From assembly GCA_964016885.1 (NCBI GenBank), contig OZ024744.1, forward strand, positions 71,300,001 through 71,364,000: a stretch of DNA of 64,000 bases, in the 5' to 3' direction. How positions within the stretch are numbered: position 1 is the stretch's first letter; each line of letters starts with the position of its first letter. This document shows positions 1 through 64,000 of the stretch, in pieces. This DNA comes from Eledone cirrhosa. Taxonomy: Eukaryota. The notes beneath the pieces were generated by a model. The model did not search any database and was not told where the DNA came from. It was given only the letters and a program-made list of their open reading frames with translations. The translations under genes and the position numbers were made by a program.

Positions 1-259
1 ACAGTGTGGACTGGGCGCTACTTTTCATGACACCTACACAACCACTTTACAGTGTGAGCAGGGTGCTTTTTGTCATGTCACCAACATGACCACTTTACAG
101 TGTGGGCTGGGGGCTTCACTGGATGCATACTTCTTGGGAGATGTATGGGATGGTGCATACTGTATATATGCTTCAGCTCCAGCCTGTACCCATGGGAAGT
201 TGGGTCTTTTGTATCACTGCTTAATGCCAGAGGTCTTGGTCCTGTGTCATTGCCTTTGA

Positions 260-930
260 GAGATGCTATTGGGCAAGGTCAACTTTTATCACCTCATCCC
301 AGCTATTCTTGGGTATCGTCACCCCAAGGTACTCATCGACTTTGAGCATTCTGCAACTTTTTATGCAGCTGTCATCCTTCATATGCATCATATGTCCATA
401 CCAATGCAGTCTCCTCTCCTGCACACAGCATTTTATTCCTCTTATGCCTAATTTTTCTCTCAGTTCGTTTACACTTCGCTGTTCTCATATATTACAATTA
501 CACATCCATTGGAGCATGCAAGCTTCATTTCTTTCCAATCTATGCAAGTCTTCTGCACTCAACACCCTGGCCTCACTACCATGCAACATTGCTGTTCATA
601 AGCACGCATCATATAGTCTGTCTTTCATTTTGAGGGAAAAGCCTTTTGCAGCTAGAAATGGTAGTAACTCCTTGAACTTCTTCCATCCCATTCTTCCTAT
701 GGCTTCTGTACTGTCAGAACACCCCCTTTCACTGCTAATTTGGTCACCTATGTAGCAGAAGCTGTCTACAGTTTCAACCGAGCCTTCCCAGAATTTGATA
801 GTGCTTGTTTCCTGTGGTTGTTTGCAGCTTCCTGTCCCAGTGCAGCTGCTATATATAAAGCCTACATTCTTAGCTAAACTTCTTGAGATCTCACTACATC
901 TCTTGTGTACCCATAATTAGTATTTGGGAC
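260..930 (-). mobile_element. Decayed RTE-type LINE fragment (RT C-terminal region)
   Basis: Minus strand reads ETVDSFCYIGDQI..GWKKFKELLPFLAAKGFSLKMKDRLYDAC..LHGSEA; homologous to 16960-17430. Confidence 0.75.
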
Positions 931-1149
931 AAAGGATGGAATTTCTACCTACACCTTTCCTACATACTAAGCAAAATCATCTCCCTAAGGGGATCAGGGT
1001 TCTATTTTCTTACACATATGTATAGAATTGAATGCAGGACATTTCAGTTGAATAATATGCGATGAAGAATGTCAATGGAGACAAAAACAATCACAGTGTA
1101 AGTGACAGGCTAGGAAGAAAGATTAACTGGTAGCAAATGCCACATTTAG

Positions 1150-1650
1150 GCAATGTGAAAAACACTGAGACAAAAGAACAAGACAATAGTCACATCTATT
1201 TATCTTATGTATCACTCTAAGGTGAGGCAGTAAGCATAACTTCACATCAACAGTCTCTGTTACCCATCAAGGTTTGTAGGTTATCCTTTTCAATTCTAGT
1301 GTCTCTTGCTATGGTATCCTGATATCTGAGCTTTCTGGTAGAGATCTCCTACAAGAAGTCTAAAACTATCTCATCTTTTGCACAGAAGCAGTGACCAGTA
1401 AACTTTCTACAATATTCAATCAGTCATGCACTTACTTTTCAATTTTTTCTGTATATCTGATTAAGTGTGGTATGGATCTGCCAAGGAATATTTTGAGCCT
1501 TTCTCAGAAAGGCAGTGTAACATCCGTCTATAGGACTCTGTAGACGGAAGTGCAAGGCTTAAGTCTCAGAACCATAGAGAAGGATAGGCTCTACTGTTGT
1601 TCTAAATAGACTGATTTTAAGTTTGTTTGGTATATTGGATTTCCAAATTT
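1150..1650 (-). mobile_element. Decayed LINE 3' fragment (RTE-like)
   Basis: Minus strand reads WKSNIPNKLKISLFRTTVEPILLYGSET. Confidence 0.55.
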
Positions 1651-2029
1651 AGTCACACAGTAGGAGAGGAGATATGGTCACTGTAAAATAGAGCAACTCA
1701 ACAAAAGAAGAGAAAGGGAACTGTGTGTGTCATAAACAATATTGCAAAATTGACAACAGGTATAAAAACTTTACTGTCATCAGCCATCACAATAGACTTA
1801 CACAGTTGGAACCCCCACTGATGGTACTGTTTGTCCATTTGGGATCACAGTCCTCATCAACGCTGTCTGACACTGTCTAGGACTATATTACAAGATGTAA
1901 ACAAAACAAAACTCACACAAAATTACATGGCAAGGACACAACTCTGTATGTCCAATTTGATATCCCTGCCAATGATTGCAGAGTTTCCATGGCCAATTTT
2001 GCGCTATATATATATATATATATATACAA

Positions 2030-2322
2030 TATATTAACAAATGGAAACTATATTTATAAAACCATATTTATTTCATTATACATATTTCAAGGGCCACCAG
2101 AGAAAACTATGGTGCGCTTTCATCAGATAAAATATAATATAGGTTAGTTTTATAAATAAATATTGACATGCCCTTAAAAAATGCAACCATTCTGGTTGGA
2201 ATCTCCTGGATAGTGGAGTTATTAGATTTATTGCTGGTTTATTTACTCCAATAATTTGACGAGTGCTTTATATCAGTTATAAAAATATTTTGCTTGTTGT
2301 ATCCCAACAAATTAAATATAAC

Positions 2323-2325
<3 letters not shown>
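2030..2325 (-). mobile_element. (TA)n-flanked Penelope-like remnant with degenerate hammerhead
   Basis: Minus strand 2127-2075 reads CUGAUGA-AAGCGCACCA..UGGUGGCCCUU-GAAA-UAUG-UA. Both ends match 33095-33200 in reverse orientation. Confidence 0.5.
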
Positions 2326-2410
<85 letters not shown>

Positions 2411-2559
2411 ACAATTAGAAACGTTCATCGTATTCTGAATAAAGAAAATTAGCCTGATAGTGGGGTTTAAAAACGTCTATTTCTAACTCAATTTCAATCT
2501 TTGTTAGTCTTCAAAACAAAGAACGTCTGCTTTGATATATATATATATATTTGAGGACA

Positions 2560-3720
2560 CGTCATTTAATAGCTTAAACCTTTTTCTAACTTGTTCTGAT
2601 TATTATTGCTTTTGAGATAAAAGAAACTAACTCAGCAAAAGAATAGGCATTTTGTAATAATCGCCTTAAAGATAGAAAATAGTGCTTTAGAGATTACTTG
2701 CTTCCTGAAAGTTGCACGGACATTTGATGCCAAAGTTTGCAAAGAGCTCAAGGCTGTTAATGGAAATTCAACTGCAGCAACCAAATGTAAAATAGATGCT
2801 AAGAGTCGCAATACACTGACGTGTTTGAAAGATGCACAAAATTATCGAGCTAAGGAGCTCAAGTTTTCAAGGAACACTATCAGAAGAATTGTGCATTAGA
2901 ACCTTCAATACTAATCGCACGTGATGCAGTGAAGACAATTCATGTCTGCAAAGATGAAATATAACATTCTGATCCATGCAAATCATTTATTGAGCAAATT
3001 GAAACATAAAGAGTCTGGAATGCTTTGATTTTTCTCTGATGAGAAAACCTTTATCAGTACCAAAAGGTCAACCAAAGGAATGATAAATGGTTGTGCAGAA
3101 ATGCTAAGATGTTCCAATGGTCATTCACTCAAAGTTTCCAACAAGCGTGATGGTTCTGGGAATTATGAACAGTGAGTGAGATGTCCATACTTCCTGACTT
3201 CTTTACTCAGGGCTTAAGAGTCAATGCTGCTGTTTATAAGGAGGTATTGGAGAGGCTTATGAGGACTTGTATAGAGAGTGTGAACAAAGAAAGACCATAC
3301 ACCTACTAACAAGACTCCACATCATCTTATAAGGCCACGACAATCAAAAAAAGGATGAGTTACAATTTCCATGTTCACATCACCCCAAACATATGGCTTC
3401 CTAGCTCTCTAGACCTGAATCCATTGGACCACTACACATGGGGCATAGTTGAGAGGCAATTCAATCACCATCCCCATAGAAGTATAAAATCTCTGAAGTT
3501 CATCATAACTAATACAATGTCCAAAATAGATAAAGATCCTTTGATTCAGGCATGTCAATGTTTTGAACCTCTTATTGAAGCAGTCATCAATGCTAATGGT
3601 GGAGATTCATTGAATAGATGCATCAAGAAGAGTCTCAAGGAAACATGCCAGAAATGATTTACCTGTAAATTGAAAACAAAATGATAAACACTAATTGGTT
3701 TTCAGACCTAGTTGGGTCTT
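2560..3720 (+). mobile_element. Tc1/mariner (maT/DD37D-like) transposase remnant
   Basis: FFSDEK near 3030, QDS..SYKA near 3310, WLPSSLDLNPLDHYTWGIVE (SPDLNPLD motif); many stops. Confidence 0.8.
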
Positions 3721-3959
3721 CATTAGAAGGTGTGTATATCATCTAAACAATCAAAAGAAAACATGTATTTGATGGGCTTATATACCCATTCACTCATAGT
3801 AGTATTCTGAATAGGACATACTAATTTGCATATAATTTGGTCTTATGTTGGTAGTTGATTAAGATATATATTAAGAAGTTCACAAAGCAGCCAAGTATAT
3901 AATAAAGTTATATCTGTATATATACAGAGTGGGTAACTCAGGCTGCCTGGTTTCTTCCT

Positions 3960-5060
3960 TTTTCTGCAGCCTTCAAATATCATCTGCATTAACTGCCCAT
4001 GTTTGATTTCCATGCAATATTGTATTTTGCATGCATGCATCTTATAGCTGCCCTTTTGTTGTCAACAGAGGTAGTAGCTTCCTAAACTTTTCCCACTTAC
4101 TTCTTGTTCTAGCTACTCAGAACAACCTCCTTCACTGCTAATTAGGTATCCTACATAGCAGAATCTATGAACTACTTCTATATAGCTTTCAGGGATTGGA
4201 CATTTTTTTAATTTCACTGGAACTCCTGCTACAAACTACTCTTGTATATGAAATCTAACTTTTCTGTTAGCCTGCTTACAATCCCACTACACTTTTTGTG
4301 TATATTGTATAGAATTCTTATCTACTCCTTTTCTACATATTCAGTATGGTCACTTCTCTGATGGAACTGAAGTCTTGTCTTCTTTCCTAAATTTTTTTCT
4401 GAATTCTTTTAATTCTAAGTTCTGTTTTCATTGTGGGAATTTCTTCTCTAACTCTTCCATTGATTCAGCTATAATAACCAGGTTATTAGCATACAGAAGT
4501 TTCTGTGGATAGCCTGTCTTGAACTCCTCTGTTATGGCCTGATAAACAAGAGAAGATTGATCACTGAGACTTAGTGAACATCTACCCTGCACATTGAGTT
4601 CCTCACTAAACTCCTTACCTACTCTCACTTTACTGACATCACCTGTGTACATGACTTGCACTGCTCTGATGAACCATTCAACTACATTTAATTTCCTTAA
4701 GGACCATCAGATAACAGATCATAGAATTTTGTCAAAGGTCTTCCCTAGATCAATGAAAGTTACATAAAGAAAAGGATGTCATTAAGAAGAGGACATCTAT
4801 GGTACCTTCTCCTAGCATAAACCAAATCACATCTAATCTTTTCTTAATTAGTTGTGCAAAAACTCTTTCTTTCACTTTCATAACTTGATCTATCAGTTTT
4901 ATACTCCTGTAGTTTCTCTTTTCTAGAACATCACTTTGTAATAATTAGTGATTATACTGCTACATAAGTCATTGGGTTTGAACCCATCATGTGTTATTTG
5001 ATTAAAAATGTCACTTCTCCAGATGATTTCTTTCCTGCAGCTTTATCCTTTTTTTTCATT
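3960..5060 (-). mobile_element. Decayed RTE-type LINE RT fragment
   Basis: FIDLGKTFD; VSKVRVGKEFSEELNVQ; QAITEEFKTGYPQKLLYANNLVIIAES (degenerate YADD). Confidence 0.8.
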
Positions 5061-5954
5061 TCTCTGATTGCCTCTTTGAGTTTACTGTAGTTAGTTCACT
5101 GATACCAATGAAATTGATGCGAATAGCTAGAGGAATAATGCTTTTCTCAATCTTAAAAGTGATATAACTAAAGATTAATTAAAACTCTCATTAGAAATTT
5201 TTGTTTACATACAATATATTTACATTAATTACAAAACAATATTATTAATTTAATAAAGATTAATTGTGCAATTATATTTTTATTTATATTTTTATTGGTG
5301 TTTTCTAAAAAAAATATTTATTTTTTTTATTTGAACTTATATAATGAAAAACTAAAATTCTCATGTATTTTCCATGACAAGCTGTACCTAACTCACTGTA
5401 AGTGAATTGGAAGGTGTCAAGCACTTCCTCACCTCCCAATTTAAGTTTAGGTTGACATGTTTACAATTTGATTTCCTATCATATTAAGATTTTATATTTT
5501 TATCCACCACTGGAATACACACCCTTCCTGTCAGGTATAAAACTTAAAAGCTGTCACCATCAGTGCTGGTACCATGAAAGGTAGGTCTGAGGTGATAGTA
5601 GAGATGCTGGGCAGAGACCTATACATCAATCTCAGCCAAATTTCTCACAGTTACAAATTTTTCTAGAAGGTTGACAACCCTGGGGTGGGAGCAGTAGATA
5701 TGCTGTTGGCAGAGAAATGAATACATTAATTGAGATAGTCAGAACATATGACAGTTATGTGTTCAGCTCACAATCATAAGGTTGTTAGTTCAATTCCCAA
5801 CCAGATGGTGCATTGTGTTGTTGAGCAAGAAACTTTATTTCACATTGCTCTAATCCACTCAGTTGGATCTTGTAACTTGCTATCCCAATGGTACTCAGTT
5901 GCATTAGCCTTTGTTTTTCCCTTTGACAACATTGAGTCGTCAAATTAAAACATA

Positions 5955-6290
5955 CCTAGAACACTGTGTAAAATGGCAGTGCTGGTTCCATGATATAGCA
6001 CACCCAGTACACTTTGTTAAGTGGCAATGTTGGTACCATGATAAAACACACCCAGTACACCCTGTAAAGTGGTAGTACCGGTGCCATGATAAAACACACC
6101 CAGTACACTCTGTAAAGTGGTAGTGTTGGTGTCATGATAAAACACACCCAGTTCACTCTGTAAAGTGGTAATGCTGGTGACATGATAAAATGCATCCAGT
6201 ACACCCTGTAAAGTGGAAGAGCAGGTGCCATGTTAAAAATACACCTAGTAGACTCTGTAAAGTGGTTGGTACTAGAAGGGAATCCATGTC
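5955..6290 (+). repeat. 48-bp tandem repeat (~6 units) within a LINE/SINE 3' region ending in a (GAT)n tail
   Basis: GGTGCCATGATAAAACACACCCAGTACACTCTGTAAAGTGGTAGT units; related arrays at 1-130, 13380-13600 and 20640-20740. Confidence 0.85.
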
Positions 6291-7065
6291 AAAATATAGA
6301 ACATATAAATAAGTGGTTCACCAACCTGTCCAGTCACAGAACGTCCAATTTATGCTACATGGAAAGGAGACATAAGATGATGATGATGATGGTGATGATG
6401 GTGGTGGTGGTGGTGATGATGATGATGATGATGATGATGATGGTGGTGATGATGGTGATGATGACGATGATGGTGATGATGATGATGACTCACCACTACA
6501 CCACTACCTACACTATCCACACTACTCACACTACACTACTACCTACACTGTACCACTACCAACACTACCCATACATGATGATGATGATGATGAATGTATG
6601 TGTGTGTAAAAGGAAGGAAGGAGATGGTGAAAGAACTATAGCAAAGCAGCGGCTGGCATTCCATTTGCTACTCTGTGTGCGAATGTATGTGTATGTATGT
6701 GTTTGTCTAAATGTATGTGTGTGTGTGTTTGTGTGAATGTATGTGTGTGTTTGTACGAATGTATGTGTACTTGTGTGAAAATATGTCCGTCAGTGTGTAT
6801 TTTTGTAAGTGTGTTTGTGTTTGCGTGTTTATATTTATCTACTCATACATACAAAATGTCTGTATATATGCACATAGACACATGCACACACATAGATACA
6901 CATATGCGTCAGCATGTTGAAAAAAACCCTAGTGTAATATATTACACACTCAGTATTTTAATGGTACTTAAATGTTTGTAATATATTTATGTGGACTTGA
7001 AATTAAACAGTATATATGTCCTCATATGGCTTATATAGTTACATGTATTATTCCTTATGTTTAAG

Positions 7066-7502
7066 GATGGTAGATTGGCAGTATTGGTAAAGCATGCTTT
7101 ACCAACATGCTTTGCAGCATATAGTTACATCCTTTTATGTTCTGAGTTCAAATCCCGACAAGGTTATTTTGCCTTTCATCTTTAACCCTTTAGCATTTAC
7201 ATTACTCTATATTTACTATTGTATTTTCATGGTAAAGGTTTTATCTCACATAATATCTTACATAATATCGAAGCTATGAGATTTTGATGTTATTTATTTT
7301 GAGAACAATACCTTAACATTGGCATGGGTACCCGATTATGGCCAGTTTGAACAGAAAGAGGTGAGAGAATTCTGACTGTTTCAATGCTAAAGGGTTAAAG
7401 GATCAATAAAATAAAGTACCAGTAATGCACTGGGGTTGATTTAATCAACTTTCTCTTCCCCCAAAATAGTTGGCCTTGTTCTTAAATTATAAACCATTAT
7501 TT
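7066..7502 (+). mobile_element. tRNA-derived SINE interrupted by a piggyBac-type MITE
   Basis: A box TGGCAGTATTGGTA, B box GAGTTCAAATCCC; the SINE body resumes at 7399. Confidence 0.8.
7186..7394. mobile_element. piggyBac-type MITE (209 bp)
   Basis: TTAA-CCCTTTAGCATT...AATGCTAAAGGG-TTAA; second copy lacking the right TIR at 15174-15380. Confidence 0.88.
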
Positions 7503-8354
7503 CTTATGTTTAGTAACCTTTCTTTCAACAAAAGCCTTATAATACCTTTAGACAGTTCTTAGAACCATATATCTGACAATTAAAGTAGGATGACCATGAG
7601 GAAAGTTGACGAATCATTTATTTGGTAATCATGCTACGGAGCTTACCACGGCTACACAACAACAATATCAACATCATCAGCAACAACAACAGCAACAAAT
7701 ATAGCAAAGCTGATAATAGCTGCTATAAGAATTCATTCAATTAATCTAAATATAAATTTGTAAATCAGCTTCATTCTCTAAAAGTAATAGTGACTTCTGT
7801 TTTTATCAAACTCAAGGCCTTGGTTATTAATGTAGTATTGTTAAAATATTTGGATGATTTTCCTTTCTCCATTTAAATTTCTTAACCTTTGTTCCACCCA
7901 ATAGGTTATTCTGGCTTTGGTTCTTGCAATGTTCAAAATTCTCTTCTAATTTAGTTAGTTTGGCAGCTGGGTGCTGAACTTGGTAAAATTCATTGATTTG
8001 GTGTCATGGTGCAACATTTTTATCCATGCACACTTACTTACACATACACCTTATAACATAGGCACATATAATATATATATACTCACAAACACACAAAAAG
8101 ATACTTCCATATCTGAGAGATATACCGTTTTTGTCAGTTTTAATATATTTAACTTCTCTCGGTTCATAATGTGACTTTCCATCTGAACTTTGCTTGCCTT
8201 ATTGATCGAATGCATTGTTAGTGTCTCTTATTAGATTGGCTTTCTTGAACTTTTCAGGTGACTTGCTATCAATTATGGGAAAATTTCAATTTAGTGTGTG
8301 AATGAAAAGGTTAGCTAGTTTTAATATCTACTGCACCTCACATTTGTCTCAAAA

Positions 8355-8365
8355 ATTATATATAT

Positions 8366-8443
<78 letters not shown>

Positions 8444-8535
8444 CATATATATACATATACATATATATATATACACATATATATACATTTATATATGTAT
8501 GTATATATATATGTATATATGTATATATGTATATA

Positions 8536-8613
<78 letters not shown>

Positions 8614-8812
8614 TGTATGTATGTATATATGTGTGTGTACATGTGTGTGCACATATGTGTGATGTGCATGTGTGTGTGTTTGTGTATGTGTGTGTACATG
8701 TATGTGTAAGTGTATGTGTGTATGTGTGTATGTGTGTATGTGTGTATGTGTGCATGTGTGTGTTTGTGCATGTGTGTATGTTTGTGCACGTGAGTGTGTT
8801 TCTGTGTGTGTA
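8355..8812. repeat. Compound (TA)n/(TG)n microsatellite
   Basis: Direct inspection. Confidence 0.95.
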
Positions 8813-9499
8813 TTAATCTTACCAACATATCAAAAGACTTTATCACTTCGATAAATAGGAAGAAAACTCAACAAATAACCTGAAGTTGTGTTTTAAACCA
8901 GTCAGAACTGGGTAAAATTATTCTTTTAATACGCAACTCATGGAAAATAAGTGTGAATTTTGATCGATAGAATCGAGTCAATCGACAAGGTCCTAGACTT
9001 TCATTTGCTTACTAAGTGGTGGTGGGGGAGCTCATCAAATTGGACCAAGGAAAGAATGTTTCCATTGGCCTTTTCATTGTTAATACTACCTACTGGTTAC
9101 AATACCTGATAGAAAGAGGAACATGAAATAAAGTGTCTTGTTCAAGGACCAAAATGCATCGGTCAGTTCAGGAATCAAAATCACAACCTCATAATTGTGA
9201 GTTCAATTCTTTAACCACTAAACTAAGAGCCTATTATTGTCTCATTCTGAATATGATTGCTAGCATGTATAAGAAAACTTAGTGGAATAAGCTAAGCTGA
9301 GGGAGTAAATGGTAGAAGCTTTGAGAGATGACTTATATCAAAGGTTCCGAAAGTGGGTTCTGTGGAACCCAAGGAGATTCTGTGAAAAAAGGCAGAGGAG
9401 TATATTTATATTACAACCATATAACAGTATTAGACTTTGGGGTTCCCCAAAGTTTCAGAACCAAAAAGAGTTCTGCATTTGAAAAAGTTTGAAACCCTG

Positions 9500-10050
9500 A
9501 CTTGGAGTATTCCTCTTTGGCTGGAAATATTTAAAGTTATTGTTTATGCCTAGTTTAGGTCAAATTCAGCAGATCTTTGATGAAGATATTTCAGATATGA
9601 CTATCTATGTTTCTATATATAAAGGAATACATTCCCTAATGCACCATTTCTTTTTTAAGGTACTAGTATTTTTTCAACACGCTGGGTGTCAGGTATTATT
9701 TCTTTTAATGCTGCTTCCACTTGTGCTTGTGGCACTACCTCCAGTTGCTTTGATTTTAGAGAAAAGCATCTGTAAATCAGGGTTTTCCTTTCTGTTGCTG
9801 TTAATTCTTCAGGTGGAATATTTACATTAGCCCAGCTTTTCTCTAGTTTAATAAATTTGGCGGCTTGTGCCAAACATGTGGTTTTTTTTTTGTATAACGT
9901 TCATTTCAAAGAATTCTGTTGTTCTTGCAGTCGTTGATGTGAATGTATTTTTGTTGGTGTAAATGTTGTTGTTCATGTTGTTACCATTTGTGTTGTTTTT
10001 TTATTGTTATTTTTGTTGTTTTTTTCTGTTATATTTCCTGTTATTATAAT
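9500..10050 (-). pseudogene. Relic ORF1 of a Tx1-related element
   Basis: AAKFIKLEK..ERKTLIYRCFSLKSKQLEVVPQAQVEAALKEII aligns by eye with array ORF1 AKRYVTFEK..LKTIVFRTVSNSTRKPVQLSQKDIELVFKDSM; AAC-rich segment upstream. Confidence 0.55.
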
Positions 10051-10199
10051 GTTGGTGGCAATGGTAGTGGTGGTGGTCGTGGAGGTGGCAGTAGTGACGG
10101 TGTTGGTGTTAGCGTTATGATGAGGGGAGGAATATCAATCTTAGATGAAATATGTGCTCTCAAGTTAAGAAAAGGAGGAAAGGGATTATGATATAAAAA

Positions 10200-12320
10200 G
10201 TAACTTCAAAACCTGATTTTCTATTAATCAAAGAAACACTGAAACAGAAAGTACAGCTGTAAGCTCAAAGAATCAGAAGATTTGAAAAGCGAAACAGGTT
10301 TTACAGGCAAAATAAGCTGTTTATGTCAGATGTAAAAAGGTTTTACATGGAAATTGGGACACAGACAATTCAAGTAAAGGAATCTCCTTCAATTCTTGAA
10401 ATTGAAGAATTTTGGAAAACAGTATGGAATACAGAAAAATTTCATAATGCAAATGCAGAATGAATAAAGAATATGGAAGAAACATACAATAATTTAGAAA
10501 GGCAGACATAGAAGACATAAATATGGAAGAACTGGAGTTGGCACTAAAGAGAAAATAAATGAAAATTTCATGACATTGATAAAGAGCCAAACTTCAGGTT
10601 ATCTTCTCTAACTGTTACTCATGATATGATAGTAAAATGTTATAACAAAATTATGTTCAATCTTTAGAAAACTCCTGATTGTTTTCCACAAGGTAAAACA
10701 CATCTGGCACCAAAATCGACAGAAACAAATATTCCCCAAAATTATCGTTGTATCACTTGCTTTCCCACATCATACAAAATTCTCATCTCAATCTTGACTG
10801 AGACAACCTACAAATTTATGGATGGAAATCATCTTTTTCCTATTGAACAGAAAGGTTGACATCATGGATCTTATGGATGCAAAGACCAACTTCTCATTAA
10901 TCGCATGATTCTGGAAAACTATCATAAAAGTATAGAAATCTGAGTACTGCATGGATTGAGTATAAGAAAACATTTGACAGTGTACCACACTCATAGATTT
11001 CGAAAACTTTGGATGTTCTGAAAATTTTCCCATTAATAACAAACTTTCTGAAATACAATATGTCTGTATGGAATACAAATTTTTCACTGTCTCACATTTC
11101 CAGCAGCATAGGGTTTACCTGTGATATTTTTTGAGGTGATTTGTTTTCTCCTCTGATATTTTGCATTGCACTCACACCACTGTTTTTAGCATGCAACAAA
11201 ACAAAATATGGCTACAAAATAGCCAGCAAAACCAGAAATCTTCTGCTTTATATGGATTAATTGAAACTGTATGCTAAAAATGATAGCAAATTGGAAGGAC
11301 TGCTGAAAACAGTTAAGGTGTTTTTGAAGATGTAGGGTAGGAGTTTGGATTGGAAAAATATGCAAAAGCTACATTCAATAAAGACAGAATAACAAGCACA
11401 AACTTGATGGAAATAGATGTGAATAAAGTAATTAGGGAACTAGAACAAGAACCTGTCTACAGATATCTAGGGATCAATAAAGGCCAAGGTATTCAAAATG
11501 TCAGCATGAAAGAGAGAATCAGGAAAGTATGTTACCTGAGGGTATGTGTTGTCTAAAAAACTGAGCTCAACTCAAAGAATAAGCTATCTGCCATAAATGT
11601 GCTTGCAATCCCAGGTGTCACCAATAGTTTTAATATCATAAATTGGAATGTTAATGAAATAAAGAAAATGGACACCAAAAGCAGGTAACTTCTGGCCTGT
11701 AATAACCTACATCACCCAAAAGCACCAAAATGTGGATCACCTTTATCTCCTTAGACAAAACGGAGGTAAATAAATGATCCATCTTGAGATGTCATGCTAA
11801 ATATCAACCATTGGACTTGAACAATACCTTAAAACTACAGATAACTGGATGCTGAAATTGGCTGCAGATCACAAGAAAAAGTAGGGAGTTTGTGGAAGAA
11901 TTGGAAATACATTTTGAAAATGATGGTGATTCTGCAAATAAAGCTACAAAGAATATAAAATTGTTGGCAAACATGAAGGACAAGGGAAACTGTGCACTAA
12001 ATGGGAACAAAAGCCACAGCATCAGCAGTATGTTCTCAGTAGCAAAGAATCTGATGTAGATCAAACTATTAGCCATCAGTGGGTGAGGAGTTCTGGGCTA
12101 AAAGCAGAGTGTGAGGGCTTCATTTTGACTGCACAAGCCCAGCAATACACAACTTTCAAGCCAATGTGATCAGAAATGGGACTAATCCAAAGTATCGCTT
12201 CTGCAATAAGCATGTTGAGACCATTGACCATGCCCCCTGCTTTCAAGCAGCAAAGTATTAGCTCCCCAGAAATATAAAATGAGGCATGATAGAGTAGGGC
12301 AATATATACACTAATATCCA
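10200..12320 (+). mobile_element. Decayed R4/Dong-clade (RLE) non-LTR retrotransposon
   Basis: NYRCITCFPTSYKIL, GCKDQLLINRMILE, FDSVPHS, GDLFSPLIFCIALTPL, LLYMD*LKLYAK, YRYLGI, ELNSKNKLSAIN, GLKAECEGFILTAQ. Confidence 0.8.
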
Positions 12321-12344
12321 AGCTTTAAGGTATAAAACAATAGG

Positions 12345-12818
12345 GAAAAAGGTACAACTATCACTATACTTAGCTTTTGTTGACCTAGAGAAGGCTTTGA
12401 TAGAGTATCCCGATCTGTCATCTGGTGGTCTGTAAGGAAACTAGGTATAGAGGAATGGCTTGTGAGGACAGTGCAAGCTATATACAAGGCTGTTGTCAGT
12501 AAAGTGAGAATAGGAATGGAGTTTAGTGAGGAATTCCAGATATAAATAGGAGTGCATCAGGGTTCAGTCCTCAGACCACTCTTATTCATTATAGTTCTCC
12601 AAGCCATAACAAAGGAGTTTAAGACTGGCTGCCCATGGGAACTTCTCTATGCTGATGATCTGGTACTTATAACAGAATCAGTAGAGGAGCTAGAGAATAA
12701 ATTCTGGCTCACAGAGGAAATGATGAAGGACCATGACGAATGGAGAGATGCTGTGCTGAAAAGGACCCGTTCCACCCTTGCAAGCAAGGAAAAGTGGACG
12801 TAAAATGATGATGATATC
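12345..12818 (+). mobile_element. RTE-type LINE RT fragment fused by internal deletion to its 3' end
   Basis: AFVDLEKA, HQGSVLRPLLF, LLYADDLV, then a jump to the terminal region and (GAT)n tail. Confidence 0.85.
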
Positions 12819-13379
12819 ACCTAAATACAGTAACAGTATAAGTACTAACTTCCTAAGTAGACAAAGAAGATTGGAGTCAATTTGATGATTGGACACCAAC
12901 AAAAAACAGCAACAACAATATACTCACTGTTAATGTTTTGGGTGGTGCCAATGGTTTCTGAAAATGGATATTTTAGTATATAATCAATTTGATGGGAAAA
13001 TTAAAAAGAAATTACTCATTTACAATCAAAATAATTCAGTTGCCAACACAATAGAATTATTGCCAATTTTTTTTTTTTTACACCATTATGCAGATTTACT
13101 TTGAAAATAATTAGTTATTCCTTCCCAGCATGTAACAAAATGTAAATGTCACTCAAATCCAGAGAGAATATGGGCTCTTCAGAGTTACTGCTTAGCTGTT
13201 TCTATGGAAATAGAATTGATGTGAGATGATTCATTTTCTGGATGGGATACCAGTCTATTTCAAGTGAAATTTCTAAAGGATTGGTTAGGTGAACCAAGGC
13301 AATGTTTTCATATTCATGTTATTCTCTCAAACTATCAGGTTGACTAATACTTTGTGTGAAATTTAATGGATGAAATTTA

Positions 13380-13600
13380 GGTGTCACGACAAAAAGACCC
13401 CAGCCCACTCTGTAAAGTGATCTGTAGTAGTCATTACAAAAAGCCCCCAGTCCACACTGTAAAGTGGTTGTGTAGGTGTCACAACAAAAAGCATCCAGTC
13501 CACTCTGTAAAGTGGTCATATAGGAGTCATGACAAAAAGCACCCAGTACACACTGTAAATGTGGTTGGTTTTAGGAAGGGCATCTAGCTGTAGAAATCTA
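13380..13600 (+). repeat. ~46-bp tandem repeat of the same family
   Basis: ACAAAAAGCACCCAGTCCACACTGTAAAGTGG units followed by TTAGGAAGGGCATCTAGCTGTAGAAA. Confidence 0.8.
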
Positions 13601-13729
13601 GCCAGAAACAGTTCTCTATGAGCAGGATATGGCCACTTGACCCAACCTGCCTCAAATGAGATTGACTGTTCTTCTTCATGGGCAGTAGACTTCATCTGCC
13701 ATCAAGTTTAGTGATCCATGCTAGCTGAA

Positions 13730-14065
13730 TAGTTAAGATTGCTTCACAATTGTTATGTCCTGGGTTTGATCCTACTGCATGGCATCTAGGGCAAGTGTCA
13801 TTTACCATATTCTCAGGTTAACCCATGCCTTGTGAGTAAAATTGGGTAGACAAAAACTATTTGGAAGCCCATCATTGGACTGTACGTGTAATTTAAAGAG
13901 TCAACTTTGTCACACACTGTGTCATGCTGAATCTCCCTGAGAATTATGTTAAGGAAACACATGTCTGTGGAATGCTCAGCCACTTATATATTAATTTCAT
14001 GAACAAGCTTGTTCTATTGATGAAATAACAGGAACACATATCACCAAAACTAATTGAGGTCCATT
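13730..14065 (+). mobile_element. Second SINE-like interspersed family (related pieces at 35895-36110, 36170-36300, 36820-36930, 16690-16780)
   Basis: Shared GGAAGCCC..TGTCA(T/C)RCTGAATYTCYCTGAGAATTATGTTAAGG..GCTCAGCCAC sequence. Confidence 0.6.
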
Positions 14066-14674
14066 CCAACTATTTTAATGAAAATTTTAATATTGTTTTT
14101 AGGCCTAAGAACAAGTTTTATGGAGGAAGAAGGGTGGGATTTGAATGTTTCACTGAATAGGCCAAGTGATTACTTAGAGGCTTGTAGAGGGAGGAAAAGT
14201 ATAGCTCACCTACCTTGTGGGATATCTCACTGGTTGATCTTGTCCAGAATGGGGTATATCTGTGAGTACCCTACTCACGAAAACCTATGACCAGAAACCT
14301 ATAAACATATAACCTGAGTGCCCATGGCGAGAACACGTCCTGCCTCCCCAACTATCCAACAAGCAAGTTAGTGACTTCCCCTTACATGATGTCACTCACC
14401 CTTCTGCTTACAGCAAGGCCTTCTAGCCACAGGGCATCACTGATCCTTATACTTCCAGCAAGGCCCTCCAGTCTCATGATACAAGGCCATTTCACAATAT
14501 ATTACTGGTACTTATTTTTCATAGTCCTCAGTGGAACAAAAGGTTACATGAGACTCTAGTTGGCTTTAAACTCATAATGGGGGATGAACAAAACTAAATA
14601 CTGAAATGCATAACTTGACACTGTACTATTCCTTCTACTCCATTGTCTTTGTTTAGCTATGTATCAATCTAGAT

Positions 14675-14993
14675 CAGTGATTCCCTATGTTGGGTGCACG
14701 CTCCACAGGGGAGCAATTTGAATATTCAAGGGGGCAATTTTAAAATGATACTAATGAGAGAAAACTTTAGATTTTTCCTTATTACTTTTACACCAAGGCA
14801 AATTTGGAACAAATTTCTGTCGGAAACTCCTGTCTCACCTCCTCCACAAACGTTATTGTGCATCTGGCATCACCCATACGTCAATTTGTTTACACTTTGT
14901 AGTTGATCATTGCTGTTTTTATATCAAAGTGGAGCATAAAAATGTTTGAGATGTTAAGGTGGGGCATGGTGCACAAACGGTTGGGAACCACTG
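14675..14993. mobile_element. hAT (Charlie-like) MITE
   Basis: TIRs CAGTGATTCCC / GGGAACCACTG; flanks ATCTAGAT and ATCTAGTG resemble the 8-bp NTCTAGAN Charlie TSD. Confidence 0.75.
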
Positions 14994-16954
14994 ATCTAGT
15001 GGCCATGATACATAAGTGTACCCCATATGATCCAGAAATGTGTCACAAGTTTTTAAAAGGAATCAGAAAATTCCAGATTATTTAAAAAACTTTAGTGTTT
15101 TTAATATATCAAACCAGTGGATATATATATTTTTGCAGTAATATGCCATGTGAGCACACTCTCTTTTTTTTAACCCTTTAGCGTTTATATTATTCTATAC
15201 ATACTATTGTATTTTCACAGGAAAGGCTTTATCTTACATAATTATCTCACATAGTATCGAATCTACGAGATTTTGATGTTATTTAGTTTGAGAACAATAC
15301 CTTAATGTAGGTATGAGCGGCCAGTTACAGCCGGTTTGAACAGAAAGAGGTAAGAGAGTTCTGGTCGGGTACAGCTGGTTTAAATGGATATAAACAATTA
15401 AATGGATTAAATAATTTTGATATTGATTATTATTATGGACACCCCCCCACACACACACACACACCTCCAGTTCTACCATCAATAGCTCTGGGCTGAGACA
15501 GACTTTAACCTCTAATCTTTTATTACAAACTGCAGCTTTAATACCCCTGCTCTCTAGGCCCAGAGCCCATCACCCTCCCCAGTCTTCTGTGACCCTAGAA
15601 CCCTTACCCCTTACCTTTCCCTCCCTTTTCCGTTTTCATAACCACAAAAGACACTTGAATATTGAATGTAGCTCTACTTTGGTTTGTGAGTACTGAACAT
15701 ATATTTCTTTTTATATGTTAAAATGTTTGAATAAACCTAATTTAAAAAAAAAAGAAATTACCATAATATATTAATTAAGGTGGTATTTAGCTTGATTTAC
15801 CTTTTTTTTTTTGCAATTTAATGAAGGCATTCCTTCTAGCTGTCTGTTTATGATGTTGATGTAGGACAGAGTATCTGAAACTCAAGGACTCAAAAGAACC
15901 ATTAAATTCTAGAGGAGAGGCACAACAGGCCAAAAGTATGATGAGGGTCAGGGGCATAATTTTAATCAGTTATAATATTAATCTGCAATGTAGCTGATAG
16001 GGTGCTAGTTATTTATTTTTCATCAAAATGAATATGCATATGATATTATGTGGGATATGTAATTTAATACAAACTCAGCCTCATCCCATCCTCATATCTG
16101 AGGGTTGGGGAGCACTCTCTATCTTTTCCTGTCTCTTGCCATTGCTATAAATTCTGCCAAATTCCTTACTGTCCATTCCTTAATATCATCTGTCCATCCC
16201 CTTTTCTGCCATCCCCTGGCAACATTTCCCTTGTATTCGTCCCTCAAGGATGTGAGTAGGCTAATTTTGGGCTCTGACGACATGATCAAAATACTGAAGT
16301 TTCCTCTTCCTTACTGTTTTATCCAACTGTCGATTGGCACCAGTCTCTTCCAGGACTGAGGAGTTTGACAGGGATGCCTGGTGTAACCTTTGGCATTCAA
16401 TACAAACTATAGGAGAGCAAATTTTCTGTTTCAAATTTTCCTTAATTCCATTGTTACTTTTGGTAAAATTCCCTTTTTTCTATTTTCACTTTTCATTTTA
16501 CTGTATTACATGGGTAAATTGCAAGTGTATGGATGGGGTAGGGGACAAATTATCAAGTTTTAGGGAAAAAGATGTTCTGCTCTGCCATGGAACATAGAAA
16601 AGTAGTTTGCAGGCTGTATGTTTGAGACTCCTGATTTAGCACCTCTGTCGCTTCTGAATATTGAGTGTACTAGTTGATCAAATTATGGAAAAGCCTGCTT
16701 GTGAAACTAAAGTGTAAGTCACTGAGCATTCCACAGACTTGAGTATTGTTAATGTTGTTCTAAATGAGATTCAGCGACAAGGTACAATTATTCATTTTTC
16801 CCAACTCTAGTGTATTGGAAAAATGTGAATTAAAGTGTCTTGCTCAAGGATACAGCATACTACCTGGTATCAATCTCATGAACTTACAGTAAAAAATTGA
16901 ACACCCTAACCATTGAGCCATTTACCTTACAGATGTATGGTATGACTGCCACAC

Positions 16955-17460
16955 TTTAACAACAAAAGGTTTGTTCATATGAATGAAAGGTTGGCTATAT
17001 GATGCCTGTGTGCATGGTAGTGAGACATGGGTAGTGACTGCAGAGGATATGTGAAGGCTGGAGAGAAATGAAGCAAGAATGCTTCCATGGATATGCAATG
17101 TTAATATGTGCAAGAACAACAAAGCATAGATGAACTGAGGGAGAAACTGAGTATAAGAGGAATCAGATGTAGTATGCAGGAGAGGAGACTGCATTGATAT
17201 GGACATGTGATGCACATGGATGATGATTGCTGGGTGAAGAAACGCCAAGTAATCTCAGTGGCAGGAGGCTGCAGCAGAGGAAAACCAAGGAAGACTTGGA
17301 TGGAAGTGGTGAAAGTTGATCTCAGATTGCTAAAGCTCATGGAGGAGGTGACAAAGGGATGCAACAGGTGGAGAGGTGCAGTACTGAGGAGCCATCCAAC
17401 TTATGCAAGCATCGAACAACAGACGTAAATTGATGATGATAATGATGATGATGATGTCGT
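16955..17460 (+). mobile_element. RTE-type LINE 3' end
   Basis: LYDACVHGSETW, RRLH*YGHVMHMDDDCWVKK, RGKPRKTW, (GAT)n tail. Confidence 0.85.
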
Positions 17461-17499
17461 CAATCTAATGGATCATACATCAACATAACAGTACAGCTC

Positions 17500-17900
17500 T
17501 TCATCATCATCCATCATCCAGTTTTTGATTATGCAGGACACAATTAATCTCTAAGTAGGGGTGGGTCCAACCTGACAGTGCTCCTTAGCATCCTGCTCCA
17601 TGTATTTCTGTCTGCTGGTCTCACTGGGGCCAGGCCAAGCCTAGCTTGATCCCAACAGACATCCTCCATCCAAGTCCTTTTTGGGCTTCCTGGGCTTCTA
17701 CTGCCTCCTGGAATGACATTCATCACTTTGCTGATCTAGCCCTCACTGCACTTGACATGGCCCTACCAGTGCATGCATCTCCTGTGAAGCACACCCTCAA
17801 GGTCATCAATCAGTCTTTTCAGGAGCTCAGTTGAGCTGACATCATCCTCAGTGGTTACACCACACATCCTGTGGATCATAGCTCTGTAATTTCTTCTGAG
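17500..17900 (-). mobile_element. RTE-type LINE 3' end (second family)
   Basis: GGSRSPGSPKRTWMEDV..DRNTWSRMLRS and a (GAT) tail. Confidence 0.7.
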
Positions 17901-18631
17901 CTGATTCTTGTTTTGTTTTTATTTTTTTATACCTGAAGCCCCAACTTATAATGATATTAAGCTATTTAATTAATGTGTTTATATTTATCTAAAAACCTTC
18001 CATCATAATTTTATGTAAGAACCTTTGTTACATACATCAACTTCATGAGTTGTTTTCAATGAGTTATATTGCCAAATCACTCCTAATTCTTGATTATTTT
18101 CAAAATTTTTTTTGAATATTATAGGCAGTGTCTCATTAGAAATATGGTAATGAAAGGGTTAATAATGAGAAAATTATACTACTAAATCCCTGTAAATTCT
18201 TGATTACTTTCAAAGGCAATTAGGAGAGATAATCCCAATTTTCAAGAAAAGAGACAAGAGAGATTATCTCAATACTTCTGGTTGTTATATAACAGGCACT
18301 ATATTATAACGCTTATATAAACGTTCATATATTTGCATCATTATATCATAACTTTTATATTGCATATAATATCAATATGCACACTACACATACTAGCAGA
18401 AAACTACCAAAAGGGGGTTTTTCTGCTAGTTCCAATAATAGAGTGAATTCCTTGTTAAGATTCCCTGATATGTCTATGCTAAGTATCTGGCAAAGGGATG
18501 TAGGGAGATTGTTGTCAAAGGTAGCTTATATAGACTGTGGTTTTCATCCTGGTTACAGCACAACCGACCAAATATCCACACTGCAGCAGGTCTTTGAGAA
18601 ATCATGGGAGTAGTGCCAAGAGCTATATCCT

Positions 18632-19291
18632 TGTAAAACGGAATACTCCTATGTTTTACCGGCGAAGATTCAAAACCGAATCTGAGGTTTCTCGCATCTG
18701 GGACCACCTATTATTGGAAGGTTCCCACCATTGTCCTGTCAAGACAACGATGATAAACGTACATACCACTTGACCTGTGACCCCAGCTTCCTGGGAGACG
18801 ATATCCACATGGCTGATCATAAATCAACCTCATATACACATCCTTCTAACTATATCATTAATATAAATACAAGGACTTAAGGAGTCCAGCAGCCAGAGAC
18901 TACGAAGCAAGCAGTCTGTGTTAAGGTTAATGATGTAGCAGACCTTTTATTCTTTCTCTCTCCTAGCCTTACTGGTTTCCACCTTCTCGGCCACAGACAC
19001 AGCCAGACATGAAACAGCAGTCCTTGAGACGAATAACGTATTCTAAGAATAGATACACACGCACACACATAGTAAGTTTCATCTATTCTTCCATCTACTT
19101 GTTGCATCACTTATATTGTATCGTCATATTGATACATGCATGCACGCTAGCTCGAAGTTGCTAGCCAGCAAATTAATGTAGCGATAAATTCTGTCACATA
19201 TTGTTATTGTAAAATAAACATTGTCAACATCCAATCATGGCATTATTCTTTTCATCAAACACCCATCAAAGAATAACATTTATCTTCTACA
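18632..19291 (+). mobile_element. Candidate solo LTR inserted in the RTE RT
   Basis: TGTAAAA...TTCTACA ends, internal AATAAA near 19213, CTTG on both sides; host frame ELY-P-CFVDFEK is restored on removal. Confidence 0.6.
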
Positions 19292-19510
19292 CTTGCTTTG
19301 TAGATTTTGAAAAGGTATATGACTACATTTCATGAGATCTACTATAGAAGGTTCTGCAGGGGTATTGGATTGATGGTCAGCTTCTTGTTGCCCTGATGTC
19401 TTTATACGAATGCCCAAGTAGTTATGTTCAGATAAATGATTCTAAATTGAAACCATTCAATGTGGGAGTCAGACTCTGCCAAGGGTGTGTAATGGCACCT
19501 CTCTCCTGTT

Positions 19511-19700
19511 CGGTGGATTGGCAGTATCGGTAGAGGGTTGGACGCCATACTTTACGGCAAAGAGTTACGGCCCTTTATGGTCTGAGTTCAAATCCCGCCA
19601 GGGTTAACTTTGCCTTTCATCCTTATGGGGTCAATAAAATAAAGTACCAGTAATGCACTGTGATAATTGCTGGCCTTGTGCCAAAAGTAGAAATAATTAT
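19511..19700 (+). mobile_element. tRNA-derived SINE, full length
   Basis: A/B boxes, body GCCTTTCATCCTTAYGGGGTCRATAAAATAAAGTACCAG, AATTATT tail. Other copies at 22072-22335 (two), 23393-23480(-), 25062-25247(-), 25610-25780(-), 25800-26000, 30893-31080, 35408-35515. Confidence 0.9.
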
Positions 19701-20759
19701 TTTCATGATCAGGATTGACATGCGCAGCCAGCCTGGAAGTGGCACTGCAACTGGTGTAGGAACAGTCAGCTGGAATTTGCAGATGACATGCACTTGTTAG
19801 GTTTGATGCTGAATGCTGAATGCTGCATGGTTGGAATGAAAATCAGTGCTGCAAAAACTAAGAGATTCGTACTGTCAAAGAAACCTGTGCAGTACACTCT
19901 ACATGTGATTGGAGTTCCACTGAAGCAGGTGGAAAAGTGCATGGAAGGCAGGTGGCTGAATTAAGTGCAAGAATTGCAGGAGCTGGTGCAGTAATGTGCC
20001 AGCTTCAGCATTCGGTAATCAGAAGAAGGGAGGTAGGTGTAAAAGTCAAACTCACATTCTTCAATTTGCTATTCATGCCAACCCTTACCTATGGTCATAA
20101 ATCTTGGCTAATATAAGCAGCCTAAATGGGGTTCTTCAGAAAACAAACTGCAGGAGATTCAGTGGGTAAAACCCAAAGCTAAATGGTTGGATAACATCCA
20201 TGAGCTCAGCTGGTCTCACTTGGGGATCCAGCCAGATCAGTTGGAGATGGTTGTTTCTGACAGGACCCACTGGAAGGAGTGTTTGAGGACTCTGCCCCCA
20301 CAACTCTCTCAGGAACAAATAGGCGAAGAAGATATGAAAATCATAAAGCAGTTTCTTTCATTAGAAATTTGATAACAAAAAGGTTAAAAGGTTCAACATT
20401 ATACTTTCTTCTGGTACTTATTTTAATGTAGAGTTTAATGGTCCTGCTTAGAGACATTGGTACATTTTAACATTGGTGACCCAATATATAATATATAAAT
20501 ACACACACATCATCATCATCGTTTAACGTCCATCTTCCACGCTTGCATGGGTTTGGACGGGAATTTTCCCACTTGAGGCAAGATTGGTTGTCTTGCTCGT
20601 ATAGGACTGTCTGGCGGGTTTTCTACGGCTGGATGCCCTTGCTAACACTAACCACGTTTACAGTGTGGACTGGGAGGTTCTTACCGTGTTACCTACGCGG
20701 CCACATTACAGCGTGGACTGTTTTTTTTTGTCGTGACACCTACACGACCTCATTTGTTT

Positions 20760-20806
<47 letters not shown>

Positions 20807-21442
20807 GAGGGGGGGGGGAGAAAGTAACCATAGATTTTTGTTTAATTACAAAAGTAATAAAGCTTTTTTATGTATAGTTTATATAGAATCTAATAAAACT
20901 CTCATGATCATAAACAAAAATGTGTGTGTGTGTGTGTATGTGTCTATGTGTGTGTGTGTGTGTGTATATGCGTGCGCCAGTGACTGAATGAGTGATTGTG
21001 TGATTGAAAAGAGAGTCTATGTGAGAATCTGCGAAACTGATTGCGCGCGCACACGTGTGTGTGTATGTGTGAAAGTGATACATAGAAAAAATAAAAGAAA
21101 ACAAAACGAAAGTTAGTGTAATATTTAATAGATGGAGTCATTTCATATATGTTAACTAGAAATAATTATGACGAGGAAAAGACAATATTTGACAGTAACT
21201 ATATATATATTGTTTTAATTATTGCAGGAAATACGGAAGAGAAAATACTTATATTGGTAAAAAGACAGACAAAGAGAAATATGCTATCATCCAGTCGAAA
21301 AGATGAGCGAACCTATATGTACGTAGTGACTCGATATGCAAGAAATAGCAGATAAATCAACCTTAAATCATACCAGACCGCCAAATAATTGTCAGGACAC
21401 ATGAAATACAACCCAACGACCCTCATTTCAAATATATTTATA

Positions 21443-21543
21443 CAGTGTGTCCCCCAAAAATGTATACACACTTCAACGGCATTCTAATAAATATTGCCTG
21501 TACAGGTAATGAAAGTATGTATACATTTTTGGGGGACACCCCG
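21443..21543. mobile_element. ~100-bp Tc1/mariner-type MITE
   Basis: TA-CAGTGTGTCCCCCAAAAATGTATACACACTT...AAGTATGTATACATTTTTGGGGGACAC; reverse-oriented copy at 31195-31292. Confidence 0.8.
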
Positions 21544-21547
21544 TCTC

Positions 21548-21613
<66 letters not shown>

Positions 21614-21989
21614 CGTTATACTGTATATACATACACATACATATATGAATAATGTATATATATGTGTATATGATAAATATATGTAGGTGTGAAAAAGGAA
21701 AAAGGAAAACTGCTCAATCGGGTATGAGAGCTGATAAATATTATATATTTATGTTCATACACAGAATAAAAGCGCTACCTAAGATTTCAAGGCCCAATAT
21801 TGACTATAACTCCAGATTGTAAGAGGAATCAAATTTGTGACCGATTCTTCCGGTGTTTAGAGTCCTCTCTGGACTCTGCCTTACATCCTTACGGGATCGA
21901 TAAAATAAAGCATCAGTAATGCACTGAGGTCGATTTAATCGACTTTCTCCTCCCCACAAAAATGTAGGCCTTGTGGTTATAGTAGAAAT

Positions 21990-22022
<33 letters not shown>

Positions 22023-23868
22023 CACTACTACCACTACTACTACTACTACTACTACACATACATTATATATAACGGGGTCGATAAAATAAAGTACCAGTAA
22101 TGCTCTGGTATAATTACTGGCCTTGTGCCAAAAGTAGAAACAATTATTTGGATTGATAGTATCGGTAGAGGGTCTGACGTCATGCTTTGCAGCATAGAGT
22201 TACGGCCCTTGCCATTCTGAGTTCAAATCCCTCCGAGGTTAACTTTGCCTTTCATCCTTACGAGGTCGATAAAATAAAGTACTAGTAATGTACTGGGTGA
22301 TTGCTGGCCTTGTGCCAAAAGTAGAAACAATTATTAATAGATTTGCTTGGATAGGAATTGGATCAATGGAATCGTTAGATCCTTCGAACAAAACTCCTTT
22401 ACAGTATTTAGTTACGGCCATTTACAACTGGATCACTGACAACGAGGTTTTTGTCATTGTTGGTGGTTCGTCATACCGACGTATTTGGTGATATCAGTAA
22501 ATGGTGTTTCGTTATTCCAGCGTATTAGCTTTGCTGTCACTTGTGGCAATTCTTGGAGTGTATTGGCTTGCCTAAAAAAACATTAGAGGGAAACTCATGC
22601 GCCCCTTGTGGCTGTAAGTGTCTTATCTCATATTTTTGTCTTTTTTGTTGTTCTCTATATAGAACTTGTATTTATTGTATGCATTCAATTAATGACAAAA
22701 CGTTTTCATTTCATTAAAGTAAAAATATAAACAACCCTTACAATTAGTAAAGAATAACATTCTTAGTTTAAAGTTACCAGGCGCCAATTTTGCATTACAT
22801 TGATAAAATAAAATATAAATTTAGTACTGGAGTTGTTTTATGTTTTATAAAATGTTCTATATGTGAATGGAATCATAGAAGTAAAAGCAAATCTGACATG
22901 AGCTAAATAAGAGAAGCTGAACAGACAGTTTAGAGACGATAGAGAAAGAAGCAAAGACAAAGCAGAGATTAAGAATAAAATTCGTCAAATAAGATATGTC
23001 ATGCGAATGTTGAGTTCTGATGCCTCGAAAACATTCTTCTTTGTAAGTAAGCGAGGTAAACGAGAGAGGGAACAAATGTATAGAGGAAGAGGTAAGAAGA
23101 GAAATAGAGCAAAAAAAGAAGTGAAACGCAGAAGAAAAGCCAAAAAGCAAAGTTAAAAAAGAACGAAAAGAATTGACGTATGTCAAGTTTACAAGAAAAC
23201 GACCGAGAGAGAAGCAATGATCTAAGGGAAGTAACTTTAGTTAAATACTGAAAACAACTGTTTGTCTGCTGACACATGTCTTTGCATACAGCAAAATACG
23301 TTCTTTTATTATTTTATTTGTTCGCTTTAAAGTGATTCAGTCGATCATATTGACCCTTATTTCATCGATCACTTTTTGACGAACGGCTATATTTATTGTT
23401 TCTACTTTTGGCACAAGGCCAGCAATTATCTCAGTGTATTAATGGTACTTTATTTTATCGACCCCGTAAGGATGAAAGGCAGACACAGACACAAACATAA
23501 ATACATTTTTAGAAACTAGAATTTTTTTCAACATGCTAACGCGTTTGTGTAATTCTTATATAGGCATGCAGAGTTGAGTTTATTTTAATACCTAATCTAA
23601 TCTATAATAAAGTAAAACCGCGGGACTGCGTACGGTTTATAATTTTTTATCCCATTAGTAAAATAAGTTGGATTACTTTGAATAAATAATGAATGAATAT
23701 TACATAATTTATCTACTAAATTTCGTGGCTGTTCATTAAATATATTTTATTATTTATTTAAAGATTCACTTCCTTAAAATTTTCAAATGTTAACATTTCC
23801 GGTGGCGATCGCTTAAATAAACATATTAATTTTCTGTCACTAATTTTTTCCTAATGCAGTTTATATAT

Positions 23869-24856
23869 AACTAGCAGCAGTACCCAGTGTTGCTTGGGTA
23901 GGTAAAATAATATTTGCTTTGATGAAAAGGTGTTGATCTTAGCGACTGCTTCTCATCTATGGCCACACACAGGCCATGCGGGGAAGGGGAGGGGTGATGA
24001 CCTCTATCACTGAGAAACGTGGGTGACTGACGAAGGGGAATGGTGGGGGAGGGAGGTAATGACCTCTAACACTAAGCCAAATTTCCTTACGCTACTTGAT
24101 TGGAAATCGATGAATTCTCAAATACCAAGCTAAAAGCTCAGGTGACGTCAGTGGCCATCGTTTTGCCTTTGACCATTTATAAGATGTGCAATGATAGGTT
24201 CTATCGTAGTATAAAAGTTGAACCAAATAAATTGATTTATGTGTGAGGTGGAGCCGAAGTTTCGAATTTGAACGAAATCGATTGAAAAATGTGGGAGCTA
24301 GAGCCGAAAAGGTGGTATTTTCGAATATTTAAGCGGCTTCCCCGCCGTTCCTGAACAAAAAATCCAAAATGTAAAGCCAATTTAAGACGTGAAATAATCA
24401 GATCCAGCGTAGTGTAAAATTTGAACAAAGTAGGTTGATTAATGTGGGAGCTAGAGCCGAAAAAGTGGAAATTTCAGTCAAAAAGTGGTATTTTTAAATA
24501 TTTAAGCCGCTGCCACGCCGTCCCTGAACGACAAATGCAAAATATAAAACCATTACAGGATGTGCAATGATAAATTCTATTTTGCTTTAAAATTTGAACG
24601 AAATCAGTGGCAAAATGTAGGAGCTAGAGCCAAAAATCTTATTTTTCGATACCTAAAAAATGGTGACTCCCCCTGTCGATTTTTATCTGCAGAATGACCC
24701 CGGAATAAAAAAAAAAACTATACGCTGATATATATAGAAAACTCTCCCCGATGACTAATCTATGAGCCTGTAAAGTTTCATGAAAATCGGTCGTAAGGTG
24801 TAGGCCCCTATAGGTAATACACACACACACACACACAATTTTATATATATACAGAT
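23869..24856 (+). mobile_element. Non-autonomous Helitron/Lep1-like element with internal degenerate repeats
   Basis: Starts ACTAGC..CCCAGTGTTGCTTGGG, ends AAGTTTCATGAAAATCGGTC..(CA)n..TTTATATATATACAGAT; three internal TGTRGGAGCTAGAGCC units. Confidence 0.5.
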
Positions 24857-24959
24857 ATCGTCTTTTTTTAATGTATCATGGATTACGTTACTGATTACAT
24901 AAGACAGTGTAACACAGTCTTTGTTCAATTTCTGTGTATATTGTCAATTGCGATTACGT

Positions 24960-25054
24960 ATTATACCTACATGTATATATACTTGCGTATAATATCAATA
25001 TACACACTACACATGATAGCAGAAAACCACCCGAAGGGTGGTTTTTCTGCTAGT
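24960..25054 (+). mobile_element. Helitron-like 3' end (hairpin + CTAG), second copy at 18340-18430
   Basis: TAGCAGAAAACCACC-CGAAG-GGTGGTTTTTCTGCTAG followed by T; upstream sequence shared by both copies. Confidence 0.5.
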
Positions 25055-26829
25055 ATATATAATAATTGTTTCTACTTTTGGCACAAGGCCATCAATTATC
25101 CAGTACATTACTGGTACTTTATTTTATCGACCCCGTAAGGATGAAAGGCAAACTTAACCTCGGCGGGATTTGAACTCAGACCATAAAGGGCCGTAACTCT
25201 TTGCTGCAAAGCATGGCGTCCGACCCTCTACTGATATTGCCAATCCACATAATAATAATGACAACAATAATAACAACAGCAATAAAAAAGAAAAGGAAAT
25301 AAAAGAAAGTATAGAACAAAAGAGAAAAAGAAAGAACAAAGAAGAGGAAGGGAGGGGATGGCAAGAACTTTAGTGTCGCAGAAGAGAGGGGGGGAGTGAA
25401 GGTGGGGGAGGGGGATGATTGGGCTTTGGACCTAGGGCATGGTCGAAGAAGGGCTCAGCCATGCGGACAAGACCGCAAAAGCATTCTTACTATTTGCCAA
25501 CATAAGCCATTTTCTCTATAACTTTCTTCATAAGGTATTTGTCTATTCATTTATTTATTTCAATGAAATTTGCAGTTATATTTTCAATGGTGTAGATTGC
25601 GATAATGATTTTTACTATAGACACGAAACCAGCAATTTAGGGATAGGGGAAAGTCGATTAAATGGACCCCAGTGCATTACTGGTGTTTTATTTTATCGAC
25701 CCTGTGAGAATGAAAGGCAAAGCTAACCTCGGCGAGATTGAACTCAGGCATGTTGTCCGACGCTCTACTACCAATCCACCGATAATTTTGCTGAAAGAGT
25801 GATGGATTGGCAAAATTGGTAGAACGTCGGACAAAATGCTTTGTAACATTTAGTTGTAGCTCTTTACACTATGAGTTTAAATCCCACTAATATCAACTTT
25901 ATCTTTCATCCTTCCTGGGTGTATAAAATATAGTACCAGTAAAGTACTAGGGTCGTTATAATCGACATACCTGTAGCAGTAATTTGACTTTTTGTGCTGA
26001 TGTCAGTAAAATAAGTCAGTGTCTTAACATATACTGACCCCTAGGCAACATGATATTCATTTTTTTCTTTGTTTCGAATTATTGACGCCAGTTAGCCCGA
26101 AGAAACTGGCCAACTGGAGGCTGTTTAAGATAACACTTCCTTAAGACCATTCTGCTCTCATCTCTCAAAAGAGACACACCAAAAAACAGTTGGTTTTCAG
26201 CAAACACACAAATGTAACGTTTAGCCAGACACTCCGGCCCCGTCGAAAGATCCTAACTCAACAAAGATCAGTCCACGCACTACTGTAGAATTATTGCACA
26301 CACACACATACACCACAACAACAAAAGCCTTGTTTTTATTTTAATATTGTCAACAATTACCTCATTATTAATTTAATAAATATATTTAAGTAGCGATTTG
26401 GTTTTTATTTCATTACTTATGTATCATCTTATGAATCATCATCATCATGAACACTGCAGCTCACTTGCACACCCGCAATTGCTGGTCACACTGTAATAGA
26501 CACAGACCTCTCAACTCTCCACGTTCGACAGAGAGATCTCCCACTCAATTTGGAGTGGGTGAGAGATGTCTTCTCTTGTGAAAATGGGTATAGCTTTCAT
26601 TATGTAAAATCTCCCCAGTTTGCCTCATTTCTCCCCGATTTAGGGCAATTTCTTTCATGGTACTCCCCATTTGGGTTTTTAGAGGTTGGCAGGTCTGCAG
26701 GCACATCAGTCTCCTTTGCCCACACTCTACACGAACATGACCACACCAAAAAGCAATCCACAAGTGAACAACGAACCACAGCACCAACTAACATCGCCAA
26801 CTCACTTCCCGCCACATCTAACTAATTTC

Positions 26830-27335
26830 CATCGCTATATATATCCTCAAATTGCTGACGTTGTGGCTGTTAAAAATACCCCTTTGGAATAGGAGGTGGG
26901 GTGGCGGTGCTGTTTAGAAAAAAACTGGATCTCTAGGTACAGATGATCTGCCTGAACTCGGACGGTAAGTTGGTGGTCGTGGATGTGAATAGTGGAGAAG
27001 GTGGTGCCTTTAGACTTGTGACCGTCTATACCCTGACAGTAGTAGGCTGGTCGGATTTCTTCGAACGTCTGAAAGCTTTTCTTGGAATGTCTCATCCTTT
27101 ACTATTAGCAAGGAACTGGAACGGCAACTTCAACATTCAAATGGGTTTTGTGAGAGTTGTTGATAGAAGTAAGGTTGCAAAATCCTCAAGAATTTGAGGA
27201 GTCAGTTCTAACTATCTCCCACGTACCGACTAGATTTCTCGAATGCTCCAGTGTGGACATGGAACAATCGCATAGGGTCATTCGGTTGATATTTAGATAG
27301 ATTTTCATTAAGTTCGCAAATAGGGATAGCATGAA
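26830..27335 (+). pseudogene. Old Tx1 endonuclease fragment related to the array family
   Basis: LNSDGKLVVVDVNSGEGGAFRLVTVY..DFFERLKAFLGMSHPLLLARNWNG matches array ORF2. Confidence 0.85.
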
Positions 27336-28464
27336 GTGAAGGTTAAGATTGTTTGATGTCACCAAATGTAGCTTGTATCAGTGATTTGGTTAGTGTGGTG
27401 GCTGGATGAAAGCGTGAGTAAAAGGTGATGCTTCGTTAGTTGTTCATTGTAGTATGGTAGAATTTGAAGCTGTAATTGTTGGCTTGATAAATGATTCTGT
27501 GAGTAGCTCTCTACCATTCAAGTGCTGTGTTAATGTTGCGACTTTATGGCAAATGAATTGTGTATGTTTCATAGTAAGTCGAAATATGTGACTGTATTCG
27601 TTGCCATAGCCAGTAGTTGAAAATAAAGCTGCCATTAACAATATTCAAATACCGCTATTTTAATAATTTCTAAAAATTAAGAAATAACTTATGTCGAAGT
27701 CATTGCGCTAACAGAGGAAAACAACAGGGTCAAAGTGTGGTTGTGTGTTATGTTTGTGTGATTGGTTTTGCGTGAATACTATAGTAGTCTGAAAAGATGC
27801 TTGTAACTAACTTTTGTTGGAATCGAGCGGGAATATGGCTGTCATGGCTCGTTGGCCGAACAGGCCGGGGTGAATATTGTCGACAACTACATTGTTTGGT
27901 TGCTGGATGAAATTAAGCCGGAGGGCAGGGATCGAACTAATCATGAGAATCTTGTTATCGTTGACACTAACAAGATGGCCTTAGAAAGCTGTATTCTTAT
28001 AGTCAGTTTGGTGAGATGAGTCCCCGAAACAAAGGAAGTAAATAATAACGGGTACCGTACAAATAAAATTGCCTATCTATTCTGAGTTCTTGAGGCCAGA
28101 AGTCAGTGTCTGTGGTCGTGTGATTTATTTCTCTAACCGGGAGAGCAAAAGTTCAAATCTCGCTGCATAGAATTCGCTACATAGTTCCCCGCCCAGATCA
28201 ATACGGGATGAGCTATCAATAATAGAAATGGCAGCGAAATTGAACTGCAAGAACATGATTGAAAATACGTAAAAATACGAGATCTTGCTGGCTGCTAATA
28301 TGTGGAGCTGTGAGTCACTCAACGCAGTTGCATAAGCTTTGTTTGTATTCCTCAATTTGCAGGGAAGCGGAGATTAAGTTTTGATGAGCTGGGAGAAAAA
28401 CGTGTCTGACGAACGCCGACGTCCACATTTGTTCACCAACAAGGAGAGACTGAAGTAACCTCAG

Positions 28465-29245
28465 CGCATATTTGCGCATCATCAGCCACGACGTGCCCAG
28501 TTCTTAACGCAGAGGATTTTGAAAGTAGATGGACCCTCTAACCATCTAACCACTGGAACACGTCATTTCCACAAAAAGCGTCAGAGTGGACGCTCTAGTG
28601 CAACCAGACGTGGACCGAGGAAAGGCACGACGGTCAGGCGGTAGTAGATGACGGATGCGATATAGGCGTCTATCACCTCTACCCAGCCTTGCAGGATAGT
28701 TTCTTCTTTGCCCAGTTTTGTGTAAGAGTAGCCACCCTGCTCGTTACCTCGTCCCAGCTTTTCTCCATCTGGATGTCTGGACCAAACCAGACCCCGAGCA
28801 ATTTAACCGGTCTGTCTGTCCAGCACCATACGACACTGTTGGACGGCAATGATTCGCCTCTCTAAGTGCTGAGCTGTTGGCCCACAAACTTTTCCAGGTT
28901 AATTTTCGCTCCTATTACTGCTTCGTATTCCTTCAGAGCAACGTCATTCACATCACTGTGTTTGGCACTGGAAAAGAATATGTTGACATCGTCAGCATAT
29001 TTTTTCACTGATCTCTCACATCCTAGTTCGTGCAGGATGCCCCGCAGTGTCTCTAGCTTGCGCAATAGTTGCTCAAGTGTCATCAGAACATACAATAAGG
29101 ACGAGAGGGGACAACTTTGAATAAACGAGCACATAATATTAAACCGTTCCGAGAGGTGACTGTTCAGTCTGACCATTGTACAGATGTTGCTATGAATTGC
29201 AACAATCCATCCCACGACGAAGACGATTGCCCTGAGGCCTGCTGA
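28465..29245 (-). pseudogene. Old Tx1 RT fragment related to the array family
   Basis: QSCPLSSLLYVL..KYADDV..GAKINLEKFVG, then GLVWSRHPDGEKLG and YYRLTVVP-like sequence. Confidence 0.85.
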
Positions 29246-29450
29246 CAGATACTTTCGTACAGTGAGCTGGTTGTCCTGTAGGAGTAAGAGGATTTGTTGG
29301 AACCAGGGTTGACTCGCTCCTCAGAGACTTTGGACTGGTGATAAAAGAAAGGAAACACCTTTCGATGGTATTATCGGAGGCAGCTGAGAAAGCAAGTTAC
29401 TGAATCTGGCTCATAAGAGAAGGTGAACTAACTCATGCATCACACATTAA

Positions 29451-30330
29451 TTATTACCTCCAGGCCCCTTGTCATTCTGAGTTCAAATCGCGCCGAGGTT
29501 AACTTTGCCTTTCATCCTTACGGGGTCGATAAAATAAAGTACCAGTAATGTACTGGGTAATTGCTGGCCTTGTGCCAAAAGTAGAAACAATTATTACCTC
29601 CAGGTCAACTTTGCCTTTCATCCTTACGGGGTCGGTAAAATAAAATACCAGTAATGTACTGAGTAATTGCTGGCCTTGTGCCAAAAGTAGAAACAATTAT
29701 TACCTCCAGCGGTGGATTGGCAGTATCGGTAGAGGGTCGGACGCCATGCTTTCCAGCATAGAGTTACGGCCCTTGCCACTCTGAGTTCAAATCCCGTCAA
29801 GGTTAACTTTGCCTTTCATCTTTACGGGGTCGATAAAATAAAGTACCAGTAATGCACTGTATTAATTGTCGGCCTTGTGCCAAAAGTAGAAACAATTATT
29901 ACCTCCCTTGGATTGGCAGTATCGGTAGAGGGTCTGCCGCCATGCTTTGCAACAAAGAGTTACGACCCTTTATGGTCTGAGTTCAAATCCCGCCGAGGTT
30001 AACTTTGCCTTTCATGCTTACGGGGTCGATAAAATAAAGCACCAGTCATACAATAGGATATTTGCTGGCCTTGTGCCAAATGTTAAACAATTATTATCTC
30101 CCTTACTGATGGATTAGCAGAGTCGTTAAAGGGTTGGACAAATGCTTAGCAGTATTTATTCTGATTCTTTATATTCTGAGTTCCACCCCTACCGAGGTTA
30201 GCTTTGCCTCTTACCCTTATGGGATTGACAAAATAAACTATCAGTAACGCACAACCTTAGATTTAATCGATTTTCCCTCCCTCAAATTGTTGGCCTTATG
30301 CCTAAATGAGAAATTATTATTATCTCCCTT
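29451..30330 (+). mobile_element. Five head-to-tail copies of the tRNA-derived SINE
   Basis: Copies start near 29464, 29604, 29710, 29910 and 30105, bounded by ATTATTACCTCC or ATTATTATCTCC. Confidence 0.9.
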
Positions 30331-31443
30331 GCTTTTATACTATTATTACTTAAGGTTGCCTGTTGTTTTGTTACACTTTAGCCGAGATCGTCTATAAAAA
30401 TTTAGTGTGAAAATGTGTAATTTTTGTTTAGGACGACAAGCTGTGATTTCAAAAAAATTTAGACCGCTATGAAGATTATGTACACACACATTCACACGTA
30501 TACACACGTACACGCACGCGAACACACACACGAATAAACACAAATACGCGATAACGTACTTTCAAGGGAGATAACTTTTATCGTAAATTTTCCTCTCGAT
30601 TTCTAAATGAACCTAGATTATTTCTAATCAAGCTACACAATTGAATTAAAGTAATCGGCAGAGAACGTGAAACGGCGTTCGTTTATATTCAGTCACGCCA
30701 GAGAACGCTGACAAACACCGTCCGGGTTCGTATCATTAGTGTGAGCATATTTTGGAACTTAAGGCACTCATGTTATTCCAATAATATATATCATATATAT
30801 CTAACATTCTAATATGCATTTTAATCATAATAATGTACACACACACACACACACACATTGAAAATCGATTAAAAGAGTTTATCATTATTTCATGGATTGG
30901 CAGTATTGGTAGAGGGTCGGACGCCATGCTTTGACGTATAGAGTTACGGCCCTTGTCATTCTGAGTTCAAATCCCGCCGAGGTTAACCTTGCCTTTCATC
31001 CTTACGGGGTCGATAAAATAAAGTACCAGTAATGCATTGGGTAATTGCTGGCCTTGTGCCAAAAGTAGAAACAATTATTTCAATTTCCAGAGTAATTCGT
31101 ATTTTCTGGCATGTTTACTACATACCTACCTATTAGATATGTGTATATATCTATACACGTTTGTGCAGTCTCAGTTACGAACTTTGTATATGCGCAGGGT
31201 ATCCCCAACAAGTATACACACTTTGATTACCTGTAAAGGCAATATTTATTAGAATGCTGTTGGAGTGTATATACATTTTTTGGGGACACCATATATATAT
31301 ATATCGTTTCATTTTTTCCGTTTATCGTTTTCGGTGCACCCGGCCGATTAACCCACTCGATATGCAAATTGGGCTACTCGGCCGTTAATATGCATAAGGA
31401 AAGTATATACTTTCAGACGTTCAACAATCTGGCAGGAAGGTAT

Positions 31444-31486
31444 ACGTTGCTGACGATAGCTAATAAGCTTGAAACTAGTACAGCGT
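31444..31486 (+). ncRNA. Minimal type I hammerhead ribozyme (Penelope-type)
   Basis: ACGUUG-CUGACGA-U-AGCU aaua AGCU-U-GAAA-CUAG-UA/CAGCGU: stem I, stem II, palindromic ACUAGU stem III, GUA cleavage triplet. Confidence 0.8.
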
Positions 31487-31745
31487 TCCTTTGTCAGTGT
31501 TGAACAAACGAGCAACGATGGTTGCTAGACACTACGGCTTAATACGGGATGTTTGTTTACAAACACACCGAGCATTATAGTAAATGTTCGGTGAATCCAT
31601 ACGTACATGTATATATGTGTGCATGTATGTATATATATACATACTACTGTATGTCTGTATACATATATGTATGTACGTGTACATACTTATATTTAAGTAA
31701 CAGCCGTACTAAGAGTGGGAAATGAAATTTTGTTTCATTTTTTCC

Positions 31746-31802
<57 letters not shown>

Positions 31803-32362
31803 AATTTAGCGAGAATCGCATTTCGGCGAGTAGAAATTAGCGGAACGCAACTTCCGAATTGTGTTGGCAAGCGCTCAATGGATATGAAGATACCAGAGCT
31901 ATAAACATAAGTTTATAGCCATACGAAACTGAGACGATGGTTTAGAAGCCATTAACCACCTAAGCCAAAAAAGCGAGCAAGCTAAGCGGGTCAAACAAAA
32001 TAAGATATGATTGAAATATTTACCCGGACCTTCGGGAATGATGGTAAAACCCGATATAGGGTTTCTGCGACACCTAAATCAATAATACTGTCTGCATATA
32101 AAAAATAATAAGCTTTTGGTATAATGATCGAACAAGGATATCACTTTCTCAACAGCTATTTTGTTCTGCGTGCGCCAGGATCTCACACTGTTCGAAAGTA
32201 CATGTGAACTCCAAAGGGGAGAAAGCCCCTAGTTTTGGCAAATGAATTCAATATGTGTAGTCATTGCAAACATTTGCAAAAATAGCACAAAACGAATTAA
32301 GTTCTCGACCGAGTAGTTTTTAAAATAAACTTAAGCGATTAATCAGTCAATAGAATTAACTA

Positions 32363-32407
<45 letters not shown>

Positions 32408-33199
32408 TAAAATAACAGATTAAAGTTTAAGCAAAGAATCGCTGCTTCCACCCTTAACGGGATCTTCAGAAGATCCCGTTAAGCTTTAATCTGTTAAGCT
32501 TTAAACTTTAATCTGTTATTTTAATAAATATTTGCTCTCCGGTTCTTATATATTTGATATATATTTATCCTTATCGAGCCCTCTTTGCATTTTAGTCGTC
32601 AAATTTATTATTATTACTAGATATATATATATATATATATATTAAATTCAAAGGGTATATATATATAATTAGACATAGTCACAGATACATATATGAGTTT
32701 GGCAACCATTCACTGTGTGGCTCAATGAAGAATTAATTAAATAATTATTAATCAGAGCTATATATAAAAATGTAAGTCCAAAGAATCATTAGATAAAATA
32801 TATACAGTATTTCCTCTCCCAATCAGTATAAATTAACCACATAAAAAAAATCATTTAAACGCTAGAAAGCGCAGCCGAATACTGCCTAAAGTTTTACTCA
32901 AATACGGGAGTATATATTAAATTCAAAGGGTATATATATATATAATTATACATAGTCACATTTAAATGATTTTTTATGTGGTTAATTTATACTGATTGGG
33001 AGAGGAAATACTGTATATATTTTATCTAATGATTGATTCTTTGGACTTACATTTATATATATATATATATATATATGCAAAAGTTCTATTTAAAGTTGTT
33101 GGGATACAACAAGTAAATATTTTTATAACTGATATAAAGCAGTCGACAAGTTTTTGGAGTAGATATACGATATTAATATAGTTTCCATTTATTAATATC

Positions 33200-33253
<54 letters not shown>

Positions 33254-33291
33254 CGAGCTGAGGATCCGCTAAGGTGAAACAATTGTTCTCG
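33254..33291 (+). ncRNA. Minimal type I hammerhead ribozyme (Penelope-type)
   Basis: CGAG-CUGAGGA-U-CC gcuaa GG-U-GAAA-CAAUUG-UU/CUCG: palindromic ACAAUUGU stem III, GUU triplet, directly after (TA)n. Confidence 0.7.
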
Positions 33292-33321
33292 GTATGGTGG
33301 TGAACTAACTGTTGTGTAACC

Positions 33322-33392
<71 letters not shown>

Positions 33393-33472
33393 ACAAAGTA
33401 ATTGTGGTAAGGAACTAGATGGACCATAACGCACCAGAGTACTCAATACTTAGGGTAGTAGAGTGGGAATAG

Positions 33473-33582
33473 GAAAAAGTATGACCCCGACGGCAGAGCT
33501 CAAGCCGTTTCGACGGCTATTTCTGAGTCCAGAAACAGTCGTCGAAACGGCTTGAGCTCTGCCGTCAGGGTCATACTTTTTC
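33473..33582. repeat. Near-perfect 110-bp palindrome (53-bp arms, 4-nt loop)
   Basis: GAAAAAGTATGACCC...TTTCTG-agtc-CAGAAA...GGGTCATACTTTTTC. Confidence 0.95.
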
Positions 33583-33913
33583 ATCTATATATATCTATCA
33601 ACGCTTATCTCAATTCGTCTCTCAAATTAGTTAGATTTTTTAAAATTGGATTTTCACCCTGAAAATGGATATCAACCCGGAGTTTACCTGAACTTCCACC
33701 AGGAAATGTTTCGTATCACTGAAATTTTCTTTGCTTCTTGCATTTAAATATACCACGACTCTCTATCACTTTCCCTCTACTAGAATCTTTTGACACCACC
33801 TCCTTCTTCTCACCCGTCTATTTCCACTCCCACCCTAGTACCTTCAACAAGACCCTCTTCCTGCTATTTCAAGCGTTGGTATATTCCTTCCATATACTGT
33901 GTTGTTATTCTTG

Positions 33914-33986
<73 letters not shown>

Positions 33987-34114
33987 ATATCTATATATAT
34001 ATATTGTAATGACTTGAATGCCTAAAGTTCCGAGCCCTTTCGGCGTTTGGCAGCGTTCTCTGGAGTGACTGAATATAAAGGAACGCCGTTTCACGTTCGC
34101 CGTCGATTACTTTA

Positions 34115-34219
<105 letters not shown>

Positions 34220-34784
34220 CGTGCGTGTGTGCGTATCTGCAGCTGTCCACTGCTGATATTGATATACCAGACGCTAGAATGATTTCGATTCTGCAAGAAA
34301 TCCGAGATAGCCAGCGTTCCCGTGACCTATATATTATATTAACAGTAGCTGTTGGTATATCAATCACGAGAACGCTGACAATTTTGTAGGAAAGTTTAGA
34401 CGGCTAGATCAAACTAAGAAAAATTTTCATTAGATTTTAATTAAGTTTAAAAAGATCGCCGGGTATGCCTGAAGAGCGATCTTTACGTTTATGAACTGAC
34501 CGTGAAGCTAAAAGAATAAGAAGATTACAAGGGGCTCAACACAGTTTCAAGCTTGACGAAAGCAGAATCTACATACACACACACACAGCCCTATCCCCAC
34601 AAGCCCCCACAACTCCTCCTCCACACAAACATACACAACGACGGGCTTCTGCAGTTTCCATCTAGCAAATTGCACCCACAAACTGTTTGCCAGCATATAG
34701 CAAATAATTGTGAAATGAACTCAGCAAGACATTTGTCAGCCGCTCACTCAGCAAGACATTTGTCAGCCGCTCTCCAGCTATCTA

Positions 34785-35408
34785 TTTAAAGCTGTATATA
34801 TCTATGGTGCGGCCATACTTAGAATTCGCATCATCAGTCTGGAACCCCTATCTTGCTCAGCACATTGACCGCCTGGAAACTGTTCAGAGACGTGCAACCA
34901 AGCGAATACCCTCCATCAGGCATCTACCATACTCTGAACGCCTTGCTTCCCTGGGTATGGATACATTGAAGCTCCGACGTCTGGCAACTGACTTAGTAAA
35001 CACCAACAAAATTATTAACCATCTTGCCAACAACAACTCTGAGCACCTTTGTGATTTCCAAGTGTCTAACACATGTGGGCATGCCTAAAAAGTTAGAAAA
35101 CAGCACAGCTCCCATGACTTTCGGAAACATTTTTTCACGCTCAGAATTGCTGAAGCACGGAACAAACTACCTGCATCAGTTGTTAGCTGTCGAGACACTG
35201 CATCCTTTAAAACCTCCATGCGTCCTGAAATTCGCCAACAACACACCCGATATCCCCCCTCCATACACACTCACACATGTATTTCATGACTTGTACACTG
35301 TTCATTTGCCTGACATTTGTACATTATTCTACGTACTATACATGTATCTTGATGAATTGTAGTGTACCTGAGCACTGTACAGAATAATTTCATTATTATT
35401 ATTATTAT
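34785..35408 (+). mobile_element. CR1-clade LINE 3' end
   Basis: VRPYLEFASSVWNPY..LETVQRRATK..YSERL..LRRL, RKHFFTLR, (ATT)n tail. Confidence 0.88.
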
Positions 35409-36314
35409 GCCGAGGTTAACTTTGCCTTTCATCCTTACGCGGTCGATAAAATAAAGTACCAGTAATGTACTGGGTAATTGCTGGCATTGTGCCTGAAGTA
35501 GAAACAATTATTATTATGCACACAGCAATGCCTGCGTTTATATATTTATTTGTTTTCCCTTGGCGAGAAACTACTACCGGGCTATCAACCATTTCAAACG
35601 TTCTGCTACCAGCTTATAAAGAATACATTCTGAGTTAGTGGTGCCAACCGTCTCAGCAATGGCCTGCCCAATTGTGTAAAAAGCATTAGAAGTGGAAGAT
35701 AATAACATTTTCAACTAGAAAAACGAAAGGTTAGTAGAAACATATATGCTAAAGTACGTGTAAGGGAGAGAACTTTATAGGTTTAAAATGGAATATCAAA
35801 GGGAGGTAATTATAAAACTAGTTAAAGGGACATCATAAACATATTTAACAAATACATTTTACCTACTTTAACCTCGTGCTGGTCCATGACACGTGAGCGT
35901 AACTGGGTAGAGGGAAATTGGAAGCCCGTTAGATAGACTGTACTTGTAATTAAGACGGCCAGCCTTGTCCCCCACTGTGTCACACTGAATTTCTCTGAGA
36001 ATTATGTTAAGGGTACACGCGTCAATGAACAATCAGGAACGGGCTATTTATTCTGTTGATCGAACAATTAGATTACTCATCGTTGTTACCTACGGAGGTC
36101 CATTCCTCACTTTAACGTGTGGACGCAAAATGACTGCATGATTGGGAATTTCGTTTCACAAACAGAAGGCTTCTGTTTCAAGGCATCTTGGTCAAGTATC
36201 CCTTACCATACCCCCAGGCCGACCCAAGGATTGTGAGTGGGACTGAGTAGAGGGAAACTGGCAGGAAAGCTGTGGGTGGACTGTATCTGTGTCACACTGA
36301 AGATCGAATTACTG

Positions 36315-36760
36315 AAGGTACGGCATGACTATCTTCCCTCTCCGCGGTGGTAAACTGTTCACCTGGGGTGCCATTTGCAGCGACACATTCTCCAGCGGCA
36401 ACTTGGTGCAGTCTGCGACTAACCTAGGCTCTGCTGCGCTTCGGTCGCTTTCTGACAGGTTTGCGGTCGAGCCCGTAGCAGTGGAGACTTCTAATGTCCT
36501 TGAGCCTAGGGCCACCTCCCTACTCACCACCATCGACACAGAGTTGGCTACCCACATGCGTGAGTCTCGCGAGCTGGAATGGCTTTTCCAGCGCGTATCC
36601 CTCATCATCCTCCGGGAAACGCCTTCTCCATTCTGTCCACCGGGGACGCAGGGCGGCCAGCGCGTGGGCCCCCATTTGCTCATAATAGTGAGAGATGGGG
36701 AGAGCAGGAGTTACGGAGGCAGTGATATGGGAGTTTGATTCCATTGTGTTCGGACCTAGT
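36315..36760 (+). mobile_element. CRE-clade (RLE endonuclease) retrotransposon 3' fragment
   Basis: GKLFTWGAICSDTF..GSAA..PVAVETS..RELEWLFQRVSLIILR resembles the CRE C-terminal WDxTxxDT..AVETxG..QRLS..QRGN pattern. Confidence 0.7.
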
Positions 36761-37323
36761 GTATATATATACATTTATTTAACTCCGTGTTAGAACAGGA
36801 ATCGGCCTCAACATTATGAGGTACAGATATCTGTGAAATATTGAGCCACTTGGACGTTAATTTAATGAGCTGAACGTTCAGTTAAGGAAACAACTGTAAC
36901 GCTCATCTTTGAAACTGATGGAGGTTCATCTATTATTCTTTAATGTGGTTGATGATAATGAAATTTACATTGTTCAAATTCCACTAGTGTCAGGTTTGCT
37001 TTTCATTCACATCGATTGATAAATTAAACAATCAAGTATTGGTTTCAATGAAAGAGAGAGATATATAGATAAATAAATAAATAGATAGATTTCTTTATTA
37101 GCCACAAGGGCGCAACAAGAAAGGGGACAATACAAAGACATGCTGGGGATTTTACATACAGTCGTGTAAAAAATATAAAAACAAACAATTTCAACAATCG
37201 AAATCCCCAATAGGGGGGAGGCGCCACAAATGGGTTGTTTAATACCCCGTCGATAGAACAACCCTCAACTCCAGGAGCGTGTTGTGCAAGTGCTCCTTTC
37301 TTCCTTTTGCTCTCTTCCTCAAC

Positions 37324-40300
37324 CTACAGGCTTATAAACAGAGAAGGCCCAATCACTCGGGCCATTTTCGCTTCATTCACCCACCTTTCAGTAAATTTAC
37401 TGGGGTGCAGTGCCTCTCTCTCCACCCCGATTCTCCTTCTAAAGTGATACTTAAAGAAGGGAATCAATTGTTGTCCGGAGAGAAAGGCATCTGTCCTCAG
37501 TCCTCTCAAACTCGTCCACCATATAACTTCTTTCACCATAGCCACCGTACAGAGGAAAACCGCCTCTCTTTCGTTTTTGAAAGAGTCTGGCGGTTTGATC
37601 CTTACTATGGACTCGGCAGTCAACTGGATTTGTCCCATACGCGACAGCAGTTGTTCTGCATAGTTCCACAGGTCGCTTACGCCCGGGCAGTGTACAATTG
37701 CGTGCAGAACTGTTTCAATGTCCTGCGCACATCTTGGACACGTCCTCTTGGAAGGATCCCTGACAGGGCGTCCGTGCCTGTAGATCTTGTCACGAACCGG
37801 TAGAGCTCCTCGGTAGCACTGCCAGGCCAGGGACCTCTGGAAGTTGTCCATAGGTCCCGGGCGGAAAGTCCTACCAAACATACTGGTGAGCTCATCGTCT
37901 TCAACGCCCAGAGTCTCTCTGAGCACGTCGTCGCCCTTGTAACGTACAATCCCTCTATAGAATGTCGAAGTGGAGTCTCCACTGATTGCTGCGCCCGCTT
38001 GCCAGAGGACTGTGAGCGCCTAAGCGCATTCAATGTGCCAGGCGCCCATCGTTTTCGGTCTTTTCTTCACCCAGGACTGCAGCTCCGTTAGCGAGACGAG
38101 CTGTGGGAAAGCCTGTCTCACAAACGGTGCCCACAACGGTTGGGGGTCGGTGAGGAATACCTGGAGATGCCGCAGCCTCAGCGCATGTTTGCGCATCATC
38201 AGCCACGGCATTCCCAGCCCTCCGTTGGAAGGGTGCTGACAGCAGACGGATCTCCTCACCAGCGGAGCCTGCTTCTTCCACAGAAACTGGAAGAGCATGC
38301 GTTCCATCTTGGCGAGGTGTTCACGGGGACAAGGCACGACAGTCAAGCGGTAGTAGATGACGGACCCTATGAAAGTGTTCGCCACCTCCGCTCGACCTTT
38401 CAAGGACAGTTTGCACTCTGCCCACTTCTGAGTGAGTGCAAACACCTTGGCTGTGACCTCGTTCCAGTTTTTCTCCACCTGGAGGTCTGGACCGAACCAG
38501 ACCCCGAGCAATTTCACCGGTCCGTCCGTCCAGCGTCCAACGACGCTGTCGGATGTCATCGGTTTGCCTCTCCGCGTAGCGAGTTGCAAACCGACAGACT
38601 TGTCTGGGTTTAGTTTTGCTCCCGTCAGCGTTTCGTATTCTTTCAGTAAGTTGCCGATCACCCCGATTTCCGAGGTGCTCGATACCATTACCGTTACGTC
38701 GTCGGAATAAGCCGACGCCGCTTTGCGCAGTCCCGGTTCTAGGGGGATGCCCTGCAACAGCTCCAATTTCCGCAGTAGTGGCTCTAGAGTCAATACATAC
38801 AGAATGGAGGAGAGAGGGCATCCCTGTCGAATGGAACGCGTGATTGCGAACAGCTCCGATAGGTAGCCGTTCACCTTGACCCACGAGCAGATGCTGGTGT
38901 GCATCGCCTCGATCCATCTTCTGAACACGGGACCGAAACCGGCCGCCTTGAGAACCGCTTCCAAGTATCGATGGTCGACCCTATCGAATGCCTTAGACTG
39001 ATCCAAGTTGATCAGAGCCCCACCGAAGCCGGGTTTACTACCCACCCTCTCTATGATGTATCGCATGAGGTGGAGGTTGTCGTCTATGGACCTGGTCGGG
39101 ATTGCACACGTTTGCGCTTTCCCTACCAGGTTCTCGACGACAAGCGCCAGCCTCGTCGCTAGCACCTTGGCCAAAATCTTTAACTCTGTGTTGAGCAGAG
39201 TTATGGGCCTAAAGTTGCTTAGTTCTTCCTCCTTGTTCTCGTCTTTCCTGATCAGCGTTACTACGCCCTTGCCTGCAGAACTGGGAATTCTCCCGTTCTG
39301 CTGCCAATTGCAGTAGACGGCTTCGAGGACGCCAGAGAACAAGTCCGGCATGCCTATGTAAAATTCGTAGGTTAGACCATCTAGACCGGGTGACTTGCGT
39401 TCCCGCAGCGGCCCAGAGCGTCCCGTATCTCAGTGTCCGTGATCGGTCTTTCGCAGAACTCGGCGTCCATGTTCGAGAGACGCGGCAGGCCGTCGAGGTA
39501 TGAACTAAAGTCAATTGCCCCGTTCGGCTCACCGTCGTTCTGCTCAAACAGTCGCGCAAAGTGCTGCTGAAAGGCCGCGCACATTTGCTTGGGGTCAAGT
39601 AGCACGCGTCCGTTTTGGTCTTTCAAAGACCGAATCGTGGACTTGTTGCCACTTTTTGCCTCCGCCACTCGGGCCCAGCTGACAGCTTTCGCCCCTTCGT
39701 TTCCTAGAGCACGTGTTTTGCTTCTGACCACGCAGCCTTCGTGTTTCGCATCGAAGAACTGGTCCAGTGTCGTTCTCGACGCTAACACTCTAGCCGCGTT
39801 GCCACTTCTAAGTGCCTCCTCTACCTTGGCTACTAGTTCTCTTTCTATTCTGTTTTCCTCTAAGGCTAACTCTCTGCTATACCCTATGGGTTCTATTCTA
39901 ATTGCTTTCTTGAGAGAGTACCACCATCTATTGTTGACGCTGGCTCCCGTTAACTGTTGTTTGACTAGTCTACTTATCCGTTCACTGTAAGCTTTACGTG
40001 CCGGCAACGACACGTTCAGCTTCCAGTATCCGGGACCCTGTCTATGTATTCTATCACGGTTGACTAAGCAGACGACTAACTTGTGATCTGAATAGGCAAC
40101 CATGTGCATTCGTGGACAGCTTAACATCTCCTTGTCCCTTTCTCTAATGAAGAACCTATCTAAATACGATCTAGATGTCCCACTGCGGTTTGCCCACGTC
40201 CACTGTGGTGCAGTCGGGAAATCCAGTCGATACCTATCGGCCAGTTGGAATTGGCCGATTAAAGTTTTGAGGCTGTTGCACCCCGCTCTACTGGGACATG

Positions 40301-40769
40301 CTCCCACATAGTCCCATCGTGCATCTAGGATACCATTCTAGTCCCCCACTAAAAGTAAGGAGCGAGACGTTCCCAGAAAAGACTCTAGACGCTTAAAGAA
40401 GTCTGGCCGTGATTGCGATTGCCCGGTCGGGGCATAAACGGCCACCAGTCTGAAGGCTCCACCTCCGATACTGTTCACGTCTAGGACTACCAGTCTACCC
40501 TCCGGGTCCAAGTCTACTTGCTGTACTCCGACGTCCAGGTTCTTCCGAAACATAACAGCCACTCCACCTCCACCTCCTGTCTGACAGAGAGATGCGTAGA
40601 TCTCAAAGTCGTCGAAGATGGGGGTTAGTTGCTGCCTGTTGTGGATCCTGCACTCGGTGATGGCTATCACATCCATACTATGTGACCTAAGGTCGTTTAA
40701 AAGTTGGCCCTGTTTCCAGGGCATCCCTAGGCCACGCACATTCACGGTTCCAACTCGTAAACCAGCCAT
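37324..40769 (-). pseudogene. ORF2 of copy A: APE endonuclease + reverse transcriptase + zf-RVT (stop at 40338, frameshifts near 39380 and 38020)
   Basis: GTVNVRGL, LLLVGD*N, SYLDRF, SDHK (APE); NFRPITLLN, LDQSKAFDRV, IRQGCPLS, YSDD (RT); CPRC..ETVLHAIVHC. Confidence 0.95.
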
Positions 40770-42628
40770 GTTGGTGAAGAAAAGTTGGAGAAAAAGGACG
40801 AAAGGTGCACTTGGGTTGGGTGGGGAAACCTTTCAACAGGACGCGGTTGATGGGTTTGTGGCAGGGGTTGCCCACGTCCTGTGAAAATTTAATGTTTAGG
40901 TCTTTATAGGTTTCCATAGAAACCCTTATAAGTTTAAGGTGTGGAGACGATTCTGCCTTGACGAAAGTTTTGCCCTCCGTCTCCACCTTGGAGTTTTGGG
41001 AGATGACCTCCATCAAACTTTTGTTGTTTGTGTTGATGTATGCGTATTGTTGTTTGTGTTTTTGTTGTGTTGTTTTAGTTTGTTGTTCATCCGGGAGTTT
41101 TCTTTTTATGGTGGGTGCTTGTGTTTGGGGTGGTGTTGGTGCTGGTTTTGCTGATAGGGGGATGTTTGACTGTGGTGTTGTTTGTGTTGTTGTTTGTGTC
41201 TGTGGTTGTGTGTTGGTGTTGGTGATTGGAGTTTTGGGGGTTTTGTGGTGTTTCTTTTTTTGCTTTTTAGATTTCCGCGGTTCTCTCTCTTCTTCTCTTA
41301 AAGAAGGAGAAGCAGCTTCATCCGTCGATGAATTATCATCGTCAGGTGTGTGGGGTAAGGGTATGTTGTGTGGTGGTGGTGTTTCGGTGTCTGTGTTTGT
41401 GGTAGTGTTTGATGGAGTGGGATGGAGTGGGGATGTGTTCTTCAGGGGTGTTGTCTCTGTTTTTTCTGTTGTTGTTGGTTGAGTGTCTGTTTGTTTTGGT
41501 GTGGTTGCTCGTTTCGTCTGTCATTGTACTTGTGGTGGTGGTGGTTGTTTTGGTGTTGGTGTTGGTAATAGCGTTTTTTTTATGATGTTGTTGTTGTGTG
41601 TTTGTGGACAAGAGGCTTTTAGGTGAGCTGTACTACCACAGCGAAAGCAATGAAATTTTCGTCCTTCTACCGAAATGTTTATTTTGTTGTTATTATCAAT
41701 AACGACTCTTTCGGGTATTTTGGAGATTCTCTCCGGTTTCATTTGCAACAGAATCTCCAAATCTGTGCCCGCCCACCTTTGTCGAATAGATTTTCGTATC
41801 GAAAGTATTATGTCTGTTTCTAGCTCAACGAAGCCAGCCAAGATCCACCAGATGTTAATGCTTGGAGGTATGTTTTTTATTTTTATTTTTGTGTCCTTTT
41901 CCCCATGTATGTAGGGAAAAAGGTGTATGCTTTTGACACTATTGGTGTCACAGAGTTTTTTTGGGCGAGTGCCTCGCTTTTAAACAGTACGGAAACACTG
42001 GAGAAAATCGACATTTCCTAGAATTTCCTTGAAAGAATCTTCTATATCTGCTTGATTAACAAATTTCGGCTTTCTTGACGAATTTGACACAGTCCTAAAA
42101 GTGACTGATCGGCGGTTTGTGTCTTCCTTTATTTCAAGGAGTGAGTTAATTCTAAACCCACCTCTTTCTTCGAAAGTTACAAATTTTCTCCCTTGCTGGA
42201 GCATATCTCTTGCGTTGGAGATATCAAGATTTATAAAATCTTGTTTCTTGTTCACTGTGTCAGCAAAAGACATTTTCTTTTTTTGTGTGGTTTTGCTGTT
42301 GATGATGTTGTTATCGTTATTGGAAATTTCCGTTCCTTGTCGAGGTGAAACTTTATGTGTAGATGTATCTGTAGAGTTGTTGATGTCTTTTTCATGTGTA
42401 TGTATGTCAATGGGTTTTTTTTACTGTGTTTTCCTGTGTGTTATTGTCATTTTTCTCCGCTTCGGCGGTAGAAATTGTAAAATTTTCAAATGTTAATATA
42501 TTTGTTTCTTTTGTGACAGTTGTATCTATGGCGACTTCCATAGTAGCAGAAGCAGATATAACGTTAATATCTGCCTCTTTCTCTCTCTTTTCTCTATTAA
42601 CGTTCTCCAGCGTTCTAGTGTTGCTCAA
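40770..42628 (-). pseudogene. ORF1 (gag-like) of copy A, frameshifted
   Basis: Fragments 42407-42628, 41980-42273, 41521-41841 (CFRCGSTAHLKASC knuckle) and 40687-41016 are collinear with ORF1 of copy B. Confidence 0.85.
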
Positions 42629-42826
42629 GTTTTTTACTTTGTAAAATCTGATATTTTAAAACAAATTTTTAAAATAAAATTTTCGCCCCTACAGGGGCGA
42701 AAAATGGGATTACCACCCCGCTGACAATTCAGCTTGGGGGTTAATCTACAAAGTGTTGTATTTTTTCAAACAATTAGATCGGTTTTTTGCATAGAAATTA
42801 ACAAAAAACTTACCGGCGATGTTTCA

Positions 42827-45341
42827 CCCGGATGGGGCATATGCGGCCACCAGCCTGAAGGCTCCACCTTCACTACCGTCAACGTCTAAGACCACCAGTC
42901 GACCCTCTGGGTCCAGATGTACCGTCTGTGTTACGAGGCCCAGGTGTTTCCGCAGCAAAACGGCAACTCCACCCCCACCCCCCGGTTGACAAAGAGATGC
43001 GTAGATCTCAAAGTCATCGAAAATGGGGGCCAGCTGTCGCTCTCTGTGGATCCTGGACTTGCAAATGGCTACCACATCCATACTGTGCGACCTGAGGTCG
43101 TTTAAGAGTTTGCCCTGTTTCCAGGGCATCCCCAGGCCGCGTACGTTCACACATCCAACTCTTATATTGGCCATGTTGGTGCTGAAAATTTAAAAGAGGA
43201 TAAAGAGATCACTCACCCTTCGTCTCCTGGAGACCAGGCCGCACGATTTACATGGGGGTGTTGGAGGGATTGTCTGGATGGGTGGTGGTTTCCGGCGGGG
43301 TGGGGGCGGAGATGTTTGGTGGGGTGGGGTCTGGTGGGATGGAGGTGTCTGGGGTGGGGAGACATTTGAGAAGGACGCGGTTAAGTGGTTTCACGCAGGA
43401 ATTCCTCACATCCTTCTCAAATGTTTCTTTTAGGGACCTATAAGTTTGTATAGGGACCCTAATCAGTTTTAGGTTCAGTTTCTTTGTTATTTTTAATAGA
43501 GTGGGCGAAAGTTTTCCCTTCGGTTTTCACCGAAGGGTCGTTCGTGATGGTCTCCATTGGTGTTTTGTTTTGAGTGTTTATGTAAGTGTAAGTGTAATTT
43601 TCTTGTGTTGTGTTTGTTTTTGTCTGTAGTTCTTGTGTGTGCTTTCGTTTTGTTGTAGGTATTTTGTTTTCAGGAGGTGGGGGTTTTGTTTGTGAAGTTT
43701 TTGTTGTTTGTGTTGGTGGTTGTATGTTTGTGGTAGTGTTTGCTGGTTTTTTGCTTTTGTGATGTTTTTTCTTTCTTTTCGAGCGATGGGGTTCTCCCTC
43801 GTCTTCACTGGGTGATGGCGAGATAGCCTCATCTGTTGTATCGTCTGTGTGATTGGGGAGGGGTATGTCTTAGGGAGCTGTTGTGTCTGTATGTGATTTT
43901 GCAGTGGTTTTAGGTGGAGTGGGGTTGGGTGGGACTGTGTTTGTTGTGGTTATTTTTGTGTGTTGGTGTTGTTGTGGTGGTGTTGGTGGTTGTGTTGTTT
44001 TGATGGGTGTCGGCAGAAGAGCCTTTTTTTGATTCATTAATTTAGGACAGGAAGCCCTCAGGTGACCCCTGCTAAAGCAATGGTAACATGAAGGCCGCCT
44101 ACCCTCAACCGAAAAGTTTATGTAGGTGAGTCCGTCCAAGAGTACACGTTGTGGGATCATAGCTATTCGCTCTGGGCTCATTTGCACCAGAACTTCAATG
44201 GTAGTCCCATTGAATACATCTCTGGGGGACTTTCCTACTGACAGTATTCTGTCTTCATCAAAATTGATGAAGCCGCACAGTATCCACCATATGTTCACCT
44301 TTGGCGTGACATTCGTGATTTTGATCTTTTGTGTCCTTTTTCCCATGTATGTAGGGAAAAAGATGTACAGGTTGGATACAATTGGCGACACAGAGTAATT
44401 TTGGGCCGTCAATTGATCCTTCATGAGTACCGAAATACTCCCAAAAAGTTTGCTTCTTTGAATGAATGCAATATCATTCATTGAAATTTTGAAAACCAGT
44501 TTAATTTCTTTCTGTGATAATTGGACTGGTTTTCGGGTAGAATTGGAAACTGTCCTAAAAACTATCGTTTTGAGAGCAGTTTCCTTGCGAATTTCTACCG
44601 GAGAATTGATGCTGAAAGCACCATTTTTATCGAAAGTGACATATCTCCTAGCGTCCTTTAAAAGTTGTTCAGCATTTGTTATGTCGAGATATATCAGTTC
44701 CTCCTTTTTCTGAACTGTCTGTGCAAAGGAGATTTTGGTTCCTTTGTGGAATTATCCGTGTTGGCGGTGTTGTCATTATTGTTGTTATTGTTGTTGTTAT
44801 TCTTGTTGTCACCGATGTTGATATTATTCGTATTTTCCTTGGTGTTGTTGTTGTCTTTGATGCTGGTGTTATTGGTGTTGTCTTTATTTTTTTCTTTGTT
44901 GTTGTTATCATTGTTGTTTTTATCATCATTATTGGTGTTGCTGTTATTTTTGTTGTCATTGAACTGTTTGGTGTCATTTATGTTGTTTGGATATGAATTT
45001 GTTTTTACATTTTCATTTCGTCTTTCCATCTCTATAGTATCTAGGGAAGAAGACGATGTTGACTGCAAGCTTTGTAGTCTCACCAACTCTCCACCACCAT
45101 TATCGTTGGCCGCAGCGTTCATAACGTAATGAAACTTTTACAATATTTTTTCCAAAATTCGATGGAGAAAAAATTTTCCAAACGGATATATCGCCCCTGT
45201 AGGGGCGAAAATGAGTTGATCCACCACCTAAAGGTCCAGACGGGGGGGTCAAGTTACACAATAATATGAAATTTAACTGAAAACTCACGTTATTTTCTTA
45301 CATAAATTAACGGAAACTTCTCCGCGAAGTTACACACGTCT
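42827..45341 (-). mobile_element. Tx1/L1 copy B' (3'-truncated: 5'UTR, ORF1 and first ~115 aa of ORF2)
   Basis: ORF1 45122-43210 with CYHCFSRGHLRASC. ORF2 MANIRVGCVNVRGL starts at 43174 and breaks at AYAPSG, abutting the head of copy A. Confidence 0.92.
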
Positions 45342-45498
45342 GATAGAGAGATAGATATATTTCTTTATTAGCCACAGAGGCACAAAAGAAGGGGACAAAT
45401 ACAAATGGGGAAGTTTACATACAATAAAAAACGTGTAAAATGTTATCACAAATGCAATTTAAAAAGTTAGTCGATTTTCCGCAATAGGGGGAGACAGT

Positions 45499-48400
45499 TT
45501 ATATGGGCAACACATACCCCCGAAAAAAATGTGCAACCCTCATCTCCAGGAGTACGAAGAGTTGTTGGCCGAAGAGAAAGGTGTCTGACCTCAGCCCTTT
45601 CAACCTTGTCCACCATACAACCTCTTTCGCCATAGCTATCACACAAAGGAAAATCGCCTCTCCTTCGTTTTTGAAGGAGGGTGGCGGTTTGATCATGACA
45701 ATGGACTCTGTGGTCAACCGGATTGGTCCCACCCGCGACAATAGTCGTTCTACATAGCCCCACAGGTCAGTGACTCCCGGGCAGTGTATGAATGCGTGCG
45801 CGACGGTTTCTTCGTCTCGCACGCACCTCGGACAGATCTTTTTTGCAGGGTCCCTGCCGGGCGCCCATGTCTGTAGAACTTGTCTCGAACTGGTAGAGCT
45901 CCTCGGTAGCACTGCCAGGCCAGGGACTTTTGGAAGTTGGCCATCGGTCCCGGGCGGAAGGTCCTACTGAACAGACTGGCCAGTTCATCTTCCTCTACGC
46001 CTAGAGTTTCACCGAGCGCGTCGTCGCACATGCTGCGGATCAACCCTCTATAGAATGACGAAGTGGAGTCTCCACTGATCGCCGGGTCCGCCTGCCAGAG
46101 GGCTGTGAGCGCCTGAGCACATTCGATGTGCCAGTAGCCCATTTTCCTCGGTCTTTGCTTGACCCAGGACTGCAGCTCGGTCAGCGAGACGAGTCGTGGG
46201 AAGGCTCGCCTCACGAACGGGGCCCACACCGGTTGTCCGGTGAGGAATACGTAGAGATGCCGCAGCCTGAGCGCGTATTTGCGCATCGTCAACCACGGCA
46301 TCCCCAGCCCTCCGTTAGAAGGGTGTTGGCAGTAGATGGATCTTCTCACCAAAGGAGCTCGCCTCTTCCAAAGAAATCGGAAGAGCGCGCGCTCCTTTTT
46401 GACGAGTGTTTTGGCTGGACAAGGCACGACGGTCAAGCGGTAGTAGATGGCGGACGCTATAAAAGTGTTCGCCACCTCCGCTCGACCTTTCAAGGATAGT
46501 TTGCACTCGGCCCACTTCTGGGTGAGTGCAAACACCTTGGCCGTCACCTCGTTCCAGTTCTTCTCCACCTGGAGGTTCGGACCAAACCAGAACCCGAGTA
46601 GCTTTACCGGTCCTTCCGTCCAGCGTCCGACGACGCCATAGGAAAGCATCGGTTTGCCTCTCCACGATCCGAGTTGCAAACCGATGGACTTGTCCCGGTT
46701 CAGCTTCGCTCCTGTGACACTTTCGTATTCCTTCACTAAGGTGCCGACTTCCTCGATTTGCGAGGCGCTCGACACCATTACTGTCACGTCGTCGGCGTAG
46801 GCCGACGTCGCTTTCCGCAGTCCCGGTTCCAGAGGGATGCCCTGCAATAGCTCCAGCTTCCGCAGTAGTGGCTCGAGAGTCAGTACGTACAGAAGGGAGG
46901 AGACAGGGCATCCCTGTCGAATGGATCGCGTAATATGAAACAGCTCCGAGAGGTAACCGTTCACCTTGACCCTTGAGCAGATGTTGCTGTTGTGCATTGC
47001 AGCAATCCAACCCTGAACAAGGGTCCGAAGCCTGCCGCCTCGAGCACCGCATCCAGGTAACGATGGTCAACCCTATCGAAAGCCTTTGACTGATCCAAGT
47101 TGATCAAGGCCCCACCGAAGTCGGGTTTACACCCTACCCTCTCTATGATGTATCGCATGAGGTGGAGGTTGTCGTTTATGGATCTAGTCGGGATTGCGCA
47201 TGTCTGCGTTTCTCCCAGCAGGTTCTCGACGACAAGCGCCAGCCTCTTTGCCAACACCTTGGCCAAAATCTGTAACTCTGTGTTTAGCAGAGTTATGGGC
47301 CGGAAGTTGCCTACGTATTCCCCCTTATTCTCGTCCTTCCTGATTAGTGTAACCACGCCCCCGGTTACAGAACTGGGAATTCTCCCGTTCTGTTGCCAGT
47401 TGCAGTAGACCGCTTCCAGGAGACCGGAGAATAAGTCCGGCATTGCTACGTAAAATTCGTAGGGTAGCCCGTCGAGACCTGGAGATTTGCGTTTGCCGCA
47501 TTGGCTCAGCGCGTCCCCTATCTCAGCTGCTGAAATCGGCTTTTGGCAGAAATTTGCCTCGCTGTCCGAGAGTCGCGGTAGGCCGTCGAGGTATGGACCG
47601 AAATCCATAGCCTCTCCCGGCACGCCGCCCCTCCCGAACAGTTGAGCATAGTGCCACCAAATAGCCGCACACATCTGCTTCGGCTCACGTATCACGCGTC
47701 CGTTTTGGTCCTTCAAAGACCGAATCGTGGACTTGTTGCCACTTTTTGCCTCCGTCACTCGGGCCCAGCTAACAGCTTTGGCTCCCTCGTTTCCCAGAGC
47801 ACGTATTTTGCTTCTGACAACGCAGCCCTCGTGCTTTGCGTCGAAGAACTGGTCCAAGGCCGTTCTCGTTGATAGCACGCTGGCTACGTTGCCACTTCTA
47901 ATTGCCTCTTCTACTTTATCTACCAGTTCCTTCTCGGTTCTATTTCTATCTAACGCTAATTCTTTACTAAAAAACTATCGAGTCTAATCTAACTGCCCTC
48001 TTGAGAGAGTACCACCATCTGTTGTTGACAATGGCCCCTGTCAAGTGCTGTTTAACTAAAGTGCTAATCCGTCTACTGTAGGCTTTGCTTGTCGGTAACG
48101 ACAAGTTCAGCTTCCAGTAGCCGGGTCCTTGTCTATGGGTTCTATCAAGGTTGGCCATGCAGGTCACTAGTTTGTGATCTGAATAGGCAACCATGAACAT
48201 TTGTGGACAGCTTAACATGTCCCTATCCTTATTTCTAACTAGAACCCTATCTAGGTACGATCTAGATGTTCCGCTACGATTACTCCACGTCCACAGTGAC
48301 GCAGTCGGAAAATCTAGTCGATATCTATCGGCCAGGTCAAATCGGTCGATTAACTGTTTGAGGCTGTTACACCCCCCTTTATCGGGACATGCTCCCACAT

Positions 48401-48855
48401 AGTCCCAACGTGCATCTAGGATTCCATTCCAGTCCCCCACTAAAAGCAAGGAGCGGGACGTTCCCTGAAAAGTCTCCAGACGTTTGAAGAAGTCTGGCCG
48501 CGGTGTCCCGGATGGGGCATATGCGGCCACCAGCCTGAACGCTCCACCTTCACTACCGTCAACGTCTAGGACCACCAGTCGACCCTCCGGGTCCAGATGT
48601 ACCGTCTGTGTTACGAGGCCCAGGTGTTTCCGCAGCAAAACGGCAACTCTGCCCCCCACCCCCCGGTTGACAGAGAGATGCGTAGATCTCAAACTCATCG
48701 AAGATGGGGGCCAGCTGTCGCTCGCCGTGGATCCTGGACTCGCAAATGGCTACCACATCCAAACTGTGCGACCTGAGGTCGTTTAAGAGTTTGCCCTGTT
48801 TCCAGGGCATCCCCAGGCCGCGTACGTTCACACATCCAACTCTTATATTGGCCAT
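45499..48855 (-). pseudogene. ORF2 of copy B (APE + RT + CCHC), several frameshifts
   Basis: LVGDWNG, SDHK, KSPGLDGLPYEFY, LDQSKAFDRV, RQGCP, YADD, CPRC..HAFIHC. Confidence 0.93.
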
Positions 48856-48888
48856 GTTGGTGCTGAAAAGTTAAAAGAGGAAAAGAGA

Positions 48889-50797
48889 TCACTCACCCTT
48901 CGCCTCCTGGGGACCAGGCCGCACGATTTCCATGGGGGTGTTGGAGGGGTTGTCTGGATGGGTGGTAGTTTCCGACGGGGTGGGGACGCAGATGTTTGGT
49001 GGGGTGGGGTCTGGTGGGATGGGGGTGTCTGGGGTGGGGAGACATTTGAGAAGGACGCGGTTGAGTGGTTTCACGCAGGAATTCCCCACATCCTTCTCAA
49101 ATGTTTCTTTTAGGGACCTATAAGTTTGTATAGGGACCCTAATCAGTTTTAGGTTCAGTTTTTTGCTATTTTTAATAGAGTGGGCGAAAGTTTTCCCTTC
49201 GGTTTTCACCGAAGGGTCGTTCGTGATAGTCTCCATTGGTGTTTTGTTTTCAGTGTTTATGTAAGTGTAAGTGTAATTTTCTTGTGTTGTGTTTGTTTTT
49301 GTCTGTAGTTCTTGTGTGTGCTTTCGTTTTGTTGTAGGTATTTTGTTTTCAGGAGGTGGGGGTTTTGTTTGTGATATTTTTGTTGTTTGTGTTGGTGGTT
49401 GTATGTTTGTGGTAGTGTTTGCTGGTTTTTTGCTTTTGTGATGTCTTTTCTTTCTTTTCGAGCGATGGGGTTCTCCCTCGTCTTCACTGGGTGATGGCGA
49501 GATAGCCTCATCTGTTGTATCGTCTGTGTGATTGGGGAGGGGTATGTCTTGGGGAGCTGTTGTGTCTGTATGTGATTTTGCAGTGGTTTTAGGTGGAGTG
49601 GGGTTCGGTGGGACTGTGTTGTGGTTATTTTTGTGTGTTGGCGTTGTTCTTGTTGTGGTGGTGTTGGTGGTTGTGTCGTTTTGATGGGTGTCGGCAGAAG
49701 AGCCTTTTTTTGGTTCATTAGTTTAGGACAGGAAGCCCTCAGGTGACCCCTGCTAAAGCAATGGTAACATGAAGGCCGCCTACCCTCAACCGAAAGGTTT
49801 ATGTAGGTGAGTCCGTCCAGGAGTACACGCTGTGGGATCATAGCTATTCGCTCTGGGCTCATTTGCACCAGAACTTCAATGCTAGTCCCATTGAATACAT
49901 CTCTGGGGGACTTGCCTACTGACAGTATTCTGTCTTCATCAAAATTGATGAAGCCGCACAGTATCCACCATATGTTCACCTTTGGTGTGACACTTGTGAT
50001 TCTGATCTTTTGTGTCCTTTTTCCCATGTATGTAGGGAAAAAGGTGTACAGGTTGGATACAATTGGCGACACAGAGTAATTTTGGGCCGTCAATTGATCT
50101 TCATGAGTACCGAAATACTCCCAAAAAGTTTGCTTCTTTGAATAAATGCAATATCATTCATTGAATCTTTGAAAACCAGTTCAATATCTTTCTGTGACAA
50201 TTGGACTGGTTTTCGGGTAGAATTGGAAACTGTCCTAAAAACTATCGTTTTGAGAGCAGTTTCCTTGCGAATTTCTACCGGAGAATTGATGCTGAAAGCA
50301 CCATTTTTTTCGAAGGTGACATATCTCTTAGCGTCCTTTAAAAGGTGTTCAGCATTTGTTATGTCCAGATATATCAATTGTTCTTTCTTTTGAACTTTCT
50401 CCGCAAAGGAGATTTTTGGTTTCTTTGTGGAATCCGTATTGGTGGTGTTGTCATTATTGTTGTTATTGTTGTTGTTATTCTTGTTGTCACCGATGTTGGT
50501 ATCATCCGTATTTTCCTTGGTGTTGTTGTCTTTGATGCTGGTGTTATTGGCGTTGTCTTTATCTTTTTCTTTGTTGTTGTTATCATTGTTGCTTTTATCA
50601 TCATTATTGGTTTTGCTGTTATTTTTGTTGTCATTGAGCTGTTTGGTGTCATTTGTGTTGTTTGGATGTGAATTCGTTTTTTTATTTTCATTTTGTCTTT
50701 CCATCTCTATAGTATCTAGTGAAGAAGACGTTCTTGACTGCGAGCTTTGTAGTCTTACCGCCTCTCCACCACCATTATCGTTGGACGCAGCGTTCAT
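48889..50797 (-). pseudogene. ORF1 of copy B (Asn-rich N-terminus, zinc knuckle, Thr/Pro/Gln-rich linker), frameshifted
   Basis: ORFs 50090-50797, 49257-50093 and 48889-49236; CYHCFSRGHLRASC. Confidence 0.88.
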
Positions 50798-50863
50798 AAC
50801 GTAATCAAAATTTTACAATATGTTTTCCAAGATTCGATGGAGAAAAATTTTTTAAATGGATAT

Positions 50864-50926
50864 TCCGCCCCTGAAGGGGCGAAAATGAGTTGACCCACCA
50901 CCTGAAGGTCCAGACGGGTGGTCAAG
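50864..50926 (-). promoter_or_regulatory. Conserved double stem-loop in the Tx1 5'UTR (also 42680-42746, 45191-45253, 55614-55677, 60098-60161)
   Basis: TTGACC...GGTCAA hairpin followed by TTCGCCCCT-NN-AGGGGCG(A/G)A. The central two bases vary between copies while the stem is kept. Confidence 0.7.
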
Positions 50927-51014
50927 TTACACAATGATATAAAATTGAACTAAAAACTCACGTTTTTTTCTTACATAAATTAACGGAAACTTCTCCGCGA
51001 AGTGACACACGACT

Positions 51015-51279
51015 GATAGATATATTTCTTTATTAGCCACAGGGGCACAAAAGAAGGGGACAAATACAAAGGGGGAAGTTTACATACAATAAAAACGTGT
51101 AAAATGTTATCACAGATGGAATTTAAAAGTTAGTCGATTTTCCCCAATAGAGGGAGACAGTTTATATGGGTAACACATACCCCCGAAAAAAATGTGCAAC
51201 CCTCATCTCCAGGAGTACGAAGAGCTTGTACTCCTTTCCTCTCCTCCTCCTTTTCCTCAATCTACAGGCTGACACGACT
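51015..51279 (-). mobile_element. Severely 5'-truncated Tx1 copy (3'UTR only, ~250 bp) with target-site duplication
   Basis: Matches 51280-51548. Flanked by the direct repeat ACACGACTGATAGATA at 51007-51022 and 51272-51287. Confidence 0.85.
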
Positions 51280-54200
51280 GATAGATAGATAGATAGATAT
51301 ATTTCTTTATTAGCCACAGGGGCACAAAAGAAGGGGACAAATACAAAGGGGGAAGTTTACATACAATAAAAACGTGTAAAATGTCATCACAAATGCAATT
51401 TATAAAGTAAGTCGATTTTCCCCAATAGAGGGAGACAGTTTATATGGGTAACACATACCCCCGAAAAAATGTGCGACCCTCATCTCCAGGAGTACGAAGA
51501 GTTTGTACTCCTTTCCTCTCCTCCTCCTTTTCCTCAACCTACAGGCTGATATAGAGAGAAGGCCCATTCACTTGGGCCATTCTCGCCACTTTCACCCACC
51601 TTTCATAAAACTTGCTGGGGTACAGCACCTCTCTCTCCATCCTGATTCTTCTTCCAAAGTGGTATTTGAAAAAAAAGAATCAGTTGTTGGCCGGAGAGAA
51701 AGGTGTCTGACCTCAGCCCTTTCAACCTTGTCAACCATACAACCTCTTTCGCCATAGCTATCACACAAAGGAAAACCGCCTCTCCTTCGTTTTTGAAGGA
51801 GGGTGGCGGTTTGATCATGACAATGGACTCGGTGGTCAACCGGATTGGTCCCATCCGCGACAATAGTCGTTCTACATAGCCCCACAGGTCAGTGACTCCC
51901 GGGCAGTGCATGAATGCGTGCGCGACGGTTTCTTCGTCTCGCACGCACCTCGGACAGATCTTTTTTGCAGGGTCCCTGCCGGGCGCCCATGTCTGTAGAG
52001 CTTGTCTCGAACTGGTAGAGCCCCTCGGTAGCACTGCCAGGCCAGGGATTTTTGAAAGTTGTCCATCGGTCCCGGGCGGAAGGTCCTACTGAACAGACTG
52101 GTCAGTTCATCTTCCTCTACGCCTAGAGTTTCACCGAGCGCGTCGTCGCACATGCTGCGGATCAACCCTCTATAGAATGACGAAGTGGAGTCTCCACTGA
52201 TCGCCGGGTCCGCCTGCCAGAGGGCTGTGAGTGCCTGAGCACATTCGATGTGCCAGTCGCCCATTTTCCTCGGTCTTTGCTTGACCCAGGACTGCAGCTC
52301 GGTCAGCGAGACGAGTCGTGGGAAGGCTCGCCTCACGAACGGGGCCCACACCGGTTGTCCGGTGAGGCATACGTAGAGATGCCGCAGCCTGAGCGCGTGT
52401 TTGCGCATCGTCAACCACGGCATCCCCAGCCCTCCGTTAGAAGGTTGTTGGCAGCAGTTGGATCTTCTCACCAAAGGAGCCCGTTTCTTCCAAAGGAATT
52501 GGAAGAGCGCGCGCTCCACTTTGGCGAGCGTTTTGGCTGGACAAGGCACGACGGTCAAGCGGTAGTAGATGGCGGACGCTATAAAAGTGTTCGCCACCTC
52601 CGCTCGACCTTTCAAGGATAGTTTGCACTCGGCCCACTTCTGGGTGAGTGCAAACACCTTCGCCGTCACTTCGTTCCAGTTCTTCTCCACCTGGAGGTCC
52701 AGACCAAACCTGACCCCGAGCAGCTTTACCCGTCCTTCCGTCCAGCGTCCGACGACGCCATCGGAAGGCATCGGTTTGCCTCTCCACGATCCGAGTTGCA
52801 AACCGATGGACTTGTCCCGGTTCAGCTTCGCTCCTGTGAAACTTTCGTATTCCTTCAGTAAGGTGCGGACTTTTTCGATTTGCGAGGCGCTCAACACCAT
52901 TACTGTCACGTCGTCGGCGTAGGCCGACGCCGCTTTCCGCAGTCCCGGTTCCAGAGGGATGCCCTGCAATAGCTCCAACTTCCGCAGTAGTGGCTCGAGA
53001 GTCAGTACGTACAGAAGGGAGGAGAGAGGGCATCCCTGTCGAATGGATCGCGTAATATGGAACGGCTCCGAGAGGTAGCCGCTCACGTTGACCCTTGAGC
53101 AGATGTTACTGTTATGCATTGCAGCAATCCAGCCTCTGAACACGAGTCCGAAGCCTGCCGCCTCGACCACCGCATCCAGGTAACGATGGTCAACCCTATC
53201 GAAAGCCTTAGACTGATCCAAGTTGATCAGGGCCCCACCGAAGCCGGATTTACACCCTACCCTCTCTATGATGTATCGCATGAGGTGGAGGTTGTCGTGT
53301 ATGGACCTGGTCGGGATTGCGCATGTCTGCGCTTCTCCCAGCAGGTTCTCGACGACAAGCGCCAGCCTCTTTACCAACACCTTGGCTAAAATCTGTAACT
53401 CTGTGTTTAGCAGAGTTACGGGCCGGAAGTTGCCTATGTCATCCCCCTTATTCTCGTCCTTCCTGATTAGTGAGACTACGCCCCCGGCTACAGAACTGGG
53501 AATTCTCCCGTTCTGTTGCCAGTTGCAGTAGACCGCTTCCAGGAGACCGGAGAATAAGTCCGGCATTGCTACGTAAAATTCGTAGGGTAGACCGTCGAGA
53601 CCTGGAGATTTGCGTTTGCCGCATTGGCTCAGCGGGTCCCCTATCTCAGCGGCTGAAATCGGCCTTTCACAGAACTTTGCCTTACTGTCCGAGAGTTGCA
53701 GTAGGCCATCGAGGTATGGACCGAAATCTATAGCCCTTCCAGGCGCGCTGACCCTCCCGAAGAGTTGAGCAAAGTGCCGCTGAAAGGCTGCACACATCTG
53801 CTTCGGCTCACGTGTCACGCCTCCGTTTTGGTCCTTCAAAGACCGAATCGTGGACTTGTTGCCACTTTTTGCCTCCGTCACTTGGGCCCACCTAACAGCT
53901 TTGGCTCCCTCGTTTCCCAGAGCACGTATTTTGCTTCTGACAACGCAGCCCTCGTGCTTTGCGTCGAAGAACTGGTCCAAGGCCGTTCTCGTTGATAGCA
54001 CGCTGGCTACGTTGCCACTTCTAATTGCCTCTTCTACTTTATCTACCAGTTCCTTCTCGGTTCTATTTCTATCACGCTAATTCTTTACTAAAAACTATCG
54101 AGTCTAATCTAACTGCCCTCTTGAGAGAGTACCACCATCTGTTGTTGACAATGGCCCCTGTCAAGTGCTGTTTAACTAAAGTGCTAATCCGTCTACTGTA

Positions 54201-55764
54201 GGCTTTGCTTGTCGGTAACGACAAGTTCAGCTTCCAGTAGCCGGGTACTTGTCTATGGGTTCTATCAAGGTTGGCCATGCAGGTCACTAGTTTGTGATCT
54301 GAATAGGCAACCATGAACATTTGTGGACAGTTTAACATGTCCCTATCTTATTTCTAACTAGAACCCTATCTAGGTACGATCTAGATGTTCCGCTACGATT
54401 ACTCCACGTCCACAGTGGCGCAGTCGGAAAATCTAGTCGATATCTATCGGCCAGGTCAAATCGGTCGATTAACTGTTTGAGGCTGTTACACCCCCCTTTA
54501 TCGGGACATGCTCCCACATAGTCCCAACGTGCATCTAGGATTCCATTCCAGTCCCACACTAAAAGCAAGGAGCGGGACGTTCCCAGAAAAGTCTCTAGAC
54601 GTTTGAAGAAGTCTGGCCGCGGTGTCCCGGATGGGGCATATGCGGCCACCAGCCTGAAGGCTCCACCTTCTCTACCGCCAACGTCTAGGACCACCAGTCG
54701 ACCCTCCGGGTCCAGATGTACCGTCTGTGTTACGAGGCCCAGGTGTTTCCGCAGCAAAACGGCAACTCCGCCCCCACCCATCCGGTTAACAGAGAGATGC
54801 GTAGATCTCAAAGTCATCGAAGATGGGGGCCAGCTGTCACTCGCTCTACATCCTGGACTTGAAAATGGCTACCACATCCATACTGTGCGACCTGAGGTCG
54901 TTTAAGAGTTTGCCCTGTTTCCAGGGCATCCCCAGGCCGCGTACGTTCACACATCCAACTCTTATATTGGCCATGTTGGTGCTGAATAGTTTTGAGAGCA
55001 GTTTCCTTGCGAATTTCTACTGGAGAATTGATGCTGAAAGCACCATTTTTTTCGAAAGTGACATATCTCCTAGCGTCCTTTAAAAGTTGTTCAGCATTTG
55101 TTATGTCGAGATATGTCAGTTTCTCCTTTTTCTGAACTGTCTGTGCAAAGGGGATTTTGGTTTCTTTGTGGAATTATCTGTGTTGGTGTTGTCATTATTG
55201 TTGTTATTGTTGTTGTTATTCTTGTTGTCACCGATGTTGATATTATTCGTATTTTCCTTGGTGTTGTTGTTGTCTTTGATGCTGGTGTTATTGGTGCTGT
55301 CTTTATTTTTTTCTTTGTTGTTATCATTGTTGTTTTTATCATCATTATTGGTGTTGCTGTTATTTTTGTTGTCATTGAACTGTTTGGTGTCAATTGTGTT
55401 GTTTGGATATGAATTTGTTTTTACATTTTCATTTCGTCTTTCCATCTCTATTGTATCTATTGAGAAGGAAAGGGAAGACGATGTTGACTGCGAGCTTTGT
55501 AGTCTTACCGCCTCTCCACCACCATTATCGTTGAACGCAGCGTTCATAACGTAATCAAACTTTTACAATATTTTTTCCAAGATTCGATGTAGAAAAAGTT
55601 TTCAAAGGAATATTTCGCCCCTGCAGGGGCGAAAATGAGTTGACCCACCATCTGAAGGTCCAGACGGGTGGTCAAGTTACACAATGATATAAAATTTAAC
55701 TGAAAACTCACGTTTTTTTCTTACACAAAATAACGGAAACTTCTCCGCGAAGTTACACACGTCT
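51280..55764 (-). mobile_element. Tx1/L1 copy C (ORF1 internally deleted)
   Basis: ORF2 54974-51539 including the 709-aa piece 54001-51872. ORF1 starts at 55547 and is joined at ~54986 to the ORF2 leader. Confidence 0.93.
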
Positions 55765-58700
55765 GATAGAGAGAGATAGATATATTTCTTTATCAGCCAC
55801 AGGGGCACAAAAGAAGGGGGCAAATACAAAGGGGGAAGTTTACATACAATAAAAACGTGTAAAATGTTATCACAAATGCAATTTATAAAGTTAGTCGATT
55901 TTCCCCAATATAGGGAGACAGTTTATATGGGTAACACATACCCCCGAAAAAAAATGTGCAACCCTCATCTCCAGGAGTACGAAGAGTTTGTACTCCTTTC
56001 CTCTCCTCCTCCTTTTCCTCAACCTACAGGCTGATATAGAGAGAAGGCCCATTCACTCGGGCCATTCTCGCCACTTTCACTCACCTTTCATAAAACTTGC
56101 TGGGGTACAGCACCTCCCACTCCATCCTGATTCTTCTTCCAAAGTGGTATTTGAAAAAAAGAATCAGTTGTTGGCTGAAGAGAAAGGTGTGTGACCTCAG
56201 CCCTTTCAACCTTGTCCACCATACAACCTCTTTCGCCATAGCTATCACACAAAGGAAAACCGCCTCTCCCTCGTTTTTGAAGGAGAGTGGCGGTTTGATC
56301 ATGACCATGGACTCGGTGGTCAACCGGATTGGTCCCATCCGCGACAATAGTCGTTCTACATAGCCCCACAGGTCAGTGACGCCCGGGCAGTGTATGAATG
56401 CGTGCGCGACGGTTTCTTCGTCTCGCACGCACCTCGGACAGATCTTTTTTGCAGGGTCCCTGCCCAGGCGCACATGTCTCTAGAGCTTGTCTCGAACTGG
56501 TAGAGTTCCTCGGTAGCACTGCCAGGCCAGGGACTTTTGGAAGTTGTCAATCGGTCCCGGGCGGAAGGTCCTACCGAACAGACTGGCCAGTTCATCTTCC
56601 TCTACGCCTAGAGTTTCACCGAGCGCGTCGTCGCACTTGCTGCGGATCAACCCTCTACAGAATGACGAAGTGGAGTCTCCACTGATCGCCGGGTCCGCCT
56701 GCCAGAAGGCTGTGAGCGCCTGAGCACATTCGATGTGCCAGTCGCCCATTTTCCTCGGTCTTTGCTTGACCCAGGCCTGCAGCTCGGTCAGCGAGACGAG
56801 TCGTGGGAAGGCTCGCCTCACGAACGGGGCCCACACCGGTTGTCCGGTGAGGAATACGTAGAGATGCCGCAGCCTGAGCGCGTGTTTGCGCATCGTCAAC
56901 CACGGCATCCCAGCCCTCCATTAGAAGGGTGTTGGCAGCAGATGGATCTTCTCACCAAATGATCCCGCCTCTTCCAGAGGAATTGGAAGAGCGCGCGCTC
57001 CTTTTTGACGAGTGTTTTGGCTGGACAAGGCACGACGGTCAAGCGGTAGTAGATGGCGGACGCTATAAAAGTGTTCGCCACCTCCGCTCGACTTTTCAAG
57101 GATAGTTTGCACTTGGCCCACTTCTGGGTGAGTGCAAACACCTTGGCCGTCACTTCGTTCCAGTTCTTCTCCACCTGGAGGTCTGGACAAAACCAGACCC
57201 CGAGTAGTTTTACCGGTCCTTCCGTCCAGCGTCCAACGACGCCATCAGAAGGGATCGGTTTGCTTCTCCACGATCCGAGTTGCAAACCGATATACTTGTC
57301 CCGGTTCAGCTTCGCTCCTGTGAAACTTTCGTATTCCTTCAGTAAGGTGCCGACTTCCTCGATTTGCGAGGCGCTCGACACCATTAATGAAACGTCGTCG
57401 GCGTAGGCCGACGCCGCTTTCCGCAGTCCCGGTTCCAGAGGGATGCCCTGCAATAGCTCCAACTTCCGCAGTAGTGGCTCGAGAGTCAGTACATACAGAA
57501 GGGAGGAGAGAGGGCATCCCTGTCGAATGAATCGCGTAATATGGAACGGCTCCGAGAGGTAGCCGTTCACCTTGACCCTTGAGCAGATTCTGCTGTTGTT
57601 CATTGCAGCAATCCAGCCTCTGAACACGAGTCCGAAGCCTGCCGCCTCGACCACCGCATCCAGGTAACGATGGTCAACCCTATCGAAAGCCTTAGACTGA
57701 TCCAAGTTGATCAGGGCCCCACCGAAGCCGGATTTACACCCTACCCTCTCTATGATGTATCGCATGAGGTGGAGGTTGTCGTGTATGGACCTGGTCGGGA
57801 TTGCGCATGTCTGCGCTTCTCCCAGCAGGTTCTCGACGACAAGCGCCAGCCTCTTTACCAACACCTTGGCTAAAATCTGTAACTCTGTGTTTAGCAGAGT
57901 TACGGGCCGGAAGTTGCCTATGTCATCCCCCTTATTCTCGTCCTTCCTGATTAGTGAGACTACGCCCCCGGCTACAGAACTGGGAATTCTCCCGTTCTGT
58001 TGCCAGTTGCAGTAGACCGCTTCCAGGAGACCGGAGAATAAGTCCGGCATTGCTACGTAAAATTCGTAGGGTAGACCGTCGAGACCTGGAGATTTGCGTT
58101 TGCCGCATTGGCTCAGCGGGTCCCCTATCTCAGCGGCTGAAATCGGCCTTTCGCAGAACTTTGCCTTACTGTCCGAGAGTTGCAGTAGGCCATCGAGGTA
58201 TGGACCGAAATCTATAGCCCTTCCAGGCGCGCTGACCCTCCCGAAGAGTTGAGCAAAGTGCCGCTGAAAGGCTGCACACATCTGCTTCGGCTCACGTGTC
58301 ACGCCTCCGTTTTGGTCCTTCAAAGACCGAATCGTGGACTTGTTGCCACTTTTTGCCTCCGTCACTTGGGCCCACCTAACAGCTTTGGCTCCCTCGTTTC
58401 CCAGAGCACGTATTTTGCTTCTGACAACGCAGCCCTCGTGCTTTGCGTCGAAGAACTGGTCCAAGGCCGTTCTCGTTGATAGCACGCTGGCTACGTTGCC
58501 ACTTCTAATTGCCTCTTCTACTTTATCTACCAGTTCCTTCTCGGTTCTATTTCTATCACGCTAATTCTTTACTAAAAACTATCGAGTCTAATCTAACTGC
58601 CCTCTTGAGAGAGTACCACCATCTGTTGTTGACAATGGCCCCTGTCAAGTGCTGTTTAACTAAAGTGCTAATCCGTCTACTGTAGGCTTTGCTTGTCGGT

Positions 58701-60248
58701 AACGACAAGTTCAGCTTCCAGTAGCCGGGTACTTGTCTATGGGTTCTATCAAGGTTGGCCATGCAGGTCACTAGTTTGTGATCTGAATAGGCAACCATGA
58801 ACATTTGTGGACAGTTTAACATGTCCCTATCTTATTTCTAACTAGAACCCTATCTAGGTACGATCTAGATGTTCCGCTACGATTACTCCACGTCCACAGT
58901 GGCGCAGTCGGAAAATCTAGTCGATATCTATCGGCCAGGTCAAATCGGTCGATTAACTGTTTGAGGCTGTTACACCCCCCTTTATCGGGACATGCTCCCA
59001 CATAGTCCCAACGTGCATCTAGGATTCCATTCCAGTCCCACACTAAAAGCAAGGAGCGGGACGTTCCCAGAAAAGTCTCTAGACGTTTGAAGAAGTCTGG
59101 CCGCGGTGTCCCGGATGGGGCATATGCGGCCACCAGCCTGAAGGCTCCACCTTCTCTACCGCCAACGTCTAGGACCACCAGTCGACCCTCCGGGTCCAGA
59201 TGTACCGTCTGTGTTACGAGGCCCAGGTGTTTCCGCAGCAAAACGGCAACTCCGCCCCCACCCATCCGGTTAACAGAGAGATGCGTAGATCTCAAAGTCA
59301 TCGAAGATGGGGGCCAGCTGTCACTCGCTCTACATCCTGGACTTGAAAATGGCTACCACATCCATACTGTGCGACCTGAGGTCGTTTAAGAGTTTGCCCT
59401 GTTTCCAGGGCATCCCCAGGCCGCGTACGTTCACACATCCAACTCTTATATTGGCCATGTTGGTGCTGAATAGTTTTGAGAGCAGTTTCCTTGCGAATTT
59501 CTACTGGAGAATTGATGCTGAAAGCACCATTTTTTTCGAAAGTGACATATCTCCTAGCGTCCTTTAAAAGTTGTTCAGCATTTGTTATGTCGAGATATGT
59601 CAGTTTCTCCTTTTTCTGAACTGTCTGTGCAAAGGGGATTTTGGTTTCTTTGTGGAATTATCTGTGTTGGTGTTGTCATTATTGTTGTTATTGTTGTTGT
59701 TATTCTTGTTGTCACCGATGTTGATATTATTCGTATTTTCCTTGGTGTTGTTGTTGTCTTTGATGCTGGTGTTATTGGTGCTGTCTTTATTTTTTTCTTT
59801 GTTGTTATCATTGTTGTTTTTATCATCATTATTGGTGTTGCTGTTATTTTTGTTGTCATTGAACTGTTTGGTGTCAATTGTGTTGTTTGGATATGAATTT
59901 GTTTTTACATTTTCATTTCGTCTTTCCATCTCTATTGTATCTATTGAGAAGGAAAGGGAAGACGATGTTGACTGCGAGCTTTGTAGTCTTACCGCCTCTC
60001 CACCACCATTATCGTTGAACGCAGCGTTCATAACGTAATCAAACTTTTACAATATTTTTTCCAAGATTCGATGTAGAAAAAGTTTTCAAAGGAATATTTC
60101 GCCCCTGCAGGGGCGAAAATGAGTTGACCCACCATCTGAAGGTCCAGACGGGTGGTCAAGTTACACAATGATATAAAATTTAACTGAAAACTCACGTTTT
60201 TTTCTTACACAAAATAACGGAAACTTCTCCGCGAAGTTACACACGTCT
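55765..60248 (-). mobile_element. Tx1/L1 copy D (ORF1-deleted, 4,484-bp unit)
   Basis: ORF2 59458-56024 with frameshifts and a stop; ORF1 stub from 60031; ORF coordinates offset 4,484 from copies C and E. Confidence 0.93.
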
Positions 60249-63200
60249 GATAGAGAGAGATAGATATATTTCTTTATCAGCCACAGGGGCACAAAAGAAG
60301 GGGGCAAATACAAAGGGGGAAGTTTACATACAATAAAAACGTGTAAAATGTTATCACAAATGCAATTTATAAAGTTAGTCGATTTTCCCCAATATAGGGA
60401 GACAGTTTATATGGGTAACACATACCCCCGAAAAAAAATGTGCAACCCTCATCTCCAGGAGTACGAAGAGTTTGTACTCCTTTCCTCTCCTCCTCCTTTT
60501 CCTCAACCTACAGGCTGATATAGAGAGAAGGCCCATTCACTCGGGCCATTCTCGCCACTTTCACTCACCTTTCATAAAACTTGCTGGGGTACAGCACCTC
60601 CCACTCCATCCTGATTCTTCTTCCAAAGTGGTATTTGAAAAAAAGAATCAGTTGTTGGCTGAAGAGAAAGGTGTGTGACCTCAGCCCTTTCAACCTTGTC
60701 CACCATACAACCTCTTTCGCCATAGCTATCACACAAAGGAAAACCGCCTCTCCCTCGTTTTTGAAGGAGAGTGGCGGTTTGATCATGACCATGGACTCGG
60801 TGGTCAACCGGATTGGTCCCATCCGCGACAATAGTCGTTCTACATAGCCCCACAGGTCAGTGACGCCCGGGCAGTGTATGAATGCGTGCGCGACGGTTTC
60901 TTCGTCTCGCACGCACCTCGGACAGATCTTTTTTGCAGGGTCCCTGCCCAGGCGCACATGTCTCTAGAGCTTGTCTCGAACTGGTAGAGTTCCTCGGTAG
61001 CACTGCCAGGCCAGGGACTTTTGGAAGTTGTCAATCGGTCCCGGGCGGAAGGTCCTACCGAACAGACTGGCCAGTTCATCTTCCTCTACGCCTAGAGTTT
61101 CACCGAGCGCGTCGTCGCACTTGCTGCGGATCAACCCTCTACAGAATGACGAAGTGGAGTCTCCACTGATCGCCGGGTCCGCCTGCCAGAAGGCTGTGAG
61201 CGCCTGAGCACATTCGATGTGCCAGTCGCCCATTTTCCTCGGTCTTTGCTTGACCCAGGCCTGCAGCTCGGTCAGCGAGACGAGTCGTGGGAAGGCTCGC
61301 CTCACGAACGGGGCCCACACCGGTTGTCCGGTGAGGAATACGTAGAGATGCCGCAGCCTGAGCGCGTGTTTGCGCATCGTCAACCACGGCATCCCAGCCC
61401 TCCATTAGAAGGGTGTTGGCAGCAGATGGATCTTCTCACCAAATGATCCCGCCTCTTCCAGAGGAATTGGAAGAGCGCGCGCTCCTTTTTGACGAGTGTT
61501 TTGGCTGGACAAGGCACGACGGTCAAGCGGTAGTAGATGGCGGACGCTATAAAAGTGTTCGCCACCTCCGCTCGACTTTTCAAGGATAGTTTGCACTTGG
61601 CCCACTTCTGGGTGAGTGCAAACACCTTGGCCGTCACTTCGTTCCAGTTCTTCTCCACCTGGAGGTCTGGACAAAACCAGACCCCGAGTAGTTTTACCGG
61701 TCCTTCCGTCCAGCGTCCAACGACGCCATCAGAAGGGATCGGTTTGCTTCTCCACGATCCGAGTTGCAAACCGATATACTTGTCCCGGTTCAGCTTCGCT
61801 CCTGTGAAACTTTCGTATTCCTTCAGTAAGGTGCCGACTTCCTCGATTTGCGAGGCGCTCGACACCATTAATGAAACGTCGTCGGCGTAGGCCGACGCCG
61901 CTTTCCGCAGTCCCGGTTCCAGAGGGATGCCCTGCAATAGCTCCAACTTCCGCAGTAGTGGCTCGAGAGTCAGTACATACAGAAGGGAGGAGAGAGGGCA
62001 TCCCTGTCGAATGAATCGCGTAATATGGAACGGCTCCGAGAGGTAGCCGTTCACCTTGACCCTTGAGCAGATTCTGCTGTTGTTCATTGCAGCAATCCAG
62101 CCTCTGAACACGAGTCCGAAGCCTGCCGCCTCGACCACCGCATCCAGGTAACGATGGTCAACCCTATCGAAAGCCTTAGACTGATCCAAGTTGATCAGGG
62201 CCCCACCGAAGCCGGATTTACACCCTACCCTCTCTATGATGTATCGCATGAGGTGGAGGTTGTCGTGTATGGACCTGGTCGGGATTGCGCATGTCTGCGC
62301 TTCTCCCAGCAGGTTCTCGACGACAAGCGCCAGCCTCTTTACCAACACCTTGGCTAAAATCTGTAACTCTGTGTTTAGCAGAGTTACGGGCCGGAAGTTG
62401 CCTATGTCATCCCCCTTATTCTCGTCCTTCCTGATTAGTGAGACTACGCCCCCGGCTACAGAACTGGGAATTCTCCCGTTCTGTTGCCAGTTGCAGTAGA
62501 CCGCTTCCAGGAGACCGGAGAATAAGTCCGGCATTGCTACGTAAAATTCGTAGGGTAGACCGTCGAGACCTGGAGATTTGCGTTTGCCGCATTGGCTCAG
62601 CGGGTCCCCTATCTCAGCGGCTGAAATCGGCCTTTCGCAGAACTTTGCCTTACTGTCCGAGAGTTGCAGTAGGCCATCGAGGTATGGACCGAAATCTATA
62701 GCCCTTCCAGGCGCGCTGACCCTCCCGAAGAGTTGAGCAAAGTGCCGCTGAAAGGCTGCACACATCTGCTTCGGCTCACGTGTCACGCCTCCGTTTTGGT
62801 CCTTCAAAGACCGAATCGTGGACTTGTTGCCACTTTTTGCCTCCGTCACTTGGGCCCACCTAACAGCTTTGGCTCCCTCGTTTCCCAGAGCACGTATTTT
62901 GCTTCTGACAACGCAGCCCTCGTGCTTTGCGTCGAAGAACTGGTCCAAGGCCGTTCTCGTTGATAGCACGCTGGCTACGTTGCCACTTCTAATTGCCTCT
63001 TCTACTTTATCTACCAGTTCCTTCTCGGTTCTATTTCTATCACGCTAATTCTTTACTAAAAACTATCGAGTCTAATCTAACTGCCCTCTTGAGAGAGTAC
63101 CACCATCTGTTGTTGACAATGGCCCCTGTCAAGTGCTGTTTAACTAAAGTGCTAATCCGTCTACTGTAGGCTTTGCTTGTCGGTAACGACAAGTTCAGCT

Positions 63201-64000
63201 TCCAGTAGCCGGGTACTTGTCTATGGGTTCTATCAAGGTTGGCCATGCAGGTCACTAGTTTGTGATCTGAATAGGCAACCATGAACATTTGTGGACAGTT
63301 TAACATGTCCCTATCTTATTTCTAACTAGAACCCTATCTAGGTACGATCTAGATGTTCCGCTACGATTACTCCACGTCCACAGTGGCGCAGTCGGAAAAT
63401 CTAGTCGATATCTATCGGCCAGGTCAAATCGGTCGATTAACTGTTTGAGGCTGTTACACCCCCCTTTATCGGGACATGCTCCCACATAGTCCCAACGTGC
63501 ATCTAGGATTCCATTCCAGTCCCACACTAAAAGCAAGGAGCGGGACGTTCCCAGAAAAGTCTCTAGACGTTTGAAGAAGTCTGGCCGCGGTGTCCCGGAT
63601 GGGGCATATGCGGCCACCAGCCTGAAGGCTCCACCTTCTCTACCGCCAACGTCTAGGACCACCAGTCGACCCTCCGGGTCCAGATGTACCGTCTGTGTTA
63701 CGAGGCCCAGGTGTTTCCGCAGCAAAACGGCAACTCCGCCCCCACCCATCCGGTTAACAGAGAGATGCGTAGATCTCAAAGTCATCGAAGATGGGGGCCA
63801 GCTGTCACTCGCTCTACATCCTGGACTTGAAAATGGCTACCACATCCATACTGTGCGACCTGAGGTCGTTTAAGAGTTTGCCCTGTTTCCAGGGCATCCC
63901 CAGGCCGCGTACGTTCACACATCCAACTCTTATATTGGCCATGTTGGTGCTGAATAGTTTTGAGAGCAGTTTCCTTGCGAATTTCTACTGGAGAATTGAT
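60249..64000 (-). mobile_element. Tx1/L1 copy E (ORF1-deleted, cut by window end)
   Basis: Translations identical to copy D at +4,484; ORF2 ATG at 63942 and the same deletion junction. Confidence 0.93.

What the first reader, a model, noticed from the sequence alone, without database searches (positions are those of the whole stretch)
37051..64000. At least 27 kb pure head-to-tail array of Tx1/L1 retrotransposons with a divergence gradient
Seen: six large units and one fragment, all minus strand, with no host DNA, SINEs or MITEs between them, although the left 37 kb is saturated with those. Intact junctions join a (TATC/TC)n tail straight to the next 5' end. The most divergent subfamily (A) sits at the array edge and the most homogeneous copies are distal. 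Known: Tx1-clade families are often sequence-specific (including microsatellite targets), and polarised LINE arrays occur in Drosophila HeT-A/TART, Giardia GilM/GilT and Chlorella Zepp. Inference: this is a self-propagating LINE array, possibly a structural domain (subtelomeric or centromeric) or a piRNA source.
Basis: partly seen in the sequence, partly recalled or inferred. Interest (0 to 1): 0.75.

Follow-up and report, generated by a model that had tools for sequence, protein, structure and literature searches.

The report
GATA-repeat LINE stack, not chromosome structure
This 33-kb mid-chromosome stack of dead jumping genes is one of many in the genome, and it likely formed because the element inserts into TATC (GATA) repeats and leaves such a repeat at both ends, after which one broken copy was likely tripled by misaligned recombination, so it is probably not a telomere- or centromere-like domain.

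Summary
The array is real: 37,051 to about 70,193 (33 kb, ending 6.2 kb right of the window), one strand, 99.6% element DNA, no SINE. The interpretation mostly fails. It lies at 71.3 Mb of a 136.5-Mb contig with ordinary host DNA on both sides, and arrays up to 30 kb occur elsewhere. There is no age gradient: subfamily A is a different lineage, not an older copy; the youngest insert is interior; the 'homogeneous' units are a local triplication of one dead, internally deleted copy with a single breakpoint inside the RT region. The element is an L1/Tx1-type LINE that inserts into (TATC)n (30 of 30 heads; 34 of 42 truncated copies). About two thirds of the genome's 37,960 perfect TATC runs already touch this superfamily, and young copies have family neighbours no more often (62%) than random choice of a run predicts (68%): stacking needs no self-recognition. 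Long reads, CENP-A and small RNA could not be checked.

The parts
37051..42825 (-). Unit A: near-full-length copy of sister subfamily A (about 81% identical to B in ORF2); 2 stops and a frameshift in ORF2; 5' tip lost; 3' tail runs into a degenerate TATC/TC tract and host DNA
42826..45342 (-). Unit U2: 5' half of a B copy (head, ORF1, first 116 codons of ORF2); its 3' part and tail were lost in a deletion that joins it to A
45343..51015 (-). Unit U3: near-full-length B copy with frameshifts and a ~190-bp deletion at 45,562
51023..51271 (-). Short 5'-truncated B copy (249 bp), the youngest unit (0 mismatches to two copies elsewhere), inserted into an interior junction
51007..51022 (-). 3' copy of a 16-bp duplication (two TATC units plus the first 8 bases of the next element's head) flanking the short copy
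51272..51287 (-). 5' copy of the same 16-bp duplication: likely the target-site duplication of the short copy
51288..55765 (-). Unit D1: dead B copy lacking ~1.38 kb of ORF1 (joint at 54,986); this joint occurs only three times in the genome, all in this array
53117..53144 (.). Breakpoint interval of the triplication, inside the RT coding region
   Evidence: near-identity at lag 4,484 runs from 53,117 to 62,112
55766..60249 (-). Unit D2: chimera with the 5' half of D1 and the 3' half of the array's last unit
60250..64000 (-). Unit D3: second chimera, identical to D2 over 6,947 bp of lagged comparison; continues to 64,733, followed by the last B unit (64,734 to ~70,193) and a host (TC)n(TA)n tract

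Best explanation
The array is a dead pile-up of L1/Tx1-type LINEs that sit in (TATC)n repeats; it likely grew by at least six separate insertions into one repeat tract and its daughters, and then likely by unequal crossing-over that tripled one broken copy. Shown: the element has ORF1 with a CCHC knuckle and ORF2 with APE endonuclease, RT and zinc finger; full-length and truncated copies lie behind TATC runs in one orientation; duplications of 14-20 bp cross the 3' edge of the run; each copy has a TATC run on both sides. Inferred: the endonuclease nicks within TATC runs, the RNA's 3' end primes there, and each insertion splits one target into two, so targets multiply where elements already sit and any junction of an array can be hit, with no polarity and no recognition of the element itself. 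Once two copies lie head to tail, misaligned exchange between their ORF2s makes a unit with the downstream copy's 5' half and the upstream copy's 3' half; D2 and D3 have exactly this make-up.
For: Target: 30 of 30 exact heads follow a TATC run; 44 of 53 scored copies picked by their 3' end, and 34 of 42 truncated ones, have TATC directly upstream, so the upstream run is not carried by the RNA's 5' end. Duplications crossing the run's 3' edge in 6 of 42 truncated copies against 0.17 in shuffled pairs (max 2), and in the window's short copy. Census: 37,960 perfect runs of 20 bp or more (the reversed-pattern controls sum to the same number); in 120 sampled runs a weighted 40% have a family tail upstream, 57% a family copy downstream, 68% either. 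Young B copies: 43%, 43% and 62% (23, 23, 33 of 53): no excess over random choice of a run. Adjacent 3' ends within 7.5 kb: 37 same strand, 2 opposite. Units differ in subfamily and in private deletions. Triplication: deletion joint only here; one breakpoint in a 28-bp interval; D2 and D3 share the last unit's frameshift at codon 851 and its two downstream stops, which D1's 3' half lacks. The same geometry appears at C1:212.95 Mb; a triplicated truncated unit at C3:10.1 Mb.
Against: Cleavage specificity was not assayed. Only 6 of 42 duplications are visible; 8 of 42 truncated copies have no TATC run upstream (three are deletion joints with another element, others look off-target). The census rests on the first 30 hits of each of four phases, all on C1, with some runs from one locus counted twice and a library built partly from the same loci, so the percentages are rough; downstream neighbours were somewhat fewer than predicted (43% against 57%). 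The array's own 5' flank is (TC)n(TA)n with a single TATC. The triplication is nearly exact and no long read was available, so an assembly error is not excluded. The short copy's 5' duplicate could also be read as a head joined to the 3' end by an internal deletion.
Confidence: 0.82

Rival explanations
1. The array is a polarised structural domain (subtelomeric or centromeric), grown from one edge like HeT-A/TART or Zepp arrays.
For: Pure, single-strand, head-to-tail, SINE-free for 33 kb. The position near the middle of the contig is compatible with a metacentric centromere.
Against: 65 Mb from either contig end; no (TTAGGG)3 in 124 kb; host DNA with SINEs resumes at 70.2 kb; no age gradient; six clusters of 4-7 3' ends in the first 19 Mb of C1 alone (one belongs to the satellite-targeting sister) and a 30-kb six-unit array at C1:212.95 Mb. 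The SINE copies are 71-97% identical to the query, mostly older than the units, which would explain their absence.
Confidence: 0.04
2. The element actively recognises its own copies (tail plus head junction), beyond the TATC run.
For: 15-16 of 30 heads follow a family tail; the window's short copy and one other (L032) duplicated the first bases of the next element's head.
Against: The neighbour rate equals or falls below the rate among all TATC runs; four other visible duplications end in host or microsatellite bases; 20 of 53 young copies have no family neighbour.
Confidence: 0.07
4. The triplication is an assembly artefact; the true array is about 24 kb.
For: D2 and D3 are identical over 6,947 bp; no laid piece spans the region.
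Against: Four differences separate the copies from their parents, and other arrays show the same mosaic with a few differences. This rival concerns the triplication only and is compatible with the insertion mechanism.
Confidence: 0.12
5. The array is kept as a piRNA source.
For: Single-strand stacks of several subfamilies would make a suitable antisense template (inference).
Against: Single-strand stacking follows from the target's orientation and is shared by many clusters, so it needs no selection.
Confidence: 0.1

Closest known systems
Kibi (TC)n, Koshi (TTC)n and crocodilian (TTCC)n/(TTTC)n Tx1 families (PMC4494074: passages and section 15 read; PMC3812793: passages read)
   Same: APE-type L1-group LINE that inserts into a pyrimidine-rich microsatellite. 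PMC4494074 also reports tandem SINEU-3 insertions sandwiching a target duplication, explained by sequential insertion.
   Different: Target here is (TATC)n, which is not among the targets listed in those passages; host is likely an octopod (recalled SINE resemblance, not tested); the superfamily touches about two thirds of all perfect target runs; kinship with Kibi/Koshi was not tested by a tree.
R1 tandem array and 'double insertion then unequal exchange' in Drosophila (bioRxiv 10.1101/158386, passages read)
   Same: Tandems seeded by repeated insertion at a preferred site, separated by target sequence, then expanded by unequal exchange; tail-to-internal junctions from 5'-truncated copies.
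   Different: The target is a dispersed microsatellite, so there are many small mixed-subfamily arrays instead of one large array in rDNA; expansion here added only two units.
HeT-A/TART/TAHRE, GilM/GilT and Zepp arrays (search listing and abstracts only; array properties recalled)
   Same: Single-orientation head-to-tail LINE arrays with truncated members.
   Different: Not at a chromosome end, no age polarity, interior junctions are hit, many dispersed arrays; no evidence of a host function.

Membership tests
L1 group of non-LTR retrotransposons | ORF2 with N-terminal APE endonuclease, RT and C-terminal zinc finger | tested here: met
   Intact copy L016: 1,145 aa, PF03372, PF00078, PF13966 all above cut-off; best solved relative human L1 ORF2p, E 3e-51, ahead of R2; the same domains in broken window units
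L1 group of non-LTR retrotransposons | 5' truncation and target-site duplications, no LTRs | tested here: met
   42 of 53 scored copies truncated; flank-crossing duplications in 6 of 42 against 0.17 by chance
Tx1 clade | ORF1 with CCHC knuckle rather than Transposase_22 | tested here: met
   C-X2-C-X4-H-X4-C is in the 638-aa ORF1; Pfam zf-CCHC only below cut-off (E 0.007-0.095) and absent for L016; no Transposase_22 hit. Criterion from PMC5203782 passages; plant L1s share it, so it is not unique to Tx1
Tx1 clade | Target preference (over 20% of flanks of one type, PMC4494074) | tested here: met
   30 of 30 heads and 44 of 53 copies behind TATC
Tx1 clade | RT phylogeny groups it with Xenopus Tx1L, Keno, Kibi, Koshi | not testable with these tools
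   No named animal Tx1 reference among 92 homologues; the closest 37 (37-71% identity) are unnamed
Telomeric LINE arrays (HeT-A/TART type) | At a chromosome end, youngest copies outermost | tested here: not met
   71.3 of 136.5 Mb, host DNA both sides, youngest unit interior
Centromeric LINE arrays (Zepp type) | Copies concentrated in one cluster per chromosome | tested here: not met
   First 100 of 2,409 exact 3' ends spread over 200 Mb of C1; clusters on many contigs
Centromeric LINE arrays (Zepp type) | CENP-A binding | not testable with these tools
   No chromatin data
piRNA cluster | Uniquely mapping piRNAs from the locus | not testable with these tools
   No small-RNA data could be laid
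R1-type tandem (double insertion, then unequal exchange) | Target sequence between units, and amplified units sharing private lesions | tested here: met
   TATC/TC tracts at 7 places; private deletion joint three times, single breakpoint

The most novel reading that the evidence does not exclude
Most long GATA microsatellites of this genome are made and multiplied by one Tx1 superfamily: each insertion doubles its own target, a runaway loop that builds hundreds of mixed-subfamily arrays, which then act as recombination nurseries producing chimeric LINEs and nascent 4-6 kb satellites, while sister lineages with 75-82% identical endonucleases have switched to (ATT)n or a ~70-bp tandem repeat.
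Probability: 0.4. Interest if true: 0.6.

Novelty: new variant of a known kind. Interest (0 to 1): 0.38.

Why it matters
It replaces a possible new chromosome domain with a simple, testable rule: a LINE whose target survives on both sides of every insertion stacks on itself at the rate set by the share of targets it already flanks. Intact copies differing by 2-17 substitutions in 5.8 kb exist, with sister endonucleases aimed at other repeats, which makes APE target choice directly testable. The array also catches both steps of satellite birth from a transposon (insertion-seeded tandem, then unequal exchange) with a breakpoint mapped to 28 bp. In practice, GATA microsatellite markers in this genome will often be flanked by a multicopy LINE.

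Tried and rejected
Age gradient: rejected. Telomere repeats: none in 124 kb. Internally deleted D unit as a mobile non-autonomous family: rejected, joint only in this array. A shared 5' truncation point in three loci suggested re-mobilised truncated copies: only 3 in the genome, and the two complete ones are no closer to each other (9 differences) than to intact copies (1-13), so no subfamily. First duplication count (28 of 42) came from a faulty rule for the end of the run and was discarded; one search replaces it. The alignment at the end failed on an empty row. The degenerate 3'-end pattern (23,939 hits) also catches sisters with other targets, so it is not a count of TATC-targeting copies. 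Sequencing runs: no RNA holder listed and no long reads; laying three contig sets and one RAD-seq run showed the family but no piece spanning the stretch: no verdict on the assembly. Kojima and Fujiwara 2004 is not held. Cluster look-up gave no useful names. Eight paper searches showed no report of a (TATC)n-targeting Tx1 in listings and the passages read; Repbase and subscription journals were not searchable, and supplements were not read, so the target may be on record. PMC13282606 (first third read) lists 13 recently active L1-Tx1 families in Octopus vulgaris without targets in that part. No structure prediction or complex job was run. No tRNA genes in the window.

Full report
What is in the sequence. 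Self-comparison shows large direct repeats from 37,051 rightwards, with APE endonuclease, RT and zf-RVT pieces on the minus strand and a weak CCHC in ORF1. The window lies at C28:71,300,001-71,364,000 of a 3.0-Gb genome; C28 is 136.5 Mb long. Sixty more kilobases to the right show that the array ends at extended coordinate ~70,193, behind a host (TC)n(TA)n tract, and that SINE-bearing host DNA follows. Copies from other loci cover 99.6% of the 33 kb, all on one strand; the only uncovered stretches are seven TATC/TC tracts. In element order the units are: last B unit (U8), D3, D2, D1, a 249-bp piece, U3, U2, A. The U2/A joint is a deletion without a tail. No unit has an intact ORF2.

The family. 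An exact 27-mer of the B 3' end occurs 2,409 times and an exact head 443 times, on both strands and, in the listed places, spread along C1 and C2; 40 near-identical ORF2 matches lie on at least ten contigs. Intact copies exist elsewhere (ORF1 638 aa, ORF2 1,145 aa), and seven full-length copies differ by 2-17 substitutions, so the family is young. ORF2 has all three Pfam domains above cut-off and its best solved relative is human L1 ORF2p. This makes it L1 group; Tx1 is supported by the CCHC ORF1 and the target preference but was not tested by a tree with named references. The host is likely an octopod; that rests on a recalled SINE resemblance and on earlier notes, not on a call.

The target. 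All 30 sampled heads follow a TATC run. Of 68 copies picked by their 3' end, 53 had both ends in view (14 ran off the locus, 1 gave no alignment): 44 of 53, and 34 of the 42 truncated ones, have TATC directly upstream. Truncated copies cannot have brought that run with them, so it is target. In 6 of 42 truncated copies the sequence before the 5' joint repeats the end of the downstream run plus 4-11 further bases (0.17 in shuffled pairs); the rest sit inside runs where a duplication cannot be seen, or lack a run. The window's short piece has such a duplication of 16 bp, ending in the first 8 bases of U3's head: it went into an existing tail-head junction. None of 68 tails has a poly(A) run of 8 or more within 40 bp. 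I infer that the RNA's 3' end primes on the GATA strand and that every insertion leaves a run on each side.

Why copies stack. Among the first 100 3' ends of the wider superfamily on C1, 51 have a same-strand neighbour within 7.5 kb (3.9 expected); adjacent pairs are 37 same-strand to 2 opposite. To see whether this needs self-recognition I counted perfect TATC runs of 20 bp or more in all four phases: 17,144 + 10,227 + 7,014 + 3,575 = 37,960. In 120 sampled runs, 41 have a family tail upstream, 70 a family copy downstream, 80 either; weighted by phase 40%, 57%, 68%. A copy landing in a random run inherits those neighbours. Observed for young B copies: 43%, 43%, 62%. So the tandem share is what random choice among runs gives, and both sides are hit equally. 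The sample is from C1 only, holds some runs from the same locus, and uses a library partly built from these loci; the numbers are rough.

No gradient. A is 81% identical to B because it is another subfamily; its nearest fully aligned outside copy differs by 3.0%, like U2 (3.2%) and D1 (3.2%). The distal units are the most diverged (3.5-3.7%) and the interior ones the youngest (2.0% and 0%). The apparent homogeneity is a duplication: 53,117-62,112 matches the sequence 4,484 bp further right with 4 differences in 8,996 bp, that is two extra units plus 28 bp, so both extra units share one breakpoint inside the RT region. D2 and D3 have D1's 5' half with its ORF1 deletion, a joint found three times in the genome, all here, and U8's 3' half with its frameshift and stops. 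This is the product expected from misaligned exchange between two adjacent copies, repeated once. At C1:212.95 Mb one unit likewise has the 3' half of its upstream and the 5' half of its downstream neighbour; at C3:10.1 Mb a truncated unit is tripled at 99.8%. An assembly error cannot be excluded without long reads.

Not a chromosome domain. The array is 65 Mb from either contig end, has no telomere repeats nearby, and is matched by a six-unit 30-kb array at C1:212.95 Mb and several mixed clusters in the first 19 Mb of C1. CENP-A and piRNA remain untested.

Relation to what is known. Microsatellite-targeting Tx1 families are known: Kibi, Koshi and crocodilian families (PMC4494074, passages and section 15; PMC3812793, passages). 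Tandems by repeated insertion followed by unequal exchange are described for R1 and other Drosophila elements (10.1101/158386, passages). I found no (TATC)n-targeting family in eight searches, with the limits given above. Earlier notes of this scan describe the same family, target and stacking on other DNA of this genome; I had reached that reading before looking, and the notes are not independent support. One note suggested RNA-mediated chimeras for a sister family; the D units fit a DNA-level event better.

Verdict. A real array, a new target variant of a known kind of element, built by two known processes; the structural reading and the gradient fail. Interest 0.38.

Noticed in passing
G000:C1:4.22-4.26 Mb (L141-L144); also L111, L113, L136: A sister subfamily (endonuclease 82% identical to B; one 1,145-aa ORF2 and a 580-aa ORF1 in L144) sits six times in a ~70-bp AT-rich tandem repeat at the same position; copies 99% alike.
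   Followed up: partly
L112, L132 (G000:C1:1.47 and 4.44 Mb): Sister 3' ends followed by (ATT)n instead of (TATC)n.
   Followed up: no
G000:C1:3.98, 18.01 and 19.47 Mb (L254-L256): The only three B copies in the genome truncated at the same base behind a TATC run all lie within 16 Mb of C1, each behind a different subfamily's tail; they share no closer kinship, and one keeps only 505 bp. Unexplained.
   Followed up: partly
L051-L080: About half of full-length B heads have a short (TC)n between the TATC run and the head, and A heads have a similar TC-rich lead, as if the transcript began in the upstream repeat.
   Followed up: no
extended coordinates 83,270-89,075 (L002-L003): A solitary full-length copy of another subfamily, same strand, between TATC runs, 13 kb right of the array.
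   Followed up: partly
window 26,892-27,310 and 28,459-29,213: Old Tx1-like ORF2 fragments, 66-70% identical to the array, in opposite orientations to each other.
   Followed up: no
window 25-116, 5,946-6,266, 13,378-13,567: Three short arrays of a related 48-bp minisatellite.
   Followed up: no
window 29,496-30,250: Tandem SINE-derived units of 106 and 196 bp.
   Followed up: no
L059, L061: Two B heads sit in TATC runs behind the same unidentified repeat end.
   Followed up: no
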